A stretch of 64,000 nt of DNA from an uncultured virus (IMG/VR IMGVR_UViG_3300029915_000022) (Duplodnaviria > Heunggongvirae > Uroviricota > Caudoviricetes): the IMG/VR virus record IMGVR_UViG_3300029915_000022; one strand, written 5' to 3'. The notes beneath the pieces were generated by a model. It saw only the letters and a program-made list of their open reading frames with translations, did no database searches and was not told where the DNA came from. Shown here piece by piece: positions 1 to 64,000 of the stretch. The position numbers were made by a program, and so were the translations under genes. Numbering within the stretch: the first letter of the stretch is position 1; every line of letters begins with the position of its first letter.

Positions 1-571
1 TTCCGCCTGTACTCTTACCGACACTTACGCCAGATCCGGCTCCAAACTCGAAAGCTGTTTCGTTCTCGACCCATTCTATTCCCATTTCTTGGCAAGCCTT
101 AGCGAAAGCCGTATTCAAAAGAAGTTCAAGTTCAGAGGAGTCCGCATCCTGGTCGGGGTCACTATCGTCGGACCAAGCAGGAAAGATCCTTCTTTGCGCC
201 ATCCAGCGAGTACCGTGCTGGTGGAACATTACGTGATCGGCACCTTCGCCTTCTGAAAGGATCAAAAATCCGTCCCTTAGAATTCGAACTTTGATGCTTT
301 TGTAGATACTCCCTGATTTCCCGCCAAGTAGAGCTGAACGGCCTTTAGCTTGATCCTTCGGGCGTACGTAGTCCGCCCATTGGTCGCCATTTGGATCCTG
401 TTGCTTCTCGAAATTCTTAAGGATCACGGCTTTGGCAGCGGCGGCGGATTTGCGGAGAAACTGAGTCAGGAACTTACTTGTATCCGAAAAATCGCCGAGT
501 TGGTCGGATAGGTGATCTAGCTGCTTTAGAGCTCCACTGAACTCTCCAAAAATAAACCACTCGCCGGACAT
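1..571 (-). CDS. Phage virion morphogenesis/tail completion protein (Mu gpG / P2 gpS-like), runs off window start
   Basis: ATG at 571, frame open to position 1 (not in ORF track); motifs F-x-x-Q-x-DP-x-G-x-x-W (FEKQQDPNGDQW) and FHQHGTRWMAQRKIF; follows the gp36-like gene. Confidence 0.7.
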   Translation of the reverse strand, partial: MSGEWFIFGEFSGALKQLDHLSDQLGDFSDTSKFLTQFLRKSAAAAKAVILKNFEKQQDPNGDQWADYVRPKDQAKGRSALLGGKSGSIYKSIKVRILRDGFLILSEGEGADHVMFHQHGTRWMAQRRIFPAWSDDSDPDQDADSSELELLLNTAFAKACQEMGIEWVENETAFEFGAGSGVSVGKSTGG

Positions 572-572
572 A

Positions 573-1073
573 CTACCGCCAACCGCGAGCCTTCGGCCGT
601 GCAATTACGATCGAAGGATTACCGCCTTCGCGTGTCTCAGTTCCAGGAATCTGTGCTTGGCTATTCGGCTGCGTATAGCTCGAAAGCGTATTTGGTCCGC
701 CGAATTGCGTATCGTCCGAACCGTGGGAGTCTTGCACGTTCGGAGTCGTATCACCTTCTTTTACACTTTCGAACCACTCTCGGGCATTCTTTCCGCGAAG
801 CATGATGGACATATCCCCGGGATCTTCCGGGTCGTATCCACGAATAGTTAGAATTGCTTCAGCGGCGAGTTCACACACCTTCTGAGTAAGGGCAGGCCCC
901 CAACTCAAAAGAGGCAGATCGAATCGGGATCCAAGATAACTATCCGCTAGATCACTCGCCGCCGAGAGGTGCGTCTCCTGCGTAACCGTATCAACAGTCG
1001 CCATTGTCGCAGACGTTAAACCAAACGTCTGCATATCTGTAACAGTGGCGTACTGCGATACAGTCACCGCCAT
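573..1073 (-). CDS. Head-tail adaptor, Mu gp36/DUF1320-like
   Basis: YATVTD...AASDLADSYLGSRFDLPL pattern; position downstream of capsid gene. Confidence 0.8.
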   Translation of the reverse strand: MAVTVSQYATVTDMQTFGLTSATMATVDTVTQETHLSAASDLADSYLGSRFDLPLLSWGPALTQKVCELAAEAILTIRGYDPEDPGDMSIMLRGKNAREWFESVKEGDTTPNVQDSHGSDDTQFGGPNTLSSYTQPNSQAQIPGTETREGGNPSIVIARPKARGWR

Positions 1074-1463
1074 TTACTTATTCCAGGGCGCAACCGCTTT
1101 GACCACAGGAAGCGTCGTGGTGCTTGCGGGATTCTGGACCGGCAAAGTCGTAGTCGGGGTCGGTTCCGGAGCCTGCGTAGTCGTTGACGTAGGCTCGTCC
1201 GACTTGCCCAACTCCTGAGGAGGGTTGTTGAAGACACCCTTCGCAGCGAGGGATTCGTCCTGGATCGGGGTCACGGAGATGATCTTGACGGCAAGACCCT
1301 TCGCCTCGTCCTTACGAACGAGTTCCAGGTTTTCGGCATTCAGGTCAAACGTCGTAGCCGCGTCTCCGGACCACTGGACACCACCAGACCAGAAATGGAT
1401 GAATTGATTCCCTCCGATACTGCGAGGAATCGCCTTTGCGGTAACTCTGAATTTCTCCGACAT
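1074..1463 (-). CDS. Hypothetical virion-associated protein with Thr/Pro-rich C-terminus
   Basis: ORF between capsid and adaptor genes; stop abuts next start. Confidence 0.55.
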   Translation of the reverse strand: MSEKFRVTAKAIPRSIGGNQFIHFWSGGVQWSGDAATTFDLNAENLELVRKDEAKGLAVKIISVTPIQDESLAAKGVFNNPPQELGKSDEPTSTTTQAPEPTPTTTLPVQNPASTTTLPVVKAVAPWNK

Positions 1464-1496
1464 GGAAAACTCCAATCTGGGTTGACGGCTTTAAGA

Positions 1497-1582
1497 AGAA
1501 GTCAGGGAGGTCCACTCACCCTGACTTCTCCTTAAAACCGGCAAGAAGGTCAACTAGCCGCCGCGAGCAACCTTCTTGCCGA
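1497..1582 (-). terminator. Two stem-loops downstream of the major capsid gene
   Basis: AGAAGTCAGGG...CCCTGACTTCT and CGGCAAGAAGGT...ACCTTCTTGCCG inverted repeats. Confidence 0.5.
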
Positions 1583-1600
1583 ACCCCACCCACTAACCGG

Positions 1601-2551
1601 TTAGACCGGGATGCACTTCATCGACTGGAACCAGAGGCCGTATCCAGCCGCAACGCGCTCATCGACGCCGTAGATGAACTCCTTGCGCATGAACACGTTC
1701 TGGTCCGTCAGGTTGTTCAGGTACGTCGACATCAGCGGACGACGCATCTGCCAGATGAACGGCTTCACCGGCTTGCTGGCATCCACCAGATACCAGGTTC
1801 CCTGCGTGGTCGAGCTTGCCTGCGAAAGCCACTCGCACACGATCGGCTTCAGCTTGCCCTTCAGCGTGTTGGTCTGCGTGAGCTGACCATTCGCGCCGAA
1901 GTTGGTGGTCGGGCCAACGAACTCCGCGTTGCAGATCTGGTTCGCCGCCTCCTCGAGCTGCGTCGGAACGATGAGGTGCGTCGGCTTGATGCCGAGGGGC
2001 AGCCCGTCCTCGCCGGTGAACTGGCGCATCTGCGAACGCGCGATCGCCACGTTGGCGAAGGTGAGCGGGAACGCAGTCTTGAGGTTCGACTGCGTGGTTC
2101 CCGACGGGTTGTCCGGATCCGTCGGGTGAGCCGTCGAGTACATTGGCTGACCATCGAAGCACGTACCCGAGGCCGAGTCGCCGTTGTCGAGGAGCGCTGC
2201 GATGAGGCGGTCAGGCAGGATCTTCGCCTCCTGCCCAAGCATCTCGACCGAGCCCATGTAGAGACCGTACTGGTCGTCTTCGATCTTCTCACGGGGGATC
2301 TTGATGGTGTCTTCGTACGTCTTGTTCGCCAAGGTGTACGAACGCGCGGCGGGGTTGTTCAAATAGCGCTCGCCGAGCCATTCGCGCATCTTGGGGAGCT
2401 TGCCGATCCAGCCGTACACGTTCTGTTCCGAGTTCGACGGAACAGTCATGGCGATGTCGTTATAGAACGACTCCGCCATCGTGTAACCTTGCTGAAGTCG
2501 CAAGTCGAACGTATTGAAGAGAAACTGAAGTGATGCGGGAGTGATGAGCAT
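1601..2551 (-). CDS. Major capsid protein, Mu gpT-like
   Basis: MLITPASL...YGWIGKLPKMREWLGER...IEDDQYG...WYLVDASKPVKPFIWQ...YGVDER..AGYGLWF typical of Mu-like major head proteins; strongly biased codon usage. Confidence 0.92.
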   Translation of the reverse strand: MLITPASLQFLFNTFDLRLQQGYTMAESFYNDIAMTVPSNSEQNVYGWIGKLPKMREWLGERYLNNPAARSYTLANKTYEDTIKIPREKIEDDQYGLYMGSVEMLGQEAKILPDRLIAALLDNGDSASGTCFDGQPMYSTAHPTDPDNPSGTTQSNLKTAFPLTFANVAIARSQMRQFTGEDGLPLGIKPTHLIVPTQLEEAANQICNAEFVGPTTNFGANGQLTQTNTLKGKLKPIVCEWLSQASSTTQGTWYLVDASKPVKPFIWQMRRPLMSTYLNNLTDQNVFMRKEFIYGVDERVAAGYGLWFQSMKCIPV

Positions 2552-2595
2552 AGGTATTCTCCGGGAGGCTCAGGGAGCCCTTGGGTGACGGAAGG

Positions 2596-3393
2596 TTATT
2601 CCGTGTAGATGATGAGGGTTCCGCTGCCTTCAACGAATGCCGTGATGGCCGATCCAACAACCGTGATGGTGTCCTGCGCGCCGAACTGGTTCGCAGCCGT
2701 CACGGTGCTTCCGGCGACGTTGGAGCCGGACGGGGTGCAGTTGGCCGACGTCAGGGCCACGACTCCGCCAGTCACCGGAGTACCGGCAATGTTCGGCGTC
2801 AGCGTCGCGAGCTTCGCGGTGGTGGTGGCAGGCTTCGCCACCGAGAACTCGACGCGGGTGATGCGGCCAGCGTACCCCGGCTTGAACGAGATCGCGTTGC
2901 CAGCCGGAATCGAAGCGAGGTCGATGGCGAAGGTGAGCATCCCCTTGCCAGAACCCTTCGACGTGAGGCGAGTCTCGACGATGACGCCATCCGAGTCCAC
3001 GCCCTGGACGATTCCGCCGTAGGGGCGGGTTCCAGCGCTGTCGGTACGGCAGACCGTGTGGTCATCCGAGAAGTAGCACGGGAAGCCGAGGTCGGCGACG
3101 GTGATCGGATCCGTGCCGCTGTTGTCCCACTTGAAGGATCCCTGCGTCACGTCGCCCGTCAGAGCACCAGCGGCACCCAACGAGTTGTCTTTTTCCTTAT
3201 CGATACGGCCGATAAGGACGAGACCTCCTGCGGGAACCGGTGCGACTGCCTTGGTGAGATTGCCAGCGCTGTTCACGCCGACCATCGAACCCTGGTAGAG
3301 ATGCGTGGAAGCTGCGACGGAGAGATTAAGCTTGCTCGAGATCGGATCGTCGCTGATCTGAGCGTTGTTGCGGTTTTGAGTGAGAGGTGCCAT
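2596..3393 (-). CDS. Capsid cement/decoration protein with C-terminal extension
   Basis: VAAST.LYQG.MVG...G.FKWDNS..DPIT.ADLG..CY..DD.TV motif; lies between protease and capsid genes. Confidence 0.7.
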   Translation of the reverse strand: MAPLTQNRNNAQISDDPISSKLNLSVAASTHLYQGSMVGVNSAGNLTKAVAPVPAGGLVLIGRIDKEKDNSLGAAGALTGDVTQGSFKWDNSGTDPITVADLGFPCYFSDDHTVCRTDSAGTRPYGGIVQGVDSDGVIVETRLTSKGSGKGMLTFAIDLASIPAGNAISFKPGYAGRITRVEFSVAKPATTTAKLATLTPNIAGTPVTGGVVALTSANCTPSGSNVAGSTVTAANQFGAQDTITVVGSAITAFVEGSGTLIIYTE

Positions 3394-3446
3394 GATTTTG
3401 AACTCCTAGAAATTTGTGAGAAGGATAGGATCCGCTTGAGAGCTAA

Positions 3447-4793
3447 TTAGCCCATGCCCTTGATCTTGCCGGGCGAGCGGTTGTGGATCGGAAGGCCGAC
3501 CTCGGCGAGCTGCTTCGCCTGGATCCCAACTTCCTCCCGGACCTTGGCCTGCATCTTGGGGTCAGTGATCCCGGCCTGCGCGAAGATGGCCTCTTGCTCC
3601 GCCTCGGTCAACAGCTGCGCGACCGGAGGGCCACCCGCATCCGTCGGCTTCGGGTTGATCGGAGCACCAGTGGAAGCGGTCTTCGAAGCGACGGCAACGT
3701 ACGCCTGAAGCTGCGAAAGATCCTTGTTGCCGACACCGGTCCAATACTCCTTCATCGCCGGAGTGATCTGGCCATCCGCGACCGCCTTTGCGACGATCCC
3801 ATCGACGTCCAGTCGAAGCTGATCCGCGGCGCGGACCTTCTTCTCGGCCATCAGGACTTCGACCTGCGCGTGACTCGCCTTCCAGGCCGCAACAGTTCCG
3901 AGAGCGGCGCTCGGAGTGCTCTGGCCGGTGATCGCGATGAACTCCCCGATCGACGAAGCCTGCGCGGTCAGACTGTCGACCTGCGATGCACGGGCCTTGA
4001 ACCCGCTCAACGCGACAAGGATTTCTGCCTCAGTCGCGTTCTCGGAAAGCCCGAGGGCGCGAGCCACCATCTTCATGAATTCCATGTTTGACTTCTCCTC
4101 AGGGGTCCGCGGTTGAGCGGGGTTTTCTGGCACACTTGCCAGGAACTGCTTGAGCTCGTCCGGGACGTTCCGATACGAGGCGTAAAGAGGTGAGGCAGTC
4201 GCAACGATTCGCATCTGCGCCGTCGTCGCATTCGCCCAAGTAGAATCGTCCACAACGTCTGTGGCAAACTTCTTTTCGACCGCCTCGCTGGACTTCATCC
4301 AGGTTTCAGCGGCAAGCATAGAACGGATTTCTGACTCGGCGATGCCGGTTCTGGAAACGTAGATGTCTACCATCTGACTGAGGAGCTTACGAGTAACTTC
4401 GGCGCCCTTTTCCATATCTTTCGCGTTACCGTGAGCGACGCCGGAGGGCTCGTGGATCATCATGGAAGATCCCATGCCCATGTGGATCTCGTCCCCGGCC
4501 ATTGCAATCACGCTTGCGATGGATGCGGCAATCCCGTCCACGTAGATATGCTTCTTCCCGTCCCAGCGCTTGATCTGGTTGTAGATTGCGATGCCATGAA
4601 AAACACTTCCTCCGACGGAATTGATATAGACGTGAAGGTCCGTAGCCCCATCGGCCTTCAGCTTCTTCAGAGAAGAAGCAATCGTCTTGTCATCGATTCC
4701 GCTACCCCAAAAAGAAGGTCCGATATCGCCGTAGAGCTGAAGCTCCCCGGTGTTGTCAGCCTTCTTTTTTGCGGTAAATGAATGGATGGCCAT
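3447..4793 (-). CDS. ClpP-type prohead protease fused to scaffold domain
   Basis: INSVGGSV, DGIAASIASVI, MMIHEP, ETWM motifs; likely start MAIHSF at 4793. Confidence 0.9.
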   Translation of the reverse strand: MAIHSFTAKKKADNTGELQLYGDIGPSFWGSGIDDKTIASSLKKLKADGATDLHVYINSVGGSVFHGIAIYNQIKRWDGKKHIYVDGIAASIASVIAMAGDEIHMGMGSSMMIHEPSGVAHGNAKDMEKGAEVTRKLLSQMVDIYVSRTGIAESEIRSMLAAETWMKSSEAVEKKFATDVVDDSTWANATTAQMRIVATASPLYASYRNVPDELKQFLASVPENPAQPRTPEEKSNMEFMKMVARALGLSENATEAEILVALSGFKARASQVDSLTAQASSIGEFIAITGQSTPSAALGTVAAWKASHAQVEVLMAEKKVRAADQLRLDVDGIVAKAVADGQITPAMKEYWTGVGNKDLSQLQAYVAVASKTASTGAPINPKPTDAGGPPVAQLLTEAEQEAIFAQAGITDPKMQAKVREEVGIQAKQLAEVGLPIHNRSPGKIKGMG

Positions 4794-4842
4794 CTTTTCC
4801 TGTCTGGGGTTTCTGCTCTCGAGTTCGAGAAGCGGGTTGGTG

Positions 4843-6252
4843 TTAGGTTGGATTCTTGCCAGGATTCGGAGGCGGAAGAACTCTGCGAGGGGTTGCAGGC
4901 TGACCATCCGGACCCATTGGAGGATCCGGAAGCATCCCGTCTGGATACTTTTCCAGATCCAATGGAATGTTGAACCGACTGCAAAGCTCTTTCACCTTGA
5001 CTGCAACTCCAGCGGCCTTGAAGTTAACAAGAGCCGTTGCGACCACGTCAATCTTGTTGGCTTCTGCAACCTGATCCGCAGGAGGAACTGTATCCCATGT
5101 GGAACCCGGGGTAAGTTCCTCGTCGCCGTAGTTGAACCGGACGTACGGGACAGTGACCTGATCCTTCAAATCCTTGCTCGCTGCATGAGCGAACGCCTGC
5201 TTGATGTCTTGGCGAACGTTCTCATGGACCTGCGCAGCGGCAAAAGATCCTCCGCGGACCTGCGTCGAAAGGTTCTGACCAAGAACGCGAATTGCGATCG
5301 ATTCCTCGCACCGCTGGATAAGTTTATCAAAGCTTTCGTGGCTGTTTGCCACAGCCTCAATAAGCTTAAGGTCGAACTTATCTCCGTCCTTCGACTGCCG
5401 AAGTGCAATCGCAGTTTCGGCTCCGCAGGACGCGACATCCATAAGGAATTCGCGCTTCTCCTCCGGAGTCGCTTCTGCGGGCATAACCGCCCCGCGAATC
5501 GGCAGGCCGTGGACTTCCGAGTATCTCGCCCAATCTCGATACCCGTATTGACGGATCATCCACTGCATCCAGATGGACCGGATGAGTCCAAACATCCATC
5601 CGTACTGATATCCACCCGGCATGTAGAGCGCCCAATGAGCGTCGCCAGGAATGAGGTCAACCAGTCCGTCTTGGGTGATGAACTGATAAGTCCGCGTACC
5701 CCAGTTGAAATAGCAGAACTGGTTATGGTGAACCTTGAGCTTCGGAGTCCACTTCGCCTCCGTCTTCTTCCAAATCAGTTCGCCAATCCCAAGCCCAAGC
5801 ATCTCGCCATTCACGAGCCAGCGCTTAAGCTGATCCTGAGGGATCATTGTAGGCCACTCGTGACCTACGTCGTTCGCAACTTTTTCTGCGCGAGCAGTTG
5901 CGTCGTTCCCGCCTTCAGGCGTATGGATCATCGGCAACCCGACGAGTCCATTGATATACGTATTCATGACTGCCATAACGCGGTCATCGCGCATGATGGC
6001 ATCGCAGAGCAGGGACGAAGTCTGGAACATCCCATACTCGTGCTGAAGAATCGCCTGCTGAACGACCTGCACCGAATCCCATTCGGTGAAGTTCGAGATT
6101 CTTGCAGGGATGTCGGCGAACTCGCCGAGAAGCGGCTCTTTGTCCGCGTACGGCTCAGGACGTAGAGATTCCCTGGGACGGACCCGAATATCCTCGGGCA
6201 TCCAGAGCTTTACAGGCTGCTTTTCTGGACTGTCGAGTTTCAGGAGCGGCAT
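4843..6252 (-). CDS. Portal protein (Mu gp29/DUF935-like)
   Basis: DWARYSEVHGLPIR and VLGQNLSTQ..GGSFAAAQVHENVR motifs; follows terminase. Confidence 0.9.
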   Translation of the reverse strand: MPLLKLDSPEKQPVKLWMPEDIRVRPRESLRPEPYADKEPLLGEFADIPARISNFTEWDSVQVVQQAILQHEYGMFQTSSLLCDAIMRDDRVMAVMNTYINGLVGLPMIHTPEGGNDATARAEKVANDVGHEWPTMIPQDQLKRWLVNGEMLGLGIGELIWKKTEAKWTPKLKVHHNQFCYFNWGTRTYQFITQDGLVDLIPGDAHWALYMPGGYQYGWMFGLIRSIWMQWMIRQYGYRDWARYSEVHGLPIRGAVMPAEATPEEKREFLMDVASCGAETAIALRQSKDGDKFDLKLIEAVANSHESFDKLIQRCEESIAIRVLGQNLSTQVRGGSFAAAQVHENVRQDIKQAFAHAASKDLKDQVTVPYVRFNYGDEELTPGSTWDTVPPADQVAEANKIDVVATALVNFKAAGVAVKVKELCSRFNIPLDLEKYPDGMLPDPPMGPDGQPATPRRVLPPPNPGKNPT

Positions 6253-7641
6253 CTAGTGAAATCCGCCTCTTCGGGGTTGGATCGGATTACTACCCATCTT
6301 TTCGTAGATCGGACGGGCCATTCCAAGCATCAGATACGATGCGGCCCAAACCATCGCATCGAGTCTATCCGGAGAATCAGGATCCGTTAACGGATTCCAG
6401 TCGCAAAGCTGATCCTCCAATTCAGGAAAGGATCCGACGTGGTGGATCTTCCGCTGCTCGTAAAGTGCAGCGATAGGCTCAGCTCGAATCTGCTTACCGC
6501 GCGTCGCACGAACTGTAACCACAGGAAGAGCTTTATTGTTCGTGCGAAGATTGCTAACAACCAGATCGCCGCCCTTGTTAATCTCAGCGACCACCATGTT
6601 AGCTTCAGTCTGACGGTAAACATCTCCGACGCGAGTTGCCCATCCGTCCGGAGTGTAGATATCCGAATCGTCCCGCATGACGAATCCATGCAGTTCCGGT
6701 TTAATTCCACCCGAACACTTGCAGTCGCCATATCCAAATGTGACGATTCCAGTTTCATCGCTCTTCTCGTTGGCAGTAATCGCAGGATCTACCCCAACTG
6801 CGATTCGGCGAAGTTTTGGAGCAACCCGAACCCGGAGAGAATCGATAAGCGTTCTCTTCCAAAGAGCGCCAGGATTGTCATCGAGCATTTCTGCCCAGAT
6901 TTCCTGACGACCCATTCGGGTCCCTTCGTACTCCTGGATAATCTCTTCCAGGAATGCCTTCGCCAGATTCGCCTGGTTATCGTAGGTGGTTCCACGGGTA
7001 ACGTGCGTGGATTCCCGACGCATTAGATCGCGAATCAAAGCGGTAGGACGAGGAGTCGTAGTAACAATGACTTGGGGTGTAGATCCCAAGCGAAGACCGA
7101 ACATCATCTGTGTCCAGGCTTCTGGATACGGCCACTTCGCTAACTCGTCCGCCCAAGCCTTACCGCACTGAGGACCACGGAAGGTGTCCGGTTCATCAGC
7201 AGAAAGGAGGAGAGCTTTGACGCCGTTCGGCCAAGTTAGACGGCGCTTGGACGGTTCGTAGAGCGGGCGAAAGCTGTTCGGGGAGATTGCAAGGATCCCA
7301 GATTCCCCTTCAACCATCACGTCTCGGATATCGAGTGCCTTAGAAGCGGCCAACGTGATATATTCAGTTTCGCCTTTTTCTGCCCACTCCCGAACAGCTT
7401 CAGCGCCCGTACGAGTCTTTCCCCAACCGCGACCTGCGAGGATCAGCCAAGTCCGCCAAGAACCATTGTGGCAAGTACAGTTACGAGGAATGAGCTGATT
7501 AGGACGTGCCCAGACAGCCCAAGTCCGAAGAAGCATTTCCTGCTCTTCAGGAGTAAACTCTTGAAGGATTGCTCTCTTATCCGTATCCGGGAGAGCGGCA
7601 AACTTCAGTGCAAGGGAGTCGTTTCCCTTAATCCGGGACAT
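6253..7641 (-). CDS. terL: Terminase large subunit
   Basis: LAGRGWGKT Walker A, WADE Walker B, VTTTP motif, GVDPA and SPDRLDA nuclease motifs. Confidence 0.95.
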   Translation of the reverse strand: MSRIKGNDSLALKFAALPDTDKRAILQEFTPEEQEMLLRTWAVWARPNQLIPRNCTCHNGSWRTWLILAGRGWGKTRTGAEAVREWAEKGETEYITLAASKALDIRDVMVEGESGILAISPNSFRPLYEPSKRRLTWPNGVKALLLSADEPDTFRGPQCGKAWADELAKWPYPEAWTQMMFGLRLGSTPQVIVTTTPRPTALIRDLMRRESTHVTRGTTYDNQANLAKAFLEEIIQEYEGTRMGRQEIWAEMLDDNPGALWKRTLIDSLRVRVAPKLRRIAVGVDPAITANEKSDETGIVTFGYGDCKCSGGIKPELHGFVMRDDSDIYTPDGWATRVGDVYRQTEANMVVAEINKGGDLVVSNLRTNNKALPVVTVRATRGKQIRAEPIAALYEQRKIHHVGSFPELEDQLCDWNPLTDPDSPDRLDAMVWAASYLMLGMARPIYEKMGSNPIQPRRGGFH

Positions 7642-7882
7642 TTAAGGATCCCGCTTTCCAGCGAAGCTTCCCTTCGTAGACCTCTACTTCGTCCGAATGG
7701 GCTATCTGGAAGGCGTCAAGAGCGCATTTCCGAGCTCGGCAGGGACGAGGAACGCCGCCTTGGGACAAAATAACAAGGTAACCCGCTCCCCGGCAATGCT
7801 TGCAATCCTTGTTCGCGTATGCTGCAATGTCCCCGGTTAGAATTTCGCGGCCAACAACGCCAGGAATTGCAGACGCGCCCAT
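7628..7882 (-). CDS. Small CxxC (zinc-finger-like) protein
   Basis: ATG overlaps upstream TAA at 7882; CKHCRGAG...CRARKC. Confidence 0.5.
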   Translation of the reverse strand: MGASAIPGVVGREILTGDIAAYANKDCKHCRGAGYLVILSQGGVPRPCRARKCALDAFQIAHSDEVEVYEGKLRWKAGSLNVPD

Positions 7883-8331
7883 TACCGCACCGAAGCCATT
7901 CCTGTGATCGACTGGACAGGCGAAACAGTCACGCCCGCACCTTCGACAATGACCATACGGACATTCGCGCCGTTGGCCCACGTCAGGTAGGTATTCACCG
8001 CAAGAGTCGGCGTTCCGTCCGTAGGATTCACCACAGTAGGTGCAACCGCGGCGACGGAGGCATTTGAGCCTCGCTTGAAACAAACGCGATACGCAACCGC
8101 GGCAGCTCCGGCAGCGAGTTGCGGGAAGTGTGCGATATCCGACCAAGGACCATTCGCGGTGTCTTGCGTTTGGAGATAGACGTCGGTCGTTCCGCCAGTC
8201 GCGCCATTCAAGCGAGCCGTTAACTCCCAGGACGAATGGTCGTCAAGCCCATTCTGGACTTGGCCGACCGTCGTCTGCGCGCCATTGGCAGCGCCCTGAC
8301 TCGAGAGTTGGATGGGTACGGAAAGACGCAT
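7882..8331 (-). CDS. Hypothetical beta-rich protein, possibly virion
   Basis: Translationally coupled ORF in the late operon. Confidence 0.55.
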   Translation of the reverse strand: MRLSVPIQLSSQGAANGAQTTVGQVQNGLDDHSSWELTARLNGATGGTTDVYLQTQDTANGPWSDIAHFPQLAAGAAAVAYRVCFKRGSNASVAAVAPTVVNPTDGTPTLAVNTYLTWANGANVRMVIVEGAGVTVSPVQSITGMASVR

Positions 8332-8526
8332 TTAGCGTGACCTCGAAGAATTGACGCGGTTCTTCATTCCATTCACTTCGTCGTTTGCATCAACCACTGC
8401 ATCCACGACAAACTGGCCATGATGGCCAACAGAAGGGCGAAGAAAAGTAATTGGATGATCCAGGCGTTCGATAACTTCACCGGCGGACCTCTTTCGTCTT
8501 AGAACACCGGGCGCTGGATTCGTCAT
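8332..8526 (-). CDS. Hypothetical protein
   Basis: Fills gap between tmRNA 3' end and next gene. Confidence 0.4.
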   Translation of the reverse strand: MTNPAPGVLRRKRSAGEVIERLDHPITFLRPSVGHHGQFVVDAVVDANDEVNGMKNRVNSSRSR

Positions 8527-8529
8527 AGT

Positions 8530-8859
8530 TGGTGGAGATGCCGGGATTCGAACCCGGGTGCCAGAAAGGATTGATAGTGTTTCTACGCGCGTGTCGCCGA
8601 TGTCCCTCGGCGCTGAGCACTACAGGGCGAACCGGATTTCAGGTCCGGCTGCGCCTCCACCACTCGCGGAACTACGCCGCCGCGAGGCGGATGCTGTCAC
8701 CACCGGTGCTTGCGCCCCGGCGGGTGTTGCGAACTGCATCGAGCGAAACGACGTTGTCGTTGGCTTTTGTTGAGTGAGCAATTTTCTAACCCGGTGATCG
8801 CTCATTTCCGGGGCGCGCTACACTTCTCGTTCTATCCTGGTCGAAACCAGTTCATCCCC
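8530..8859 (-). ncRNA. ssrA: tmRNA (330 nt), tag reading frame 8764-8672: ANDNVVSLDAVRNTRRGASTGGDSIRLAAA*
   Basis: 5' GGGGAUG pairs with 3' CAUCUCC-ACCA with the G3:U Ala identity pair; 5' GGUUUCGAC; T-arm CCGGG-UUCGAAU-CCCGG; pk1 (CCCGG/CCGGG, UGAGCGAU/AUUGCUCA); tag starts ANDN and ends LAAA. Confidence 0.95.
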
Positions 8860-8863
8860 AAAT

Positions 8864-9163
8864 CTACTCGTGAATTGGCCGACGAGTAATCGGTGCGACT
8901 GTGCAGCACCAGTCGTGAACTTCGTTCAGCTTGATTCCCTGCGCTTGCAACTCAGTGACAATCGCGGCCATTGCGGATACCTGAGCATCTGAACGCTTGA
9001 GATCCGTATAAACGAGGAGTCCGAGACCGGCGAGGCAGATCAAAGCGATCACCGCTGGAAAGACTCCCGGCTTGGAGGCTTCTTTGACCGCCTTGATTCC
9101 AACGCGGGCAACCTCGACTCTGTCCATGACGGAATCATGCTCCTTGGCGGTAGCGGAAGGCAT
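8864..9163 (-). CDS. Single-TM membrane protein
   Basis: Hydrophobic VFPAVIALICLAGLGLLVY followed by a coiled segment. Confidence 0.55.
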   Translation of the reverse strand: MPSATAKEHDSVMDRVEVARVGIKAVKEASKPGVFPAVIALICLAGLGLLVYTDLKRSDAQVSAMAAIVTELQAQGIKLNEVHDWCCTVAPITRRPIHE

Positions 9164-9720
9164 CAGTGAACTCCAGGTGCATCGGTCTTCGGAGCAGATT
9201 CGACGGCCTTCGCGCGTTTCTCGACCAGTGCATCAAACTTGGAAATCAAGCGATTCTGGACATCTGCCGCGTCAGGACGCTTTCCAGAGCCGTCATCTGC
9301 GCCAGCGAGCTTGAGTCGGAGTTCGACTAGTCGCGTAAGATCCCCACGAGACGCCTTCACGACGTGCATGATCTTGGACCAGGAATCAGATCCAGGAAGA
9401 TGCGTTGCCTTGCCGTTCAAAAACTCTCGCGCATCTTCGCGAGCGTCCAATTCGTCCTCAAGAGCGCGTAAAATCGCGGCTTCAATACGGTCGAGATCAA
9501 TTCCGACCGTCCTGCTGAGCTTGTCCGCAAGGATCGCGGCGGTAATAGGAGCACGTTCAGCTTGGACGCGACGGATGCGATTGCGGATTGCACCCGGAGA
9601 AACCGTAATCTGATACCGCTCCAAAAGGTAGGCCGCGATTTCAGCTGCGCACAAGCCGTCCCCGGACTTTGCCAGGATCTCAGGAAGCAAGTTGTCAGGG
9701 AGGACAGTTGAAGGGGGCAA
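9163..9720 (-). CDS. Putative terminase small subunit
   Basis: N-terminal HTH-like segment (AAEIAAYLLERYQITVSPGAIRNRI), helical body, first gene of the packaging region. Confidence 0.55.
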   Translation of the reverse strand: MPPSTVLPDNLLPEILAKSGDGLCAAEIAAYLLERYQITVSPGAIRNRIRRVQAERAPITAAILADKLSRTVGIDLDRIEAAILRALEDELDAREDAREFLNGKATHLPGSDSWSKIMHVVKASRGDLTRLVELRLKLAGADDGSGKRPDAADVQNRLISKFDALVEKRAKAVESAPKTDAPGVH

Positions 9721-9818
9721 GTGGGCTCCGCGTGGACCTTTATGGGGTTATGCGGGGTGGAGCCCAAAATGGCCCAAAATGTCTTCTTTGCCTCTGAACC
9801 CTGGAAGTACGTATTGCC

Positions 9819-10058
9819 CTAATCTTCTTCGAGGGATCTTAGGCGGATCTTTGCCAATTCGCGCTGATGGAGTAGCTCAACCCAGCTTGAAAAGAACTGA
9901 GGCATGTGATCCTTGATGTCGGAGATCCAGATCTTCCCGTCGGATCGAGGAACAACTCCACCTGCCTTCAAGGTGCGGCGAAGCTTACGGTGATCCCACT
10001 CGGTATTCACTTCACGAGCAAGATCCCGCATAGTATATGCGAGTTTAAGATTCAGCAT
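9819..10058 (-). CDS. Small HTH-like DNA-binding protein
   Basis: YTMRDLAREV...RKLRRTLK. Confidence 0.45.
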   Translation of the reverse strand: MLNLKLAYTMRDLAREVNTEWDHRKLRRTLKAGGVVPRSDGKIWISDIKDHMPQFFSSWVELLHQRELAKIRLRSLEED

Positions 10059-10700
10059 CTATTTATCCTTCACGAACTTAAAAGCGGGGTTACCCGATTT
10101 CCAAGTTTTCCCAGGAATAGCAACTCGCCGCCAACCCTGAATTCTCATACTAAATGGAACCAACGGCGCTGGAACGGCCCAATGCTCCCATCGTTGCAAT
10201 TCGGTTTTACCTTGTAGAGTAAGCCCCTTGGCAGAACCTCCGCAATTGAAAATAGATTGACGTTCTCCCTGCGGATTAACGTAGAACTTGTTTGTGGATA
10301 TACTTGTAGCGGTCCATCCAGAGCATAAGTACGTAAAGCCATTATGGTTTTGTCCCTTGTCCGAATAGGTCACCAATACCGGCCATCTAGATCGATCGAT
10401 TAAGAATTTCATTTGTCGCCATAGTGGCCGACTAATATGCTTTAGTTCTCTCTCTTTCTTGGGAATAGCAACCATTCTAGATAACGCTAGTACGGCCTGC
10501 GGTTCTTGCCAACACACCGATTTTGCTGCTCCAGGTGCCGGTGGTTGCCACATAAACCCAGCTACGATTTTCCCGCGTTCGAATACCCCGAATGCGTAAA
10601 CTGCTATTTTACCGGCGGATTTATATCCGTGGTACTTGTAACACAGTTCTTTAACTAATTCCGCATCACATAGTCGTAAATCGTAGGACGGATTTAGCAT
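10059..10700 (-). CDS. Mom-like (GNAT-fold) DNA base-modification protein
   Basis: KYHGY, ALSRMVA and LVTYSDKGQNHNGFTYLCSGW resemble the Mom family S/T-Y-x-D...H-x-G-x-x-Y-x-x-x-x-W motif; gene is noticeably more AT-rich than its neighbours. Confidence 0.7.
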   Translation of the reverse strand: MLNPSYDLRLCDAELVKELCYKYHGYKSAGKIAVYAFGVFERGKIVAGFMWQPPAPGAAKSVCWQEPQAVLALSRMVAIPKKERELKHISRPLWRQMKFLIDRSRWPVLVTYSDKGQNHNGFTYLCSGWTATSISTNKFYVNPQGERQSIFNCGGSAKGLTLQGKTELQRWEHWAVPAPLVPFSMRIQGWRRVAIPGKTWKSGNPAFKFVKDK

Positions 10701-11297
10701 CTATTTATCCGTAAATCGGTAATTCTCGACAAACTTCTGAAGAGCCATCGCAGCAACTCTTTCGCAATCATTCGATATCTGAACGATCGAAAAATTGTCC
10801 TCGATAGTAGAAGTCGGGGCAAGTCGCTTCTGAGATTTCTTGTCTGGCACGCCCATCTTCTTCAAAGAAAGATGGATAAGCCACTCAGACAACGGAAGTT
10901 TGCTCCGAACGCGTTTATGGATCTTCTTTGCGATTTCAGAAGCAATCGTCAGATTCGCGAAATGCCCGAAAGCTTCAAGACCGACATGAGGTTTCGAAAG
11001 CCAAACGGCCGCGAGCACGCCTTGGAAGTCCATCTGGAGCGAATCGTACGCCTTCTTAATCAGACGTACTCGACGGGCCGCATGAAACCCAGCCTTCCCT
11101 GTGGCCATCTTAAAAGCGGCCTCCGGATCCGTAATAAGGTCCGGTTCCTCATAGCCGCCTTGGGATCCTTCAAGCCTTGCCTGGATAGATCCTTGAATAG
11201 ACTTCCGGCCAAGGGCTCCGTCAGATTCGGTTGCCCACCACATAAGATCCTCTTGTTCGCGAGGATAGTATCGGAGAGGAAGAGGCGAGAGGCCCAT
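10701..11297 (-). CDS. Hypothetical protein, possible late-transcription regulator
   Basis: ATG overlaps upstream TAA (TAATG at 11299-11295). Confidence 0.5.
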   Translation of the reverse strand: MGLSPLPLRYYPREQEDLMWWATESDGALGRKSIQGSIQARLEGSQGGYEEPDLITDPEAAFKMATGKAGFHAARRVRLIKKAYDSLQMDFQGVLAAVWLSKPHVGLEAFGHFANLTIASEIAKKIHKRVRSKLPLSEWLIHLSLKKMGVPDKKSQKRLAPTSTIEDNFSIVQISNDCERVAAMALQKFVENYRFTDK

Positions 11298-11914
11298 TAC
11301 TTGATCCCAAGTTGGATAAGGGCATCTTCCGAATGAACTTGGCAAGTGCAGTCCTTCAGTGCCTTGATTGCCATGTCAAGACCCTTGTCGAGCGCGTCCG
11401 GTGCGGGATGGGCGGCGAGGGCATCATCAATCACGAATTGCGCTGCGTTCGTACATTCAGTCGGCGCACAGCCGTGGCGCTCTTCAACCTCGTTGAAGTG
11501 TGCTCGCGCAATCTTTAGCGCCTCCCGCAGCCTCCGCGCGTCGAGATGCGCGAGCATCAGGCGCCGAGCGGCAACGCGGCTCCCGTGCTGAAAGCCAGCG
11601 CAAATCATGTCCCCGTCTGAGCCGCCGTCTGCGGCCCAGACTTGACGCATGAGTTCAACAACCTTCTCCGGGCCGAGGCTTCCATTCTCCCGCGCCACCT
11701 CGGCGTCCAGCGCTGCGAGCTGCGCCTCGAGCCGCTTGGCGCGGAGGATGTGCTGGGCGTCGCGGGCCTCGAATTCGGGCCTCAGCGCGGACACAAAAGA
11801 ACGGGGCAGGAAATCTCCACGATCGACGCGAGCAATCAGTTCAACAGAAACTCGCTCTGCCCATGCGTCCGCGCTCTCCATCCCCTCGGCCTCTTTCGTC
11901 TCTTCCATGCTCAT
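11297..11914 (-). CDS. Hypothetical protein
   Basis: ATGA coupling with upstream gene; GAGG RBS. Confidence 0.5.
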   Translation of the reverse strand: MSMEETKEAEGMESADAWAERVSVELIARVDRGDFLPRSFVSALRPEFEARDAQHILRAKRLEAQLAALDAEVARENGSLGPEKVVELMRQVWAADGGSDGDMICAGFQHGSRVAARRLMLAHLDARRLREALKIARAHFNEVEERHGCAPTECTNAAQFVIDDALAAHPAPDALDKGLDMAIKALKDCTCQVHSEDALIQLGIK

Positions 11915-12180
11915 GGCTTCCTCGTCCTCTTCTTCTCTGCTTCCCATTCAGCCACGCGGCGATCTAGCGTCTTAGCGTTCGGCGTTGACAGCTTCACGTC
12001 GTATCCGCGCCGCGCCAACGCGTCGAACAGTTCATAATCGGTCGCCTCGTTGACCGTGATGTCACTGTATTCCGGCAGGTCATCGAGCCGGGCTCGAGCG
12101 ATCTTTATGCTCATGCTCCCGCTGCAGGCCCCGCTGTTCGGCGTTCTCTTGGTCGCCTGATTGTTCTCTTCCGTGCTCAT
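11911..12180 (-). CDS. Hypothetical protein flanked by 26-bp direct repeats
   Basis: Start MSTEENN at 12180 with GAGG RBS. Confidence 0.5.
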   Translation of the reverse strand: MSTEENNQATKRTPNSGACSGSMSIKIARARLDDLPEYSDITVNEATDYELFDALARRGYDVKLSTPNAKTLDRRVAEWEAEKKRTRKP

Positions 12181-12208
12181 GGCTTCCTCGTCTTCTCTTC
12201 GGGAGTTG

Positions 12209-12556
12209 TCATTTCGTCGCCTCAATAAGGATACGCACCATATCCGCAAGTCGGAAAAGACCAGTTTTCTGGTCTTCCTGAAGTTTGGAGAGAACGCGAA
12301 GAGCTGCAACCTTCAGAACGGAGTATCTCCCTTCAGCTCCAAGTCGGAGGAACTGCTCCTTCCGAATCTGGCGCTGCATACACTTCACGATTTCGTCGTG
12401 GTCGCCTGTCCAAGCTCGGCAATCGTCCTTGTTTGTATGGTTCTTACCAGACTTTTGTCCACAGGTGCAGAACGTATCCTTCGGAGGCGTCCAGGGCTTG
12501 CCGGGAGAAATGATCAGTCGGCCCTTGAACATTCGGGGCTTCTTGGGCTCGGTCAT
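12209..12556 (-). CDS. Hypothetical protein
   Basis: Coupled ORF in leftward operon. Confidence 0.5.
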   Translation of the reverse strand: MTEPKKPRMFKGRLIISPGKPWTPPKDTFCTCGQKSGKNHTNKDDCRAWTGDHDEIVKCMQRQIRKEQFLRLGAEGRYSVLKVAALRVLSKLQEDQKTGLFRLADMVRILIEATK

Positions 12557-12987
12557 ACCGGGTCCTCCGACGTACCAGGAAACGGAAGGGAAGGGCGAAG
12601 TCCAACACCGTCTCGAACCTTCGCCATATGCTTTTCGCGAGGAATCCGCTTGTCGAGCTCTTCGATCCTCTTAAGCTCTTGAAGGATCAACCCGCCAAGT
12701 GAAAGGCGACGCGATTCAGTCAAGGCGATAAGGGTAAGAGCCACTCCTGCAATCTCCTGATTGACTTCACCGGGAGGGCGACTGTAGACGCGGAATACGA
12801 TCTCGCGAACCTGCTCCTCGGACATTCCCATCGCCTGAGAAAGCTCGACAGATTCTTCAAGCTGACGAGAACCGCGCTCGTGCTGATCGTAGAAGATTTC
12901 GGTCCCAAAGGTCGCGCAGACCCACTCCCGCATCCGCTTCCCAGCTTTGATAATGTCGAACGCCATTAGGACACTCCTCTGGTCCAA
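12553..12987 (-). CDS. MazG-like all-alpha NTP pyrophosphohydrolase
   Basis: W...TFG...ER..R.LEE..EL and QEIAGV motifs. Confidence 0.55.
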   Translation of the reverse strand: MDQRSVLMAFDIIKAGKRMREWVCATFGTEIFYDQHERGSRQLEESVELSQAMGMSEEQVREIVFRVYSRPPGEVNQEIAGVALTLIALTESRRLSLGGLILQELKRIEELDKRIPREKHMAKVRDGVGLRPSLPFPGTSEDPV

Positions 12988-13259
12988 CGTCGGGTAATAA
13001 CGCCACTGTCCACAAAATCTCGACGAATAAATCCGTCTGCCGACAATATGGCGTAGATTCGTCGAGAAATGGATTCATGTGTAGATAGAGTAGCGGAGAT
13101 GTACGGTTGTAGATCAGAGATAATATCCCCGGTTGTGAAGGTAAGTTGCCGAGCTCGCTGCCTCGCATGAGTCAGAACGAGGTCCTCCCACGGATCGTCA
13201 TAGACGCCCATTAGAGGGCTCCCCATCGAAGGAACAGGCAAAGGGCGACAGTTGACCAT
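12966..13259 (-). CDS. Hypothetical protein, possible winged helix
   Basis: ORF in leftward operon. Confidence 0.4.
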   Translation of the reverse strand: MVNCRPLPVPSMGSPLMGVYDDPWEDLVLTHARQRARQLTFTTGDIISDLQPYISATLSTHESISRRIYAILSADGFIRRDFVDSGVITRRWTRGVS

Positions 13260-13341
13260 TCTTCAGGGTTATGCGGGGGCATCACCTTGGTCCAGAACCA
13301 GAGGTCGTTCTGGAGGAGTAGCCAAGCCGGTTTCGGAAGCA

Positions 13342-13569
13342 TTATTCGCCCGCTCTTTCTGCGGCTTCGGAGATTGCCCACTTTAGCGCATGGCATCGCA
13401 TACACCCCGTCTTGATGGCATCGACACGATTCTTTTCCTCTTCTCGGTTGCTCTCAAGGAACTTGTACTCTTCCTGATGATCGCGAGCAGTAAGCTCGTG
13501 CATCTGTAGATCTTGTCGAAGCTCCTTTACGTACCACTCGAAAGGCGGGTTGAAGCTATTCCAAGCCAT
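13342..13569 (-). CDS. Hypothetical protein
   Basis: GGAGG RBS before MAWNSF. Confidence 0.45.
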   Translation of the reverse strand: MAWNSFNPPFEWYVKELRQDLQMHELTARDHQEEYKFLESNREEEKNRVDAIKTGCMRCHALKWAISEAAERAGE

Positions 13570-13978
13570 GTTCAACCCTCCAGACGAACAAGGACCGCGT
13601 GATATGGAGCCCCAACCGGTCCCGAAGGACGTTGCAGGCACTCGTGACGTCATCCTGCCTATGCCCGTCCCGGTATTCTCGAATCTTTTCCATATCGGCC
13701 CGCCAACCGTCGATCTCCGTCATAGTGACGGTGAAGTTCGGAGCGTACAACTCATGCCGATGGAGTACATTCCCGAGGATCTGGTAGTAGGCGCGGAACA
13801 TGGATGAGACTTCGCGAACCTTCTTCTCTACCCGTGCATCCAGGATGGGCAGGTCGAAGATCGCGCCTTGGTCCACGTTATAGCCTTTATCCACAAGCAG
13901 TTGGCGGAAGGACGCTTTCTCGGGAACCTCGCGGAGCATGTGGCCAGGAGAAAGGCTTGGGTCGAGTTGGTTATTCAT
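13556..13978 (-). CDS. Hypothetical protein
   Basis: Overlapping operonic ORF. Confidence 0.5.
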   Translation of the reverse strand: MNNQLDPSLSPGHMLREVPEKASFRQLLVDKGYNVDQGAIFDLPILDARVEKKVREVSSMFRAYYQILGNVLHRHELYAPNFTVTMTEIDGWRADMEKIREYRDGHRQDDVTSACNVLRDRLGLHITRSLFVWRVEHGLE

Positions 13979-14162
13979 CGGTAGCCGCCTCTACCAAAGC
14001 GTAGAGCTCTGGGATTGTGAGTGTAAATCGTTCTTTTCCGTTGACTACCCAAGTGGCTGTTTCGCTCACGTGGCTGACACGTAACTCTCCAACGCGTTCT
14101 TCAGGCTCGCTTGGATCTTGAGAGATCACTGAATCTTTGAATTTGCAACTAACTATGCGCAT
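13971..14162 (-). CDS. Hypothetical protein, first gene of leftward unit
   Basis: AAAGG RBS upstream. Confidence 0.45.
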   Translation of the reverse strand: MRIVSCKFKDSVISQDPSEPEERVGELRVSHVSETATWVVNGKERFTLTIPELYALVEAATDE

Positions 14163-14530
14163 TGTGTCTAACCTTTCGCAGTTGGGCCAAAATGGGACAT
14201 AATTGTAGGGATTTCAAAGGATTTGTAGATCCTTTCAGGATTCTTAGTTGTTTTGGCCCAAATTTTGGATTCGTTCAATAAAGGATCTTTTGATAATGGA
14301 GAAATTTTTATCTATTAGGTATGGTATGTAAAATCTTCTACATTACATTTTGGATTATTTGGGCATGTAAAATCTTCTCTATGAGGTACTAGATTGGATT
14401 CGTTCGTACATTGGGATCCCTCGCGCCCCTACCCCGCCCCTTTGCAATTTCGCATGTAATTACATAGGCTTGCAAACGGGTAAGCCTAAAGGCTTATATT
14501 TGCCGCCCCATGGTAGGTCTGGCAGTAGGA

Positions 14531-15547
14531 AGGGCGTATAGGGTAGGGCAAGCCCCAGGTAGCCCCTAGGGCGTGGCTAGCATAATAGGCGGGTAGGGCT
14601 ATACCCCCGCGCCCCGCAATTGGGCGCAATGGCAGTATATTTACATATAAGTAATGGCATAAGTAATGGGCTAGCCAAATTATAGGCTAGGCAAGTATAT
14701 TAAGCCCATTAGCCCGCTTGGCAGGTAAGGCCAGCGGTATGGCGCTAGTAAGCCATACTTAATGCAAGCCTTACGCGGGGCTAATACTTAATAAAGCTAA
14801 ATAGGCAAGCCCATTACGCCAGTAAAAGCCCTTACCCTAGCAAGGTAAGGCGCGGTAAGTAATAGGCATATGCCAGCAAGCCTTATTACCATAATGCTAA
14901 TACATTACATAAAGCTAAGTAAGCCCCCAGTATGCGGCTTTAGCTATGTATAGCGCATTACTTAATGCTTTGTATTTGCTTAGCAAATAGCTAAGCCCAA
15001 AGTATTGTAAAAGCGCAATGTAAATGCAATGTGTAAGTAATAAGGGCTAAGTATGCTGGCAATGCCTAGGCGGTATTACATACGGCAATGGCCTAATGCT
15101 TAATGCTTAGTAAGTATAATTACTTATTAAGCATTGCGCAATAGGGCGCATATTACAAAAGGCGGCAAAAATGTATAAGCATTATATGGCAGGGCCCACC
15201 AAGCCTAATGCCAAGGGCGCGGCAAAGGTGCAGGCAGGGGCAGCATGCGGCGCAATTATGCGGGCAGGCGACATGTATGCGGACCCCGCGCCCGGCCTGC
15301 GCGGCGTGGCCTGCGCTACCTGCCCCGCGTGCCAGCAAGCGCGCCCCCAGCGCCCAAGTGCTACGCCGTGGCAGGCCATTGCGCCCAAGCCCGTGCAAGC
15401 TGCCCCAGCGCGCCCGGTGCCGTACCGCGTACAAGCCCTTGCCGCGCGGCTTGCCCGCTATGGGCGCTAGCAGGGCCGTGGCAAGGCAACAAGCGCTAGC
15501 AAGCGCGCAGGGCTAAGGTAGCTTAGCCTTGCGCGGTTACTAGGGCT
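14531..15547. other. GA/TC-depleted block at the transcriptional divergence point
   Basis: Manual scan: no GA or TC dinucleotide in 14531-15269; only two GA (15270, 15282) up to 15547. Confidence 0.95.
15171..15470 (+). CDS. Small Cys-containing early protein inside the GA/TC-free block
   Basis: 99 aa, C..IMRAGD...CATCPAC; no Glu; its two Asp codons are the only GA in the block. Confidence 0.6.
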   Translation: MYKHYMAGPTKPNAKGAAKVQAGAACGAIMRAGDMYADPAPGLRGVACATCPACQQARPQRPSATPWQAIAPKPVQAAPARPVPYRVQALAARLARYGR

Positions 15548-15582
15548 TCGCCCCTTGTACCTAGCGAGCAATAATGCTCGCT
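15547..15582 (+). promoter_or_regulatory. Putative sigma70-like promoter with overlapping 8-bp palindrome
   Basis: TTCGCC-17-AATAAT; AGCGAGCA-ATAA-TGCTCGCT at 15563-15582. Confidence 0.4.
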
Positions 15583-15600
15583 CAAGCGGAAGGTATTACC

Positions 15601-16047
15601 ATGTCCTCCAAGAACAACGGCAACAAGGCCCCCAAGATCAACGTCCAGGCGGAAGGCCCCGCGCTCAGCCTCAAGGTGGAAGAGTACAGCGGCGAGGGCG
15701 GCATGAGCCCCGAGCAGGTCGCGGTCATGCAGTCGCTCCCGCAGGCCATCGGCGACGGCAAGGCCGAGGAGCAGAAGAAGGAGCGCCACCCCGACCGCCT
15801 CAAGGCGTCGGAGCTCGCCAGCCCGGTCGCCACGGTCAAGGCCATGTTCACCGCGCTCCACGCGGCCGACCCGACCATGACCCGCAAGGCGATGCTGGAC
15901 GTCGCGATCAGCAAGGGAATCGCCTTCTACACCGCACGCACGCAGTATCAAGTCTGGAAGAAGGGCGGAGCGGACTCGGCGCCGATCAACGTCAAGCCGA
16001 CGCTCGACCTCAACGCCTTCGCGGCTGGACTCGCCAAGTCGGCGTAG
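15601..16047 (+). CDS. TQY-x-x-W family protein, paralog 1 (putative DNA-binding)
   Basis: RKAMLDVAISKGIAFYTARTQYQVW; GGAAGG RBS. Confidence 0.75.
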   Translation: MSSKNNGNKAPKINVQAEGPALSLKVEEYSGEGGMSPEQVAVMQSLPQAIGDGKAEEQKKERHPDRLKASELASPVATVKAMFTALHAADPTMTRKAMLDVAISKGIAFYTARTQYQVWKKGGADSAPINVKPTLDLNAFAAGLAKSA

Positions 16048-16058
16048 TAAGTAGATCC

Positions 16059-16114
16059 TCAAGGCAGCTACTGCAGATCATGTTCAATGGTCTGCAGTGT
16101 CGGCACTGAGGCCG
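16059..16114 (+). repeat. Structured intergenic element, copy A
   Basis: TCAAGGCAGCT + 11-bp hairpin + GT + CGGC-ACTGAG-GCCG, then GGAGG and ATG 16127. Confidence 0.85.
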
Positions 16115-16126
16115 AATGGAGGTATC

Positions 16127-16288
16127 ATGGAAACGAACAACCGGCAAGCGTACCAAATGCACTTCGAGGAGCTGGTGGATCTCCTCGCCCAAGGAATGAT
16201 GTACACGAGGGACAACACGTACAACGATGGTCAGCAGTGGATGTACTTCGACTCACTCTGGATCGAACTCCTCAGCCGGGGAGGGTAA
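16127..16288 (+). CDS. Hypothetical early protein
   Basis: GGAGG RBS. Confidence 0.55.
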   Translation: METNNRQAYQMHFEELVDLLAQGMMYTRDNTYNDGQQWMYFDSLWIELLSRGG

Positions 16289-16293
16289 GGACG

Positions 16294-16458
16294 ATGGACG
16301 GCTGCGAGTGGCCTCGCACTGAAGACGGGCACATTCTGTGCGAAGAACCCACCGGGTGCCACACCTGTCGGATCAACTTCCCAATCGATTGCGCAGAATG
16401 GGAAGCTCGTTACGAAGACTACGAGCGCTCCAAACTTCCGGAAGGGACCAAGGCATGA
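16294..16458 (+). CDS. Small Cys-rich protein
   Basis: AGGA RBS; C...C..C...C pattern. Confidence 0.45.
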   Translation: MDGCEWPRTEDGHILCEEPTGCHTCRINFPIDCAEWEARYEDYERSKLPEGTKA

Positions 16459-16550
16459 CCACAAGGACCTTCTTCATCTGGCTCGCGGCTGTCTTCATCG
16501 CTGACGTCGCGGCCAGCTTCCTCATCGTTTTCATCATCCTTCACTGGTAG
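16455..16550 (+). CDS. Small membrane peptide
   Basis: ATGA coupling; MTTRTFFIWLAAVFIADVAASFLIVFIILHW. Confidence 0.45.
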   Translation: MTTRTFFIWLAAVFIADVAASFLIVFIILHW

Positions 16551-16553
16551 GCT

Positions 16554-16610
16554 TCATGGCAGCTAATGCCGATCAGCTTCGGTTGGTCGGCATTGACGGC
16601 AATCAAGCCG
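16554..16610 (+). repeat. Structured intergenic element, copy B
   Basis: TCATGGCAGCT + 13-bp hairpin closed by C(TTCG)G + GA + CGGC-AATCAA-GCCG, then GAGGG and ATG 16627. Confidence 0.85.
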
Positions 16611-16626
16611 AGAAGAGGGTAAGACA

Positions 16627-16821
16627 ATGATCTACATCACCTGCCACTTCAAGCACAGCGGGAAGACGAAGGTCTACCGGTTCGACAATCCGCTCGCCGC
16701 GATCATGTTCGCTCAGAGCGCCAGTGCAGTCGGCATCCCGTACGAGATCACGGAGGTCGATCAGAATCTGCCTGACGTCGGCCCCGCGATGCAGCTCACC
16801 TCTAACCAGCACATGGAGTAG
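16627..16821 (+). CDS. Hypothetical early protein
   Basis: RBS and ORF after element B. Confidence 0.55.
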   Translation: MIYITCHFKHSGKTKVYRFDNPLAAIMFAQSASAVGIPYEITEVDQNLPDVGPAMQLTSNQHME

Positions 16822-16824
16822 ATC

Positions 16825-17295
16825 ATGTCAACCGTGATTCAGCAACTTGCCGCGATCGTTACTGCTCGCCTCTTTTGTCTCGACAAGATGAACGCCGCTG
16901 CCGTATCTCCCAGCAATCCTAGCACCGCAGAAACCGCCCGCGACTTCTCGCACTGTCAGGAAATGGCGGAGAGGCACGCCGATACCATAGCAGATATTGA
17001 GCGGCGTTATTTGCCGCACGGTAGCGGTATCGACTGCGGAACCAAGGTGGACCTAGTAAAGAGCAGCGGAAACAAGCTAGTTCTCAACTTCGGCTTTCAT
17101 CACATGGATCGGTCCGGGTATTATTGCGGTTGGAGTGACAATACCGTCACGATCCGTCCTCACCTTCAGTTTCTCTTCACTCTCGACTTCAAGACGAGCG
17201 GTCAAGACCAGAACAGCAAGCGATCGCGCGATTCCCGCGACTATTACTACAATGTTTTCCACTTTTCGCTTTGCAAAATCTGGCAGAAAGAATAA
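16825..17295 (+). CDS. Hypothetical protein
   Basis: GGAG RBS; LPHGSGIDCG...FHHMD..GYY.GW. Confidence 0.6.
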   Translation: MSTVIQQLAAIVTARLFCLDKMNAAAVSPSNPSTAETARDFSHCQEMAERHADTIADIERRYLPHGSGIDCGTKVDLVKSSGNKLVLNFGFHHMDRSGYYCGWSDNTVTIRPHLQFLFTLDFKTSGQDQNSKRSRDSRDYYYNVFHFSLCKIWQKE

Positions 17296-17376
17296 AAGGA
17301 GATCCTGCTCGGGCTTCCGTACAGATCAACGTCCGGAAGCCTCATGCAGTACCTACCCCGAAGAAGGAGTCACCAC

Positions 17377-17964
17377 ATGTCATTCCCGAATACGTTCAAA
17401 GAGTTCATCGCAGAAGTCAAGGAAGACGCTCGCCCCGATCAACATCCGGCATTGGATGTGATGGTTGGTATGTTCGAGTCGTACGCGATGTGCAAGAACC
17501 AGGCGACGCTGAACCTGGTCTTGGGCATGGAGGGCGAGCCTAACCAGATCAGCCTCAACCAGATCGAAGTTGTCTATCGCAATCTCGCCCTCAGCCTCGG
17601 CGACGACGGAACGGTCTACAAGGCTGCGATCGTCTCGTTCATCGCGTCCATCGTGACGAACGCTGCCTTCGACGAGTATGTTCAGTGGGTCGAGATCAAC
17701 GTCCACCGGAAGTTACTCGCAAAGGGCGACAATCGGACGACGGAACAGCTCATTCGCTGGTGGTACTCGTATTCCGATGCCGAGATGATGATCGAAGATC
17801 GGGATGGCGGTACCATCGCGTTTATGATCCAAGATGGAGTCGAACCCAAGACCATCCAATCGATCGTTGAATATTGGAACGATCTGGAAATGGACGATGC
17901 TCTGGACAACGCGCAGCTCGAAGCTTTCCGCAATGGCATCAAGGAGTTCTACGGTGTAGAGTAG
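17377..17964 (+). CDS. Hypothetical acidic protein
   Basis: AGGAG RBS before MSFPNT. Confidence 0.55.
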   Translation: MSFPNTFKEFIAEVKEDARPDQHPALDVMVGMFESYAMCKNQATLNLVLGMEGEPNQISLNQIEVVYRNLALSLGDDGTVYKAAIVSFIASIVTNAAFDEYVQWVEINVHRKLLAKGDNRTTEQLIRWWYSYSDAEMMIEDRDGGTIAFMIQDGVEPKTIQSIVEYWNDLEMDDALDNAQLEAFRNGIKEFYGVE

Positions 17965-17966
17965 CT

Positions 17967-18024
17967 TCAAGGCAGCTTGAGATCATGTTCTGTACGAACA
18001 TGATCTCAGTCGGCACTGATGCCG
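17967..18024 (+). repeat. Structured intergenic element, copy C
   Basis: TCAAGGCAGCT + 13-bp perfect hairpin + GT + CGGC-ACTGAT-GCCG, then AGGAG and ATG 18043. Confidence 0.85.
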
Positions 18025-18042
18025 CTTAGCAAGGAGAAGATC

Positions 18043-18240
18043 ATGGCAACGATCACCTTCACCAACGGATGGCCGCCCTTTGAGATCCCAGACGAGGATC
18101 TCCGGCGCCTGCTTCAGATCGGGATTAACAGCCTCGAGAGGTACAAGTCTGCGGAGGGAACCATGTTCCCGAAGTCGGAGAAGAACACCCTCGCAATGGC
18201 ACACCACGTCATCTACAACCTGATGAACAAACCGAGGTAG
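18043..18240 (+). CDS. Hypothetical early protein
   Basis: AGGAG RBS. Confidence 0.55.
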   Translation: MATITFTNGWPPFEIPDEDLRRLLQIGINSLERYKSAEGTMFPKSEKNTLAMAHHVIYNLMNKPR

Positions 18241-18243
18241 ATC

Positions 18244-18603
18244 ATGCTCCGGAAGAATAAGCACCATCCGACTCGCCCTCGGGAGAAGGCTTACTACAAG
18301 GGATCCAAACTCTACTCTAGATCAGGATCAAATCGCCAGCTCGCCCAAGAGCTGGCGCAGCACCGTCTTCCTCCGCCCATCTATCTCTCGATCACATTCC
18401 GGAATAGATGGACGATCCCACGCGACGAGTATCTAGCGGTGGAGTGGCTCAAGGCTCGCCCTATGCTCGGCAAGCCTCGATTCACTATTGGATCCCGCCT
18501 ACAGGATCAAATAAAGGATCCTATTGTCCACAGGCATGTGCCGACGTGCGATGATACCCTTGAAGAGAAGCTGCGGGCGAGTCTTATTCCCAAGGCTTCT
18601 TAG
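18244..18603 (+). CDS. Hypothetical basic protein
   Basis: GAGG RBS. Confidence 0.45.
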   Translation: MLRKNKHHPTRPREKAYYKGSKLYSRSGSNRQLAQELAQHRLPPPIYLSITFRNRWTIPRDEYLAVEWLKARPMLGKPRFTIGSRLQDQIKDPIVHRHVPTCDDTLEEKLRASLIPKAS

Positions 18604-19345
18604 GCGTTCCCGGGATCGGAGGTGGGATCGGGAGGGGTTCAGGGATCTGATAGGTTATGATTGCGTGCGGAAAAGGACGGATGGGATCAGTAGAATTCGC
18701 GGGGTGGGATCCAAGCGCCCTATTTCCTCCCTCATTTCCCGATTCCCTCACTTCTGTAAACTCCGCATCCAATTCGTCCTCTAACCCCTCTAGCATCTCC
18801 ACCCTCCCATTTGCCTCACGCCGAATCATTCTTACTCTAGCGGCATTCCTTTCGCCACGATCTTTACTCTCCATTTCAAACTCGTGCCTGACCTTTTCGT
18901 CAAAGTACACTAAGAAGTTGGGTAAGCTAACGTCCACCGGCGCCTTCAGCACACATCCACTATAAGGCGTCAGCGCCCCGTACATCCTCACCTCCCACGG
19001 GAGCCTATTCTTTCTGTAGAACAGAATGGGCTCCCGTACGAGTGCCATCGTATTTCCTCCCTTCTCCCCTCTCACGATTCCCATCGCGGCTGCTTTAGTC
19101 TGCGCCCACCATACATCTACAATCGAAGCACCCTCTTGCTCTCTGCGCTTCACCTCTGCGGCCATCCAATCCAGGCCCACAATATCACTTCCATTGCCAT
19201 TCCCTACGCGAGCCCGCGACTGCTCCAAATTCCTCTCCAATCGCACCTGCCTGTATCCATACTTCAGGCATACCGCGTCAATTCGCGCTTGCAGGATTGC
19301 AATCATCTCGTACTCGCCGCCCATTCCCTTCGACTTCGGTGTCAT
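18584..19345 (-). CDS. PD-(D/E)XK nuclease, Holliday junction resolvase-like
   Basis: KSKG..GEYE, RNLEQ, GSDI...AAEVKRRE, WWAQ, PILFYRKNR..W. Confidence 0.75.
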   Translation of the reverse strand: MTPKSKGMGGEYEMIAILQARIDAVCLKYGYRQVRLERNLEQSRARVGNGNGSDIVGLDWMAAEVKRREQEGASIVDVWWAQTKAAAMGIVRGEKGGNTMALVREPILFYRKNRLPWEVRMYGALTPYSGCVLKAPVDVSLPNFLVYFDEKVRHEFEMESKDRGERNAARVRMIRREANGRVEMLEGLEDELDAEFTEVRESGNEGGNRALGSHPANSTDPIRPFPHAIITYQIPEPLPIPPPIPGTPKKPWE

Positions 19346-19698
19346 TCATTCTCCTTGCGCTATGCGCATTCAACCAAGTCCCAATCAAATCCTAATTGCA
19401 TCTAACTTCTACTTGAATAACGGCTGTTGGAGGGTAGGAACCGCTCATTAACAGCCAAATCACCCTTATACGCTTGAATTTCTACCTATCTTCCTTACTA
19501 CTGTTAATTGTTAATAATGATAATAAAGTATGGTAATTATTATTCACCTAATCTACGCGCGTAAGATTCACGTAGAATTTCAGCCGTAGCGGAGTAAATT
19601 TTGTACGCTTTTTATATGCACGCATTAAATTTGCATACTTTAGCGGATTTACAGGCTTTTTCCCATTATCCCGACATTAACCAGCATTAACAGCTGCA

Positions 19699-20124
19699 TT
19701 ATGATTGCACTCTTTTGCGGAAACTCAGCAATCCAATCTTAATCCTCAAATCAATGCCGCCTTTCCTGGTCAGCAAGATTTTAATCTTTCCGGTCGCAAA
19801 GTCGCCAATCACATATCCCGGGCCGATTTGCGTAATTACTCCGGTATACTGCACCTTCCCATCTATCAGAGCCTCTAGTGTATCGCCAATGTTTACGTGC
19901 CCTTCAATGGTCGATACTTTCATTCGAACTTTGGCGTTTGCAGGGATTCGGCCGGTCGCAGTTAGGACTGTTATCCGGTTGCCGCTTTGGAATTCAGAGT
20001 CCATAACACGATTCGATATGTCGACGACAGTGCCTTGTTCCCAATCGTCAAAAGACGTTCTATAGCGCTCTACCTTATCCCCTACTTTCGGACGGGCTTG
20101 ACTAGGTTGGCGATGGCGGGGCAT
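19699..20124 (-). CDS. Hypothetical protein
   Basis: 141-aa ORF, AGGGAG RBS. Confidence 0.45.
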   Translation of the reverse strand: MPRHRQPSQARPKVGDKVERYRTSFDDWEQGTVVDISNRVMDSEFQSGNRITVLTATGRIPANAKVRMKVSTIEGHVNIGDTLEALIDGKVQYTGVITQIGPGYVIGDFATGKIKILLTRKGGIDLRIKIGLLSFRKRVQS

Positions 20125-20270
20125 ACGATCTCCCTGTGGTTATAGTCTTGCAGGGTACGATAGATCCTGGGCGGTTGGCAAGAAGAATCTTGGATTATGT
20201 ATCTACTTTTCCCTTGCATTGTGCGGGGTACGGGAGTAGACTTGTTTTGGGCTTTTACCGGAGGTATTCC

Positions 20271-20465
20271 ATGGCGGATGCAAAGAAGAAGTCGCGGCAT
20301 GTCGTTGTTGTTTTCATGGTCGACGCCGAGTATACGGATGAGCAGTTCGGGGAGGATCTCGCCGTCGCCATCCATGAACAAGGAATCGACGAGCTGAATA
20401 GCCTTACGAACAAGGTCTGCAGTTCGCAGGTGGTCGGCGAGTACCTCGTTCCTGATGAAGAGTAG
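20271..20465 (+). CDS. Hypothetical acidic protein
   Basis: GGAGG RBS before MADAKKK. Confidence 0.55.
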   Translation: MADAKKKSRHVVVVFMVDAEYTDEQFGEDLAVAIHEQGIDELNSLTNKVCSSQVVGEYLVPDEE

Positions 20466-20536
20466 GACTTAATTCCTGCGCGGTGGGATGTCAGAGATCC
20501 CATAGCGGAGCAATTTGGCTCCTATCTGGAGGTTCT

Positions 20537-20911
20537 ATGCGTACTGCACTCGAGAAGTTACTCTTGGCCGCTCTACTGGAAAACGATTCCGAGGGATTCA
20601 AGATCCCTCCGAATGAACCCGCGAAGGAAAATGGGAACGAACCTTGGAAGGCGATCAGAAAGGTCGGAAACAAGGTTTTGATTCGTACGGTGACGCATTA
20701 CTACACCGGCGAGATCACGGCGGTGCTTGGAGATGCCCTACAGTTGAAGGACGCTGCATGGATCCCAGACACGGGAAGGTTTAGCGAAGCCCTCAAAACG
20801 GGAAAGTTCGCCGAAGTTGAGCCCTACGTGGGACTCGTTGAAGTCTTCACGGGAGCGACCGTCGAAGTTTGCCAATGGCCGCATCCTCTTCCGGTTGAGA
20901 AGAAGCCATGA
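20537..20911 (+). CDS. Conserved phage protein with SH3/Sm-like beta barrel
   Basis: VGNKVLIRTVTHYYTG...LKDAAWIPDTGRF...EVEP; GGAGG RBS. Confidence 0.65.
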   Translation: MRTALEKLLLAALLENDSEGFKIPPNEPAKENGNEPWKAIRKVGNKVLIRTVTHYYTGEITAVLGDALQLKDAAWIPDTGRFSEALKTGKFAEVEPYVGLVEVFTGATVEVCQWPHPLPVEKKP

Positions 20912-21051
20912 CCGCGTCCATTGGCAGAACTGGCCTTGAGGGGTCGATGTCGACGTCGACGTCGGAGTCGGGGTCGAGGTCGTGGTCGACGTCGGGGTCG
21001 GAGTCGGGGTCGAGGTCGGGGTCGTGGTCGGATACGGGGAGCGCGCCGTGA
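20908..21051 (+). CDS. Ser-X repeat peptide 1 (47 aa)
   Basis: ATGA overlap with upstream stop; MTASIGRTGLEGSMSTSTSESGSRSWSTSGSESGSRSGSWSDTGSAP; not in ORF track. Confidence 0.6.
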   Translation: MTASIGRTGLEGSMSTSTSESGSRSWSTSGSESGSRSGSWSDTGSAP

Positions 21052-21306
21052 CGGCGGCGGTGCTCAAGGTGGGCCTCGACAATGCCTGGTCGAGATCGGA
21101 GTCGGGGTCGGGGTCGTGGTCGGGTTCGAGGTCGTGGTCGTGGTCGGGGTCGGGGTCGTGGTCGGGGTCGTGGTCGGGGTCGAGGTCGTGGTCGACGTCG
21201 GGGTCGGAGTCGGGGTCGAGGTCCAAGTCGGGGTCGAAGTCGAGGTCGTTGTCGTGGTCGTGGTCGGGATCGAGGTCGTGGTCGTGGTTGGGTTCGAGGT
21301 CGGGGT
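20944..21306 (+). repeat. Degenerate hexamer tandem repeat (TCG-NNG)n in two tracts
   Basis: Units TCGGGG, TCGAGG, TCGTGG, TCGACG, TCGGAG. Confidence 0.9.
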
Positions 21307-21314
21307 TGACATAG
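21048..21314 (+). CDS. Ser-X repeat peptide 2 (88 aa)
   Basis: GTGA overlap, GGGGAG RBS; (M)TAAVLKVGLDNAWSRSESGSGSWSGSRSWSWS... Confidence 0.65.
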   Translation: MTAAVLKVGLDNAWSRSESGSGSWSGSRSWSWSGSGSWSGSWSGSRSWSTSGSESGSRSKSGSKSRSLSWSWSGSRSWSWLGSRSGLT

Positions 21315-21387
21315 CGTAGTTAGGGCTTCTATTCGGAGTAGAAGCCTTATAGTGCGCAATGGAGCGTACTGTTGAAGGGAGTAAAAA

Positions 21388-21602
21388 TGGACATCGAAAT
21401 GTTTGGCCAGATTCCAGAAGCATGGGATCTTATCATGGAAGCCAGTGAGCCTGATGTGCTTACCGCTGAAATCTCTACGGAGATTTGGATGGCGCATACG
21501 GAGCAGGGTTGGGATCTTAAGCCGATGCCGCATGAAGTGGACGTTCGGTGCCCTGGACCGATGCACTGCGAGTTCTGGCAGCTGTGTGAAACCAATGCGT
21601 GA
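21388..21602 (+). CDS. Hypothetical protein
   Basis: GGGAG RBS. Confidence 0.45.
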
Positions 21603-21795
21603 CTTACTCCCTGGTCCGAAACAGCGGATGGCGATTTATGCTCAGCATGAGGCGATGGGTGCCCACATGGAGGCAATTTGGTGGAGGGACATTCGATCCC
21701 TCATCACCCGCGATCTGGAGGCTGCCGAAGCGTTTCAAATTCAGTCGGCTGGATTCTACAAGATTGCACGCCAGCTGATGGGAATTGAAGAATGA
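21595..21795 (+). CDS. Hypothetical protein
   Basis: Coupled ORF. Confidence 0.4.
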   Translation: MRDLLPGPKQRMAIYAQHEAMGAHMEAIWWRDIRSLITRDLEAAEAFQIQSAGFYKIARQLMGIEE

Positions 21796-22247
21796 CTCCC
21801 GTCTTGCAAGCGATCAAAGTGACATTCGGCTATTCGCCGAATGGGAATCCTCGCTACATCGCCAAGTGCAATGCGAGGAGGATCTCAGTGCCAACGGCTG
21901 ACTGCGAAGGTCGTAGTCAGGACGAACATGCACACTTTGCCGCTCAGAAGTTAGCTCGGATGCTGGAGTGGTCCGACCAACTTCTGGGAGGTTCAATCGA
22001 TAAGGGAGCTCATTGGGTCTTTGTCCAGATCCCAAAGCCGACTTCCGTTGAATGGCGGCGGACCGGGCGCACGATCTTGACTGACATCTCGAGAAGCTGG
22101 CTACTGTGCAATGGCGATCGCGAAATCCTTTATGTGTCCCGTGCGGAAGGACCGAACGGGTACGCGATTACCCCGTCCAAGGCGGACGATCTCGTGCAGT
22201 TAATCACTAACCTGTTGAATGGAAAGGCGGTCGACGATGAAGCTTAA
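21792..22247 (+). CDS. Hypothetical protein
   Basis: ATGA coupling. Confidence 0.5.
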   Translation: MTPVLQAIKVTFGYSPNGNPRYIAKCNARRISVPTADCEGRSQDEHAHFAAQKLARMLEWSDQLLGGSIDKGAHWVFVQIPKPTSVEWRRTGRTILTDISRSWLLCNGDREILYVSRAEGPNGYAITPSKADDLVQLITNLLNGKAVDDEA

Positions 22248-22419
22248 TTCTGACGGCGGACTTGTGTGCGATGACGTGATGGGCGGCGACGAGGAAAACT
22301 GTGAAGGAGAGCAGTTCGCCATTGACCTCGCCATCGATGGCAAGGTCAAAGTGCATTGCCTTGATTGTGGAAAGGAGTTCGATATCGCCGTCGTCACGCA
22401 GACCTTCGCCGATCAGTAA
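22237..22419 (+). CDS. Small zinc-ribbon-like protein
   Basis: C...C...CLDCG. Confidence 0.45.
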   Translation: MKLNSDGGLVCDDVMGGDEENCEGEQFAIDLAIDGKVKVHCLDCGKEFDIAVVTQTFADQ

Positions 22420-22501
22420 TGGCCTGCCCGATAGATCCTACCAGCTAGGATCTTGAGGGGAGTTCACTACATAGGGGGGTGCTCCAGAAGAGGGTGTTAC
22501 A

Positions 22502-23143
22502 ATGGGCGAAATCGATTATTCAGCTCCTGAGAAGATTGTTTTGATCGGCCGTTCGCAGGCCGGTTGGCACGCGGCATACACCTGGGGAGGCGGTGGTCAA
22601 ACCGGGTCTTCAAGCGGTGGTTCGCTCGAAGGATACGTGAAGGATCGCCCTGCTGGCGACGAGAATTCTCGTGGTGGCAGAACTGCGGAGGGAGCTTTCG
22701 TTTACGACGGGAAGAATCTCTCCTACGAAGATGCCGCCAAGATTGCGATTTGTGGACCGATTCCGTATCCCCTTGTGCCGCTCGGCATGGCGGAATATGA
22801 GCACCACTATCCGCCAATCTACAAACACGCGTCGGAGTGCAAGATCGGGAGCATGACGTACGTCGCGGTCGACGTCTACCTCGATTATTATCGGAGGGCT
22901 GGAGCCCGTATCGGGCAGGTTCACAACGAGCGCGTCTATTGGGACGACGAACGCGTTCCGGATGCGGTGATCGAGGCCGTCTGGAAGCTTGTCCATAACC
23001 CGGAAGAATTGAAGGCGAGTTGCCAGAAATTTCAGTCAGCTCTTCGTCTTCTCGGGTACGATTCGCTCGGCGGGCACTACTATCTGAATCCGTGGTGTGG
23101 GATGTACGTCGGAATCGAGAAGGACGGATACACTCACTCCTGA
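22502..23143 (+). CDS. Hypothetical protein
   Basis: GAGGG RBS; ends GMYVGIEKDGYTHS. Confidence 0.55.
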   Translation: MGEIDYSAPEKIVLIGRSQAGWHAAYTWGGGGQTGSSSGGSLEGYVKDRPAGDENSRGGRTAEGAFVYDGKNLSYEDAAKIAICGPIPYPLVPLGMAEYEHHYPPIYKHASECKIGSMTYVAVDVYLDYYRRAGARIGQVHNERVYWDDERVPDAVIEAVWKLVHNPEELKASCQKFQSALRLLGYDSLGGHYYLNPWCGMYVGIEKDGYTHS

Positions 23144-23223
23144 ATTCAGTTCTAAAAATCTCTAGACATGGCATACCGCCTTCGCTAGACTGTATCCAGT
23201 AACCCAACCAAAGAGGGATTCAA

Positions 23224-23427
23224 ATGTATACCGACAAGAACTACCAATCGAAGGCTGAGTTGAAGCGAGACGTTGCTTCTGGCAAGAAGGTGACGATCTA
23301 TGCCCCTGGACTCGGGACGCCTGTCGTCAACGGGAAGGAGACCGTCTGCGGGCCACATTTCCCCGCTCCTCATCGGTGGTACGCCGAGGTTATCATGAAG
23401 GACGGCGTGATCGAGAAGGTGAAGTGA
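23224..23427 (+). CDS. Conserved small phage protein
   Basis: NYQSKAELK...GPHFPAPHRWYA. Confidence 0.6.
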   Translation: MYTDKNYQSKAELKRDVASGKKVTIYAPGLGTPVVNGKETVCGPHFPAPHRWYAEVIMKDGVIEKVK

Positions 23428-23681
23428 TGTACCTTCCGACAATGGACATGGTGAAGGCTTTCCTCGGTACTCCGCTCACGGAAAACCACACCTCCAATGG
23501 CGAGCGTATTCTTCCCGACCATCGGCTCGTGAGCTGGCGACTTCCGGTGACGCCCGAAAGCAAGAAGTTCGCCGTCGAGAAGCTTGTGGACATGCGGAAG
23601 AGCTGGCCTTACACCAACGTCCAAGTTCACGAATCGGTGTTCTTGAACCACATTGACGTTGTCTTCCGAATTCGTCTCTAG
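23427..23681 (+). CDS. Hypothetical protein
   Basis: TGATG coupling. Confidence 0.5.
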   Translation: MYLPTMDMVKAFLGTPLTENHTSNGERILPDHRLVSWRLPVTPESKKFAVEKLVDMRKSWPYTNVQVHESVFLNHIDVVFRIRL

Positions 23682-23719
23682 CCTTGCACATTCTAGTCTA
23701 TGGCCTCTCCAAGTAAAGC

Positions 23720-23748
23720 TTGACGGGGCCATAACTAGAGGGTACAAT
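23720..23748 (+). promoter_or_regulatory. sigma70-like promoter
   Basis: TTGACG-17-TACAAT. Confidence 0.8.
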
Positions 23749-23796
23749 GCCCTTACAACCTGGACATTCCGTCTGGGTCGAGAAACGGAGTTACAA

Positions 23797-24345
23797 ATGG
23801 GTTCCAAGAATCGGAAGGCAGCAATCGCAGCGGCGGCCGAGAAGCGCACCAAGACCGTCGAGAAGTACGTCGGCAAGGCTCCGGAAACTCCCCTGGAGAA
23901 GACTTCGGCGATCATCATGGACGAGGTCGACAAGGACATGGACAAGGAGATCGCCGCTCGCGCGGAAGCCAAGGCGAAGCAGGAAGCCGACGGCGACAAG
24001 ATCCTCGCCGACATGAACAAGGAGGCGGAGAAGTCGGCCCCTGCCCTCACGGCATCGCAGCCGACGGCTTCTGCGGCTCCTGCACCTTCGGTGACGACGG
24101 GCGGTAAGCTGGCGAATCGCCTCCGCTCGTCGGCAATCTCCCTCCCGACGAAGATGGTCTGGGAAATCGCGGACATCATGAAGAAGGCGAACCCGAACGT
24201 CCGCCGCAAGGACGTCATCGCCGAGTGCATCAAGCAGGGAATCGCCACCTACACCGCGATGACGCAGTACCAGCGGTGGTTCACGGCGCACAAGGCCGAC
24301 GCGGTCGCGGTCGCTCCGAAGCAGGCCACCGCTTCCAACGGTTAG
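23797..24345 (+). CDS. TQY-x-x-W family protein, paralog 2
   Basis: PTKMVWEIAD...RRKDVIAECIKQGIATYTAMTQYQRW. Confidence 0.75.
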   Translation: MGSKNRKAAIAAAAEKRTKTVEKYVGKAPETPLEKTSAIIMDEVDKDMDKEIAARAEAKAKQEADGDKILADMNKEAEKSAPALTASQPTASAAPAPSVTTGGKLANRLRSSAISLPTKMVWEIADIMKKANPNVRRKDVIAECIKQGIATYTAMTQYQRWFTAHKADAVAVAPKQATASNG

Positions 24346-24473
24346 ACGCTTTCCCTAGGATCTAGGTGCGGATGGACGCTTAAATGTCCCCTAGATGCTT
24401 GGCTGGTAGTTTGAGGCCAAGATGCGGATCAGAAGCCTAGATCCTAGCGGAGGTAGTCTAACCTGGAGTACAA

Positions 24474-24695
24474 ATGATTCTATTCAACCAGAAGGCGTCG
24501 GAGAATAAAGAGCTCTTAGCTCTTGAGTTCGCGGAAAGATACACGCATCGGCAACTCGTGGAGGATCACGAGGCTCTTGTCGGCTTGGCTATGTCCGCGA
24601 ATTCCTGCAACCGGCCACTCCTCCAAGACATGGCGGTCTTGTTTACTGCCATCGAAATGCAGCACAGGGGATTAGGAAGGATCTACAACGCCTAG
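24474..24695 (+). CDS. Hypothetical protein
   Basis: GGAG RBS. Confidence 0.5.
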   Translation: MILFNQKASENKELLALEFAERYTHRQLVEDHEALVGLAMSANSCNRPLLQDMAVLFTAIEMQHRGLGRIYNA

Positions 24696-24696
24696 C

Positions 24697-26973
24697 CTAC
24701 TTAATCTTCCAGGCGTTCCCGAGCACGAATGCTCTCCCCTTGGCGTTGAACCGTGTCATAATCTGTACCGAGGGGATCTCCGCTAGCATGTTCGCATCCA
24801 TAAGGTCTTGGATAGCGCTCTTCAAAGCCGCAGTGCTCCCTCGCTTGTCCTTCCGGAAGGCGGCGAGCCCTGCGGTTTTCCGTAGAAGGTAGCAGTACGG
24901 AATCGCCTTGTCTTTGAACATTGGAAATTCGACACCGTACTTCTCGATTTTCTCAAACGGATTCTTGAAGTAGAATTCGATTACATGCTTGAGGTCCGAC
25001 CCGAGCTTGGAGTCGCCTGCTCCAACGTCGCCAGACTTAAACCTGTCGACCATCGTCATTACGTCTTTGCAGACGAATTTGATGGCCCAATTCGCAAGCT
25101 CGGCTGTAACCACAGGCTGGTGCGGATTAACGCCTACCGCAAGAAGCGCAGCGAGTTTGAGCGCTTTAAGGTGCGCGCGATTCCAGACCTGTCGTTCGAC
25201 ATCGTTTCCGTGAGTTCCGTTGATTTCGCTATCACAAGATTCGTCGAATTTGTCGAGTATAGACTGAGCCGCGGAATCAGTAGCGACTCCCATGCAACTT
25301 CGATTATTGGAAGTCGTGAGTGCAACGGCGACCATGTCCCCAAACCGGCGGGTAAGTTCCTCTCCTGGGGGGTGCCCCGCGTCTTTGTTCCGTGGTGGAC
25401 GATGTCCATCATATTGAATAATACTGAATCGAGGAATAAGTCCGTCGGCGATGTGCGAGGCGTCGAGACCTTCGAAGAAAGTCTCGGGGGTCGACTCACC
25501 CAAGATGGTAACATTGGGGCTTTGGATGACCTGTGTGTTTTTCTCGACGTCGGAGTAGACGGAACTTTGGAGCATTTTGTTCCAACCCGATTTGCTCCAG
25601 AGGTCGAGTAATACTTTTCGGAGCATGACTTGTGCCGAAATCGCATTTGGGTCACATAGTTGCTGGAGTGTAAGACCGAACTCGCCGAGTACCGACACAA
25701 AGCAGGGCTTCTTATCCAGAATCTTGATGAGAGCTTGCCCTGACGCAAACGCTGATGGACCGACGAACTGGTCCACCATCGGTATCTGTGGCCGAACTGC
25801 CGCTATCATCGCGTCAATGCCAGTAGCGACGCCTTCTTTGCCCGCTCCAGTTCGAGCGATAAGGATAAGGTACTGATTCAGACCAACACCGGAGATGTTG
25901 TAGGATCTACCAACGACTCCAGCGCACAAGGCCAGCGCTCCAGCAAGAGCAATATCCGGCACCGGGCGAACTGCTGACTGATAGAAGTAAAGAGCGATTT
26001 CGCCGACCAGACCGGGCGGAAGTTCAATTCCCGGCAAGGCTGGAGGCGCTTTGGCAGGCGGTAGCAGGGTAGTAACCGCTAAGGGCGCGGGGCTTTGCAA
26101 GGCTATTACGGCCGTTTGCGGGGCCACCGGCACGGGCGTTGACGGTTGCGGGGCCAATAGGGCATTGAAATCAATGTGAGTAGGCTGCTTTGCCCGGATC
26201 TTCTCGAGCGCGTAATCGAGGTACTTGTCGTTTCGAATAGCCTTTTCGCGTTGCCCGAGCTTGGAGTATCTGAACAGACGCCGAACCTGCTCGTTACTCC
26301 TTGAGTAAAAGCAGTACATGGAGAGAAGAGCGAAATCCGCTTCTGATTGGGAGCCGTACCCCATCTCTTGCCATAGGCCGTTGCATAGGTCGCGGAACTT
26401 TTCCGCGTTGACGGCACTGTCTGCCATCTCGAACACTTCCCGATCCTCAAGAAGCTCGTCCTCCTCCTGCAATGGCGGAGTGGGAGGGCGCATCTCCGTG
26501 ACTAATGTCAGAAGGAGTTCGCTGTAGTCTGCGACCGGAGCCTGACGAACCACGTCGCCCGTGCAGATCATATAGCGACCGGAGCTGTAGACTTCGACGT
26601 GGTCCTTGTTTACGCCAGACGGGATTGATCCCTTGACGACAATGTGGTAACCACGTCCAGAGACGGATCGCTCTGTGTAGCTGGCGAATGCGTCTAGGAT
26701 CTTTTTATGCCGTTCCAGATCCTCTTGCGTGGCTGGATTGGTGAGCTTATCGTCGAGATCGATTACGGCGAACGGATCCGACTCCGAAAATGCAAATCCG
26801 ATGAACTTGTATCCGGCATGGCAAGCTTCTTCAAAAGTCCCCCAAGTGGTCGGATCTGTAGAAGAAGCAAGGTTGCCGGTTCTTGGATTGCGAGGAGCTT
26901 TGTCCTCGTAGCTCGCACAAACAACCCACTGCGGCAAAGCACGGAGCTCTGCCGGAATATTGTGCCATTGCAC
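24697..26973 (-). CDS. Primase (prim-pol type) fused to P-loop helicase-like domain
   Basis: IPAELRALPQWV, IDLDD, ERSVSGRGYHI, EVYSSGRY; Pro/Ala linker; ARTGAGKE Walker A-like. Confidence 0.85.
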   Translation of the reverse strand: MQWHNIPAELRALPQWVVCASYEDKAPRNPRTGNLASSTDPTTWGTFEEACHAGYKFIGFAFSESDPFAVIDLDDKLTNPATQEDLERHKKILDAFASYTERSVSGRGYHIVVKGSIPSGVNKDHVEVYSSGRYMICTGDVVRQAPVADYSELLLTLVTEMRPPTPPLQEEDELLEDREVFEMADSAVNAEKFRDLCNGLWQEMGYGSQSEADFALLSMYCFYSRSNEQVRRLFRYSKLGQREKAIRNDKYLDYALEKIRAKQPTHIDFNALLAPQPSTPVPVAPQTAVIALQSPAPLAVTTLLPPAKAPPALPGIELPPGLVGEIALYFYQSAVRPVPDIALAGALALCAGVVGRSYNISGVGLNQYLILIARTGAGKEGVATGIDAMIAAVRPQIPMVDQFVGPSAFASGQALIKILDKKPCFVSVLGEFGLTLQQLCDPNAISAQVMLRKVLLDLWSKSGWNKMLQSSVYSDVEKNTQVIQSPNVTILGESTPETFFEGLDASHIADGLIPRFSIIQYDGHRPPRNKDAGHPPGEELTRRFGDMVAVALTTSNNRSCMGVATDSAAQSILDKFDESCDSEINGTHGNDVERQVWNRAHLKALKLAALLAVGVNPHQPVVTAELANWAIKFVCKDVMTMVDRFKSGDVGAGDSKLGSDLKHVIEFYFKNPFEKIEKYGVEFPMFKDKAIPYCYLLRKTAGLAAFRKDKRGSTAALKSAIQDLMDANMLAEIPSVQIMTRFNAKGRAFVLGNAWKIK

Positions 26974-26982
26974 GAATACTCC

Positions 26983-27195
26983 TTAAGGCTTTTCGATAGG
27001 GAGGGAAGTTCGAGTCAGATACTCGTAGAGTTTCTGAACCCGATTAACTCCGGGATCCTTGATCTCATTGCTGGCCATCTTCCGGATCCAGTAATACGGG
27101 AGCCCGGTATCGATCGCAATTTCTGGAAGAGTCTTTGGTCTGTGGTTGCACAAAATATCCAAGGTGGCCGCGAGTAAAGATCCCATGCCCGCCAT
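26983..27195 (-). CDS. XRE-like HTH regulator
   Basis: LPEIAIDTGLPYYWIRK....IKDPGVNRVQKLYEYL. Confidence 0.7.
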   Translation of the reverse strand: MAGMGSLLAATLDILCNHRPKTLPEIAIDTGLPYYWIRKMASNEIKDPGVNRVQKLYEYLTRTSLPIEKP

Positions 27196-27270
27196 CCTAC
27201 CGTAACTCGTACCTTATTTTCAACAGGCAAAGTAGATATGGAGTCGTTACAGTACGATCTAAATAACCGG

Positions 27271-27299
27271 TTGCCTTAAAAGGGCCGGTGGGCCATTAT
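27271..27299 (+). promoter_or_regulatory. sigma70-like promoter in a 48-bp GA/TC-free island
   Basis: TTGCCT-17-CATTAT. Confidence 0.55.
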
Positions 27300-27363
27300 T
27301 AGGGCTTGAAAGTTCGTGAAGTCGAAGTCCAAGCTGTTCCACGTTGCAAAGAGGAGGTCTACC

Positions 27364-27708
27364 ATGAAGGAGTTTCTTCCGGTTCTCATTGCCCTGTTCA
27401 TCGGGCTTCTGGGAACCGCGTGTTGCAGAAGTGAACCGGGCAGGGTGACGCTGAGCTGTGTCGCAAGCAAGGAATCTGCTCGCAACGACACTGCAAAGCG
27501 GGTACAGGACACGATCCTGCGCAGCACCAGCACGGAAGATACCCGAACCCCGTTCGCCAATTCGTCCAGCATTCTGCTCGGCGACGTCGGCGACACTCAC
27601 CAGCCCGAGGTCGGCATCGCCGCCGGCTCGAGCAACTACACCGGCCAGGAGTGCGACCAGAATCGGCTTACGTATCCGATTCCTGATCCCTCGTTGACCT
27701 CACTGTAG
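27364..27708 (+). CDS. Putative lipoprotein
   Basis: GAGGAGG RBS; MKEFLPVLIALFIGLLGTAC signal with lipobox-like Cys. Confidence 0.55.
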   Translation: MKEFLPVLIALFIGLLGTACCRSEPGRVTLSCVASKESARNDTAKRVQDTILRSTSTEDTRTPFANSSSILLGDVGDTHQPEVGIAAGSSNYTGQECDQNRLTYPIPDPSLTSL

Positions 27709-27945
27709 CTGGTCTTCGCTTCACGGTCTTTACCGTGTCGTATATGGAGCGCATTGTCGAGGCCAATGGACAGCTCCAACACAACCAGCTGATTGACTAA
27801 GACTGCCGAACAGGCGTCCCGAAAGTCCAGGCAACACCCAGCCTGAATCGGAAACCAAAGATTGGACTGTCGGGAGACGGACCAATCTTTTGTTTTCTTT
27901 AGGATCCAAGAAATTGGTTCTTAAGGAAAGCAATCCAGAAATCCA

Positions 27946-27975
27946 TTGCAGTAGCTAGGCTAGGTCGCCTACAAT
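27946..27975 (+). promoter_or_regulatory. sigma70-like promoter of the recombination/replication operon
   Basis: TTGCAG-18-TACAAT. Confidence 0.65.
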
Positions 27976-27999
27976 TTAAGGCAACCCAGGAGATACGAA

Positions 28000-28428
28000 A
28001 TGCCGGTTACGCCAGCCATCCAGATTCTGATTGATCAGTGGAATGCGAAAGTCAAGGAGATGGCTCCGCTGAAAGCCAAGATCGTGCCACTTGCGGCGGA
28101 GGAACAGGCGTTACGACGTTTAATTGTCCACAGCCTCTGGCCTGCGAACGCCAATGAAGGCACTCGATACGAGGAGCTTGCAACCGGCCAGCGCCTGAAA
28201 GGCAACGTGAAGATCGACCGAAAGGTCGATGAAGCGGCCTACCAGAACAACCATGAGCGTATCTGGAAGGAATTAGGGAATCCGCAAACGTTCTTCAAGA
28301 CGGAGCATTCGCTGGATCTGAAAGCCTACCGCGCGCTCCCTGCGGAGAAGCAGAAGATTCTCCAAGAGATTTTCGTGGAGAAACCAGCATCCCCTGAGTT
28401 GGAGCTTTTGCCCCCTAAAGAGGGGTAA
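28000..28428 (+). CDS. Conserved phage protein (coiled N-terminus) preceding the recombinase
   Basis: AGGAG RBS; EGT...EL..G..LK......RKVDE. Confidence 0.6.
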   Translation: MPVTPAIQILIDQWNAKVKEMAPLKAKIVPLAAEEQALRRLIVHSLWPANANEGTRYEELATGQRLKGNVKIDRKVDEAAYQNNHERIWKELGNPQTFFKTEHSLDLKAYRALPAEKQKILQEIFVEKPASPELELLPPKEG

Positions 28429-28437
28429 GGTCGCGCA

Positions 28438-29139
28438 ATGGCTCCGAACACACCGAACATCATTATCCGGACGACCGACGAGATTACGCAGTCTCGCGGC
28501 GTCAAAGTTCTAGTTCATGCTGGAACTGGAGTCGGGAAAACGCGCATGTGCGCGACCGCACCAGATCCCTTTATCATTTCTGCAGAGCACGGACTTCTCT
28601 CTCTTAAGAAATTTCGAATTCCTGCGACTGAAATTCGGTCGATGGCGGATCTCGGAAATGTCTACCTCTGGTTGATGGAATCTAGCGAATCCCGGTTCAT
28701 CCAAACCGTCTGTATCGATTCTTGGTCCGATATCGCCGAAGTCTTTCTTGAGGAGCTTCGGAAGATCGTAAAGGACCCGAGGCAAGCATACTTCGAAACC
28801 CAACTTCGAATTCTGGAGATGACACGGTACTTCCGGGATATCCCAGACAAGAATGTCTACATCACCGCAAAGTCCGGATATGAGAAGGATGAGCTTTCCG
28901 GTGCGATGAAGTGGGGGCCGATGATGCCAGGAAACAAGCTGGCGCAACTTCTTCCATTCTTGTTCGACGAAGTTTGGGCACTCCGGACTTCCTCTGCAAA
29001 GGATCCGGTTACCGGCATCCCTTACCGATACGTCCAGACGCAAGAGGATCTCCAATACCTTGCAAAGGATCGCAGCGGATCTCTTGCGTTCCAAGAGCCG
29101 GCTGATTTGACTCACCTATTTAACAAGATGCGCGCCTAG
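28438..29139 (+). CDS. AAA_24 / Sak4-like ATPase (recombinase)
   Basis: [32 protein letters not shown]. Confidence 0.85.
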
Positions 29140-29168
29140 CACGCATCGCAACCCGAGGTAGAACTGCA

Positions 29169-29414
29169 ATGGCAACCGGAACGGTGAAGTGGTTCAACGA
29201 TGCGAAGGGCTTTGGTTTCATCACTCCTGACGAGGGCGGAAAGGACGTATTCGTCCACCATACGTCCATCCAGTCGGAGGGATTTCGAAGCCTTGAAGAA
29301 GGCTCGAAGGTCACGTACGAAACCGTGAACGGCGACAAGGGCGTGCAAGCTGCCAACGTCCGGCAGACCTCCAAGGGCAGCTCGGCTCCGAAGTCCAACC
29401 CGAAGAAGAAGTAA
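29169..29414 (+). CDS. cspA: Cold-shock domain protein with basic C-terminal tail
   Basis: [15 protein letters not shown] (RNP1), DVFVH (RNP2). Confidence 0.95.
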
Positions 29415-29438
29415 TTTCCTTCAACCAAGAGAGCGAAC

Positions 29439-30230
29439 ATGAGCAAACTACCTGGAGCATTTGACGCCAGCACCATCAAGCCGGGAGGGATGCTTGATCC
29501 CGTTCCGTCTGGCGTCTACAACGTGAAGATCGTCGAGTCGGAGATGAAGCCGACTTCTGACGCGAAGGGGCAGTATCTCTCCCTCACCCTGGAGATCCTG
29601 GACGGCGAATTCGCGGAGCGAAAGCTCTTTGACAACCTCAACCTTGTCAACGACAACGCGACCGCCGTGCAGATCGCGCAGGGTGCCCTCTCGGCAATCT
29701 GCCACGCCACCGGCGTGATCCGCCTGGACGATTCGGCGGCACTCCACAACATCCCGATGCAGGCCAAGGTCGGCTTGGAGAAGGGGGGCACCGGCAAGGA
29801 CGGAAAGACGTACGAGGACAAGAACAAGATCAAGCGCTACATGCCGATCGAAGGTGGCGCTGGAGCTCCCGCCGCTGGCGGGTTCATTCCGCCGGGTGAG
29901 CAAGTCAAGCCGCCTCCCGCCTCGGCGGCTCCGGCGACGGGTTCTCCGCCGTGGGGAGGAGCAGCCGCTCCCGCTGCCGGTGCATCTACCGGATGGACGC
30001 CGCCCGCTGCAAAGCAGCCCGAGGCTCCCTTTGGCCTGAAGGCTGATGGGTCCTACGAGGGATCTTCCTACCCTCCGGATGCTCACAAGTGGGCCGACGC
30101 AAACGCTTCCAACGAGGAGGCCAAGAAGATCATCGCAAGCCGTCCGAAGAAGCCCGAATCGGCAGCGCCTCCGGCATGGTCGCCTCCCACCTCGGCTCCG
30201 GCTGAGAACAAGCCGCCCTGGGCGAAGTAA
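29439..30230 (+). CDS. Single-stranded DNA-binding protein (DUF669-like)
   Basis: PVPSGVYNVKIVESEMK...LSAICHATG; Pro/Ala tail ending PPWAK. Confidence 0.8.
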   Translation: MSKLPGAFDASTIKPGGMLDPVPSGVYNVKIVESEMKPTSDAKGQYLSLTLEILDGEFAERKLFDNLNLVNDNATAVQIAQGALSAICHATGVIRLDDSAALHNIPMQAKVGLEKGGTGKDGKTYEDKNKIKRYMPIEGGAGAPAAGGFIPPGEQVKPPPASAAPATGSPPWGGAAAPAAGASTGWTPPAAKQPEAPFGLKADGSYEGSSYPPDAHKWADANASNEEAKKIIASRPKKPESAAPPAWSPPTSAPAENKPPWAK

Positions 30231-30239
30231 AGAACTTTT

Positions 30240-30292
30240 GGATTCCTAGGTCTAACTTCCCTCGGGAATCGTTAGGGGCAACCTAGGAATCC
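30240..30292 (+). terminator. Long stem-loop after SSB gene
   Basis: GGATTCCTAGGT...ACCTAGGAATCC followed by TCTTT. Confidence 0.55.
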
Positions 30293-30356
30293 TCTTTCTA
30301 AGAGGCAACGGTACTGGAAGGCGAATCGCTACCGTTGTCTCCTAAAAGGAGATTCA

Positions 30357-30764
30357 ATGCCCGACGATATTGTCGACCGAAAGCCATGCACCGATTGTGG
30401 TCTTACTGGTTCTTTCTCGAAAGAGAAGGTCTGCCCTTCTTGTGGTCAAGCAGGATACTTTTACGGAGTAAACGACAATCCGACGCAGAAGCGAACCGTC
30501 GACACGGCGGCGCTGATCTACAGTGCGGCGATGAAACAGCGTAACATGAGCATTCCGCTTCCGCCGCCCAAAGAAGGTCTCGAGGTTCCCGTCTGGTCTC
30601 TTGTCATGAAGGACATGACTGACCGGGATCAATTTGGCCGGAAGAAGTACGGGCAACCGCTGAAAGCGCACGATGGACGGGATCCATTGACGGATGCTTA
30701 CCAGGAGGCACTGGACCTTGCAGTTTACCTGCGGAAAGCAATTTTTGAGCGGGATGGCAAGTGA
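30357..30764 (+). CDS. Zn-ribbon plus MazG-like helical domain protein
   Basis: CxxC/CxxC; R...G.KKYG..L...DGRD.L.DAYQEALD..VY. Confidence 0.55.
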   Translation: MPDDIVDRKPCTDCGLTGSFSKEKVCPSCGQAGYFYGVNDNPTQKRTVDTAALIYSAAMKQRNMSIPLPPPKEGLEVPVWSLVMKDMTDRDQFGRKKYGQPLKAHDGRDPLTDAYQEALDLAVYLRKAIFERDGK

Positions 30765-31780
30765 GCTTACTTCCGGCCGTTTTTAAGCCGTCGAAAGACC
30801 AGATTATTCCAGCGACCAAAACGCTGGAAGCAATCACCGCTGGCCTTCTGAAGGATGGTGGTAATCTCTACCGAAAGTTTCTTCAGCTCCAACTGCCAAC
30901 TGCGGCGGACGCTTATCGACAGGACGATTCTGTACTCCGTACTCATCTTGGCGCGAGTCAGATCGGTAAAGAGTGCAGTCGAGAACTCTGGTACGGCTTC
31001 CGGTGGGCAGTAGACCCAAAGTCTCGTCGGGAATGGCATGATGGGCCACACCAGGTTCCTATCTGCTTTGCATGTCAGAAACGAGCGGCGGACATGGTCC
31101 GATTGCTCAACCGAGGACATCTCGAAGAGCCAAGGGTCGTGGCCCTTCTTTTGATGATCGGTTGCACGATCTACCAGTTTGACGAAAAGGGGAAGCAGTT
31201 CAAAGTCTCCATTTTCGATGGCCATTTCGGTGGATCCTGCGATGGAGTCCAGGTCGGGATTCCCGATCTTCCGGTCGGGACTCCTTCTCTCGTCGAAATC
31301 AAGACGTCGAACGACAAAAACTTCGATAAGCTTGCAAAAAGCGGTGTCAAAGTTGTCAAACCAGAGCATTTCTACCAGATGCAGACGTACATGGGCGGAC
31401 TTAATCTTACGGTCGCCATCTACATCGCCGTCAATAAGAACGACGACGAAATCTGGGCAGAGCTCGTTTACTTTGATCAGGAAGTGTACGCCGCGATCCA
31501 AGCGAAGGCAAAAACAATCGTCTACTTGAACATGCCTCCTTCCAAGATCAGTAACAATCCATCTTGGCACAAATGCGCATTCTGCGAAGCGAAACACCTT
31601 TGCCACAAGACTCTCGATGCAACGGGCAAGGTTCCTGAGCCGGTTCGTAACTGCAGAACGTGCATCTTTTCCAAGCCGGTTGCGGATTCACTCTGGCTTT
31701 GCGGCCAGACGGACACAACCCTGAACAAAGACCAGCAAATCGCTGGTTGTGGGAAGTACACTCGAATCGGCGGTATGTGA
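30761..31780 (+). CDS. Cas4-like PD-(D/E)XK exonuclease
   Basis: HLGASQIGKEC.R.LWY, GSCDG, EIKT, QMQTYM, CAFC..K.LC. Confidence 0.85.
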   Translation: MSLLPAVFKPSKDQIIPATKTLEAITAGLLKDGGNLYRKFLQLQLPTAADAYRQDDSVLRTHLGASQIGKECSRELWYGFRWAVDPKSRREWHDGPHQVPICFACQKRAADMVRLLNRGHLEEPRVVALLLMIGCTIYQFDEKGKQFKVSIFDGHFGGSCDGVQVGIPDLPVGTPSLVEIKTSNDKNFDKLAKSGVKVVKPEHFYQMQTYMGGLNLTVAIYIAVNKNDDEIWAELVYFDQEVYAAIQAKAKTIVYLNMPPSKISNNPSWHKCAFCEAKHLCHKTLDATGKVPEPVRNCRTCIFSKPVADSLWLCGQTDTTLNKDQQIAGCGKYTRIGGM

Positions 31781-31786
31781 TAGGCC

Positions 31787-33472
31787 ATGCGCTTTGATCA
31801 TCGCGACTACCAAGAAGCTGCTTGGCGCTCCGTAGTTGAGTATTTCCAGGAGGGCAACAGGGGTAACCCTCTCATTGCCCTCCCTACAGGCACGGGAAAG
31901 AGCCCTGTAATCGGCCTGTTAATAAAGTACATGCTGAGCGAGTACCCGCGCACCCGTATCATTGTCGCGACACATACGAAAGAGTTGATTGTCCAGGATC
32001 TAAAAGCGCTCCAACGAGTCTGGCCGAGCGCTCCTGTAGGCGTCTACTCTTCCGGGCTTAAGAAGCACGAAACCTTCTACCCAATCACATTCGCAGGAAT
32101 CGATTCCATAGCCGATCAGGCCCACCTTTTCGGGCATATCGATATCCTCATTGTGGACGAAGCCCACCTAGTTTCGCCTAAAGATGATACGCGCTACCAG
32201 AAGTTCGTTCTAGCTCTTCGAAAGGTTAACCCGTACATCAAGGTAGTTGGTCTAACTGCCACAATCTTCCGGAAGGGGCAGGGTCTTCTCACGGACGATA
32301 ACGGGATCTTTACCGACGTCTGCTTTAACGCGACGACACTAGAATCCTTCAACTGGTTCATAGACGAAGGGTATCTTCTTCCGCTCATCCCACATAAGAC
32401 TGAGCAGGAGTACGACACCTCCGAGATCCAGGTTCTTGGAACTGGCGACTACAACCAGAAGCAGCTCCAAGAAGCGGTCGATAAGCAAGAGCTGACCTAT
32501 AAGGTCTGCGCAGAAACGATCCGGCTTGGGGAGCACCGGAAGCACTGGCTTGTGTTCGCGGCTGGAGTGAATCATACTCTCCATACACGGGATATGTTTG
32601 TGAATCTTGGAGTCAATGCAACGTGCGTTCACTCCAAGATGGGAGACAAAGAGCGTGACGCGAATATTCTTGGATTCCTCAACGGGGAATACCAAGTAAT
32701 GGTCAACAACGGCATTTTGACCACAGGGTTCGATTTCCGGGCGCTGGACCTTATTTCTATGATGCGGTCGACAATGTCGACCTCACTCTGGGTCCAGATG
32801 CTAGGTCGCGGAACAAGGCCGAATTACGCTTCCGGGTTTGATCTAACACAGAAGTGGGCTCGTCTCGCTGCCATCCAAGCGAGCCAGAAGCAGAATTGCC
32901 TCGTTCTCGACTTTGCCGGGAACACTAAGCGACTCGGCCCAATTAACGACCCTGTGATCCCGAAAAAGAAGGGGTCCGGGGGGTCACGTCCAGCTCCGGT
33001 CAGGATCTGCGAAATCTGTATGACGTATAATCATGCAGCAGCTAGATTCTGCATCAATTGCGGGTCTGAGTTTATCCGGCATGTTGCGATCCAGGAGAAG
33101 GCTTCGACGGCTGAGCTTATCCGGAAAACGGAGGATAAGGCTCCTCCGAGGTTTGAAGAGTTCGACGTAAGTAGGATCTCGTACAAGATCCATCAGTCCC
33201 GGAAGGGGACACCGCCGTCGCTAAAGGTGAGTTACTACGCTAGTGTCTATAATACCTTCAACGAATGGCTCTGTTTCGAACACCTTGGATTCGCTTCTGT
33301 AAAGGCTCGAAAAGTCTGGCGTGAACGGACCATGGAACCTGAGAAGCCGGTTCCAGATACGGTGGAAGAGGCGATCGACCGAATTAAAGAGCTGAGAGCC
33401 CCAAAGCGTATCAAAGTCTTTATTCGTCATGGTCCGGGTGAACATTCGGAGGTCGTCGGCTATGAGTATTAA
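31787..33472 (+). CDS. Superfamily 2 DNA helicase (RadD/YejH-like)
   Basis: RDYQ, PTGTGKS, DEAH, TAT, LTTGFD, QMLGRGTR, C-terminal zinc finger. Confidence 0.92.
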   Translation: MRFDHRDYQEAAWRSVVEYFQEGNRGNPLIALPTGTGKSPVIGLLIKYMLSEYPRTRIIVATHTKELIVQDLKALQRVWPSAPVGVYSSGLKKHETFYPITFAGIDSIADQAHLFGHIDILIVDEAHLVSPKDDTRYQKFVLALRKVNPYIKVVGLTATIFRKGQGLLTDDNGIFTDVCFNATTLESFNWFIDEGYLLPLIPHKTEQEYDTSEIQVLGTGDYNQKQLQEAVDKQELTYKVCAETIRLGEHRKHWLVFAAGVNHTLHTRDMFVNLGVNATCVHSKMGDKERDANILGFLNGEYQVMVNNGILTTGFDFRALDLISMMRSTMSTSLWVQMLGRGTRPNYASGFDLTQKWARLAAIQASQKQNCLVLDFAGNTKRLGPINDPVIPKKKGSGGSRPAPVRICEICMTYNHAAARFCINCGSEFIRHVAIQEKASTAELIRKTEDKAPPRFEEFDVSRISYKIHQSRKGTPPSLKVSYYASVYNTFNEWLCFEHLGFASVKARKVWRERTMEPEKPVPDTVEEAIDRIKELRAPKRIKVFIRHGPGEHSEVVGYEY

Positions 33473-33692
33473 CATGTTGCGGTTGCAGGTAAACCTTCAA
33501 GAAGAGGCACTAAAGAGTGCGACATGGCACTCTTGCCTGAACTGTGGCCACTTCGGAGATTCAGACGCCAAGCGTAAGCTGGCCAATCTGGGTCTCTTAG
33601 AAGAACTTCAGTGCATGAAGTACAAGGCGAAGCCTCCTCTGAATGTGATTGTTGTCGGGTGCGAGAGCTGGGAAGACGGAATCCCATTCTGA
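33462..33692 (+). CDS. Small Cys-rich protein
   Basis: SCLNC...C.KY...PP..VIV.GCE.W...IPF. Confidence 0.55.
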   Translation: MSINMLRLQVNLQEEALKSATWHSCLNCGHFGDSDAKRKLANLGLLEELQCMKYKAKPPLNVIVVGCESWEDGIPF

Positions 33693-33729
33693 CGGGATCT
33701 AGATACTTCCAGAAATCTGTTTTGCGTAG

Positions 33730-33758
33730 TTGCACCTTTTAAGGGTTCCCTATAAAGT
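33730..33758 (+). promoter_or_regulatory. Putative sigma70-like promoter
   Basis: TTGCAC-17-TAAAGT. Confidence 0.5.
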
Positions 33759-33816
33759 CCAGCCCGTAGGATCTGCGACATGGGGTCGCAGAAGGATCTA
33801 GGATAGGATCTTCCCA

Positions 33817-34869
33817 ATGCCCGAGAAGAAAGCCGTCAAGAAATCAGCTTCAAAAGGATTCTACGCTCGTGAGCGCGACGCAAAAGCTGCGGCGCTCAAG
33901 AAGTACAAGGAAGGCGAATTCGAGATCGTCTACGGGCCGAAGGGCCATTCGATCCGAGAAGTCAAGCAGTACGTCGCGGTCCCGGATGCGAAGTTGCATG
34001 GGCCGCATGACGAGCCGGAAGAAAAGGAAGAGCAACCGGAGACGGACAAAGCCCCGGAGGAACTTCTACCCGTGGCTTCCATTCCTCCCAAAGAGGAATC
34101 CGACGATATTCGGAGCGATAGTTCTGCCGGAGTACGTGCGCAAGTTGAAGCGCTGAACGAGATCCTGTCCGCCGATCCCGGTACGATGACGGACGAAAAG
34201 GCAGATGCCATCATGAAGGCGCACGCGCCGTCTCATACCGGAACGGTGACAGGAAGGTTGGACTCTTCCCTTCCGCATTACTCCAATATCTCCAAAACCG
34301 ATCCGATCGCAATCGTCTCTGAAAAGGTTGCAATCGAAGCCACCGTGATCGAAGAACACCCTGCGATTCCCCACAGGGTGGAATGCCCGCAGTGCAAGCA
34401 GATGATCGAAACCTTCGGGATCGAAGGTGCTCGCTTCTTTATCGAGCACGAATCCAAGACGGAGGATGGGATCGGCTCCGACTGCGAGCAGTCGGAAGAA
34501 AGCATTCCGCCTGTCAAGCCCATTCCGACCAACGGCTTCAAGCCCCATGAGCTCGCGCAAATCCAGAACGCGGCTGTCGAGAATGGTGCGGAAGCCGCTC
34601 GGGTTGCCGCTTCCAACGAGCGAGGCGAGCAAGTCCGCCCGCTGACCAACCACCTGAAGAAGTCGCTAGTTCCGAGTCCTTCCAAGCTCGTCTGGGAGAT
34701 TGCAGATCAGCTGAAGATTTCCAATCCGACTTGGCAGCGCAAGGACATCATCAAGCACCTTGAATCCAAAGGGATCGCGCATTTCACCGCTCGTACCCAA
34801 TACCAGCAGTGGCTGAAGGCAAATCGGGAATCCACCGCGAACGCAGCGCTGGCGAATGCCAAGAAATAA
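33817..34869 (+). CDS. TQY-x-x-W family protein, paralog 3 (long acidic N-terminus)
   Basis: PSKLVWEIAD...RKDIIKHLESKGIAHFTARTQYQQW. Confidence 0.75.
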   Translation: MPEKKAVKKSASKGFYARERDAKAAALKKYKEGEFEIVYGPKGHSIREVKQYVAVPDAKLHGPHDEPEEKEEQPETDKAPEELLPVASIPPKEESDDIRSDSSAGVRAQVEALNEILSADPGTMTDEKADAIMKAHAPSHTGTVTGRLDSSLPHYSNISKTDPIAIVSEKVAIEATVIEEHPAIPHRVECPQCKQMIETFGIEGARFFIEHESKTEDGIGSDCEQSEESIPPVKPIPTNGFKPHELAQIQNAAVENGAEAARVAASNERGEQVRPLTNHLKKSLVPSPSKLVWEIADQLKISNPTWQRKDIIKHLESKGIAHFTARTQYQQWLKANRESTANAALANAKK

Positions 34870-35053
34870 TCCTTCTCGCGCTATGTGCAGGTTCTGCTTC
34901 GTCATGTACGACATACTGGTTGTTCAGTGTGTTGTAGAAGATGGAGCGGGACCTTCACAGCATTATCTCGAATACCATGAACGACGACCGGATGAGCGGT
35001 GTCCTGGTTCGGGATCTAAATGCGTAGACGCGAATGGAACCGCCCTCCAATAA
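34856..35053 (+). CDS. Small Cys/His protein
   Basis: CRFC...H......CPGSG. Confidence 0.45.
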   Translation: MPRNNPSRAMCRFCFVMYDILVVQCVVEDGAGPSQHYLEYHERRPDERCPGSGSKCVDANGTALQ

Positions 35054-35057
35054 CCAT

Positions 35058-35087
35058 TTTACGGCTTGGCCCGGTTGGGCTTATAAT
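35058..35087 (+). promoter_or_regulatory. sigma70-like promoter in a 48-bp GA/TC-free island
   Basis: TTTACG-18-TATAAT. Confidence 0.65.
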
Positions 35088-35117
35088 GCCCGTTAGAGTT
35101 CATTGAAAGGATAACCA

Positions 35118-35327
35118 ATGCCGCATGTCAAGAATCTTGGTTCCGGGGATATCGGAGACATCCAGCGATTCCCGGAAGTCACGCCTGCGAAGATCAACGA
35201 AATCGAGCAGGCTCTCGCGAAGAAGAAAAAGGTCACTCTCACGCAACCAGCACATGACGACAAGAAGCCGCATTTCATCGTCATCCATATCGGAGAAGTG
35301 GAAGTTCTCCGCGTTCGGAAATACTAG
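35118..35327 (+). CDS. Hypothetical protein
   Basis: AAGGA RBS downstream of promoter. Confidence 0.55.
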   Translation: MPHVKNLGSGDIGDIQRFPEVTPAKINEIEQALAKKKKVTLTQPAHDDKKPHFIVIHIGEVEVLRVRKY

Positions 35328-35378
35328 TGTCCGCAATTCTAGCAATTCTTCTCCTAGTTCTTTACCGGAGATCCCGTC

Positions 35379-36014
35379 ATGGACGAACTTGAGCTCCATA
35401 TGCAGCAAACCTGGGATCACTACGGTGTCCCGGTTGCCTGTTTCAAAGAAGAACTCCAGACTTGGTACTGGAAGTCCGAATGGGTTAACCACAAGGGCAA
35501 GAGGAAGGAAATCGGCGTCCTCGCATGGAAGGGGATCGGAGTAACGATCCAGGAAAGTCTCGACAAGAAGATCGCAGCTGTGCGCGCCGCCACTACGCCA
35601 GAAGAGCGACTTGCTTTGACCGAGAAAGCCAAGAGGCTTATTCAACTCATCGCCCTCTACCTGTGGGCGATGGATAAGGCGACCGGGCCTGCATCAAGTC
35701 GCAGGTTGATGAACCAGGCTTCCAAGGCAGAATCTCTTTCGCGATATCTTGCGCGAGAAGGGAACCAGGACGGAGCGTACCAGCAGCTCCAAAGAGCGCG
35801 CGAACTCCGGAAGGCGGCTGGAAGTGATAATCCGGTGATGCCAAAGAAGGAACCTGGGATCATTGACCGGCTTCGTCTCGAGTTCGCCAAAGTCGACGTA
35901 GCTGGCAAGCTCGCTCCGAGACCGCTCTACATTGCGGCTGGAGAAGCAATCGGAGTTCACCCTGGAACCTGCGCTGTCCAGTACGCAAGGTGGAAGCGCG
36001 AGAAGGCTGTATGA
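35379..36014 (+). CDS. TQY-x-x-W family protein, divergent paralog 4
   Basis: C-terminal R..YIAAGEAIGVHPGTCAVQYARWKR. Confidence 0.6.
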   Translation: MDELELHMQQTWDHYGVPVACFKEELQTWYWKSEWVNHKGKRKEIGVLAWKGIGVTIQESLDKKIAAVRAATTPEERLALTEKAKRLIQLIALYLWAMDKATGPASSRRLMNQASKAESLSRYLAREGNQDGAYQQLQRARELRKAAGSDNPVMPKKEPGIIDRLRLEFAKVDVAGKLAPRPLYIAAGEAIGVHPGTCAVQYARWKREKAV

Positions 36015-36532
36015 ACCTACTTTCATTGAATCTCCCGATGGGCAGGATCTTCCTGCATTTCCGATGCAGATCGCATAGTAAGCGGTCTGGCATGGGGTGC
36101 TCCAAGAATTCCGGACATGACGGTCGGTGCGATTTCGAGACTGTCTGTATCTGCGGTCAAGCCTTCTGCGCATCCACCAATCGTCGCATTATTAAAGCCC
36201 TGCCTGCACCGGCATTGCAAAGCGTACCCTAACCAGCCCGTGGGCCTGCCAAGGGCGCGCAAGGCCGTTAAAACAGGCTTAGGTACGTAGGCCGTTAACT
36301 GTATTACGCTGTTACGGAGGCTGCAATGGAGCAGGAATACATGATCAAGCCGACGATTGGTACAAGAAGTGAAGGTTAACCAGGAGAACCAGCAGTACGC
36401 CATTTGGATCTTCTGGGTGGTCAGCGAAGCGGTCGTTGTCTGGGTTGCACGCGGGATCTACGATAAGCGCCGCCGACACGACATGCAGGTTCCGAATCAC
36501 GTTGAGTTATACCCATCCCCTTTGAGGATCCA

Positions 36533-37513
36533 ATGGCCTTCCAGCAGATCAAAGCTCAAGATGCTCGCGGAGTCTTTCGCGAATCGATGCTACACGATCC
36601 TCGCTACATTGGAGAAGAGAAGTACGACGGGGAGCGAAGAATTGCGCAGTTTGTGGAGGGCCGCGTTCGCTTCACTGGCAAGCGTCCTGGAGTGGACGGG
36701 AACTTTGTTGAGAAGACTGAAAACGTACCTCACCTGAATACGTTCATCGCCAGTAGTGGTCTTGATGGGACTATTCTTGATGGGGAGATGTGCCTTCCCG
36801 TTGGCCACAGCTACCCGATAAAAGAGGGTCAGCCTCAATCTAAGATTGTGACATCCGTTATGGGGTGTACGATTCCAGGCCGAGCGGAAGCAAAGCAGAA
36901 GGCCCATGGGTGGCTCACTTATCGAGTTTTTGATTGCCTCCAATACGGATCGGTGGACCTTCGGGAACACCCTTTGGAAGTCCGAAAGGCGTACATCCCT
37001 CTTATCCTTTCGATCTGGAACAAACCTAGCGCGCAGGTAGTTCCTTACTACTCGTCCATTAGTCAACTCATTGAAGAAATGCGGTTGAGTAAGAAGGAGG
37101 GAGTGATCGTTAAGTGGCTTGACGCTCCCTACGGCGAGAAGAAGCACTGGTGCAAGATCAAGTTCGAATGGACAGCCGACACCGTTGTCATGGGATTTGA
37201 TCCTCCAGAAGAGTGGAGTACCAAGTCCGACGGAACTATCTCGCGAACTGAGTTCTTCTTAAACGGCTGGATCGGGGCCATTCGCTGTGGACAATACGTT
37301 AACGGGGTTCTAACCGAATGCGCCAGCGTGTCCGGATTTCCCAAGGATCTACGTGAAGCTATGTCTAGACTTCCTAAATTCTACGTCGGGAAGGTGCTCC
37401 GGATCAAGCACTACGGTAAAGAACCGACCGGGCGGTTTCGGCATCCGCAGTTCGGGGATTTCAGAACGGATAAAGATCCCAAGGATTGCATTCAAGATCT
37501 GAACGAAATTTAG
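36533..37513 (+). CDS. ATP-dependent DNA ligase
   Basis: EEKYDGER, LDGE, VFD, EGVIVK, KIK, FRHPQF...RTDK. Confidence 0.92.
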   Translation: MAFQQIKAQDARGVFRESMLHDPRYIGEEKYDGERRIAQFVEGRVRFTGKRPGVDGNFVEKTENVPHLNTFIASSGLDGTILDGEMCLPVGHSYPIKEGQPQSKIVTSVMGCTIPGRAEAKQKAHGWLTYRVFDCLQYGSVDLREHPLEVRKAYIPLILSIWNKPSAQVVPYYSSISQLIEEMRLSKKEGVIVKWLDAPYGEKKHWCKIKFEWTADTVVMGFDPPEEWSTKSDGTISRTEFFLNGWIGAIRCGQYVNGVLTECASVSGFPKDLREAMSRLPKFYVGKVLRIKHYGKEPTGRFRHPQFGDFRTDKDPKDCIQDLNEI

Positions 37514-37536
37514 GATCCAAATGTCGCAATTTGGGG

Positions 37537-37564
37537 TTGCAGAAAAGCCAACAACGGTTATATT
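37537..37564 (+). promoter_or_regulatory. Putative sigma70-like promoter bracketed by a GGTTGCA/TGCAACC inverted repeat
   Basis: TTGCAG-16-TATATT. Confidence 0.5.
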
Positions 37565-37622
37565 GCAACCTACTGAATTACCAACCGGGCCGCGAGCCCA
37601 ACGAAACACGAAAGGATCTACC

Positions 37623-38030
37623 ATGTCGAAGACCCATGAAGGAACTCCCGTCGCTGCTGCTCCCGTCCAGACCGGCCCGTCGGAGGCCGAGGCGAAGAAG
37701 GCGGCGAAGAAGGCCGAGAAGGAGGCCGCGAAGGCGGCGAAGGAGGCCGCGAAGGAAGCCTCGAAGGCGCAGAAGATCGAGGCCAACGGCGTCGTCCGCC
37801 CCAAGTCGGGGACGAAGACGGGCCGCGTCTGGGAGATCAGCGATGAGCTGTCGGCGGCGCTGAAGCGTCCGGTCGAGCGCAAGCTCGTGATGGAGGCCGC
37901 CGCCAAGGAGAGCATCAACGAGGCGACCTGCGCGACTCAGTACGGTCGTTGGCGGAAGTACCACGGCCTGAAGGGGCAGCTCGCAACTCCTCCCGCAGCC
38001 GCGCCGGACGTCACGCCCGCTCCGGCGTAG
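37623..38030 (+). CDS. TQY-x-x-W family protein, paralog 5, with Ala/Lys-rich segment
   Basis: AKKAAKKAEKEAAKAAKEAAK; RVWEISD...RKLVM......INEATCATQYGRWRK. Confidence 0.75.
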   Translation: MSKTHEGTPVAAAPVQTGPSEAEAKKAAKKAEKEAAKAAKEAAKEASKAQKIEANGVVRPKSGTKTGRVWEISDELSAALKRPVERKLVMEAAAKESINEATCATQYGRWRKYHGLKGQLATPPAAAPDVTPAPA

Positions 38031-38149
38031 ATCCCGCGCTAAAGATGAAGTCTAGCTTGGCTAGCCTGAGAGGCTAAACCGGAAGCTAGTTTGGATGGGC
38101 TGGAATCGAAAGGTTCCGGCCCATCTTCTTTTAAGGGTCTACAAAGCCC

Positions 38150-38178
38150 TTTACTCCAAAAGCCTTTTGCCCCATAAT
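38150..38178 (+). promoter_or_regulatory. sigma70-like promoter of the que/dpd operon
   Basis: TTTACT-17-CATAAT. Confidence 0.55.
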
Positions 38179-38185
38179 AGGTCTC

Positions 38186-38914
38186 ATGAAACTTCCGAAT
38201 GCGCAGCCCATTTCGAAGCAAGAACTTAACCCGGACGGGAAACTCGTAGTCCACTCCGTATTTGGAACAATCCAAGGGGAAGGGCCGTTTGCAGGGGAGC
38301 GATCCGTTTTTGTCCGGCTCGGCGGGTGCAACCTCCAGTGTCCGCTTTGCGATACGGACTACACTGTAACTGGCATCGCAGAGAATCTGATCGAAGTTGA
38401 GTACATTCTGGAATCCATCAAGGATGAAGCCGATTCAGAGTTAGTTGTTCTGACTGGTGGAGAGCCCTTTCGCCAGAACATCCGCCCCCTTGTCCACAGC
38501 CTTCTCCGGGCTGGGCACCGGGTCCAGATCGAAACCAATGGGACACTCTTTGTCGACCTTTGGAGCGGTCTTGAAAACCACCTCCTTTTCGACCTCACGG
38601 TTGTTTGCAGTCCCAAGACGGGGCAAGTCAATCGCGAGCTCCTCCCGCATGTCGACGCACTGAAGTACGTGCTCCATGCGGACTACGTTGATTCGGAAGA
38701 CGGCCTACCCTTAACAGCTCTGAACCATTCGGCTTTTCCGAGGGTCTTCCGACCGCCGAAGGGATGGGAATTCTACGGAAAGATCTACATCCACCCGGTC
38801 GATTCTGGCGACCAGGAAGAAAACAAGCGGCACATGAAAGCCGCTTTTGATTCGGCTGTTGCATTCGGCTACACTCTCGGCGTCCAGATGCACAAAATCT
38901 ACGGAGTTCCATAA
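38186..38914 (+). CDS. queE: 7-carboxy-7-deazaguanine synthase (radical SAM)
   Basis: TIQGEG, RLGGCNLQCPLCDT, TGGEP, ETNG, CSPK, QMHK. Confidence 0.95.
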   Translation: MKLPNAQPISKQELNPDGKLVVHSVFGTIQGEGPFAGERSVFVRLGGCNLQCPLCDTDYTVTGIAENLIEVEYILESIKDEADSELVVLTGGEPFRQNIRPLVHSLLRAGHRVQIETNGTLFVDLWSGLENHLLFDLTVVCSPKTGQVNRELLPHVDALKYVLHADYVDSEDGLPLTALNHSAFPRVFRPPKGWEFYGKIYIHPVDSGDQEENKRHMKAAFDSAVAFGYTLGVQMHKIYGVP

Positions 38915-39696
38915 TGGAAAAAGCTCTCGTTGTTCTTTCTGGCGGTCAAGATTCCACCACCTGCCTCTTCTGGGCGAAACAACAGGGGTGGGAGGTCCAC
39001 GCGGTTACCTTCGACTATGGCCAGCGGCATCGACTCGAGATCCAGTCTGCTTTGCGGATCGCAGAGCTCGCGTCCGTAAAGTCTATGGAAGTCGTTCGGC
39101 TGGGAGCGATTCTGGTCGGGTCCTCACCACTCATTTCTGGGAACCTTCTTGAGCAGTACAAGGATCATTCGAGCCTTCCGGGAGGGCTGGAAAAGACCTT
39201 CGTCCCCATGCGGAACCAGCTTTTCTTGACTGTAGCTGCCAACCGCGCAGCTGTTATCGGGGCAACGCGCCTTGTCACCGGCGTGTGCGAAGAAGATTAC
39301 GGAGGATATCCGGATTGCAGGAGAAACTTCATTCTGGCTTTGCAGGTTGCCTGCAATCTCGGAACCTTTACTGGCGAGCCGGGTGCTCCGCAACCGCTCC
39401 AGATTGAAACACCGTTGATGAATCTGACTAAGGCACAGTCGGTAGAGTTGGCGATGGAGCTTCCAGGGTGCTACGAAGCTCTTGCGTACTCCCATACCGC
39501 TTACGATGGTATCTACCCTCCGACCGGGAGGGATCATGCAAGTCTGCTCCGTGCGAAGGGTTTCGAAGAAGCCGGAATTCCTGATCCCCTTGTGCTTCGT
39601 GCATGGATGACCGACGCAATGGATCTCCCGAGTACCGTGAACTACGGGCAGGACATCGTCAAGAAGTATGCGGCTCTTCTTGGGAAGGTGTCGTAA
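38914..39696 (+). CDS. queC: 7-cyano-7-deazaguanine synthase
   Basis: SGGQDSTT, FDYGQRH, VPMRN, GYPDCR, TPLM.LTK. Confidence 0.95.
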   Translation: MEKALVVLSGGQDSTTCLFWAKQQGWEVHAVTFDYGQRHRLEIQSALRIAELASVKSMEVVRLGAILVGSSPLISGNLLEQYKDHSSLPGGLEKTFVPMRNQLFLTVAANRAAVIGATRLVTGVCEEDYGGYPDCRRNFILALQVACNLGTFTGEPGAPQPLQIETPLMNLTKAQSVELAMELPGCYEALAYSHTAYDGIYPPTGRDHASLLRAKGFEEAGIPDPLVLRAWMTDAMDLPSTVNYGQDIVKKYAALLGKVS

Positions 39697-40151
39697 TGGC
39701 CGGAGTTATCGAGGCGGTTCGCTACCACGATATCTCGGTCGGCCATCGTGTTTGCAGACACGAATCGAAGTGTGCGAATTTGCACGGGCACAACTACAGA
39801 ATCCATTTTGTAGTCCAGCAAGAGAATCCCGAATCGGTAGACGCTGTCGGGCGGGTTCTGGACTTCTCCGTGATCAAGTCGAAGTTGTGCATGTGGCTTG
39901 AAAACCACTGGGATCATAAGTTCTTGATCTGGGAAAGAGATCCTCTCGCTACCATTCTAAAGAAAGCGGATTCGACCGTCATCTGGAGCTCGTTCAACCC
40001 GACGGCTGAAAACATGGCGAAGTTCCTGGTCCAGATCGTCGGACCTGAGCAACTCCTTGGGACCGGGTGCGTCCTGGTCGCTGTCAAGGTTGAAGAGACC
40101 GCGAAGTGCGCAGCAACCTACTCTCTCCAAACGGTGAACTCAGGTGAGTAA
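39696..40151 (+). CDS. queD: 6-carboxytetrahydropterin synthase
   Basis: GH...[24 protein letters not shown]; start MAGVIE overlaps queC stop. Confidence 0.93.
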
Positions 40152-40731
40152 AAAGATCGCTGCAAGGCTTCTTATGGTCTCGGATTCCGTAGAGGCGATA
40201 ATCGAACTTCTTGTCCCGAATCCGACCCGGGAAGGTCTAAAGGAGACGCCACTCCGGGTTGCGAAGGCGTGGGGAGAATGGCTCTCGGGATACAACCAGA
40301 AGCCCGAGGATGTCCTCAAGGTCTTTGAGGACGGAGCGGAAGAGTATGACGAATTCGTCATGGTCCGCAACATCCCATTCTACTCCCACTGCGAACACCA
40401 CATGGCTCCGTTCTTCGGGACCGCGACTGTCTCGTACATTCCAAACGAGAAGATCGTTGGGCTCTCCAAGCTTGCACGCCTTGTGGACATCTACGCAAAG
40501 CGGCTCCAAGTTCAGGAGCGGCTTACCAAGCAGATCGCAAACGCCATCGAAGAGCATCTTGCTCCGAAAGGCGTTGCCGTGGTGATCAAGGCTCGACACT
40601 TTTGCATGGAGTCGCGCGGTGTCCACAAGCAGGGTGAGGAAACGGTTACGTCGGCGCTCCGAGGCGTGATCAAGAAGGACCCGGCTGCTCGCATGGAATT
40701 CTTCCAACTCGCTGATATCAACGGAAAGTAG
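40144..40731 (+). CDS. folE: GTP cyclohydrolase I
   Basis: [36 protein letters not shown]. Confidence 0.96.
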
Positions 40732-40734
40732 ACC

Positions 40735-41712
40735 ATGGACATGGAATTCAAGGTCGGTTCTGGTGGATTCGTTAAGTACGTCGACCATATAGGGTCGGAC
40801 GAATCTCTTGTACGAACCGCACGCAAGTCGACGACAAGAGGCTTTGTGTCGTGGGAACCCTACTTCCGGTGCAAGCACAAACTGTGCTCCGCCTGGAAGT
40901 TTTTCGTTGAACCTGGGTGGCGCGACTATTCGACGGCTTCATGGTCCACCGGACTTACGCACATTCATGAGAGAGGGGAATCTTTTCCTCGAGGGGATCT
41001 CGGTATCTTGATGTATATGATGGAGAACCGGCATACGTCTCCAATCGAATTCGGAGAGATCATCTTCGACCTTCGGATTCCGATGGACATCTGGAGGCAG
41101 GTGGTTCGGCATCGTACTGCGAATGTCTCCGAATATTCGACTCGGTATTCGGAAGCCATTGACGAGATGGCTACGACGGCTCCAGACGAGTGGCGCACGC
41201 AAGGAACTTCCAACCGTCAGGGAAGTTCGGGACTCCTTCCAGAGGAGGATGGAAGGGGACTTTCAGTGGTAGAAGCCGAGTTTCACGCAAGGGCTCGAGA
41301 TGTCTATAAGCACCGGCTAGAGCTCGGTGTCGCAAAGGAGCAGGCTCGCAAGGATCTTCCGCTCTCGAACTACACCGAAGTCTTCTGGAAGATGGATCTG
41401 CACAACCTCTTCCACTTCCTGAGTCTTCGGCTAGACCAGCACGCGCAGAAAGAGGCGCGCGACTTCGGACAAGCGATCGCTTCAATCGTGAAAGAGTTAT
41501 TCCCTCGAACTTACGAAGCTTTCGAGGAGCATAAACTCGGGTCGGTCACGTTCTCACGTACGCAGTACAACGTGCTCGTGAAACTTCTCAAGAGTACGGA
41601 TGGCGGGATCAGCTTTACTGATCCTCTCCGGGTCCAAGGCCATCCTTACTACGGAGATGAGAAGAAGTCCGAACGGGCGAAATTCCTCTCCAAGATTGGA
41701 ATCAAGGAGTAG
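40735..41712 (+). CDS. thyX: FAD-dependent thymidylate synthase
   Basis: HTSPIE, RHRTANVSEYSTRY, EQARKDLP, HAQKE. Confidence 0.93.
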   Translation: MDMEFKVGSGGFVKYVDHIGSDESLVRTARKSTTRGFVSWEPYFRCKHKLCSAWKFFVEPGWRDYSTASWSTGLTHIHERGESFPRGDLGILMYMMENRHTSPIEFGEIIFDLRIPMDIWRQVVRHRTANVSEYSTRYSEAIDEMATTAPDEWRTQGTSNRQGSSGLLPEEDGRGLSVVEAEFHARARDVYKHRLELGVAKEQARKDLPLSNYTEVFWKMDLHNLFHFLSLRLDQHAQKEARDFGQAIASIVKELFPRTYEAFEEHKLGSVTFSRTQYNVLVKLLKSTDGGISFTDPLRVQGHPYYGDEKKSERAKFLSKIGIKE

Positions 41713-41745
41713 ACGCTACACCGATCTAGCATAGGAGTCCGCCGA

Positions 41746-42663
41746 ATGCGATTGTATCTAGCTGGAATCTTCACTGCCGGGTTTCACCCGTTCGGAAGTG
41801 CATGGTCACGGTGTACGGATCAGGAACGCGCGCAGCGGAATAGTGCATCCCACCTTCTCGAATCGTACCACTACTTCAAGAGCCCTACCAAGATAGATCC
41901 CATGCGGCGGGAAGGTCGCAAGATGTTTCTGGACTCCGGGGCATTCTCTGCATACACCAAAGGGGTTGACATTGACCTCCCGGCCTACTGCGAGTTCATC
42001 AAAGCCAATCTCGACATCATCGAAAATGTTGATGGCTGTCTGCTTGCTTCTGTTCTTGACGGCATCGGTGATCCCCAAAAGACCTGGGAGAACCAGCAAA
42101 GAATGGAGCGTCTCGGAGTCAAGCCCCTGCCTTGTTTTCACTTTGGGGAAGACCCACGGTATCTTGATTACTACGCCGCGAACTACGAGTATATCACCAT
42201 CGGTGGTATGGTGCCAATCCAGAAGCCTCAACTCTTCACATGGCTGGATCGAATCTGGGAGAAGCACCTTTGCGATGGAGCTGGCAGGCCAAAGGTTCGT
42301 GTTCATGGATTCGGACTAACGCGAATCGATATGATGCGGCGTTACCCGTGGTTCTCCGTGGATTCTTCGTCATGGGTGCAAGTGGCGCGCGTCGGTGGTA
42401 TGCAACTCCTGGACGGAGGCATGGTTAGCGTTTCGGAAGAAGCTCCTTCTCGCAAACAGTTCGACCGCCACATCGATACAATGTCCAAGGAGCACCGCGC
42501 AGCACTGGAGAAACAGCTTGTGGAAGCGGGGACAGACCTCGTACGTATGCGAACAACTTACCTTGCACGCTGGGCGTATAACATTTGGGCGTTTGAAATG
42601 ATTGGACGCGACCAGAAGAAGCAAAACGACGTCTTCAAATTTGATCAGATCGGACTTTTCTAA
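41746..42663 (+). CDS. dpdA: DpdA-like 7-deazaguanine DNA transglycosylase (TGT fold)
   Basis: FLDSGAFS, P.FH.GE, IGG, VHGFG, SVDSSSW; same operon as queE/C/D and folE. Confidence 0.8.
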   Translation: MRLYLAGIFTAGFHPFGSAWSRCTDQERAQRNSASHLLESYHYFKSPTKIDPMRREGRKMFLDSGAFSAYTKGVDIDLPAYCEFIKANLDIIENVDGCLLASVLDGIGDPQKTWENQQRMERLGVKPLPCFHFGEDPRYLDYYAANYEYITIGGMVPIQKPQLFTWLDRIWEKHLCDGAGRPKVRVHGFGLTRIDMMRRYPWFSVDSSSWVQVARVGGMQLLDGGMVSVSEEAPSRKQFDRHIDTMSKEHRAALEKQLVEAGTDLVRMRTTYLARWAYNIWAFEMIGRDQKKQNDVFKFDQIGLF

Positions 42664-43623
42664 ATGCTTGAGACTCTCAAGTTTGTCGGATCAAGCGTCG
42701 CTAAGAAGGACTACGTCCCGAGTCTGACGCACTTCCGTATTCAGAATGGAAGGATTCTCGGCTACAATGGGCGAATTGCGATCAGTAGCCCTATTGACCT
42801 GGACCTAACCTGTTCACCACAGGCCGTACCTTTTATCAAGGCGATCCAGACAAGCCGTGACGTCGTTCAGATGCACCTGACTCCTGGGAACAGACTTGTG
42901 GTTAAGTCTGGTAGTTTCACTGCACACGTCGCTTGCCTACCAGAAGGTCCAGACGGCTCCTTCCCGGATATCTACCCCGAGGGCGAAACCGTTCCGATCG
43001 AGGGGTCTGCATTCGTCGATGTCCTAAGCGAGCTCGAGCCCTTCATCAGCGAAGACGCTTCCCGGCCCTGGTCGCAGGGGATCCTTTTGCGCGACCGTAG
43101 TGCGTACGTGACTAACAATGTGATCCTGATACAAAAGTGGATTGGGATCTCTTTTCCGGATCTTAATATTCCAAGAGAGGCAATTAAAGAGCTCTCACGG
43201 ATTGGGGAGACTCCGGAAAAGATCCAAATTGGAAGGACCTCAATTACGTTCCATTACGCATCCGGGCGATGGCTGCGCTCCCAGATGCTTACGAACGAGT
43301 GGCCGAACGTAGAAGGATTACTCGGTGCGGAATCTGCCCCAATCCAGATTCCTGAAATGTTCTTTCAAGCACTTGAGGACCTGACGCCGTTTATTGGGGA
43401 AGAAGAAAGAGTCTTCCTGAAGGCGGCTGCAATCCTAACCCATGAGGATACGGAGCTGGGCGCATCGGTTCAATGGGACATTGGATCGGATTGCGGGTGC
43501 TACAACCTACTTCAACTTCGTAAGATCCATCGCGTTGCGAAGCAAGCTGACTTTACGACGTACCCTCGCCCGATGCCATTCTTTGGCGACAACCTACGCG
43601 GTGTGATTACTGGAATGAGGTAG
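42664..43623 (+). CDS. DNA polymerase sliding-clamp (beta-subunit-like) protein
   Basis: 319 aa directly before PolA; end pattern PMPFFGDNLRGVITGMR resembles beta-clamp C-termini. Confidence 0.6.
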   Translation: MLETLKFVGSSVAKKDYVPSLTHFRIQNGRILGYNGRIAISSPIDLDLTCSPQAVPFIKAIQTSRDVVQMHLTPGNRLVVKSGSFTAHVACLPEGPDGSFPDIYPEGETVPIEGSAFVDVLSELEPFISEDASRPWSQGILLRDRSAYVTNNVILIQKWIGISFPDLNIPREAIKELSRIGETPEKIQIGRTSITFHYASGRWLRSQMLTNEWPNVEGLLGAESAPIQIPEMFFQALEDLTPFIGEEERVFLKAAAILTHEDTELGASVQWDIGSDCGCYNLLQLRKIHRVAKQADFTTYPRPMPFFGDNLRGVITGMR

Positions 43624-43624
43624 G

Positions 43625-45670
43625 GTGCGCTCCGATTCGATTGGGATGTTCTGGACCGACGTTCAGCGCAAAAAGGGCGTGCTGAATCGCCTGCGACCTC
43701 TTGCACCTATTCCGGACACTGGCTGGACCCCTCCCAGATCCTTCCCTAATCTTAGGTCTGCAAAGATCCTAGGTATCGACATTGAATCATACGATCCCGA
43801 AATTGAGGATCGTGGACCAGGATGGGGTCGTGGTAGGCCAGACAAGTTCCATATGTCCGGGATGTCCATTTCTACCCAAGACGGATACAAGTGGTATTTC
43901 CCGATTCGACATACAGTCGAGAAGGAGTATAACCTCAATCCAGAGCAGGTCATCGCTTGGGCAAAGGACACCCTCCGCCACGACGACCAGACAAAAGTCG
44001 GCGCGAACCTTATCTATGATATCGGTGGTCTTCGGGAAGAAGGGATCCATGTCCGTGGTCGACTTCTCGACGTCCAAATGGCAGAAGCTCTTCTCGACGA
44101 GCGGTCGCTCGTCCGTCTCGATAAGCTTGGCGAGAAGTACCTTGGAAGGGGGAAGCTTCAAACTACGCTTTTCAGATGGTCGTCTGACTCCTACGGTGGT
44201 GCACCGACTCACGAGAAGCAGGCCGAAAACATCTGGAGGAGCCCTCCTCGACTAGTCGGCCCGTACGCAGAAGAAGATGCACTCATGCCTTTCGAGCTTC
44301 TTCCAATCATGTGGGAGAAGCTGGCATCCGAAGGTCTCACTGACCTATTTCTAATGGAGTGCGATCTAATTCGGCTTGTTGTGGACATGCGCTTTAAGGG
44401 CGTGGCAGTTGACGTAGAACATGCGGTCCGGCTAAGGGATTCGCTTACGCAGCGAATTACAGAGAACCAGTTAAAGCTCAATGAGCTTGCCGGGTTCAAA
44501 GTTAACGTCAACGCTTCTGATTCTATCGCGAAGCTTTTCGACAAGTTTAATCTAAAGTATCCGCGGACAGAACCAACTAAGAATAAGCCAACCGGAAATC
44601 CCAGCTTCCGAAAAGAGTGGCTCAAGAGTCATCCGCACCCGATGGCTCAAATGGTCATGGGGGTACGGAGACTTTCCAAACTCCGAGGGACCTTCGTTGA
44701 AGGGTATATCATTAACGGGAATACGAATGGGATCCTTCACGGATCCTTTCACCCTCTTCGGACAGACCGGAATGGTACAATCATTGGCCGGTTTTCGAGC
44801 TCGCATCCAAATCTACAGAATCTTCCTATCCGGGATAAAGAGATCCTTCCGGACGGGTCTGTCGAGAAGCTCGGTAAAGAAATCCGATCAATCTTTAAGC
44901 CGCACGATGGCCACAAGGAATGGGTCAAGTTCGACCTTTCCCAGATCCAATATCGCGGAATGGTTCATTGCGCGACTGGACCGGGTGCAGAAGCCGCTCG
45001 CAACCGGTATCGCAACGATCCTCTGACCGACTTCCATAAGTGGGCCGTTGAAGTCGTGCAGGCTGTCTTCGCGAAGAAGGTTGAGCGCGACGCCGTTAAA
45101 GAGCTGAATTTCGGAACGCTCTTTGGGATGGGCAAAGCAAAGTTACTCGCGCGTCTCGGTGGAGCACTCAAAGAAGCTAAAGCATTCATGGAGGCGTACC
45201 ATGCCGGAGTCCCCTTTGTTAAACCGACTATCAAAGAGATTTCGGCTTATGCCGAACAAAACGGGTTCATCGTTAGTCCTCTTGGTCGCCGTGCTCGTTT
45301 TGATCTGTGGGAGCCTAATCGCAAACGGGGTGAGGACGATGGGGAAGAAACTCCTGCTCTTCCGCTAGACCTTGCACTCCGTAAGTACACCGACATCCGT
45401 AGAGCGTATCTTCATAAGGCACTAAATCGGTATCTCCAGATGCTCGAAGCCGATTGCATGAAGAAAGCCATGTGGCAGCTCTACACCGGCGGAGTATGGG
45501 ATCAACTCGGCGTCCCAGTTCTACAGGTTCACGATGAACTCGACTTCTCCCATGCTGGCGGATTTGAACGCGAACTTGAGGAGACTAAACGCGCCATGGA
45601 GACCGCGGTTAAACTCACCGTCCCAATCCTTTGCGAAAAGAAAATTGCGGCCCATTGGGGCGCGTGCTAA
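43625..45670 (+). CDS. polA: Family A DNA polymerase with 3'-5' exonuclease domain
   Basis: DIES, N..YD, YAEED exonuclease motifs; GRFSSSHPNLQN; DLSQIQYR (motif A), K.LNFG..FG (motif B), VHDE (motif C). Confidence 0.95.
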   Translation: MRSDSIGMFWTDVQRKKGVLNRLRPLAPIPDTGWTPPRSFPNLRSAKILGIDIESYDPEIEDRGPGWGRGRPDKFHMSGMSISTQDGYKWYFPIRHTVEKEYNLNPEQVIAWAKDTLRHDDQTKVGANLIYDIGGLREEGIHVRGRLLDVQMAEALLDERSLVRLDKLGEKYLGRGKLQTTLFRWSSDSYGGAPTHEKQAENIWRSPPRLVGPYAEEDALMPFELLPIMWEKLASEGLTDLFLMECDLIRLVVDMRFKGVAVDVEHAVRLRDSLTQRITENQLKLNELAGFKVNVNASDSIAKLFDKFNLKYPRTEPTKNKPTGNPSFRKEWLKSHPHPMAQMVMGVRRLSKLRGTFVEGYIINGNTNGILHGSFHPLRTDRNGTIIGRFSSSHPNLQNLPIRDKEILPDGSVEKLGKEIRSIFKPHDGHKEWVKFDLSQIQYRGMVHCATGPGAEAARNRYRNDPLTDFHKWAVEVVQAVFAKKVERDAVKELNFGTLFGMGKAKLLARLGGALKEAKAFMEAYHAGVPFVKPTIKEISAYAEQNGFIVSPLGRRARFDLWEPNRKRGEDDGEETPALPLDLALRKYTDIRRAYLHKALNRYLQMLEADCMKKAMWQLYTGGVWDQLGVPVLQVHDELDFSHAGGFERELEETKRAMETAVKLTVPILCEKKIAAHWGAC

Positions 45671-45764
45671 TCGCTGGTTATAGGGCGGCGCATGGCCCTA
45701 GCCAATTAAACAACCATGTAACCGTACCCCTGCAACTATACTACCTTGTTACCAAGGAGAACCA

Positions 45765-46025
45765 ATGGAAGATTCAAAGACGCCAGAAGTAAACTTCAAG
45801 ACCACTACGGACCTCGTTGCTTACTTCGAGGCGGATTCCTGCATGAAGCACTGTATCGCTTCTGCCCAACACATGGGATCTATTGGTCAGGAGCAGATCC
45901 AAGCGTTCTTTATCGTTCAGGCAACCGGGTTCCAAAAGTTCATCCAGGAGCTCATTCGCAGGAACTCTTCTGGAATCCAGGTTGTCGGAGCGATTCCAAA
46001 TGGCGTCAAGCCTCCTGGAGCGTAG
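45765..46025 (+). CDS. Hypothetical protein
   Basis: AAGGAG RBS; preceded by a GA/TC-free island containing TATACT. Confidence 0.55.
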   Translation: MEDSKTPEVNFKTTTDLVAYFEADSCMKHCIASAQHMGSIGQEQIQAFFIVQATGFQKFIQELIRRNSSGIQVVGAIPNGVKPPGA

Positions 46026-46031
46026 GCAACG

Positions 46032-46069
46032 CAAATAGGGCCGACTCCCGAAGGAACCGGCCCTATTTG
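46032..46069. terminator. Stem-loop at the convergence of replication and late units
   Basis: CAAATAGGGCCG...CGGCCCTATTTG. Confidence 0.65.
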
Positions 46070-46087
46070 GTTATGTCCACAAGAAGT

Positions 46088-46669
46088 CTAACAGTGCGGC
46101 GTCAGGGTGAACGGCCCGGAGGTCGGGTAATCCGGAGATGCGCCGGATGTAAAGATCACCTTGATACTGTAGTAGTACCGTCCAGGCACAGTTGAAGCGG
46201 TGTCGCTTTCGTTCATAGCAATCTGAGCTTCCCCGAGCGTGGCCGAAATGATACTAATATCGCCATTCAGTAAACTCTTCTGGAAAATCAGAATGCTGGA
46301 TGGGAGCGGTCCCATTCGAACCGTCAAGATAATGTCTTCGACATTATCTAGATTGATTGGCGTGGTGCGATCTGCCGAATCAAGGTACGTCCAGCCGATC
46401 GGCATCCCAGAACCGCACGGTCTTACAATCGGCGTTGCGGCTTGTCCAGGCATCCGGTAGACTCCATAGATCATCGCGATATCTCGTAGACCGAGAATCT
46501 CGTAGTGGGGAAGAAAGGACTCAACCGATACGATATCTTGTAGACCAAGAATATCGTTGAGCGGCTCCTGGAACGGCGGGAGCGTTGTGGTTACAGGAGG
46601 CTCTTCCTCCCTTAAAAGAAGAAGCAGGAAGAGATCGTCTTCGTCCTGCTTATTCCAAAGGAAGTTCAT
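46088..46669 (-). CDS. BppU N-terminal-like beta-sandwich protein
   Basis: PINL...G.I.I.SATLGEAQI.....DT....G.YYY. Confidence 0.55.
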   Translation of the reverse strand: MNFLWNKQDEDDLFLLLLLREEEPPVTTTLPPFQEPLNDILGLQDIVSVESFLPHYEILGLRDIAMIYGVYRMPGQAATPIVRPCGSGMPIGWTYLDSADRTTPINLDNVEDIILTVRMGPLPSSILIFQKSLLNGDISIISATLGEAQIAMNESDTASTVPGRYYYSIKVIFTSGASPDYPTSGPFTLTPHC

Positions 46670-46677
46670 CCTTTACC

Positions 46678-47178
46678 TCAGTTGGACTGGTAGAGCCGAA
46701 GGCAATAGTCGAAGAGCTCTCCGGGTTCCGTGAGCTCAGGCGAAAGCGTGTAGACTTCCGGGTAGGTCGGCTCAAGGCGAAGAGTCCGAACCACCAGGGC
46801 AGAGCACATAGATGCGTGAGCACCTGAGAATGCGGTCCGCCACTTCAGGCCAGCCTTTTTCGCGAGGTCGTTGAGCCCTGCGCAGATGTCTGCTTCCCAA
46901 TCGTACGAGTATCCGGTGTATCGCTTGATCGATTCTTTCAGTGCGGCGGTAAGATCCACTTTGGGATCAAAGGTCGCCACTACCTTTCGATTCTCAAGTG
47001 CAAGGCCGAACTCGGCGAGCTCCAGAACCGGACCTCGGCTATCAGCTTGGTAGACGAGCTGCCCCCATTCTGATTCGATCAGAAAGAACGCGTGGGAAAC
47101 CTTCGCGCTCGTAATCTTTTCGATTACCTGGGAGTCGAGATCCGAACTTGTTGAAAACCCGATAAGGATCTTACTCAT
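46678..47178 (-). CDS. Permuted papain-like (NlpC/P60, YiiX-like) enzyme
   Basis: SHA...Y.G.SYDW...CSALV; His precedes Cys. Confidence 0.7.
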   Translation of the reverse strand: MSKILIGFSTSSDLDSQVIEKITSAKVSHAFFLIESEWGQLVYQADSRGPVLELAEFGLALENRKVVATFDPKVDLTAALKESIKRYTGYSYDWEADICAGLNDLAKKAGLKWRTAFSGAHASMCSALVVRTLRLEPTYPEVYTLSPELTEPGELFDYCLRLYQSN

Positions 47179-47402
47179 TGGCCAGTGCCTCCACCAATGC
47201 CATCCGACGCATGAGTGAAGTACGCCGCGATGTCCGTATCGGCTTGCGCAAGGGTGGTTCTGGCAAGGGTAAAGGTTCTCGTCACAGGGTTCCCGTTATC
47301 GTCAAGCCACGACAAGGTGAGAGTATTCATCCCGGGTCGAGGGTCGACAGTGAACGTAGCTCCTGACTTATCGTCGATTGCTTGCTGAGGAAGAATGGGC
47401 AT
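47175..47402 (-). CDS. Hypothetical protein
   Basis: AGGAG RBS, ATGA coupling. Confidence 0.5.
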   Translation of the reverse strand: MPILPQQAIDDKSGATFTVDPRPGMNTLTLSWLDDNGNPVTRTFTLARTTLAQADTDIAAYFTHASDGIGGGTGQ

Positions 47403-47412
47403 TGGAGTCTCC

Positions 47413-49002
47413 TTATCTAGAAAGGAAGGTTAAGGGTTCACGGAAATGAACTAGATCGATTGGAGGCGAGGCGTCGCACCCGACCCCCATCAGGGACATT
47501 GTGCATGTGGAGCTTGGGCTGGTCAGCAAGATCTCCGCGAATCCGACAGTCCAACTCGTTGGAGTGGCTGTGTTCGACGCGCCGATCGTCACGGCAGATG
47601 TCCCCGTGCTCCACGCGTTCTCATTCCATAGGATACCAGTTGCCCCGGATGTATTGTTATTTGCAATGGTTGCTTGCGGTGTCGTGGTTGGAGTGCGGCT
47701 AGTTTGATTCGCGCTATCTACGCCCCCACCTAAGAGCAGACTTCCCTTTGCCGCCGGAGTGATCGTAATCGCCGCCGGACCCGAGCTGGTGGCCCCACAC
47801 TGGAAATTCGCAGGCAACGTTTTTTCTGAATAAAGAGGTGCAACTACGAATATTGTACTTGAGATCAGCGAGGTCGCAGTGAATGTGGCAGTGACCGTCT
47901 TGCTTGAAGCCTGACTCGTTGTTACTGCGCACCACTCGTCTACCAATGCAGTCGTTCCATTCATGCATGGGGCGCCGAAAACATGCTGCCAACCCGCACT
48001 CGTTTTGGAGATTCCGCTATCGGAAATGGCGACGCTAGAGCTGGTAAGTCCGACGCCTTGAACTTCCACCATTGCGCATAGAAGTTCAGACGGTGCCGAC
48101 GTTGATCGGCTGGGGGAAGTCGTATTGGTGGTTGCTGTCGTAGTGCTGTGGCCCGGACAACTCGGAATAATGCCCGAGCTATTATTAGTTGCAGTTGGGC
48201 ACCAGACGGGATCTACACCCACGTTTACAGACGCGTCGAAGATCTCTACGGGATAACCGGACCAAGTTTGGGTTACGACGGCAGGACTAGCAGAGGCAAC
48301 CAGGCTGCCTCCGGTGCCAAGAGGCGAAGTCATTAGCCACAGCGCATGAGAATTTGCGGCATCGAGCACCTGATAAGTCACGGTCCCGCTAATTGCCGTT
48401 CGTGACGTTGCGCTATGCGAGTCGGCGAACCCAGCAAATGAATAATTATTTGCAGTCGTGAGTCCGCTAGGGTTCGCCGTCGCTGTAGTTCCCGTGTCGG
48501 TTCCGCCCTGCGCTTTCCCGATTGTCGCGGGAGATCCAAATACCAGCGGGACGCCAACTATATCTTGCACCACTCCGCTAGTAGTGGTGGCCGAGAAGTT
48601 ACAAGTGACTCCCGTTAGCGCAGACGACGTATAGGCGAAGAACGAAGCAGAGCACGTTGGTGTAGTGGTTGAACACTCAGTTCCTACGTTGCTAACCGAG
48701 ACGAGGAAAGTTCCTGAGCCTCCCGTGAAGGTTGGCGTTGCGAACGAGATTGTTCCAGCCGTCGCAATAGCCATCACGTGGATCTCAATCAACTCAATCC
48801 CGTTCATCGCGGCGGGTGGCGCGGTCGAAAATGAAGACGTGGAAGCGGTGGTGGTGGTGCCCGATCCGAGGATATTGCTGGCCACAGGACACGATCCCGC
48901 CCCGGTTGGGCAAGCTGACGTGTCGAACGTGAGAGCTGCGCGCGCGGAGCCGGAGCACAGGAGCAGTGCCAGGAGGATCTTAACGGCACGCATACATTCC
49001 AC
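47413..49002 (-). CDS. Thr/Ser/Gly/Cys-rich beta protein with N-terminal signal peptide
   Basis: MRAVKILLALLLCSGSARA; two similar beta domains. Confidence 0.6.
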   Translation of the reverse strand: MECMRAVKILLALLLCSGSARAALTFDTSACPTGAGSCPVASNILGSGTTTTASTSSFSTAPPAAMNGIELIEIHVMAIATAGTISFATPTFTGGSGTFLVSVSNVGTECSTTTPTCSASFFAYTSSALTGVTCNFSATTTSGVVQDIVGVPLVFGSPATIGKAQGGTDTGTTATANPSGLTTANNYSFAGFADSHSATSRTAISGTVTYQVLDAANSHALWLMTSPLGTGGSLVASASPAVVTQTWSGYPVEIFDASVNVGVDPVWCPTATNNSSGIIPSCPGHSTTTATTNTTSPSRSTSAPSELLCAMVEVQGVGLTSSSVAISDSGISKTSAGWQHVFGAPCMNGTTALVDEWCAVTTSQASSKTVTATFTATSLISSTIFVVAPLYSEKTLPANFQCGATSSGPAAITITPAAKGSLLLGGGVDSANQTSRTPTTTPQATIANNNTSGATGILWNENAWSTGTSAVTIGASNTATPTSWTVGFAEILLTSPSSTCTMSLMGVGCDASPPIDLVHFREPLTFLSR

Positions 49003-50335
49003 CTCCGCTCACGTTCGTAGATCCTCCGACGGCTACACAGACATTCTGCGAAACGGTCGCTGTCGCGTTAATCGGGTGGCCAGCAGAAGGGGCCATACCA
49101 CCTCCAGCCGCGAAACCCATCGAAGCCGTCGTATTTCCCCACATGCCGCGAGGTGTTCCGCCAGCGCAGGAGGATCCTGTACCCTCGATAATCGATACGA
49201 GCTGAGCAGATCCCGACGAAGAATTGACAAGCGTTAAAGAGCAGATATAGATCTGTTTCCCTGAGCAAAGCGGAATGATGATTGCGGTGCTCGCCGTTGA
49301 GAAGGAAAATGGAGTATCACAGACGATCGCCGTCGAGGTTCCGTCAGACAACTTGAAGGATCCAATTAGGGCAGACCCCGCAACCAGCCCGATCGTCCCA
49401 CCAGTCGCCTGCATAACCGCTGAGCCAAGAGAAGCCAGAATCGCCGCGAGAGTCGTCTGCGACGCAGCCCCCGTAGGCAACGGCTGTGCAGCTCCGTTTG
49501 GTGACAAAGAAACTGTAGTCGCCTTGTCCCCGGCTACAGGAGTGGTCGAGCCGGGCTGAACTTTCGCCGTGTTCGTACCGTCACTGGTCCCAACCCACGG
49601 AGTCGCGTTCGCAGATCCTTGATTCGCGTTTATCGTCGTCGGCGGCGTGAGGGCCGCGAGCTGGAGCGCCGTGAGAACAACAGGCCACGACCCCGCAGCT
49701 AGGGCTTGTCCCTGAGCTGGGATCTTGTCCGTGTCCGTCTTGATCGCGGCGAGGTTGCCTCCGGACTCGAGAGCGAGCAAAGAAGTATTGAGATTCGTGC
49801 CCGCGTTGGCGGTGAACGCAGTGTTGCTGATCGAGCCGATTGCAGACGCTCCTCCGCCAAGGATCACGGTCGGGTTGACCGCGAACGCAGGCAACGTTCC
49901 CGAGATACCAAAGCTCGTGTTGCTGATGCTGCCTCCAGCGATATTGAAGGAAGGCGTCGATGCGAACGGTGGCAGTGTGCCGCTGATCCCAAAGGCGGTG
50001 TTCCCGATATTTCCTCCGCCGAGATTGAACGTAGGTGTAAAAGCGAATGCGGGGAGTGACCCGGTGAGCGATACAGATCCCGACACAGGTTGCGGAGTAG
50101 TCCCTGTTGGGTCGATACGAACCGGATTCGTCAAAGATCCCAGCGTATTCGATCCATCGTAGAGTTGAACCTTCGCCGACCCGTTGGTAAGAGTGGTGTC
50201 CGTTGTAGCCACCGGAGTACCGCCCAAGAATCCCTGAATCTGCTGAATACCTGGAGCGTTGGTTGCAACTGCGACTCCTGTGGCCACAAGGAGTGCGCCA
50301 ACAACTCCGGCCAAAACGGCTTTTCCATTCGTCAT
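48980..50335 (-). CDS. Fibre-like protein with signal peptide and ~26-aa repeats
   Basis: MTNGKAVLAGVVGALLVATGVAVA; three copies of G.LP.FA..P.F...GG.I.NT.F. Confidence 0.6.
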   Translation of the reverse strand: MTNGKAVLAGVVGALLVATGVAVATNAPGIQQIQGFLGGTPVATTDTTLTNGSAKVQLYDGSNTLGSLTNPVRIDPTGTTPQPVSGSVSLTGSLPAFAFTPTFNLGGGNIGNTAFGISGTLPPFASTPSFNIAGGSISNTSFGISGTLPAFAVNPTVILGGGASAIGSISNTAFTANAGTNLNTSLLALESGGNLAAIKTDTDKIPAQGQALAAGSWPVVLTALQLAALTPPTTINANQGSANATPWVGTSDGTNTAKVQPGSTTPVAGDKATTVSLSPNGAAQPLPTGAASQTTLAAILASLGSAVMQATGGTIGLVAGSALIGSFKLSDGTSTAIVCDTPFSFSTASTAIIIPLCSGKQIYICSLTLVNSSSGSAQLVSIIEGTGSSCAGGTPRGMWGNTTASMGFAAGGGMAPSAGHPINATATVSQNVCVAVGGSTNVSGGGMYACR

Positions 50336-50629
50336 TTAGAATTCCTCGACAAAGCCGGTTTGACCACCGTCAGCAGAAAAGATCCAGATATCTTGGGAAG
50401 TCGGGAGGATCCGGGATTCTTCCCCAGATGCGATAACTTTCCCGGTCGACGCATTTACGCCGTTGTCGTATCCGTAGTAGATGGGAGATCCGGGGCCAGA
50501 TCCAATGTCGACGCTTATCCGGGCAATTAACCGTCCGGACAACCCAATCGCTGGGACCTTAACCGGCGTGTTCGCGGTTAAAGGACCCCAAGCCGTTAGT
50601 TTCGCAGCGGTTGAGAATGGTGTCGACAT
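50336..50629 (-). CDS. Hypothetical beta-sandwich protein
   Basis: Operonic ORF, GAGG RBS. Confidence 0.5.
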   Translation of the reverse strand: MSTPFSTAAKLTAWGPLTANTPVKVPAIGLSGRLIARISVDIGSGPGSPIYYGYDNGVNASTGKVIASGEESRILPTSQDIWIFSADGGQTGFVEEF

Positions 50630-50639
50630 TTGGCCTCAG

Positions 50640-51377
50640 TTAGAAGCTAAGCGACGGGCCGAAAACGAGACGAGCTGCAACGTCCCCGATAAAGCCCTTC
50701 CACCACCCGAAAGACGCATAGCCATTCAGGACGCTTGCGACAACCCCGATGGATACCTGTTGCGCGACGAAGTCCACCCTTCCGCACGCGTTCAAACCAA
50801 CCGAGTACCACTGGCCCTTCCACGCAGTCGCATTGTAGCAGAGCCCCGGTTGGAAGGCTCCTTCAACCTTCTTTGTATGAAGATTGATCGACGTAACAAT
50901 GACCACCGCGGCTGGTTGGAAACTGAAGACGCCGACGGTCCCGCCGAACGAAGTCGTCGTCACCGGTGGAGTATCGGACGATGCGACCTTGGGCAGAACC
51001 GGTTCAACCTTGACAGGATCCGCATGAGTCGAAAACGATAGAAGTAGTGTGGCAAGGAAGATCCCAACCAGAACTGGGATCAAGGCGAATCCATTTGGAG
51101 GAGTCAATGTAGTCCTTCCGGACCCAAGTTCGATAGCCATCGGGTGGCCACTCGGAACGGCGGCAAGTAAGGGGAACTTCAGTGGATTCTCGGATTGGGT
51201 GTCGTAGTGCTCAGCAATAGAGAACCTCGCGCACACCAACTTCAGCAAGGCAAGGATCGCCGGAGTGAAGGTCGTGGGGTGCTCAGTCACCATCGTGAAG
51301 ATGGTCGGCGCGAAGGCAGACGCGATCAAAATCAGCATCGTCTGATGAGCAACCAAGAATGCGAGAAAGCCGGACAT
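50640..51377 (-). CDS. Membrane protein next to endolysin (possible lysis component)
   Basis: Three hydrophobic segments and a beta-rich C-terminus ending in Phe. Confidence 0.5.
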   Translation of the reverse strand: MSGFLAFLVAHQTMLILIASAFAPTIFTMVTEHPTTFTPAILALLKLVCARFSIAEHYDTQSENPLKFPLLAAVPSGHPMAIELGSGRTTLTPPNGFALIPVLVGIFLATLLLSFSTHADPVKVEPVLPKVASSDTPPVTTTSFGGTVGVFSFQPAAVVIVTSINLHTKKVEGAFQPGLCYNATAWKGQWYSVGLNACGRVDFVAQQVSIGVVASVLNGYASFGWWKGFIGDVAARLVFGPSLSF

Positions 51378-51431
51378 AGAATCTCCTTTGAAGGTAAGTG
51401 ATCGTCTACTACTTTGGGAAGATTTGCAATC

Positions 51432-51905
51432 CTATTCTGGATCCTGAACAGGAGTTGACCACAACGCGCATTCGGCTTCCCGGCGGTTGATCAAACCTTG
51501 GCTGACCTTAAGCTCGTGAGGCGGCGCGGGATCCGTCTCTTTGTTCCAGAGACGAATGTGGTCCGGGACTTCCGAAAGACTCCCGGCAAGGGCGAGAGCT
51601 CGCGCGGAGCTCGTCGCGAACCTGCGAAGTCCAATGTTGTACGCCAGGATCACAAGAGCGCTGTACTGGTTGTCATTCAGTATCGCGCCGCGCATAAGCG
51701 AATTGATCCCGATGCAGAAAATCTGAACGTCTCGGTCGTACGCACGGTCTGCTTGATCCTGGGTCCAAACAAGCCCCATAACAACGTCGGGTCCAGTGTG
51801 CCCGTACCCGATTGTCCAGACGAGTTTCTCGTCTTCATAAGCCTTGAACTTGCAGTCTTCCAGGCGCTTCAAAAGATTCTTTGCACGGTCTGTGAACGTA
51901 TTCAC
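51432..51905 (-). CDS. Endolysin, phage lysozyme (GH24)
   Basis: E-x8-D-x5-T (EDCKFKAYEDEKLVWTIGYGHT), AYNIG, GLINRREAE. Confidence 0.93.
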   Translation of the reverse strand: MNTFTDRAKNLLKRLEDCKFKAYEDEKLVWTIGYGHTGPDVVMGLVWTQDQADRAYDRDVQIFCIGINSLMRGAILNDNQYSALVILAYNIGLRRFATSSARALALAGSLSEVPDHIRLWNKETDPAPPHELKVSQGLINRREAECALWSTPVQDPE

Positions 51906-51916
51906 GATTCACCAGG

Positions 51917-51945
51917 TTGCAAACGGGTTAGCCCTTGGTTATACT
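51917..51945 (+). promoter_or_regulatory. sigma70-like promoter in a 43-bp GA/TC-free island
   Basis: TTGCAA-17-TATACT. Confidence 0.8.
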
Positions 51946-51963
51946 TTTACCAAGAGGTGACAC

Positions 51964-52224
51964 ATGCGCTTTCTAGTTCTTGTGACGCTAGTTTCCTGCG
52001 GGGTCTCTACGCAACTCCAAAGTTCGGCCAATCCTCCGGATTCGGTATGTTCCGAATTCTACTGCCCTTCTGGGTTGATGGAACTCAATGCTCAGTTCCA
52101 ACCAGCGGAGTGTATTTGCTACTGCAGTGATTCGCTCCCGCCAGTTGAACTAGATAACCCACTTCCGGTTACGCCACAAGGAATCCAAAATTCCGAATTT
52201 CTTTGGAGGACCTTCTGCGGTTAA
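51964..52224 (+). CDS. Small Cys-rich lipoprotein, antisense to the late operon
   Basis: GAGGTGA RBS; MRFLVLVTLVSC lipobox. Confidence 0.65.
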   Translation: MRFLVLVTLVSCGVSTQLQSSANPPDSVCSEFYCPSGLMELNAQFQPAECICYCSDSLPPVELDNPLPVTPQGIQNSEFLWRTFCG

Positions 52225-53567
52225 CTGGAAGGAGTTGTGGTTCGGTATGAGAGCATCTTGAAGTAGTCAATCGCGATGAATTTCGTTCCGGCACCAGTTC
52301 TGGATCCCACTCGAAAATATGGGGTGTATCCAACATCCAGGAAACCTGGAATAGTTGATACCGGATACCCGATTGTCATTGTACTGTCCGGACTAAAAAG
52401 GGTTCCTCCAGTATCCCCGCTTGCGTTCACCAACGCGATTGTGAACGCGTACCCATCGACAAGGTTGGAACGGCCAACGGCTTGCATTCCGATACGGACA
52501 TGACAACTATTCGTGATTGTAGGCCCGTTGAACCATGTGCTGTAGGCAGCTCCGGATCCTGCTTTATCGTGTCCAAGGGAGAACTTGGTTGCATTCACCG
52601 TCGAATCAAAAACGGCTGCAACGTAGTTGTTTGGAGTACCGCCACTGGATAAGGATCCATTATCCCAAAGTCCAAATTCAACAACTAGATTCGTCAGTGA
52701 GCTTGGGAACTGGAACTGGCATTCGATATAAGGCTCAAACCCTGCCCATCCTTGCCCAGTTGTGGTGAAAGCAAGCGATAAGGCTTCCCAGTCGCTCGCA
52801 GCAGAAGCTGCACAAGTGACTAATGCAGAACTGTCCTGGACAGTTACAGATCCCGCATTCGTTCCATGCGATGTAACCCACGGCCCACTCGTCACTAATC
52901 CAGTTCCAGGAAAATCGTCAAAAAAGAGTCCGCGATTCTGAGCATCCGCAATCCAGAGACTTTCCGGAGTGATCATAACGTGGTCTATCTTTGCCTGCGC
53001 TCCGGAAACAGCCGTGCCCTCTTGCGTAAATCTCCAGTCGAATGTATGGTGTCCTTCACGAAGAATGTCTGACGTCCATTTCCCGCTCAGCGGAATCGTA
53101 TCACCTCGCGGCTGGAGAGGGGCAACAATTGACCCGTCAATGTAGAAAGAGAGTATATCTCCGTTCGTATTACTCGCAAGAAGGTTAAAGAAAAAACTAA
53201 CCCGACTTGGAGAAGTGATGTAAAAATCTAGCCCGAGGGATGCAACTTGCGACGCCGCTTGCCCTGAAGGTCGATCAGCGCTTGCAGACCCTTCAAGCGG
53301 TGTCGAAGTAGAACGAATGTACCCGAGGTCTGATCCGTACCGACGAGATGGAGCAGACCATGCACCTGAAGGACTAGGAGGCGGAAAGGTTGCTGACTCG
53401 AATTTTTCAAGCATCGCTCCTGAATTCAAAAGCGAGTTGAGGTAAGCTGTCCGATCCGCCAACTGCTGAAGTGAAGTCGCGATCGACGCGCCATTTAGAA
53501 CGTCGGTATCATCTGGCGAAGTGATTGCCGGAAAAGCTGTGGGGTCGTCGACAATAGGATCGGACAT
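52221..53567 (-). CDS. Tail fibre / receptor-binding protein
   Basis: LQQLADRTAYL N-terminal motif; follows baseplate genes. Confidence 0.75.
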   Translation of the reverse strand: MSDPIVDDPTAFPAITSPDDTDVLNGASIATSLQQLADRTAYLNSLLNSGAMLEKFESATFPPPSPSGAWSAPSRRYGSDLGYIRSTSTPLEGSASADRPSGQAASQVASLGLDFYITSPSRVSFFFNLLASNTNGDILSFYIDGSIVAPLQPRGDTIPLSGKWTSDILREGHHTFDWRFTQEGTAVSGAQAKIDHVMITPESLWIADAQNRGLFFDDFPGTGLVTSGPWVTSHGTNAGSVTVQDSSALVTCAASAASDWEALSLAFTTTGQGWAGFEPYIECQFQFPSSLTNLVVEFGLWDNGSLSSGGTPNNYVAAVFDSTVNATKFSLGHDKAGSGAAYSTWFNGPTITNSCHVRIGMQAVGRSNLVDGYAFTIALVNASGDTGGTLFSPDSTMTIGYPVSTIPGFLDVGYTPYFRVGSRTGAGTKFIAIDYFKMLSYRTTTPSS

Positions 53568-53575
53568 GATCTTTC

Positions 53576-54505
53576 CTAGGGAGTCCAGTAGGTAGGAGCA
53601 GGCGACGTGTTATCGCCCCAAAGTGTTTTCGTAGTTGCCCAAGTCTTGCTGGTCATCGGACCGGGGTATCCCCAAAGAGATCCTTCGCCACTGGTGGGGA
53701 TAACGATTCTTACGCAGGTGGAATGCGCACTCTTCCATTGACGGATAAGCGACGCAACCCGCAGAGCCTCAGACGTTCCATTTGCGGGAGGAGTTCCACC
53801 CCATGCGGTGGGGTATGGAGTAAAGATTACGACTGCGAACTGACTCCAAAAATCCTGACCCTTACACTGCCATCGGACAGATCCTTCGTCCGTAATGGAG
53901 CCGACCGATGTCTTCCAGGTTGGTTGTGTAGTTCCGGAATTCCCTCCAAGAGAGGTAACGTAGAAGAACCCGTTCCTTGGAGAAGGAACTAGTACGTCTC
54001 CAGGATTCCAAACCGCACTGATTGACCAAGAAACTGGATTCTTGAGCGGAGACATCGGTCCAAAGTAAGACCGTGGGCTTGGAGTAACCACAAGATTCTG
54101 GTTTGCGTCAAGGGTGTACCATCCACCAAGTTGCTGGATGATCCCGACGTTCGTATAACCAGCGTCGTAGAGAGCCCGCAGAACCCCTTGGTGTGTTCCA
54201 GCGTAGGGCCAGACAGCCCACGCATTCAGAAGTCGGACAGCGTACGCAAGATCAGTCTCACCGGGATTTGCGTAGATGCCGCGTTCTTGCCCAATGGCAG
54301 TTAAGGCGTCTGGAGGAGCTAGACCTGGAAGCGGAAGTTTGGACTTGATCGAAAGACGAATACGAAGCGCAAGATAGTCTTTGACGGCTGCGAACGCCAT
54401 CGAAATCGCATTTCCAACCGGTTGCTGAGTTTGCGAAGTGGCAATAGACTGATAGTACGTTTGCCATTCCGAAGGAGTTAGCTGTTGAAAAGGGATCCCA
54501 GACAT
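53576..54505 (-). CDS. Baseplate wedge / tail protein I-like
   Basis: DAL..IG.ERG......ETD..YA.RL; IRQWKSAH. Confidence 0.7.
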   Translation of the reverse strand: MSGIPFQQLTPSEWQTYYQSIATSQTQQPVGNAISMAFAAVKDYLALRIRLSIKSKLPLPGLAPPDALTAIGQERGIYANPGETDLAYAVRLLNAWAVWPYAGTHQGVLRALYDAGYTNVGIIQQLGGWYTLDANQNLVVTPSPRSYFGPMSPLKNPVSWSISAVWNPGDVLVPSPRNGFFYVTSLGGNSGTTQPTWKTSVGSITDEGSVRWQCKGQDFWSQFAVVIFTPYPTAWGGTPPANGTSEALRVASLIRQWKSAHSTCVRIVIPTSGEGSLWGYPGPMTSKTWATTKTLWGDNTSPAPTYWTP

Positions 54506-54506
54506 C

Positions 54507-56012
54507 TTAGACCGCCGTAAAGATCAACGAATTGGTCAACGTTGCAACTTGACCAAATGTCAAAGCGACGTCGGCCGTTCCGCCATTCAGCGTAAGACCT
54601 GTAATGGTCTTAATCGAAACTCCTGGACCACCACCCGAGGATCCAACTGCCGCTCCGATTTCCTCGTAAGAAACCTTCACCGAACCAATATTGTCAGGTC
54701 CGATTTGAATTGGCGTAAGATACGCGGCAAGAGACGCCGCGACCGCGTTCTGGATAGCCGTTAGAGTAATTTTCGAGGCGTAGTAGAACACGGTGCCTGC
54801 AACCGTCATGACGGCGTTAGTTGCTGAAGCGACCGAGATAGTTGCTGGCATTGCAACTAGGGGAGTAACGTAGGCCGTGACATCAGTGACCGCCTGCGGA
54901 GCTACTGCACCCGCTGATCCAGCAAGGTAGATATCGATCTGGCCCGCAATGGCTGGATCCGGCTGGGCAAGTGCCTTCGTGACCGTTGTTGGGTGAGATG
55001 CCGATTTCTCCGCGAGGGTCGCCCACAGCTGATACGTTGCCGCTGGGGATCCGCTTCCCAGAGCGGGCCACCGCTGCGTGCATCGAAGCATGTAGGCTGC
55101 ATCAAGTTCTGGGTCGGTGCCCTGGGACGTAATCCAGGATCCAGAACCCGGATCCGGATTGGATACGGTTACACCAGGGAGAGTTCCGGCAATGATGGAG
55201 GTAATAGACCCGTTGCCGACGTTGAAGGCAGATCCAGCGGACTGTGCAGCAATCGAAACCTGCAAAGTTCCATTTTTCGGAAGCGTCCCACCAGTGAGGT
55301 TTGAATAGAGTAGCCCGCCAGTGGATGCGAACCACATGGACCCTGGAGCGATCGTGAAGGGTCCGGCGCCCTGAGCGTCCGTGAGGGTTTCAAGACCCAT
55401 CGTGATCCCAACAAGGTTCCCGACTCCCAAGCGAGCTAGCCCGTAGAACCCGTTACCGATCAGATCCGCCCAGGATCCTGAAGCGTAGTTCGTGTATCCG
55501 CCAGCGGCAAGAGCCGATTGCTGCGTCGACGAAGCGGCGAGTGCCTGCGCTTCCGTCTCAACCAGTTGACGATAAGAGGAGGCAGGCCCCCATGATGTAA
55601 TCGGCAGGCTGGGAATCGCCAGGGCGAATGTAAACGTATCGCCAATTACGAAGCTTCCAGCGGCTCCCACCGGCCCCGAGATAAACGTAACCGTCGCGCC
55701 AGTGGCACCAAGTACGAAGGTTCCGGTGGTTGCCGGAACAGTCTGGCCCGTCGTAAACGTCGCACCACCATCTAGCGAATACTGGAATAAAGCAGTTCCA
55801 AGTTCTCCGCTGGTGGTTATATTGACGATAACCAGAGGATAGCTACCCGCCGGTGTTCCGGATAGGGCAATGCTTCCAGATCCCAAAGCGACTCCGCCAG
55901 CGGCGGAACCACTCTCTACGACAATTCCAAGCCCTTGCAAGGAGCTCAGAATCATCTTCCGCCAGTCATCGACTGAAGGAGCCGCAAGTAGTTGCGCAAG
56001 AGTAAGCGGCAT
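54507..56012 (-). CDS. Baseplate J-like protein
   Basis: ASGSWAD...YGLAR; G.D.E.D..Y..R; Y..WA. Confidence 0.8.
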   Translation of the reverse strand: MPLTLAQLLAAPSVDDWRKMILSSLQGLGIVVESGSAAGGVALGSGSIALSGTPAGSYPLVIVNITTSGELGTALFQYSLDGGATFTTGQTVPATTGTFVLGATGATVTFISGPVGAAGSFVIGDTFTFALAIPSLPITSWGPASSYRQLVETEAQALAASSTQQSALAAGGYTNYASGSWADLIGNGFYGLARLGVGNLVGITMGLETLTDAQGAGPFTIAPGSMWFASTGGLLYSNLTGGTLPKNGTLQVSIAAQSAGSAFNVGNGSITSIIAGTLPGVTVSNPDPGSGSWITSQGTDPELDAAYMLRCTQRWPALGSGSPAATYQLWATLAEKSASHPTTVTKALAQPDPAIAGQIDIYLAGSAGAVAPQAVTDVTAYVTPLVAMPATISVASATNAVMTVAGTVFYYASKITLTAIQNAVAASLAAYLTPIQIGPDNIGSVKVSYEEIGAAVGSSGGGPGVSIKTITGLTLNGGTADVALTFGQVATLTNSLIFTAV

Positions 56013-56428
56013 TAAGTCACCTTCAGGATTTGGAGTGTTACACTCGTTGCAGCAAGAACGAACTGGAACGGCCCGGTGCCAGTAGTACCATTGATCTCAA
56101 TGGTAACCGTCTGCCCTTGAAGATCAGGGAAAGGATCCGAGACAACGACACTAACATCCGAGGTCTGGACAGTGTCTTCGCGATCAACTTCCCTCTGAAT
56201 ATCCGACTGCATGGACGATTTGACTTCGTCTGTTAATGTCTCGTTCAAGTAGTTCAGTACATTCGTGCATTCTTCAGGAGCCCAAGACCAGGCGCCTCTG
56301 TCGTTCGAAATTCGACGACATACGCGTTGACAAAGTCCAACATTCCCGGCCACTAATGTGCCGAGTGGATCAAAATCTGGGAACCCGCCGATGTCTACGC
56401 CAAGATCAAGCATTAAGGGGAATCTCAC
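56012..56428 (-). CDS. Baseplate wedge subunit (Mu gp46 / gpW-like)
   Basis: Size, position and L.Q...RR....RG pattern. Confidence 0.6.
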   Translation of the reverse strand: MRFPLMLDLGVDIGGFPDFDPLGTLVAGNVGLCQRVCRRISNDRGAWSWAPEECTNVLNYLNETLTDEVKSSMQSDIQREVDREDTVQTSDVSVVVSDPFPDLQGQTVTIEINGTTGTGPFQFVLAATSVTLQILKVT

Positions 56429-56459
56429 TCTTAGTAAGAAGACATGGTAGTGTCGCCGG

Positions 56460-57551
56460 TCAGTACGTCTCTAGTGTATTCCAGCCGTAGTTCAGATACA
56501 CAGACGTGTTGGACAGTGGCGTAATCGTTGTGAAGGGGAATGCGGCAAGCCACACGTTGCTCGGCGGCACAGTGGATGGCCCTGCATACTGGGTTCCGTC
56601 GATGCTGCACGAGATCGACGGGCTCGCATGTCCTGCGGGGATGTAGACTGAAAATGTATGGTAGTTCGTATCGGCCGCCACACCGGTATTGACGCAGTTA
56701 TAGTTGGTGCCGTTTCCGGCGCAGCATTGATAGTTCGCACTGACGGCGGAGTCATAGCTGATACCAGCGAATTTGCACGCCGACGATGTGGATGTAGTGA
56801 CACCGGGAGTAGCATTCAGAAATGTGCAAGCCGAGCCCGTTGTAGCGCCAATCGCTACCCACATGCGCGTGAACGCGGTAGTTCCGTTTCCTAGACCAGC
56901 GTATTGCGTATAACGAGGGTCAAAAGAGAAAGAGGTGTTGTCTCTGTTTTGAGGAGCGATGCCTGTATATTGGCCAGCCGAAGAACCAGACTGGACAAAC
57001 ATCGTGTTGACATAGACCGAGAAGGTTTCGTTGTTTCCGCTAGACCCGATTGTCCCGAGCAGCCCCCAGTTATTAGAGCTTCCGGCGCACGTAAATCCGC
57101 TTGAACTGCCCAGATCGCTCTGGGAGATGCGGCACATCTCCCACTGCTTCTGCGCAAACAGCGCGGGGATTGTCGCAGGATAGACGACACCTCCGTCGCT
57201 GGCGAGCGCCGCCCCTGCGGTATAAGGCAGCGACGCCGTGTTCGTTCCGCCGTCGGCGATGGGATTCACGACCCCTGACGGAATGCCTCCGTCCGCATAG
57301 CCGGGCGCGTTCTGCACGAACGCCCAGACCTGCGAGCAGATCGTCTTCTGCTGCTTGGTCGACAGCGGCGGACCGGAAAACCCTGCATCTGGATCTGATG
57401 TCCACGCCGTATAGATGTCAGCCGAGAGCGTGCCAACTCCGCCGTCGCACGTCGCGTTCCCGACCGGCTCGGCCTGCGCGGTGCTGCCGCCGACGACGAG
57501 CAGGCCTACGAGCAGCGCGCCGAACACGAGAGCCGCGAGAATCCGATTCAT
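56460..57551 (-). CDS. Cys-rich protein with signal peptide, inserted in baseplate module
   Basis: MNRILAALVFGALLVGLLVVGGSTAQA; repeated DGG/DAG; lectin-like C-terminus. Confidence 0.6.
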   Translation of the reverse strand: MNRILAALVFGALLVGLLVVGGSTAQAEPVGNATCDGGVGTLSADIYTAWTSDPDAGFSGPPLSTKQQKTICSQVWAFVQNAPGYADGGIPSGVVNPIADGGTNTASLPYTAGAALASDGGVVYPATIPALFAQKQWEMCRISQSDLGSSSGFTCAGSSNNWGLLGTIGSSGNNETFSVYVNTMFVQSGSSAGQYTGIAPQNRDNTSFSFDPRYTQYAGLGNGTTAFTRMWVAIGATTGSACTFLNATPGVTTSTSSACKFAGISYDSAVSANYQCCAGNGTNYNCVNTGVAADTNYHTFSVYIPAGHASPSISCSIDGTQYAGPSTVPPSNVWLAAFPFTTITPLSNTSVYLNYGWNTLETY

Positions 57552-58057
57552 GCTTTCACCTGCGTGTTGCCAGTTGGGGGGCCGATTTGAGCAATGATTG
57601 GATACGGGCCTGCAGTGCCGATAACTTGATCGCCTTCGCGCGCAACTAGCGCACCAGCCGCTCCAAGGCTTACGGAGCTTGATCCACTCCCAACCGTAAC
57701 AGTTGTCGCATTAACCGTTACAGTATCTGCGGTTAAAACTAACTCCGAAACGCTTGACTTCTCCCAGACAGTCGCAATGCGATTAGAAGGATCACCATTT
57801 GCGAACTCCAACAGAACGCGGGATCCTGCTTTAATCGTTGCAGTTACTCCTGGAATCCCGTAAAAAATCGGAACGTTGGAAAGAGGTGGGATCCGAGGAT
57901 CATCTGGTTGAAGCTCAAGTGTTCCATCGCCGTTCTGAAACACCACCTTGCACTTGTAAGCCGCAAGATAGTCCACTTGAGTGATAAGAAAAGATCCCAT
58001 CACCTTACGGATGAACTTCGTAAGCCCGGACAGTTTTCTGTCGAGATCATTAGGCAT
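57548..58057 (-). CDS. Baseplate spike (gpV / gp45-like)
   Basis: G.RVLLEFANGDP; VAREGD. Confidence 0.8.
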   Translation of the reverse strand: MPNDLDRKLSGLTKFIRKVMGSFLITQVDYLAAYKCKVVFQNGDGTLELQPDDPRIPPLSNVPIFYGIPGVTATIKAGSRVLLEFANGDPSNRIATVWEKSSVSELVLTADTVTVNATTVTVGSGSSSVSLGAAGALVAREGDQVIGTAGPYPIIAQIGPPTGNTQVKA

Positions 58058-58752
58058 TAGAAGTTCTCGTAAAGAATAGAGGTCTGGATTCTTCCGCTCG
58101 AAATATTGTGCGTAACTACGGAGACCTTTAGGTTCTGTTGATCTTGAATTCCGGTGCTGAACTGGAGGATTTCTCCAGGCGCGATATCCGGATCGTAAGA
58201 CCCGATCATGATAGAGGAGTGAGATGGGTCCGACTTGAGGTAGGCTGTGTTATCAAGATTAACCACAGGCCAAGTCTCGTACCCTACCCAAATCGATCCG
58301 TCGGGGACTACTCTCCAAGATGGGGTATTCGGGATGGAATCCAGGATGGCAAGGAGTGCGGAACTCCCCGGAGAAGCGAATCTCACCCATCCACCATTCA
58401 AGGTGTAGTTCAAAATTGCGGGGTCACTACTTGCAGAAAGGCTTTCGCCACTGTCTGTTAAAGCGTCGGCCAAGGGGATGCGCGCAATAACCGGGTTGTA
58501 TCCCTTGGCTTGTACCAAGGTTCCCAGCGTTCCCATACCGCCAACTACCCGGACCCGTTGACGACCTCCTAAATCTCGGCCAGACTGAAGACTAAACGCC
58601 CCCTGCCAAGTCTGACTTCCGAGAACGAATTCAGCCGTTCCAGAAGGAGCGTCAAGAGTCGCAACTGAAAGATCAGCGTGCCAAACCCCGATTCGAGGGA
58701 AGGTGACGGATCCGTCGTAGACACCGACTCCGTTAAGAGTACACTGAGCCAT
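58057..58752 (-). CDS. Baseplate hub protein
   Basis: PRIGVWHADL...WRV.PDG.IWVG.ETWP; position. Confidence 0.7.
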   Translation of the reverse strand: MAQCTLNGVGVYDGSVTFPRIGVWHADLSVATLDAPSGTAEFVLGSQTWQGAFSLQSGRDLGGRQRVRVVGGMGTLGTLVQAKGYNPVIARIPLADALTDSGESLSASSDPAILNYTLNGGWVRFASPGSSALLAILDSIPNTPSWRVVPDGSIWVGYETWPVVNLDNTAYLKSDPSHSSIMIGSYDPDIAPGEILQFSTGIQDQQNLKVSVVTHNISSGRIQTSILYENF

Positions 58753-59370
58753 TTAAGGCTTAGCTTTCGGAGTTGTCGGAGTCTTAGGAAGAGTAGAAGT
58801 CGTGACGGTTCCATCTGGATTCTGCACGTTGGCTGCACGACTCTTTAGACCACCGGCCCCTGCTGCGTTCTTCATCGTAGCGAGGTATTCAACGCACTCG
58901 ATATCGATCGTCATTAGATTATTGACGATATCAGGGATGCCTACTCTCGTGACAAAGATGTCCGTAATCTTCGCCAACCTCATTGCAGGGTGGTCGACTG
59001 ATACGGCTTTCGGTGATACCGCGGATGTCGGAGCCGGAGAGATAAGTGGCAGGAATCTCTGCAACCACTCGAATTGCTTCGGTGTCCAGATATGGATCTT
59101 CACCGAGAACTGCGCGTAATCGTACCCGTAGAAATTGAACAGAGCGCCAGAATCGCCGGGAGTCTGGTCGGCTGAGAACCGCTTAGCCCTCCCGCCTTTT
59201 ACGATCACGTAACCAGGCGCACGCATCTTCGCCATCTTGATCGTATTCCAAGGCGAGAGATACGAAGGCCAGGGGGCGCTCTCGTTGTCCGGGAGAGCGG
59301 ACCACACCGAAGCAGGTACGTTGGCGATTCCAGGATCCCAAAACGGGATCCCACTCGAGGAAGGGCTCAT
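58753..59370 (-). CDS. Tail tube initiator / baseplate protein
   Basis: Directly after tape measure; V.HP.....I motif. Confidence 0.6.
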   Translation of the reverse strand: MSPSSSGIPFWDPGIANVPASVWSALPDNESAPWPSYLSPWNTIKMAKMRAPGYVIVKGGRAKRFSADQTPGDSGALFNFYGYDYAQFSVKIHIWTPKQFEWLQRFLPLISPAPTSAVSPKAVSVDHPAMRLAKITDIFVTRVGIPDIVNNLMTIDIECVEYLATMKNAAGAGGLKSRAANVQNPDGTVTTSTLPKTPTTPKAKP

Positions 59371-61289
59371 TTTTGATCCCCTCCGGTTTGATCATTCAAG
59401 TGGTCAAAGAACTTCTGGACGATAACGTCGATCGTTTCTTTATGCGCCTTATCAGCCTGTTCTTGCAAAGCCTTGTGGTCGTGCCCGTTCCCATGAATAT
59501 GTAAATGAGATTCGACCTTAATCTCGTGCTTTACAACTTTTGGGGAGTCTTTCGATCCTGGCAACGGCGGGAGAGCGGGGTAGTCCCGCAGTAAACCCCC
59601 CTGAGGAGTTGGCTTTTCCGGGTCTGGGGTCGTAACCATGTCCACGACGCCCGCTGCGACGTTAAACGGGTGCGGAACCCACGGAAGTAGATCGTACACC
59701 GCTAGAAAGCGTTCGATTCCCGTAATGGATCGGGTAAGAATCGCATCCAGTCTGTCAAAGAAGGATTCAACCCGCGCAAGTCCACTACCCCCATCGAAAC
59801 TCTTAAACATATCTCCGAATAGATTGGCGATATGCTCAAGTTTTCCCTGGACTTTAGAATCCTGAAGAGCTATAACGAGATTATCAAAAGCTCCCAGGAA
59901 TTCCTTCCAGCCTTCAGATTGGCCGAGTTTGCCCAACATTGAATCGATGGACGCATTGAAGCGCCCCGCGATTCCGTCAAATGTTGTCTTGGCTCTTTCA
60001 AGGGAGGAATTACCGAGAGCTCCGCCCTCTTGATCCTGAATGGTCTCTTTCAGCGCTTGTGCGCCCATCTGGCCGCTGATGTACTTATGGGAGACGAGCC
60101 AGTTCGCCTGCGCAACGGAAGTCTTCTTCCCTGTGGTTAACTCAATGTCTTTTGCAAGTTTTAACCACAACTTGCTTTCGTCAACGACGCCGGTGAGGGT
60201 GCCTTTGAATGCGCGAATATTCAGGATTGGCTGGGAGAACATTTGCTCGTAAGCTGTCTCGAGCTTACCCGCTTCCCCTCCCATAACTTTCATGTCGCTG
60301 ATCGAAAGCGTCAATGCGTTGGATTCTTCTTTCGAAGCTCCAATGTTCCCGAATTCTTTCCCTTGCTGGAATAGTTCATCCGCAGGGCGACCCATTTGAC
60401 GGGACATTTCGTCGAAGCGATTCGTAGCCCAATCCGCCCCTTCGGCTCCAAAGGCATGGCGGAACCCAAGTCGGCCCTGCTCCCGAACACTGATAGCCGG
60501 GACCATACGATCCCACGTTGCTCGTAGAGCATTAAAGAAGGTGCCGACTACACTTTCTGCGATTGAGAGGGATTTGCCAGCGACGTAAGATCCTGCCGCA
60601 AAGTCAAGAATGTCGTAGCCGGATCCTTCATCCTTGACCTTCTTCCCCTGAATAACCGGTCCCTGCTCAAGCTTCTTCTTAAGCTCTAGAGCTTTAATAT
60701 GCTCTAATGTCATTTTCCGAAGGGCGGCTTCTTCCTTCGTGGCAGCGTCCGTTTCGGTCTTATGCGCTGCAATCTGATCAAGACCGCGTTTACGGGTCAA
60801 CTGCCTATCAAGATCAAAAGCTCTTGAGTGTGCAACGCCCATTGCGCGGAGAGCTTTTTCGTCCGCGGCGGTAGTATCGCCAATTTTGAAGGAATTCTGA
60901 CGCTTTTCCTCAGCCGCTTGCCACTTCCAAAAACGCTGCTGACGAATCTCGCGCCTACGCGCAACCGCATCTTCCTTAGCGGTAGCATCGTCGATTCGGA
61001 ACTTCAACTGCTCGTTTTCGATCTGACGCTCAAGCGAAGCTTTCTTATTTAGAGATTTTGCTGCATCGCGCTCATTCTGCTTCAGCATTCTATCTGCGCG
61101 AAGTAGATCCGCCTTCTGGCTGGCGGTTGGCGGAAATACTCCGCCAAACGTCTCCGTATTCACTTTCATACGGAGTTGCTGAGCCTGCAATTTCCTGATC
61201 GCAGCCGTAAGCTTGTCGATCGAACTCTGGGCTTCCGCCGCAGGTCCGCTCATCTGGTTTTCGAGCTTAACTAGGAATTCAAAAGCCAT
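59367..61289 (-). CDS. Tape measure protein
   Basis: MAFEFLVKLENQMSGPA start, long helical sequence, follows chaperone. Confidence 0.8.
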   Translation of the reverse strand: MAFEFLVKLENQMSGPAAEAQSSIDKLTAAIRKLQAQQLRMKVNTETFGGVFPPTASQKADLLRADRMLKQNERDAAKSLNKKASLERQIENEQLKFRIDDATAKEDAVARRREIRQQRFWKWQAAEEKRQNSFKIGDTTAADEKALRAMGVAHSRAFDLDRQLTRKRGLDQIAAHKTETDAATKEEAALRKMTLEHIKALELKKKLEQGPVIQGKKVKDEGSGYDILDFAAGSYVAGKSLSIAESVVGTFFNALRATWDRMVPAISVREQGRLGFRHAFGAEGADWATNRFDEMSRQMGRPADELFQQGKEFGNIGASKEESNALTLSISDMKVMGGEAGKLETAYEQMFSQPILNIRAFKGTLTGVVDESKLWLKLAKDIELTTGKKTSVAQANWLVSHKYISGQMGAQALKETIQDQEGGALGNSSLERAKTTFDGIAGRFNASIDSMLGKLGQSEGWKEFLGAFDNLVIALQDSKVQGKLEHIANLFGDMFKSFDGGSGLARVESFFDRLDAILTRSITGIERFLAVYDLLPWVPHPFNVAAGVVDMVTTPDPEKPTPQGGLLRDYPALPPLPGSKDSPKVVKHEIKVESHLHIHGNGHDHKALQEQADKAHKETIDVIVQKFFDHLNDQTGGDQK

Positions 61290-61433
61290 GAACTCCTCAT
61301 AAGCCGCGAAGGGTTATAGTTACGAGTGCGTCAGCTAGGAGCGCAGCTCCTAATTTCGCAAGTCGCCGAGGCTTACCGAGCCTGAAAGCAAGGAGAGCCC
61401 GACTGGCGAGCATCGGGTCTCCTTTTGCCGCTT

Positions 61434-61853
61434 TCAGAGATCGCTGAAATCCACCATCTCTGCTTCTTGGTCCATGCCGCCGAGGATCGCGATTTTGTCG
61501 GCAAGCGTCTGCGCAAGCGCAGGCTCTCCGCCTTCGATGATGCGATCACTGATTGCCGCGCCGTCCGGATCAACGCAATTCGCAATGGTCAAATTCTCCA
61601 TTGCAGCCTTGTTCCGCTTGGGATCTCCAATCGCTTCACGGAACGAATGCCATTGCTGGCGAGTCGGAGAACGGATCCAGAACTCTTCTCCGTTTGCGAC
61701 AACGAGCCCGATCTTCCGCTTCGGGTTCTTTGCTTCGAGCTCGGCCTTCTTTGCACGGCGTTCCGCCTTCTTCTGGTTCTCCGATGGAACTTCGTCCGGA
61801 AGTGCCATCGAAGAATCCAGGACCAAAGGCGGGGTCTTTTTCTCATCCGACAT
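61434..61853 (-). CDS. Tail assembly chaperone, with probable -1 frameshift extension to 61297
   Basis: Between tube and tape measure; G-GAT-TTC heptamer at 61452-61446. Confidence 0.75.
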   Translation of the reverse strand: MSDEKKTPPLVLDSSMALPDEVPSENQKKAERRAKKAELEAKNPKRKIGLVVANGEEFWIRSPTRQQWHSFREAIGDPKRNKAAMENLTIANCVDPDGAAISDRIIEGGEPALAQTLADKIAILGGMDQEAEMVDFSDL

Positions 61854-61872
61854 GGTAGAGCCTTTCTGTAGG

Positions 61873-62379
61873 TTACGGAGCGGCACCGGCAGACGTTGCG
61901 ATGCGGGAGAGGGCTCCGAATGCGGGAAGACCGTTCACGAGCGCGTACAATGCTACGAACGGAAGGTCAACCGCAAGTGCGTCACCGGATCCCGCGCTGA
62001 TCTTGTGGGCGTCTTCGGTGAACCGGATTCCGAAAAGTTCGTCCTTTGCGTCCGGAAGAAGCAAAGGCTGGTGTTCCTGATAGGTCACGGTTCCAAGAAT
62101 CATGGCTTCCATGAAGCCAAGTCCAAGAGCCGAGATAGTCAGGGCCAGGAAGTCGAACTCCGAACGGTACATAGTGACCCGTCCAGAAACGTTGTAGACT
62201 CCGCGAGTGAAGCCGATTGCCTGCGGAGTGAACCCTCGGACTTCGACCGGCTTCAGGCTCTGGTTCCACTCGAACTCAGAGCATCCGATAAATCGGACGC
62301 CGTTGAGAACAAGTTCGATGCTTGAAGCATCGAATCGCGGACCAGCGCCAAGCGGATAGTTGATCGGATTGGTTGCCAT
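61873..62379 (-). CDS. Tail tube protein
   Basis: Follows sheath; G....IG.TRG.Y motif. Confidence 0.8.
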   Translation of the reverse strand: MATNPINYPLGAGPRFDASSIELVLNGVRFIGCSEFEWNQSLKPVEVRGFTPQAIGFTRGVYNVSGRVTMYRSEFDFLALTISALGLGFMEAMILGTVTYQEHQPLLLPDAKDELFGIRFTEDAHKISAGSGDALAVDLPFVALYALVNGLPAFGALSRIATSAGAAP

Positions 62380-62388
62380 GGTTGTTCC

Positions 62389-64000
62389 TTAGGCTGCCGC
62401 CTGAATGGCAAGCCCTTGATTGGTGAATCCGATGTCGGCGTTGACGAAGAGAACATACCCGACCGGGACGACTCGGATAGTCGGAAGAAGCGTCTGGGTC
62501 GCGAGAAGGTTGTTGGTGCGATCAACCTGAACAACGAGACTGCTGATGTTGCTGCCAGCCCCATTCAAGATGGTATTCGTCACCCAGCTCTCGATCTTAA
62601 CAGCGTCCTTGCTGCTGATCGTCCCGTTCGGGTTGACGCGAACGGAGGCATTCAAGAACTTCAGGAGTCCTTGGTACGCCAGGGAGCAGACGATATCCAT
62701 CACCCGACCATAGGGCCAGAACGAATAGTCGCTTCCCGTCGGAGCCATGATGCGACCGGGTCCGGTGATATACGCGCCCTGCTTCCCGGAGAGGGAGGTT
62801 CCAGTCAGGAACCGGCCCGTATCCAAGCCAGGGGTTGCGAATTCGTCGCGAGTAAGCTTCACGACGCCAGGAAGAGATCCCGTATCGACCCGACCGAGTG
62901 CCTCAGACGGGACGACGCATCCGGCACGGGCGATTGCCTGCCAAGCGATCGAACGGCTCTGGACTCGTCCATTCAGCGGAGAAGTCTGGGTTTCGTACCC
63001 AGCCGCAACGGAAACTCGAGTCGAAGCCGCATTCGCATACGCAGCCAGGATCGCGGAGTCCGTATCCTGCGGAGTCTCCATCATGAGCCGCGTCCACTTG
63101 TTCATTCCCGCCGCACCGGACAAAAGAAGATCCAGTGCAGCAAGAAGCGTCGCTCCTGCCGAAGACGAAGCAGGGGCGCCGACAACGTGGATCCCGTTGC
63201 CGGGAGTAAACCGCTGATCCGCGATCAACGCGTTGAACCCGGCAGTGAGATCACTCGTCGTGCAGCTTGCACCGGTTGTCACGAACGTGAAGGTGTCCCC
63301 GACCACGTAGGTTCCGGCAGCGAACGCGAGGTACATTCCGGTGGAATTGTACGCTCCGGTCTTGTTCTGATCCACCCCGTCCGTAACAACGAAGTTGCCA
63401 GAGCTCGGGATCAGGTACGGCTGCGAAGTCGTCACTCCGCCATCAAGAGAGATGGTGAACATGCCGACGCCACGTGCGCCGCCCGTGGTAATGGTGATAA
63501 CCACAGAATAAGCGTCGACGATGCTGCTTGCCGAATGGGTCACGTCCTGGGCGTCGCTTCCGGTATTCGTGACAGTTCCGGTGGTGGCGATAAAGAACAT
63601 GTCCCCGGTAACCGCAGTACCAGCGGCGAAGGCAAGCGTCGTGTACGAGACGCCAGGAATGATCACGGTGGCAGCGGATACCCAAGGAGATCCGTAGGTG
63701 ACTCCACCATCGACCGAGGTCTGCCAAGTCGACGTTCCGACGGCTCCACCGAGAACGCATCGAATCTGGAAAGCCGTGGCAGGCTTCGCAGTGACCGTCG
63801 GTGCAACCGATCCGGTTCCGGAGTGGCTGACAGCTCCAGCGGTTCCGTACGTCGAAGGATTGACAGGGACGAGAAGGAGGTTTGCCGGGCGGACAGGTCC
63901 TGATCCGCCCGCCGTGATCGCAAGGGCAGCCGACTCGGCGACTCCTCCGCCGTTGCCAAGTTGCTTGACAAGAGAGTTATTGTCAGCTGCCGAGAGGACC
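62389..64000 (-). CDS. Tail sheath protein (DUF2586-like), 5' end beyond window
   Basis: Frame continues upstream of the ORF-track start; RDE...PGLD..RF, G.YIT...MAP.GSDY......RVMD. Confidence 0.85.
   Translation of the reverse strand, partial: VLSAADNNSLVKQLGNGGGVAESAALAITAGGSGPVRPANLLLVPVNPSTYGTAGAVSHSGTGSVAPTVTAKPATAFQIRCVLGGAVGTSTWQTSVDGGVTYGSPWVSAATVIIPGVSYTTLAFAAGTAVTGDMFFIATTGTVTNTGSDAQDVTHSASSIVDAYSVVITITTGGARGVGMFTISLDGGVTTSQPYLIPSSGNFVVTDGVDQNKTGAYNSTGMYLAFAAGTYVVGDTFTFVTTGASCTTSDLTAGFNALIADQRFTPGNGIHVVGAPASSSAGATLLAALDLLLSGAAGMNKWTRLMMETPQDTDSAILAAYANAASTRVSVAAGYETQTSPLNGRVQSRSIAWQAIARAGCVVPSEALGRVDTGSLPGVVKLTRDEFATPGLDTGRFLTGTSLSGKQGAYITGPGRIMAPTGSDYSFWPYGRVMDIVCSLAYQGLLKFLNASVRVNPNGTISSKDAVKIESWVTNTILNGAGSNISSLVVQVDRTNNLLATQTLLPTIRVVPVGYVLFVNADIGFTNQGLAIQAAA

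Follow-up and report, generated by a model that had tools for sequence, protein, structure and literature searches.

The window analysed here, a 64,000-nucleotide stretch of DNA from an uncultured virus of the Caudoviricetes (IMG/VR record IMGVR_UViG_3300029915_000022), belongs to a genome that assembles as a circle of ~65.1 kb. Genes on the minus strand extend up to position 14162 and genes on the plus strand start at 15601, which places the block described below at the divergence point of two gene arms, as an earlier note on this DNA had stated. The features of the locus and the genes relevant to its interpretation are listed in Table 1. Elsewhere, an Rfam scan of the window gave one match at gathering score, a tmRNA at 8530-8859.

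The region between the two arms contains a block almost devoid of the dinucleotides GA and TC. A recount matched exactly what the earlier note had claimed, that is, neither dinucleotide in part A and only two GA, with no TC, up to 15547; the five GA/TC of the whole depleted zone lie at 14450, 14518, 14529, 15270, and 15282. The longest GA/TC-free gaps in the window measure 741 bp (14529-15270) and 266 bp (15282-15548), with geometric expectations of 2.1e-50 and 5.3e-16, respectively, at the whole-window GA/TC frequency of 0.154, and the other strand-symmetric dinucleotide classes (ten in all) show no gap with E < ~1e-4 in the window. The boundaries of the block are sharp, with GA/TC-rich neighboring sequence within the same intergenic region. 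At 1.1 kb it is far longer than binding sites require.

Counts of other words are also in line with the first description. GATC and TCGA, present 545 and 413 times in the window, are both missing from the block, and GGC and GCC are plentiful in it (49 and 40). AAC and GTT were each counted 0 times in 14531-15269; over 14422-15169 one was observed vs 14.2 expected (P=1e-5) and none of 20,000 Markov-1 simulations lacked both words, so that their avoidance is independently significant. Part A carries many TAA/TAG on both strands, its TA count is 99 vs 24 expected, and some words of the block are asymmetric between strands (CAG 12 vs CTG 1; CAA 22 vs TTG 6).

At least half of the sampled words of the block are present in 16 of the 24 listed public runs, and contigs (not reads) of the four runs compared all match it with zero differing letters. 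As the same sequence was recovered in many runs from peat metagenomes, the block is real and not an assembly artefact.

Table 1. Positions of the block, its elements and associated genes in the window
Feature	Position	Strand	Remarks
Left part of intergenic region	14163..14421	.	GA/TC-rich; direct repeats; sigma-70-like sites
Whole GA/TC-depleted zone	14422..15548	.	1127 bp, five GA/TC
Part A	14531..15269	.	739 bp, GA/TC-free, GC 47%, non-coding
TAAGTAAT, two tandem copies, 12-bp period	14648..14667	+	block-specific 8-mer
TAAGTAAT copy	14856..14863	+	
TAAGTAAT copy, inverted	14957..14964	-	
TAAGTAAT copy	15034..15041	+	
TAAGTAAT copy, inverted	15119..15126	-	within 25-nt-arm hairpin 15092-15145
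ORF99, candidate small basic protein	15171..15470	+	2 Asp, 0 Glu, CxxCxxC
Part B	15270..15547	.	GC 71%, two GA (GAC at 15270, 15282), TC 0
First rightward gene	15601..16047	+	C-terminal three-helix, winged-helix-like domain (GIAxFTARTQYQxW)
preQ0 pathway genes	38186..40731	+	QueE 38186-38914, QueC 38914-39696, FolE 40144-40731
DpdA (DNA guanine transglycosylase homolog), candidate GA reader	41746..42663	+	phrog_887 E=3.3e-71

Elements of the intergenic region

Direct repeats (TTGGATTCGTTC twice and a 34-nt repeat twice) occur in the left part of the intergenic region, where the minus strand also carries three sigma-70-like sites; this part probably contains the leftward promoters. A sigma-70-like site lies inside the block on the plus strand (14672-14701). 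The word TTGCAA was discarded as a promoter element, as its sites are mostly within genes and have no consistent partner.

The octamer TAAGTAAT occurs six times, four on the plus and two on the minus strand, all within 14648-15126, and TAAGTAA was found seven times in the block vs once in the remaining 63 kb. Inverted repeats and hairpins are dense in part A, whose RNA fold z-scores against 20 dinucleotide shuffles are -4.6 (plus strand) and -7.8 (minus strand). The TAAGTAA enrichment and the excess of folding are signs of a functional cis-element. Searches for long tandem or dispersed repeats found none in the block, and an Rfam scan of 13900-15900 returned only a chance microRNA model (E=0.096).

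ORF99 may encode a small basic protein, in which case it would be an orphan: a search of 5.8e9 proteins gave only the self-match and a Pfam search no family. It has 0 avoidable GA/TC, whereas ORFs with at least 100 amino acids have 118.5 +/- 20.6 per kb. Both remaining GA of the block are in-frame Asp codons of this frame, which is weak evidence that it is coding.

The domain of the first rightward gene product is shared with S0112_044 of Shewanella phage S0112 and with the product of the window gene at 33817-34869. Fold searches with this protein gave weak winged-helix-like matches (Z 5-6), and thus no function can be claimed for it; the protein of 15574-16047 had no match among viral contigs.

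Deazaguanine genes and palindrome avoidance

The DpdA of the window phage is 45-56% identical, over ~94-100% of its length, to the DpdA genes of 239 phage records. Of the preQ0 set, FolE, QueE, and QueC were identified and QueD was unmatched; translated ORFs between 39668 and 40087 gave no Pfam hit. The earlier note had named GA as a reported target motif of DpdA in Escherichia phage CAjan. The motifs there are GA plus GGC (PMC7544227), and in Pseudomonas phage iggy the motif is strictly GA (PMC10484667).

Palindromes point indirectly to the motif protected in the window phage. Outside the block, the median Markov observed/expected ratio of 6-mer palindromes is 0.59 for those without GA/TC (n=43) and 0.98 for those with GA/TC (n=16; P=0.004). 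Among the former, GGGCCC (0 observed/25 expected), GCATGC (0/18), and GCCGGC (2/25) are avoided, and among the latter GGATCC (59/18) and GAATTC (34/13) are in excess. As palindromes containing GA are spared and those containing GGC, such as GGGCCC, are avoided, the pattern fits GA, rather than GGC, as the protected and presumably modified motif. Within the block, GA-less palindromes are frequent (24 sites, 21 per kb vs 5.8 per kb elsewhere), and the only GGGCCC and GCATGC of the genome lie there; this is odd if the DNA of the block is unprotected.

The remainder of the genome retains its GA and TC. Their density is 0.151 in other intergenic sequence vs 0.157 in coding sequence, and their observed/expected ratio is 1.14-1.32 at every codon position, excluding a mutational drain. 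GA is not lost genome-wide and the block is a local exception, in which GA/TC are under-represented beyond what composition and mutation bias account for (E=2e-50, with no synonymous or intergenic deficit).

Avoidance of restriction sites by phages is a related phenomenon, in that it is the selection footprint of a sequence-reading enzyme, and the genome itself avoids GA-less 6-mer palindromes. In contrast, the ban in the block concerns a dinucleotide, is total but local (1.1 kb), and is probably read by the modifying enzyme of the phage itself and not by a host nuclease.

Comparable regions in other phages

A sequence-homologous orthologue of the block was not found in the searched phage and viral loci, and blastn in distant mode with 13000-17000 gave no match in the phage collection. 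The nearest record (G001) consists of a 100%-identical fragment and does not contain the block; a TerL search led to two relatives, which lack it at the syntenic place. Sixteen loci of primase and DpdA, 175 kb in total, had no GA/TC-free run above 62 bp. Around the gene family of the first rightward gene (64 loci, 55 distinct) GA/TC density is normal; at one locus (L154) a 150-bp run, block-like in style, directly follows a gene of this family, and a run at another (L110) was rejected as a coding low-complexity repeat.

The earlier note had proposed the same scan across dpdA-positive vs dpdA-negative phages; run on dpdA-positive genomes, it had a mixed outcome. A comparable non-coding zone is missing in 17 of 19 named dpdA-positive genomes, which means that DpdA phages do not generally require one; the scan did uncover non-coding analogues, weaker than the block, in S0112 and iggy, both of which share the replication/deazaguanine module with the window phage. 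NP1 and DoCa3, also dpdA-positive, share the palindrome asymmetry and have no comparable zone; their 144-bp runs were set aside as GC-rich low-complexity stretches of the CTGCTG type. An island free of the combined CAjan-type motif (GA plus GGC) was sought in SHIN8, where the minimum ratio was 0.43 and no island was present.

In S0112 a gene-poor zone is situated, like the block, ~9.1-9.4 kb beyond the primase and adjoins a homolog of the gene neighboring the block. Two runs in this zone, of 157 and 144 bp, are free of GA/TC. In two of its genes GA is nearly confined to Asp/Glu codons, with 6 and 5 avoidable GA/TC vs ~25 expected each. On the sense strand of these genes, avoidable GA and avoidable TC are depleted to the same extent, and purging at the codon level evidences selection.

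The iggy zone is a terminal non-coding stretch of 680 bp (59949-60628), located at the end of the record, with 16 GA/TC vs 65.8 expected (P=3e-14). Once local composition is corrected for, none of the 120 genome-by-class values is as low as the ratios of the window (0.00) and iggy (0.13), apart from these two themselves. The two phages have homologous DpdA proteins (45-46% identity), shared replication and preQ0 modules and two-armed genomes, and the GA/TC-poor region of iggy is likewise non-coding and situated at the arm junction and terminus. It differs in being shorter and leaky (ratio 0.13-0.16 vs 0.00 in the window); besides, the packaging and structural genes of the window phage are unrelated to those of iggy, and its GA motif is deduced whereas that of iggy was measured. 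The available portions of the iggy report contain no mention of this region (PMC10484667). Palindromes of iggy display no asymmetry (0.75 vs 0.81), meaning that the palindrome test is not general. The iggy word TAGTAAA resembles TAAGTAAT but differs from it.

Explanations for the block and its possible role

Based on this evidence, our leading explanation, held with somewhat less than even confidence, is that the block is genuine and under selection, an island from which the target of DNA modification by the phage itself is missing. The phage would make a preQ0-type 7-deazaguanine, and DpdA, as the putative reader, would most likely insert this base at the G of every GA on either strand; with GA and TC purged across ~1.1 kb where the gene arms meet, the block would keep ordinary guanine in virion DNA. 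The island may constitute a cis-acting control region with six private octamers, numerous hairpins and possibly a small basic gene, where proteins probably need the DNA to be unmodified in order to read or open it, be it as infection begins, in replication or in packaging. We infer DpdA to be the reader, the island to be unmodified and its role to be that of a terminus-proximal control region, an origin or an early leader. Counting against this explanation are the length of the block, the GA-less palindromes within it, the 17 dpdA-positive genomes with no comparable zone, the symmetric palindromes of iggy and the normal GA/TC density around the gene family of the first rightward gene. The proposal of the earlier note, a modification target purged from a region that must stay unmodified, is partly supported: the palindromes argue indirectly for GA as the protected motif, and the need for unmodified DNA and the function are still deductions.

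A second explanation, unlikely but far from negligible, is that the reader is another enzyme, most likely a host defence factor, recognizing GA or TC on single-stranded nucleic acid, and that DpdA is coincidental. Both strands of the block would be exposed in single-stranded form by hairpin or cruciform extrusion, origin opening or bidirectional transcription, leading to a ban on GA as well as TC. A GA-specific reader of this kind is known, as CmdT of CmdTAC is reported to ADP-ribosylate GA in single-stranded mRNA (PMC11618068), and such an enzyme would favor GA-free transcripts; the unusual abundance of hairpins on both strands and the lack of a block in most dpdA-positive phages are also consistent with a defence reader. 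However, an enzyme acting on one RNA strand predicts depletion on the transcribed strand alone, whereas the block is purged on both strands (TC 0, GA 2) and is mostly non-coding, and the S0112 genes are symmetric too. Moreover, all three phages with the feature carry a DpdA from the group for which a GA motif was measured, the banned dinucleotide coincides with this motif (about a 1 in 10 coincidence among ten symmetric classes), and no candidate reader was found within the window.

We consider it improbable that the block arose as a by-product without any sequence reading, whether as newly acquired foreign DNA, as a decayed array of short GA-free repeats or as a local hypermutation track, for example by G-to-T changes at GA from abasic DpdA intermediates, which would give TA. 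The excess of TA in part A, where ~115 GA/TC are missing, the lack of blastn homologs among phages, the orphan ORF99, the relatives without the block at the syntenic place and the palindromes purged elsewhere in the genome but carried by the block speak for such an origin. Against this, GA is not lost at synonymous or other intergenic sites, the edges are sharp next to GA/TC-rich sequence, the codon-level purge in S0112 reflects selection, and function is suggested by the private iteron-like word and by the excess of structure. In addition, a third of the possible point substitutions in the block (1008/3051) would make GA or TC, and these dinucleotides would thus have returned to any repeat array that had diverged.

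It is likewise improbable that the block is the gene or leader of a long, structured non-coding RNA, free of GA and UC due to RNA structure or RNase avoidance and not to any reading of DNA: fold energies far below those of shuffles, the internal plus-strand sigma-70-like site and the strand-asymmetric words speak for it, but no known structured RNA family matched the block at gathering score (nor did any reach E ≤ 0.09), inverted repeats at the DNA level would make both strands equally over-structured, as seen here, and an RNA cause alone would not forbid GA and UC together.

Returning to the explanation of an island purged of the modification target, the analogy with iggy suggests a control region beside a genome terminus, at the head of an early gene arm. 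In iggy the analogue is terminal, in a genome that carries terminal repeats of 1091 bp. Non-coding terminal regions rich in repeats and palindromes are represented by the first-step-transfer region of T5, with its injection stop signal, and by the leading end of T7. The block resembles them in being non-coding on a kilobase scale, in its repeats and hairpins and in its presumed position at the head of early transcription. The window phage is known here as a circular assembly, and the terminal regions of T5 and T7 are not known to lack any dinucleotide.

A wider proposal, put forward slightly more tentatively than the explanation of the block itself, is that some DpdA phages encode their epigenetic map in the primary sequence. 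A GA:TC-free control region of kilobase scale would be the only ordinary-guanine DNA of the virion, needed for a step at which 7-deazaguanine DNA fails (for instance recognition or opening at the genome end, the origin or immediate-early promoters), in at least three lineages (the peat phage, iggy and S0112). Motif-limited hypermodification in phages has hitherto been viewed as uniform armour; if the proposal is true, modification is costly at some essential cis-acting site, and sequence alone could tell which motif an uncharacterised DpdA uses and where this site lies. The palindromes that escape avoidance can also serve to deduce which motif is protected in modified phages that are uncultured. 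Phage iggy is cultured, its motif was measured, and its native and amplified nanopore reads are stated to be public (PMC10484667).

As to an origin, the block shows clustered short repeats in both orientations, namely the six copies of TAAGTAAT, and the genome encodes a primase-helicase. In phage P4, ori and crr form an iteron-type origin bound by the P4 primase-helicase. The window departs from this parallel in that its primase gene is 9 kb from the block. The GC skew changes sign between the 18-20 and 20-22 kb bins and not in the 14-16 kb bin; this flip near 20 kb, away from the block, was counted against the proposed explanation. An AT-rich intergenic region of 353 bp near 20 kb is a better candidate for a classical origin than the block.

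Extent and anatomy of the GA/TC-free block

As counted in the earlier note, 14531-15547 contains 2 GA and no TC, and 14531-15269 contains neither, within a window holding 9832 GA/TC (frequency 0.154). The longest gaps between GA/TC sites measure 741 bp (14529-15270) and 266 bp (15282-15548), for which a geometric model gives expected numbers of 2.1e-50 and 5.3e-16, respectively; the gaps next in size are 133, 98 and 86 bp, and for the other nine strand-symmetric dinucleotide classes no gap in the window has an expectation below about 1e-4. By direct inspection of the sequence, the depleted zone begins near 14422 and contains 5 GA/TC over its 1127 bp. The remaining observations of the earlier note also held: GATC and TCGA do not occur in the block vs 545 and 413 copies in the window (GATC at 2.2x its base-composition expectation), GGC and GCC are plentiful in it (49 and 40), and AAC/GTT is avoided (1 observed vs 14.2 expected in 14422-15169, P=1e-5), with none of 20,000 Markov-1 simulations devoid of both AAC and GTT. 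AC in the block is nearly confined to TAC, and GT to GTA. The block is not an artefact: of 24 public runs listed, every one carrying the label peat metagenome, 16 contain at least half of its sampled words, and contigs from the four runs compared are identical to it, with zero differing letters.

The window spans almost all of a phage genome. An IMG/VR fragment, 100% identical to it, joins its end to its start and adds 1116 bases, closing the circle at about 65.1 kb, and contigs of 65,243 and 65,527 bp were found. The block lies, as had been stated, where transcription diverges, with minus-strand genes up to 14162 and plus-strand genes from 15601. The leftward arm encodes the major head protein, protease, large terminase and a Mom-like protein, and the rightward genes a primase-helicase, a Sak4-like ATPase, SSB, a Cas4-type exonuclease, a helicase, ligase, sliding clamp and PolA, together with QueE, QueC, FolE, a ThyX-like protein and DpdA, a DNA guanine transglycosylase homolog. 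The Mom-like and ThyX-like proteins may point to a second modification of the phage DNA.

In part A, TA occurs 99 times vs 24 expected from the remainder of the window, and compared with dinucleotide-preserving shuffles (20 per strand) both strands show excess folding (z = -4.6 and -7.8), the signature of DNA-level inverted repeats. TAAGTAAT is private to the block, with four plus-strand and two inverted copies within 14648-15126, and TAAGTAA occurs seven times vs once in the other 63 kb. ORF99 contains both surviving GA (in GAC, at 15270 and 15282) as in-frame Asp codons, no Glu, and 0 avoidable GA/TC vs 118.5 +/- 20.6 per kb in window ORFs of at least 100 aa. GC-rich DNA without TGA or TCA stays open by default; ORF99 is thus only a possible gene, the more so as comparison with 5.8 billion proteins matched it to nothing but itself. 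No Pfam family covers it. The leftward promoters are probably outside the block, given the sigma-70-like sites in the GA/TC-rich segment on its left.

Coordinates of features in the window and in related phages
Feature	Coordinates	Strand	Remarks
Part A	14531-15269		GC 47%; non-coding (frequent stop codons on both strands)
Part B	15270-15547		GC 71%
Hairpin with 25-nt arms	15092-15145		example of part A inverted repeat
ORF99	15171-15470		candidate gene; open frame from end of part A through most of part B
Left 260 bp of intergenic region	14163-14421	minus (sigma-70-like sites)	GA/TC-rich; direct repeats; 3 sigma-70-like sites
tmRNA, phage-encoded	8530-8859	minus	just upstream of terminase genes; ARAGORN tag peptide ends ...IRLAAA; Rfam RF00023, 83 bits vs gathering 47, E=1e-30
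Mom-like protein	10059-10700	minus	PF25680, E=4.5e-9
ThyX-like protein	40735-41712	plus	PF02511, E=8e-39; adjoins deazaguanine genes
Short GA/TC-free islands	36184-36317; 45671-45757; 35046-35096; 27258-27308		133, 86, 50 and 50 bp
98-bp GA/TC-free run	26043-26141		inside primase-helicase coding region; E about 1.6e-4
AT-rich intergenic region	19346-19698		353 bp; 38% GC; low GA/TC (0.085)
Carriers of ~50-aa three-helix domain	15601-16047; 33817-34869; S0112 21003-21344		also 64 neighbour-gene loci (L098-L163 minus L120/L121)
16-bp direct repeat GTAAATAACGCCCGTT	iggy (MN029011.1) 16-33 and 60598-60613		near both record ends
Two G9 tracts	iggy 60411-60440		flank TAGTAAA words in terminal non-coding region

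Selection and the likely modified motif

GA/TC density is 0.151 in other intergenic DNA vs 0.157 in coding DNA, and GA and TC exceed expectation at all codon positions (O/E 1.14-1.32), including the freely variable 3-1 junction, so that no genome-wide drain of GA exists. Of the 3051 point substitutions possible in the block, 1008 (a third) would introduce a GA or TC; the GA/TC-free state is thus either actively maintained or very young.

For DpdA of Escherichia phage CAjan, the published description gives GA as a target, as the earlier note had it, and also GGC (PMC7544227), and DpdA of Pseudomonas phage iggy is described as strictly GA-directed, modifying about 97% of GA sites (PMC10484667). 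The window DpdA shares 45-49% identity with the iggy and NP1 enzymes and 47% with a Seuratvirus DpdA. Palindromes give an indirect test of the motif in this phage: in the genome outside the block, 6-mer palindromes that lack GA/TC are strongly depleted (median Markov O/E 0.59, n=43; base-composition O/E 0.50) and those containing GA/TC are not (0.98, n=16; 1.71), an asymmetry with a Mann-Whitney P of 0.004. GGGCCC, GCATGC and AGTACT do not occur there (25.4, 17.9 and 12.6 expected), nor do ATTAAT and TTTAAA, and GCCGGC and AGGCCT are found twice and once (25.4 and 17.9 expected); GA-containing palindromes are enriched up to 3-fold, among them GGATCC (59 vs 17.9 expected), TCCGGA (49 vs 17.9) and GAATTC (34 vs 12.6). 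Such a split would be expected if modification shields GA-containing restriction sites but not GGC-containing ones, and it suggests that the window DpdA resembles that of iggy in specificity more than that of CAjan. Among 20 other genomes (including two contigs of unknown dpdA status) and iggy, the same asymmetry was clear only in NP1 (P=0.013) and DoCa3 (P=0.002), with a smaller gap in PSTCR4 (0.86 vs 0.75, P=0.023). The test is not universally sensitive, as iggy, with its strict GA motif, shows no asymmetry (0.75 vs 0.81).

Weaker analogues in other dpdA phages

The comparison across phages proposed in the earlier note was run on its dpdA-positive side, on 19 named dpdA-positive genomes, two contigs of unknown dpdA status and the window. 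Each was scored by the lowest GA/TC count of any 500-bp window relative to the genome mean. The idea was borne out in part: iggy (0.16) and Shewanella phage S0112 (0.28) hold weaker analogues of the block (0.00), all three minima lying in mostly non-coding DNA, but the other 17 of the 19 named genomes hold none comparable, scoring, like the two contigs, 0.36-0.67, often in low-complexity coding repeats. Carrying dpdA does not in general go with a GA/TC-free block. When 120 values (20 genomes x 6 two-member dinucleotide classes) are corrected for local composition, those of the window (0.00) and iggy (0.13) rank lowest; S0112 is borderline at 0.26, which ties with its own AC/GT, and AC/GT in BcepGomr reaches 0.23. 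No GA/TC-free run above 62 bp occurs in 16 primase and DpdA loci (175 kb), and two relatives in structural genes, G002 and G003, have no block at the syntenic position; G002 has only stretches of about 50 bp (11014-11064, 11114-11164 and 12914-12964), at least two of them promoter-like repeats.

S0112 (62 kb) and the window have in common primase, Sak4, SSB, exonuclease, helicase, clamp and PolA as well as QueE, QueC, FolE and DpdA. A gene-poor stretch of S0112 (21344-23254) starts 9.1-9.4 kb past the primase, the block lying 9.15 kb past its own; it contains GA/TC-free runs of 157 and 144 bp, is enriched 1.8x in TA and uses the same words as the block, e.g., GGGCTAGCC and TAAGCC. On the left the stretch is bordered by the gene S0112_044, whose C-terminal domain of about 50 aa is also found in the window gene 15601-16047 (42% over 33 aa, E=8e-8), and on the basis of this domain the two regions are regarded as syntenic, though their DNA is not alignable. 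In S0112_044 and the ORF 21913-22239, 10 of 13 and 13 of 15 GA, respectively, fall in Asp/Glu codons, each has 3 TC, and avoidable GA/TC number 6 and 5 vs about 25 expected in each. This amounts to selection acting on the nucleotides themselves, against GA and TC alike on one strand, within coding DNA.

Iggy and the window have the replication and preQ0 modules in common, and iggy also has a homologue of the window gene 18584-19345; packaging genes are not shared. The final 680 bp of the iggy record (59949-60628) are non-coding, lie beyond the first gene of the leftward arm and contain 16 GA/TC where 65.8 would be expected (P=2.8e-14), including GA/TC-free runs of 152 and 95 bp. In the genes adjoining the two record ends, avoidable GA/TC is mildly reduced (27-42 per kb vs 72 +/- 19). 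The iggy genome is described as bidirectional, with 1091-bp direct terminal repeats (PMC10484667), of which the record contains a single copy.

What the island may be

In the simplest account, the reader behind the ban would be the phage's own DpdA, since no other enzyme class is known to recognise the GA:TC step in duplex DNA, and the island would be the sole part of the virion DNA carrying ordinary guanine. A host enzyme reading GA or TC on single strands could also impose a symmetric ban, provided that this hairpin-rich region exposes both of its strands, and a GA-specific reader, CmdT, is described (PMC11618068). A structured RNA would leave the two-strand ban unexplained, and no RNA family match was found for the block. 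The sharp borders, the codon-level purge in S0112 and the fact that GA is not drained elsewhere in the genome make a by-product, whether of foreign DNA or of local hypermutation, unlikely.

If DpdA is the reader, plain guanine might be retained because the modified base would cost a binding protein its major-groove N7 contacts, or because base-excision chemistry would disturb repeatedly opened DNA. Palindromic 6-mers sit uncomfortably with an unmodified island: the block tolerates GA-less palindromes purged elsewhere and contains 24 palindromic 6-mers (21 per kb vs 5.8 per kb elsewhere), among them the only GGGCCC and GCATGC of the genome, though these 24 are still below its own Markov-1 expectation of 40 +/- 7. 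Full-text literature searches, and searches by word within the papers on iggy and CAjan, turned up no description of an island lacking the motif or the modification in any modified phage genome. Selection footprints left by sequence-reading enzymes are already known, and the block belongs with them; what is unusual is a total, local dinucleotide ban that matches the phage's own likely modification motif.

The private 8-mer in both orientations, the dense hairpins, the location where two gene arms start and the neighbouring three-helix domain suggest that the island would be a cis-acting control region. By analogy with iggy, a terminus-proximal region with packaging or entry signals and immediate-early control is favoured. 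An origin is possible but less likely, as the sign change of GC skew (-0.185 at 18-20 kb, +0.198 at 20-22 kb) falls near 20 kb, beside the AT-rich intergenic region, a classical-looking origin candidate separate from the block.

The domain of the first rightward gene is a small one (pLDDT 88-91 over residues 75-125), whose best structural matches, RecX repeats, Rpa2 winged helix and E2F-DP, reach only Z 5-6. It recurs in small phage proteins as …PxKxVWxIAD…NP…RK…GIAFYTARTQYQxWK, is undescribed and has no Pfam family.

The four short GA/TC-free islands elsewhere in the window each stop where the following gene has its Shine-Dalgarno or its start and are probably promoter or 5' leader regions. 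The 98-bp run within the primase-helicase resembles the block in style (…GGGCTTTGCAAGGCTATTACGGCC…) and may be an embedded regulatory site.

Follow-up and report, generated by a model that had tools for sequence, protein, structure and literature searches.

The early mRNA of phage T7 is processed at five positions by RNase III (PMC4858673). In a different setting, the 5' UTR of S. aureus cspA, cleavage by RNase III replaces a long hairpin of the leader by a shorter one at the 5' end and renders the mRNA more stable; cspA is a single cellular leader whose translation is activated by the cut (PMC3386247). The PeSLs (promoter/stem-loop modules) of T4-like phages are repeated modules of a stem-loop and a Shine-Dalgarno sequence among small variable genes (PMC4122927). 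Here, we describe three copies (A, B and C) of an intergenic element of an uncultured phage that resembles each of these systems in part: as in T7, hairpins are repeated between genes ahead of ribosome sites; as in cspA, a cut, here a predicted one, would turn a long leader hairpin into a 5'-terminal hairpin; and as in the PeSLs, stem-loop and Shine-Dalgarno modules recur among small variable genes. Judging from folding and scoring models, we consider it fairly likely that A-C act as a processing signal for the host RNase III and at the same time as a 5' stabilizer, probably as a lineage-specific variant of the T7-type signals.

Three copies of an intergenic element in an uncultured phage

The window, that is the whole stretch of 64,000 nucleotides that was analyzed, comprises most of the genome of a tailed phage (myovirus) with tail sheath, baseplate, terminase and DNA polymerase genes, and it also carries a deazaguanine DNA-modification cluster and a tmRNA. 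The identical stretch occurs on a 65,243-bp metagenome contig, and all 24 of the 24 sequencing runs listed are peat metagenomes, none of them an RNA run, with 12 marked as possible sources of the DNA. The tag predicted for the tmRNA (8530-8859, - strand) is unusually long, at 30 residues, and a gene at 10059-10700 (- strand) encodes a Mom-like DNA modification protein (phrog_1384) besides the deazaguanine pathway.

A scan of the 64-kb window for the pattern TCAWGGCAGCT-N24-36-GWCGGCA.T.A.GCCG returned three matches, all on the + strand, at 16059, 16554 and 17967, and no fourth copy; the three copies claimed in an earlier note, which had been made from the sequence alone, are real. The 5' motif is exact in A-C, which account for three of five window matches at up to one mismatch, and the 3' motif has eight window matches at up to two mismatches, three of them in A-C. 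When the pattern was relaxed and both strands were scanned, the three copies were joined by a single poor match at 44609. Copy A (16057-16114) consists of an outer arm (16057-16069), an inner stem-loop (16070-16098) and a small hexaloop hairpin (16101-16114), followed by GGAGG (16118-16122) and an ATG at 16127. In copy B (16550-16610), the inner stem-loop (16565-16594) is capped by C(UUCG)G and the small hairpin (16597-16610) precedes an ATG at 16627, and in copy C (17964-18024) the corresponding features are located at 17978-18008, 18011-18024 and 18043. The start codons follow GCCG at distances of 12, 16 and 18 nt in A, B and C, in agreement with the spacing given earlier; the remark that each copy begins a few bases after an upstream TAG does not apply to A, where the gene stop lies 11 nt upstream.

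A-C reside among small rightward ORFs. Eight ORFs located between 15574 and 18603 were scanned, and no PHROG or Pfam family was assigned to any of them. Directly upstream of A, a gene at 15601-16047 encodes a protein of 148 residues which is matched by eight other proteins and for which the ESM Atlas returned unnamed clusters only, below 0.9. The ORFs between A and B are located at 16127-16288, 16294-16458 (both scanned and without family) and 16455-16550, those between B and C at 16627-16821, 16825-17295 and 17377-17964, and those after C at 18043-18240 and 18244-18603, where a convergent gene ends at 18584. The notion of an RNA-level element that divides this region into cassettes is supported, while 'early', as the region had been called, is inferred from the size and position of the genes. 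The gene at 15601-16047 shares a related stretch with 23797-24345, and the latter and 37521-38030 match phrog_7864; the three are possibly paralogs, and their relatives occur in pairs in a syntenic phage locus (L233).

The inner stems comprise 12, 13 and 13 bp in A, B and C, respectively, plus an invariant closing U-G. At stem positions 1-12 all 36 of 36 cells are canonical and both sides change at nine of the twelve positions, which bears out the variable hairpin with maintained pairing, including the G-U pairs in A and B and the tetraloop of B. Folding z-scores are -4.2, -4.1 and -3.3 (A, B, C). Moreover, A, B and C are inverted repeats without gaps, with arms of 25-27 nt, and in the uncut message each is predicted to form an irregular hairpin of 25-27 bp. 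In this hairpin, pairing between the 5' and 3' motifs runs through a symmetric core that contains G-A, A-G and C-U/A mismatches. The core, GGCAGCU / GWCGGCA, is near-invariant around the variable stem, and two positions of the outer helix covary (C-G/U-A and A-C/U-A). The apparent covariation is that of three paralogs within one genome, as no homolog was found in other genomes, and the stems of A and B are visibly related. A mimic of a type I-F CRISPR repeat was rejected since the complementary arm is absent.

The small hairpin, CGGC-N6-GCCG, has 4-5 bp and a 6-nt loop and is located just ahead of the ribosome binding site. It is excluded by the long fold; nevertheless, its 3' arm is invariant. 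Because the long fold masks a small hairpin whose 3' arm is maintained, the element appears to have two states. The long fold is the minimum-energy fold of B and C, so that the two-hairpin structure drawn in the earlier note is recovered as such for A only, where the outcome depends on the flanks included; in one sequence context, uncut copy A already forms the small hairpin (0.84).

The strong hairpins of A-C begin 2-11 nt past stop codons, as would be expected of intercistronic hairpins that are never cut and serve as exonuclease barriers, terminators lacking a U-tract or pause sites. We regard this reading as quite unlikely, since a barrier would require neither the invariant core nor a masked second hairpin; for a terminator, the U-tract that should follow the hairpin of A-C is absent on both strands. 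It is highly improbable that the copies represent a DNA-level promoter or recombination module like the T4 PeSLs, to which they had been compared. The layout of stem-loop, Shine-Dalgarno sequence and start codon among variable genes is shared with these modules (PMC4122927); however, A-C differ from PeSLs in having neither a -35/-10 promoter above chance nor a terminator signature. Sigma-70-like sites at 14000-20500 number 8 versus 6.4 expected (the best with 9/12), the folds of A and B are more stable by about 5 kcal/mol on the + strand (that of C is not), and the reads of 4 of the 24 runs, with low and patchy cover, contain no deletion joints.

A putative RNase III signature in the inner stem and the predicted cut

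The inner stems were scored by the six in-vitro box positions of Pertzev and Nicholson (PMC1540722), with a numbering that was derived from the text and checked on T7 DNA, and by an in-vivo pair matrix (PMC6212723, Table S4 with its thresholds of -25.5 and -33.8). Both describe E. coli RNase III, and the enzyme of the phage's host may differ. Of 14 registers, the best, common to A, B and C, has as its first pair the one just inside the invariant U-G and holds 4, 5 and 3 of the six boxes with 11 of 11 pairs canonical in every copy; a continuous helix of at least 11 bp between cut and loop is present in all three. Under the same scoring, five T7 early intergenic hairpins, which we take to be R0.3, R0.5, R1, R1.1 and R1.3, hold 4, 4, 3, 5 and 5 boxes. 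Within the proximal box, the preferred pairs occur in three of three copies at +1 and +3 (A-U/U-A) and +4 (G-C), and in one of three at +2 (A-U). Within the distal box, U-G at +9 is present in two of three copies (U-A in C) and U-A at +10 in none, while two of the five T7 hairpins lack the former and two of five the latter. This U-G pair, which copy C does not have, is called stringent in the in-vitro study (PMC1540722). A second register 9 bp further out holds 10 of 18 boxes but only 7-8 of 11 pairs and was rejected.

Shuffling the pairs within the stems of the three copies gave P 0.006, and P 0.016 when flips were allowed, values that are overstated because the stems of A and B are related; pairwise tests were weaker (P 0.07 for B+C and 0.52 for A+C). 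Among the window's helices with a length of 11 bp or more (n=32, the reverse strand of C being dropped), A-C outrank the 26 others both by boxes (P 0.0045) and by the matrix (P 0.0055), and the box ranking reaches P 0.0004 when two relatives, D and E (see below), are added. Of 242 control helices from 26 other phage loci, 11 hold four boxes and none holds five.

The matrix also ranks this register first by total score in A (-27.5) and C (-27.7), and in B it comes second (-27.0 vs -26.8). The inner-half scores of A, B and C (-8.7, -8.2 and -8.5) surpass the T7 values in all five cases (-8.8 to -12.5); 19, 3 and 14 of the 242 controls, respectively, are as good. Since the outer half is poor, the totals of -27.0 to -27.7 fall between the two thresholds, below -25.5 and above -33.8; the T7 totals are penalized by the ungapped scoring used. 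The outward half-site holds none of the six boxes, and a second good half-site, as expected of double-cut targets, is absent, an indication that cutting is weak or limited to a single cut. A single set of boxes can suffice for RNase III (PMC1540722).

With a 2-nt 3' overhang, the predicted cut in the 3' strand, placed from the stem alone, is at GW^CGGC, which in all three copies is precisely where the small hairpin begins. The cuts, as predicted from the inferred register, are at 16069/16070 and 16100/16101 in A, 16564/16565 and 16596/16597 in B, and 17977/17978 and 18010/18011 in C. In folding predictions for A-C, the probability of the small hairpin rises from 0.02-0.18 in the uncut message to 0.93-1.0 after the cut. 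As the predicted cut coincides with the first base of this hairpin, processing would leave an mRNA whose 5' end is paired and resistant to decay. 5' monophosphate ends speed attack by RNases E and J, and a 5' hairpin can stabilize an mRNA (PMC3997798); on S. aureus cspA, an end of this kind is produced by RNase III (PMC3386247). The cut is not predicted to make the ribosome site of A-C more accessible; translational activation by this route was rejected for that reason, and stabilization is proposed instead.

In the mechanism that we favor, the polycistronic message would fold the long hairpin, and RNase III would recognize its inner 11 bp, with a cut at GW^CGGC in the 3' strand and perhaps another at GCU^W in the 5' strand. 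The downstream mRNA would then begin with the base-paired C of CGGC-N6-GCCG, its 5' monophosphate shielded from RNase E or J, and after a single cut the long hairpin would remain on the upstream mRNA as a 3' barrier. The outcome would be separate, stable cassette messages, as in the early region of T7. Among the options raised in the earlier note, a processing or stabilizing leader fits best; its author had overlooked the competing long hairpin, the RNase III signature within the stem taken as variable, and four further leaders with the small hairpin.

Further hexaloop leaders and a zone depleted of GA/TC

The closing pairs and loop of A-C define the form GC-[A(A/C)U-NNN]-GC. Hairpins of this form with 4 bp or more have 12 occurrences in the window, seven of them on the + strand at 15.1-21.4 kb, and all seven precede a Shine-Dalgarno-like word and an ATG. 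Beyond A-C there are four, versus 0.26 expected (P 1.5e-4). A descriptor of helix plus hexaloop, written after relative E was known, has eight window matches against a mean of 1.15 in 40 shuffles.

The four relatives, all on the + strand, fit the RNase III model unevenly. Relative D (15090-15150) has a 16-bp stem closed by U-G and the hexaloop at 15140-15145, and it is free of GA/TC; it holds five of six boxes and the best in-vivo score (-23.2), with the same register first as in A and C, and is picked up by the covariance model at E 0.096. After the predicted cut, just 2 bp of its small hairpin would remain. Relative E (21315-21369) has a 13-bp stem directly after a stop (21314) and a 6-bp hairpin with the hexaloop at 21358-21363, ahead of an ATG at 21387; a predicted cut at 21351/21352 would keep a paired 5' end, and four of six in-vitro boxes are present, but the in-vivo score is poor (104 of 242 controls are as good). 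Relative Z (15481-15583) consists of a long irregular hairpin and a hairpin of 7-8 bp with the hexaloop at 15570-15575, ahead of the ATG at 15601, and has weak RNase III boxes (at best 3/6 with 8/11 pairs). Relative F (20479-20522), also with weak boxes, is a short stem followed by a 5-bp hairpin with the hexaloop at 20512-20517, GGAGG and an ATG at 20537. The core of A-C is absent from D, E, F and Z; thus, its identity in A-C may reflect recent duplication. Immediately before relative E ends a low-complexity gene region (20908-21314, + strand) of 6/12/18-nt repeats, similar to a repeat in another phage locus (L245). Intergenic hairpins lacking the hexaloop occur at 17300-17352, 20200-20243, 22420-22495, 23692-23752 and 24340-24465, and the one at 23.7 kb overlaps what is, by eye, a good sigma-70-like TTGACG-17-TACAAT.

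The near-invariant core of A-C, with its conserved mismatches around a variable stem, might alternatively be the catalytic or ligand-binding center of a new self-cleaving ribozyme or riboswitch, an option that had been raised before, and formally the 5' UCA segment could form a pseudoknot with the hexaloop. We consider this very unlikely, given the relatives that do without the core and the lack of any Rfam match to the element at gathering score. Rfam 15 returned the tmRNA as the only such match over the 64 kb, with snoRNA/miRNA noise only (E 6-9) at 15900-18200 and nothing near threshold at 14400-15900 and 20100-24700.

RNase III does not account for the conserved hexaloop, because the distance from loop to cut is not fixed. 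Nor does stability alone require it, as the loops of Z and F are conserved although they never pair with an outer arm. One explanation is a protein-bound translational control leader, in which a phage or host protein binds GC-[A(A/C)U-NNN]-GC and the long helix serves as a folding switch without ever being cut. This would be in line with the recurrence of the hexaloop ahead of start sites, with GC-A-x-U-x-x-x-GC being invariant while the stem letters vary, and with its presence in Z and F in spite of their weak boxes. We nonetheless judge it unlikely: it leaves unexplained why pairs preferred by RNase III lie in the inner stem at a fixed distance from the small hairpin, and no candidate RNA-binding protein was named among the 55 and 41 proteins scanned. 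Binding is compatible with cutting and may add to it. Accommodating both, it might tentatively be speculated, at a low probability, that the elements are processing-activated operators, in which the RNase III cut would unmask the hexaloop at the 5' end and a phage or host protein would bind it, co-regulating and stabilizing the seven messages.

The region around D and Z is unusual in a further respect. A stretch of 1.15 kb (14452-15600) is almost devoid of GA/TC, with 9 occurrences versus about 144-177 expected; its longest GA/TC-free run extends over 741 bp from 14530, whereas the longest runs in the sequences of five other phages measure 58-168 bp. Among the products encoded in the window are QueE, QueC, QueD, GTP cyclohydrolase and a DpdA-type protein resembling a queuine tRNA-ribosyltransferase. 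The DpdA of phage iggy reportedly targets GA, and the same target is given for phage CAjan (PMC7544227). The zone is probably a control region that is kept free of the phage's own base modification. Within it, directly after relative D, lies an ORF of 99 codons (15171-15470, + strand) almost without Asp/Glu, which may not be a gene because its only match is an identical protein. In Shewanella phage S0112, short repeats with GGCAGCGAT are located inside a GA/TC-poor stretch at 21400-22400.

Occurrence in other genomes and relation to known signals

A covariance model built from A and B recovers C at E 9e-9. The same model found nothing better than E 0.19 in 50 phage loci (696,544 bases) and nothing in 35 whole records, a set that held no positive control. 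Exact-pattern scans of IMG/VR gave at least 120 stretches and, among those listed, one with as many as four inner pairs; further such scans gave 81 stretches with at most six and 11 with at most two pairs, and 116 stretches in GTDB genomes had at most four. Searches of phage records by blastn yielded short chance matches only, and protein-based scans of IMG/VR no relative. A metagenome scan identified two loci, both of the same phage, which depart from the window sequence at 2 and 1 positions, none of them within the elements, and the reads of four of the 24 runs, with patchy cover, contain no variant letters. The syntenic relative (L233/G011) carries no A-C element and its intergenic hairpins are low-scoring; it has one GC-[AAUGAA]-GC hairpin before a start site, which may be due to chance, being one of three such matches in 697 kb. 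No description of the motif was found in the openly accessible literature searched, and Rfam was the motif catalogue covered.

RNase III processing signals are an established kind; what would be particular to A-C, according to the folding model, is a 5'-terminal hexaloop hairpin that is first masked and then exposed. Beyond their arrangement, the elements share with T7 a helix of 11 bp whose +4 pair is G-C and whose +3 pair is A-U/U-A, with A-U/U-G frequent at +8/+9, and an irregular region below the predicted cut. In contrast to the asymmetric loop of T7, this region is here a symmetric, ungapped mismatch helix, and the predicted cut would release a 5'-terminal hexaloop hairpin. The word UCAAGG, common to T7 and A-C, occurs in another register and is probably coincidental; an alignment to T7 by this word (register -9) totals only 4 of 18 and was discarded. 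Unlike the cspA leader, the phage element is repeated and operon-internal, with no predicted gain in access to the ribosome site.

The model makes predictions at single-nucleotide resolution, namely 5' ends at 16101, 16597 and 18011, which can be assayed without culturing the phage. If it is true, the element, at about 60 nt, would represent a compact design of natural origin for cutting an operon while shielding the newly made 5' end, and would be useful for synthetic operons. Furthermore, the hexaloop, present in seven copies, may mark a new RNA-protein interaction.

Follow-up and report, generated by a model that had tools for sequence, protein, structure and literature searches.

GA/TC-free islands, mostly noncoding and in part promoter-like, in an uncultured phage with a 7-deazaguanine module

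Sequence-specific 7-deazaguanine modification shields phage DNA against restriction and Cas9, and to our knowledge it has not been worked out how phages modified in this way keep their own DNA readable. In the avoidance of restriction sites or methylation motifs by phages, selection removes a short recognition word genome-wide. The closest described modification systems are those of the phages Iggy and CAjan. According to the accounts of their DNA modification, DpdA of Iggy modifies 97% of the GA sites, acts at GA only and leaves dPreQ0, the GA mark being dependent on the dPreQ0 system (PMC10484667), and CAjan carries preQ0 at GA and GGC (PMC7544227). With regard to transcription, Raindlova et al. 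(2016) reported that templates containing 7-vinyl-, 7-ethynyl- or 7-phenyl-7-deazaguanine nearly abolish transcription by the RNA polymerases of E. coli and B. subtilis, with no shorter transcripts and no sign of an elongation block among the results given, and that the E. coli polymerase tolerates plain 7-deazaguanine and the 7-methyl derivative (PMC4838386). By our own comparison, the ethynyl group is similar in size to the cyano group of preQ0. Hutinet et al. (2019) raised the possibility, in their discussion of the topic, of 7-deazaguanines blocking sigma and transcription factors (PMC6884629). We found no published description of GA-free control islands, either in literature searches or on searching the papers on Iggy and CAjan and that of Hutinet et al. 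for one; the main text of the Iggy paper does not contain the words "promoter", "intergenic", "depleted" or "transcription" and leaves such islands unmentioned (PMC10484667).

The DNA analyzed here, in the following referred to as the window (the whole stretch of 64,000 nucleotides), belongs to an uncultured phage from peat that carries structural genes for a contractile tail (sheath, baseplate) and a replication module of the Iggy/CAjan type. The 24 sequencing runs with sequence of this phage included no RNA run (metagenome contigs). The window encodes a 7-deazaguanine module and a Mom-family protein as follows.

38186..42663, + strand: 7-deazaguanine module, PHROG matches with E = 3e-49 to 1e-77
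38186-38914, + strand: QueE (PHROG 3.3e-49)
38914-39696, + strand: QueC (PHROG 1.5e-60; Pfam QueC 4.7e-53)
39603-40151, + strand: QueD (PHROG 1.3e-43)
40144-40731, + strand: FolE (PHROG 1.2e-77)
40735-41712, + strand: ThyX (Pfam Thy1)
41746-42663, + strand: DpdA (phrog_887 at 3.3e-71; no Pfam match at E <= 0.01)
10059-10700, - strand: Mom-family protein (Pfam PF25680, 36.7 bits vs cut-off 27.1; phrog_1384 at 7e-11)

The preQ0 pathway is thus complete (FolE, QueD, QueE, QueC) and is accompanied by the guanine transglycosylase DpdA, and the module presumably writes the mark that is avoided by the islands described below. Since this DpdA is just 45% identical to that of Iggy and 46% identical to that of CAjan (over about 295-299 residues), its specificity has to be deduced from the genome pattern itself. 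From the GA-only avoidance in the islands, together with the targets reported for Iggy and CAjan (PMC10484667, PMC7544227), we infer that GA is its probable target.

At 0.154 per position, GA/TC is the most common dinucleotide class in the window; an observed/expected ratio of 1.22-1.26 shows its over-representation across the genome, and about 28% of all G in the window precede an A. The longest GA/TC-free runs measure 741, 266, 133, 98, 86, 68, 54, 50, 50, 45 and 44 bp and are by far the longest of any class. They are located as follows, with sigma70 scores and p values for those that were scored.

14451..14518, + strand: 68-bp island with TTGCAA (14470)-19-TATATT (14495-14500), score 8.7, p = 0.035; left edge of the large block; shares TTGCAAACGGGT with the site at 51917
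14530..15548, no strand assigned: large GA/TC-free block (~1.1 kb), 741- and 266-bp runs interrupted by two GA at 15270-15283; located after the leftward gene block (ends at 14162) and before the start codon (ATG 15601) with which the rightward early genes begin; no Rfam match
19593..19646, + strand: 54-bp island with a weak TTTATA-17-CATACT, score 6.7, p = 0.12; within a 263-bp gap 3' of ORF 19026-19451
26044..26141, - strand: 98-bp island inside the primase gene (residues 278-310), encoding its hypervariable Pro/Ala/Thr interdomain linker; TTGCAAAG on the gene strand
27259..27308, + strand: 50-bp island with TTGCCT (27271)-17-CATTAT (27294-27299), score 7.6 on the + strand, p = 0.035 (best on the - strand -4.1); divergent gap, with 27015-27230 (-) on its left and the replication block from 27316 (+) on its right
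35047..35096, + strand: 50-bp island with TTTACG (35058)-18-TATAAT (35082-35087), score 11.4, p = 0.005; followed by an AAGGA Shine-Dalgarno sequence and ATG 35118
36185..36317, no strand assigned: 133-bp island, promoter p = 0.85, RNA fold z = +1.38; middle of a 518-bp gap (36015-36532) that has no clear ORF and precedes the ligase gene (36533); TTGCAAAG at 36215
42552..42595, + strand: 44-bp run in the 3'-terminal part of dpdA, with the clamp gene (42664) starting 69 bp downstream, score 4.2, p = 0.16
45672..45757, + strand: 86-bp island with TATACT at 45737-45742 and no good -35 element, score 4.9, p = 0.44; from the DNA polymerase stop (45670) to ORF 45765-46025, ending within the Shine-Dalgarno sequence AAGGAG; no RNA-structure signal (z = -0.91)
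51910..51954, + strand: 45-bp island with TTGCAA (51917)-17-TATACT (51940-51945), score 11.2, p = 0.005; divergent gap flanked by the endolysin gene (51432-51905, -) and the ORF 51964-52224 (+, 86 aa), 3' end at the Shine-Dalgarno sequence AGAGGTG

The initial annotation had named four of these runs, those beginning at 27259, 35047, 45672 and 51910, with boundaries that were accurate to within one base and with the correct motifs at 27271, 35058, 45737 and 51917, and had raised the question of whether their lengths might be expected by chance. As a set, the runs of at least 44 bp exceed chance. When counted without 14163-15554, the region of the 1.1-kb block, there are eight runs of at least 44 bp, six of at least 50 bp and three of at least 60 bp, whereas Markov models of order 1, 3 and 5 lead to the expectation of 1.1-1.3, 0.3-0.4 and 0.03-0.04, respectively. 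A null combining codon shuffling with intergenic Markov sequence yields 3.3, 1.1 and 0.17 runs, with a probability of 0.032 for at least eight runs of 44 bp or more and of 0.002 for at least three of 60 bp or more. According to both types of expectation, a lone run of 45-50 bp is not significant by its length, so that its position decides. Six of the eight runs lie in noncoding DNA, compared to 0.34 expected and a simulation maximum of three (0/500 reach six). All 11 runs of at least 44 bp fall either within the early/replication region or within a divergent gap, none being inside the structural-gene blocks that make up about half of the window, and each of the three divergent intergenic gaps harbors an island.

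The purge is restricted to GA/TC. In the short islands (560 bp) no GA/TC is observed versus 68.9 expected, and no other dinucleotide class is purged; GGC/GCC is twofold enriched in them. When the 11 longest free runs are compared class by class, nine are noncoding for GA/TC and one or two for each of five other classes, none of which shows a similar run behavior. In the large block and its left edge (14420-15548), just six GA/TC remain where 160 are expected.

Promoter content was evaluated with a sigma70 position weight matrix of approximate frequencies, relative to composition-matched GA-free random sequence, and the scoring covered the eight islands 14451, 19593, 27259, 35047, 36185, 42552, 45672 and 51910. 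Four of the eight (14451, 27259, 35047 and 51910) carry a sigma70-like -35/-10 pair on the strand of the downstream gene (p <= 0.035), among them the three fully specified promoters of the initial annotation (27271, 35058 and 51917). The 14451 pair has a 19-bp spacer, which is outside 16-18 bp. No convincing pair was detected in islands 36185 and 45672, and 19593 and 42552 are marginal. The + strand scores higher than the - strand in six of the eight islands, and combining all eight by Fisher's method gives about 2e-4 (hand calculation). The predicted promoters at 14470, 27271, 35058 and 51917 all face the next + strand ORF, three of them in or at divergent gaps. Islands 27259, 35047 and 51910 start 7-12 nt before the -35 element and end 9 nt past the -10 hexamer, and three short islands hold the best correctly oriented promoter-like motifs of the noncoding DNA.

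A milder depletion is found at noncoding promoter-like matches in general (matrix score >= 8.5, n = 11, large block not counted): they contain 4.2 GA/TC per 48 bp, compared to 6.6 in random noncoding windows (sd 2.4; 10.7% have three or fewer) and 7.0 in 43 equal-score coding matches, the depletion being limited to GA/TC (z = -2.8). The promoter-like sites at 27946, 33730, 37537 and 38150, around which near-free runs had been proposed, have 3, 2, 1 and 3 GA/TC over -45..+3, and the lengths of the runs (31 bp at 33717, 33 bp at 37543, 27 bp at 38156) are at chance. TTGCAA occurs 28 times in the window versus 14.4 expected (0/100 shuffles reach 28), and five of the nine TTGCAAAS sites are inside islands. 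TTGCAAACGGGT, which had been pointed out as recurring, is present in exactly two copies, at 14470 and 51917, although 6/100 shuffles give at least two when one mismatch is allowed. In a consensus scan, in which the 35058 site matches 10 of 12 positions, promoter-like sites occur at chance frequency (12 vs 11.1 and 10 vs 10.3).

The top-scoring sigma70-like site of the window is a counter-example; the initial annotation had named it as the exception among the -35 boxes.

23720..23748, + strand: TTGACG-17-TACAAT, intergenic, with GGAG and ATG 23797 downstream; one GA in the -35 element and one in the spacer

Moreover, most intergenic gaps are not GA-poor, including many where promoters are expected. 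The suggestion that GA avoidance could serve as a promoter finder is not supported, since it is neither sensitive nor specific.

On balance, we consider it slightly more likely than not that these are modification-free islands, of which the short ones mostly represent host sigma70-type promoters on GA-modified phage DNA. DpdA would most likely replace the G of 5'-GA-3' on either strand, as in Iggy, by a 7-substituted 7-deazaguanine with its substituent projecting into the major groove. Purged of GA on both strands, the islands would remain ordinary DNA regardless of the modification state of the surrounding genome. Those of 45-68 bp would mostly be promoters for early/replication genes and for one isolated small gene, with the GA-free -35 variants TTGCAA, TTGCCT and TTTACG standing in for TTGACA, and they would allow the host RNA polymerase to start on fully modified incoming DNA; elongation across the modified genes would require no protection. 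This reading presupposes that the DNA is modified at GA, that the island motifs act as real promoters and that the modification blocks promoters. The proposal that promoters are kept GA-free for the host polymerase gains from the oriented pairs in four of eight islands and is weakened by the long islands and the GA-bearing site at 23720. The long islands (86-741 bp) would need a further or different role, be it as origin, terminal or first-entering region, or regulator sites.

The alternative that survives best is that the islands are modification-free cis elements other than promoters (origin, terminus, regulator sites, leaders), with incidental or secondary hexamers, which we regard as possible but rather doubtful. 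The five longest islands (741, 266, 133, 98 and 86 bp) exceed a promoter footprint, with 36185-36317, 45672-45757, 26044-26141 and the 1.1-kb block far above promoter size, and 36185 and 45672 carry no -35/-10 pair. The 98-bp island coincides with a hypervariable linker of the primase, and four islands extend right to a Shine-Dalgarno sequence, as though the entire upstream region had been purged. In Iggy, the best promoter-like sites are flanked by islands, one of which harbors a terminator-like hairpin. Two short stretches of the large block match the right end of the Iggy genome, a GA-poor region, in collinear order, and the terminal repeat of Iggy is given as 1091 bp (PMC10484667). Candidates for such elements are an origin in the primase linker or in the 518-bp gap 36015-36532, and a terminal or first-entering region in the 1.1-kb block. 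However, no iterons or strong repeats were detected in the large block, and the short islands closely fit a promoter footprint, half of the eight scored having significant, correctly oriented pairs.

A more speculative extension of the promoter reading, to which we assign a low probability, is that the presence or absence of the phage's own motif is a cis-regulatory code. GA-free promoters would be readable on the modified incoming genome, GA-bearing ones would be silenced or altered and fire only on freshly replicated, unmodified DNA or the reverse, and the 1.1-kb block would be terminal, first-entering DNA. If true, this would constitute a built-in epigenetic timer. GA-bearing sites of this kind are TTGACG-17-TACAAT at 23720 and TTGACG-17-TACTAT in Iggy.

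It is unlikely that the short islands (44-54 bp) arose by chance in noncoding DNA and that just the long ones are real. The codon-shuffle expectations given above for at least 44 and at least 50 bp, the chance behavior of runs below 40 bp (17 runs of 30-39 bp observed versus about 23 expected), the 50-60 bp runs without excess in relatives with lower GA frequency, and the twofold occurrence of TTGCAAACGGGT (p ~0.06) fit this view, and the run at 42552..42595, the weakest island, may have arisen by chance. Yet five short runs are noncoding, compared to 0.34 expected in all for runs of at least 44 bp, the control dinucleotide classes are not concentrated in noncoding DNA, and three short islands carry the best correctly oriented noncoding promoter-like motifs. 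Least likely of all is a cause of GA avoidance unrelated to DpdA, for example the phage's own Mom-family protein (10059-10700) modifying the A of GA, or a nuclease or host defence reading GA sites: Mom of phage Mu acts on A after G or C, so that a Mu-like target predicts avoidance of both CA and GA, but ratios of 0.86-0.99 show no avoidance of CA in the islands, and Iggy and PBPA162 have GA-free islands without a Mom homologue (best tblastn E 1.3), which argues against Mom as the agent. The dPreQ0 dependence reported for the Iggy mark (PMC10484667) likewise speaks against such a reason.

Should the islands truly be control regions kept free of modification, the target motif of a DpdA would be readable from sequence alone, candidate early promoters, origins or termini could be flagged in uncultured phages, and a phage's own DNA chemistry would shape its regulatory sequence. 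As the culturable phage Iggy has the same islands, the idea is directly testable there.

Among known systems, Iggy shares the gene order helicase, Cas4-type exonuclease, Sak4, ligase and QueE, QueC, QueD, FolE, DpdA, clamp, polymerase, although the ligase is placed differently and the window phage has a ThyX gene, and the absence of GGC avoidance in the window islands matches its GA-only motif. Iggy also has an excess of GA/TC-free runs, five of them above the simulated 95th percentile of the maximum, that are kept GA-free in relatives: its 12 longest runs show 22 substitutions and no new GA/TC in PBPA162 (7.1 expected), and 38 substitutions and four new GA/TC in Pa-X (12.1 expected). By contrast, the 60.6-kb siphovirus Iggy has a low overall GA/TC frequency (0.097 per position versus 0.154 in the window phage with its sheath and baseplate genes) and longer islands (95-171 bp), several of them within annotated CDSs, and its best promoter-like sites (TTGACG-17-TACTAT at 60028, TTGTAA-18-TATAAT at 3128) are located beside islands and carry GA/TC. 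CAjan has a syntenic replication/modification module, a DpdA of 46% identity and GA as a target, but no excess of GA/TC-free runs (maximum 81 versus a simulated 95th percentile of 87-90) and noncoding predicted promoters that are not GA-poor (z = -0.4), and GGC, the other motif of CAjan, shows no avoidance in the window islands. Phages 9g, VPv64 and a Stenotrophomonas phage show no run excess either and BcepGomr has one run over the threshold, in a test that for these phages and CAjan has little power for 50-bp islands due to their lower GA frequency; the predicted noncoding promoters of six phages are weakly GA-poor (z +0.3 to -2.4).

The loss of sigma-dependent transcription without shorter transcripts observed by Raindlova et al. 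(2016) corresponds to the mechanism assumed here, but the results given concern synthetic substituents at every G rather than preQ0 or a GA-restricted pattern (PMC4838386). Hutinet et al. (2019) raised the same conflict between modification and promoter recognition; their discussion of it set the conflict aside on the grounds of the AT-rich sequence recognized by the housekeeping sigma factor and does not bring up motif-free promoter regions (PMC6884629). Finally, as in restriction-site avoidance, selection would strip a short recognition word from the DNA; there, however, the word is the target of a host enzyme, whereas here it would be the phage's own target, purged only in small patches.

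The GA/TC class is the commonest dinucleotide class in the window (0.154 per position, observed/expected 1.22/1.26), and it also yields the longest free runs of any dinucleotide class, with lengths of 741, 266, 133, 98, 86, 68, 54, 50, 50, 45 and 44 bp. The occurrence of GA/TC-free islands, i.e. maximal runs without GA/TC, could be confirmed: the four islands named in the initial annotation all exist, with coordinates agreeing to within 1 base, and the promoter hexamers in them read as claimed. Runs were counted with 14163-15554 left out, which contains a nearly GA/TC-free block of 1.1 kb (about 14420-15548) with the two longest runs. Eight runs of at least 44 bp, six of at least 50 bp and three of at least 60 bp were observed, compared to 1.1-1.3, 0.3-0.4 and 0.03-0.04 expected from Markov models of order 1, 3 and 5, and to 3.3, 1.1 and 0.17 expected from a codon shuffle combined with an intergenic Markov model (P = 0.032 for at least eight runs of 44 bp or more and P = 0.002 for at least three of 60 bp or more under the latter). 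The set of runs hence exceeds the nulls, but given the codon-shuffle expectations the length of a single 45-50 bp run is unremarkable, and for runs of 30-39 bp the frequency is that of chance.

The position of the runs is a stronger signal than their length. Six of the eight islands are noncoding versus 0.34 expected (maximum of 3 in 500 simulations), and among the 11 longest free runs nine are noncoding for GA/TC, compared to one or two for each of five control dinucleotide classes, which is about the noncoding share of the window (10%). GA/TC is the sole dinucleotide class absent from the islands (0 versus 68.9 expected in 560 bp), in which GGC/GCC is enriched twofold, and it occurs 6 times versus 160 expected in 14420-15548. 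Since most intergenic gaps are not GA-poor, GA-freeness belongs to particular patches and not to noncoding DNA generally.

For promoter content, a consensus scan and a separate sigma70 weight-matrix scoring were both applied. The consensus scan flagged the sites at 35058 (10 of 12 positions), 51917 and 38150, with promoter-like sites overall no commoner than chance (12 versus 11.1 and 10 versus 10.3). For the scoring, a simple sigma70 matrix with base frequencies from general knowledge was run on each island and on random sequences that lack GA and match the islands in dinucleotide composition.

Promoter scores on the + strand of the eight islands tested (named by start position; a set that includes 14451, from the region left out of the run counts).
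Island 35047, + strand: p = 0.005
Island 51910, + strand: p = 0.005
Island 14451, + strand: p = 0.035
Island 27259, + strand: p = 0.035
Island 19593, + strand: p = 0.12
Island 42552, + strand: p = 0.16
Island 45672, + strand: p = 0.44
Island 36185, + strand: p = 0.85

The proposal that the islands coincide with sigma70-like promoters is thus supported for four of the eight tested (p ≤ 0.035), and is not supported for islands 36185 and 45672. The + strand, which is that of the downstream gene, scores above the - strand in six of the eight. Islands 27259, 35047 and 51910 start 7-12 nt upstream of the -35 element and end 9 nt past the -10 element, at approximately the expected start site. Four islands are terminated precisely by the GA that comes first in a Shine-Dalgarno sequence, an end that fits a promoter footprint and a purge of the whole region upstream of the ribosome site equally well. 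At the 11 promoter-like hits in noncoding DNA outside the large block, GA/TC averages 4.2 per 48 bp, compared to 6.6 in random noncoding windows and 7.0 at 43 coding hits of equal score, and when ORFs are masked automatically no class but GA/TC is depleted at noncoding promoter-like hits (z = -2.8). The GA-free palindromic -35 variant TTGCAA occurs 28 times versus 14.4 expected, and five of nine TTGCAAAS sites lie inside islands; TTGACA is not significantly depleted in the window (20 versus 26.6 expected). The top sigma70-like site of the whole window, TTGACG-17-TACAAT at 23720, which had been singled out as an exception, indeed carries two GA. GGAG and an ATG at 23797 follow downstream of this clearly intergenic site, which counts against the promoter reading.

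Downstream of the promoter-like island at 51917 lies an 86-aa ORF (51964-52224, + strand) whose product begins with MRFLVLVTLVSC, resembling a lipoprotein signal with a lipobox. Flanked by lysis and tail genes, it is isolated on its strand and moron-like, with its own candidate promoter.

PHROG and Pfam scans identify the window as a tailed phage.

Gene arrangement of the window according to the PHROG and Pfam scans.
1-8146 and 46088-64000, - strand: head, packaging and tail genes (terminase, portal, protease, major head protein, sheath, baseplate wedge)
15601 to 24695, + strand: small unknown genes
24697-26973, - strand: primase
27316 to 46025, + strand: replication block (Sak4, SSB-like protein, Cas4-type exonuclease, helicase, ligase, QueE, QueC, QueD, FolE, ThyX, DpdA, clamp, DNA polymerase)

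A full-length tmRNA gene (8530-8859, - strand; RF00023, 83 bits versus a gathering score of 47, E = 1e-30) has the terminase-side genes on one side and the small-gene block on the other, and was the only hit of an Rfam scan of the window, outside the islands. A cold-shock-domain protein is encoded at 29169-29414 (+ strand; PF00313, 1e-29); in the peat runs, contigs of other organisms reach very high depth over the 5' part of this gene and at about 21100-21300 (within 20671-21337).

A promoter role alone is insufficient for the long islands. A broader class of motif-free cis elements is a serious, though less probable, alternative. The 98-bp island lies within the primase gene and specifies a Pro/Ala/Thr linker (residues 278-310), of which both length and sequence are hypervariable across eight relatives; the 133-bp island occupies a 518-bp gap without a clear ORF; and the 1.1-kb block is located between two divergent gene arms. 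The block has no Rfam match and at most short, weak repeat or iteron families, and its ORF 15171-15470, without Pfam or PHROG hit (the overlapping ORF 15208-15516 was also scanned), is doubtful as a real gene. Structured RNA as the cause of the islands was rejected, as the five islands folded did not go beyond shuffles (z -0.97 to +1.38).

Two short collinear matches link the block to the GA-poor right end of the Pseudomonas phage Iggy, with 19 of 20 (14600-14619, Iggy 60044-60063) and 14 of 14 bases (15535-15548, Iggy 60546-60559); the only other nucleotide similarity lies in the helicase and que/dpdA genes. For Iggy, a direct terminal repeat of 1091 bp is reported (PMC10484667). In all four of the peat runs compared, the depth of Logan contigs is about 1.5-2x higher over 14.1-18.9 kb (starts 14142, 14364, 14418; ends 18708, 18866, 18905) than further right, which may reflect a direct terminal repeat starting where the GA-free block starts, a weak hint because depth is a per-contig average. 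Immediately left of the block, 14160-14420 is AT-rich and GA-dense and contains as direct repeats two copies of TTGGATTCGTTC, spaced by 129 bp, and two copies of a 34-nt unit, spaced by 39 bp; it could be an operator or origin-like element.

The window sequence is present solely in peat metagenome runs (24 runs, none of them listed as RNA), and four of these show almost no differences across 14001-34000, with none in 14001-16671 among the contigs listed. Megablast against phages gave no match. A primase search of viral contigs returned one identical locus and 15 loci at 55-64%, a helicase search of metagenome contigs one identical locus, on a 65,243-bp contig, and 18 loci at 37-51%, and a search with the first early gene no relatives. 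The nearest related record (74% complete) lacks region 14100-15700.

For a comparison across genomes, the threshold for GA/TC-free runs was set at the 95th percentile of the maximum in Markov-3 simulations; six runs reached it in this window, five in Iggy, one in BcepGomr and none in CAjan (an Escherichia phage), 9g, Variovorax phage VPv64 and the Stenotrophomonas phage. The GA-free runs of Iggy include 60074-60225, 60363-60457, 3179-3286, 39300-39456 and 27694-27854. Of 21 distant loci of at least 10 kb from metagenomes or viruses, none has two or more, by a threshold that is blind to 50-bp islands in the compared genomes and loci, whose GA frequencies are lower. Nine primase relatives have AT-rich, GA-free runs of 38-59 bp directly after the primase gene, which were not counted as islands because AT-richness can explain them. 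Over the 12 runs that are longest in Iggy, PBPA162 differs by 22 substitutions creating no new GA/TC versus 7.1 expected under random substitution, and Pa-X 38 substitutions creating four versus 12.1. Since choosing the runs in Iggy biases this comparison against the result, selection appears to maintain GA-freeness in a phage with experimentally shown GA-specific dPreQ0. In six other DpdA phages, predicted noncoding promoters are only weakly GA-poor (z +0.3 to -2.4).

Other words also give long free runs. In each of three primase relatives (L006, L008, L011) a single CA/TG-free run reaches 113-114 bp (next longest 43-56 bp), and another word may be purged in these phages. The 'putative transcriptional activator' gene of Iggy contains AC/GT-free runs of 115 and 99 bp (38544-38757), and in locus L028 three AC/GT-free runs exceed the threshold.

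The presumed writer of the 7-deazaguanine mark at GA is the guanine transglycosylase DpdA. A Mom-family protein (10059-10700, - strand; PF25680, 36.7 bits; phrog_1384) suggests that this phage has a further DNA modification, directed at adenine. It has no homologue in Iggy, CAjan, 9g, VPv64, BcepGomr, PBPA162 or the Stenotrophomonas phage, and DpdA is therefore the shared candidate writer. In Iggy, 97% of GA sites and nothing else are described as modified (PMC10484667), and in CAjan both GA and GGC (PMC7544227). Hutinet et al. (2019) raise the possibility that 7-deazaguanines block sigma factors, a problem that the authors set aside (PMC6884629). According to Raindlova et al. (2016), templates with 7-vinyl, 7-ethynyl or 7-phenyl 7-deazaG nearly abolish transcription by the E. 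coli and B. subtilis polymerases, with no shorter products, and plain 7-deazaG is tolerated (PMC4838386).

The initial annotation had proposed that promoters are selected to carry no modified G so that host RNA polymerase can use them. This is supported in part, by the short islands with promoter-like pairs, and opposed by the long islands and the GA-bearing site at 23720. The most likely reading, in which our confidence is only just better than even, is that the phage keeps its own modification motif out of these patches and that the short patches act as promoters of the host type. Full-text literature searches found no description of motif-free promoter regions, and the main texts of the Iggy and CAjan papers do not mention promoter, intergenic or transcription, nor that on Iggy 'depleted'. 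The replication block follows the gene order of Iggy and CAjan except for the ligase position and the ThyX gene of the window, and its DpdA is 45% identical to that of Iggy and 46% to that of CAjan, which share 72% with each other. In Iggy, the best promoter-like sites adjoin the islands, instead of lying inside, and carry GA. The window would combine a known modification system with an imprint on regulatory DNA that had not been described before.
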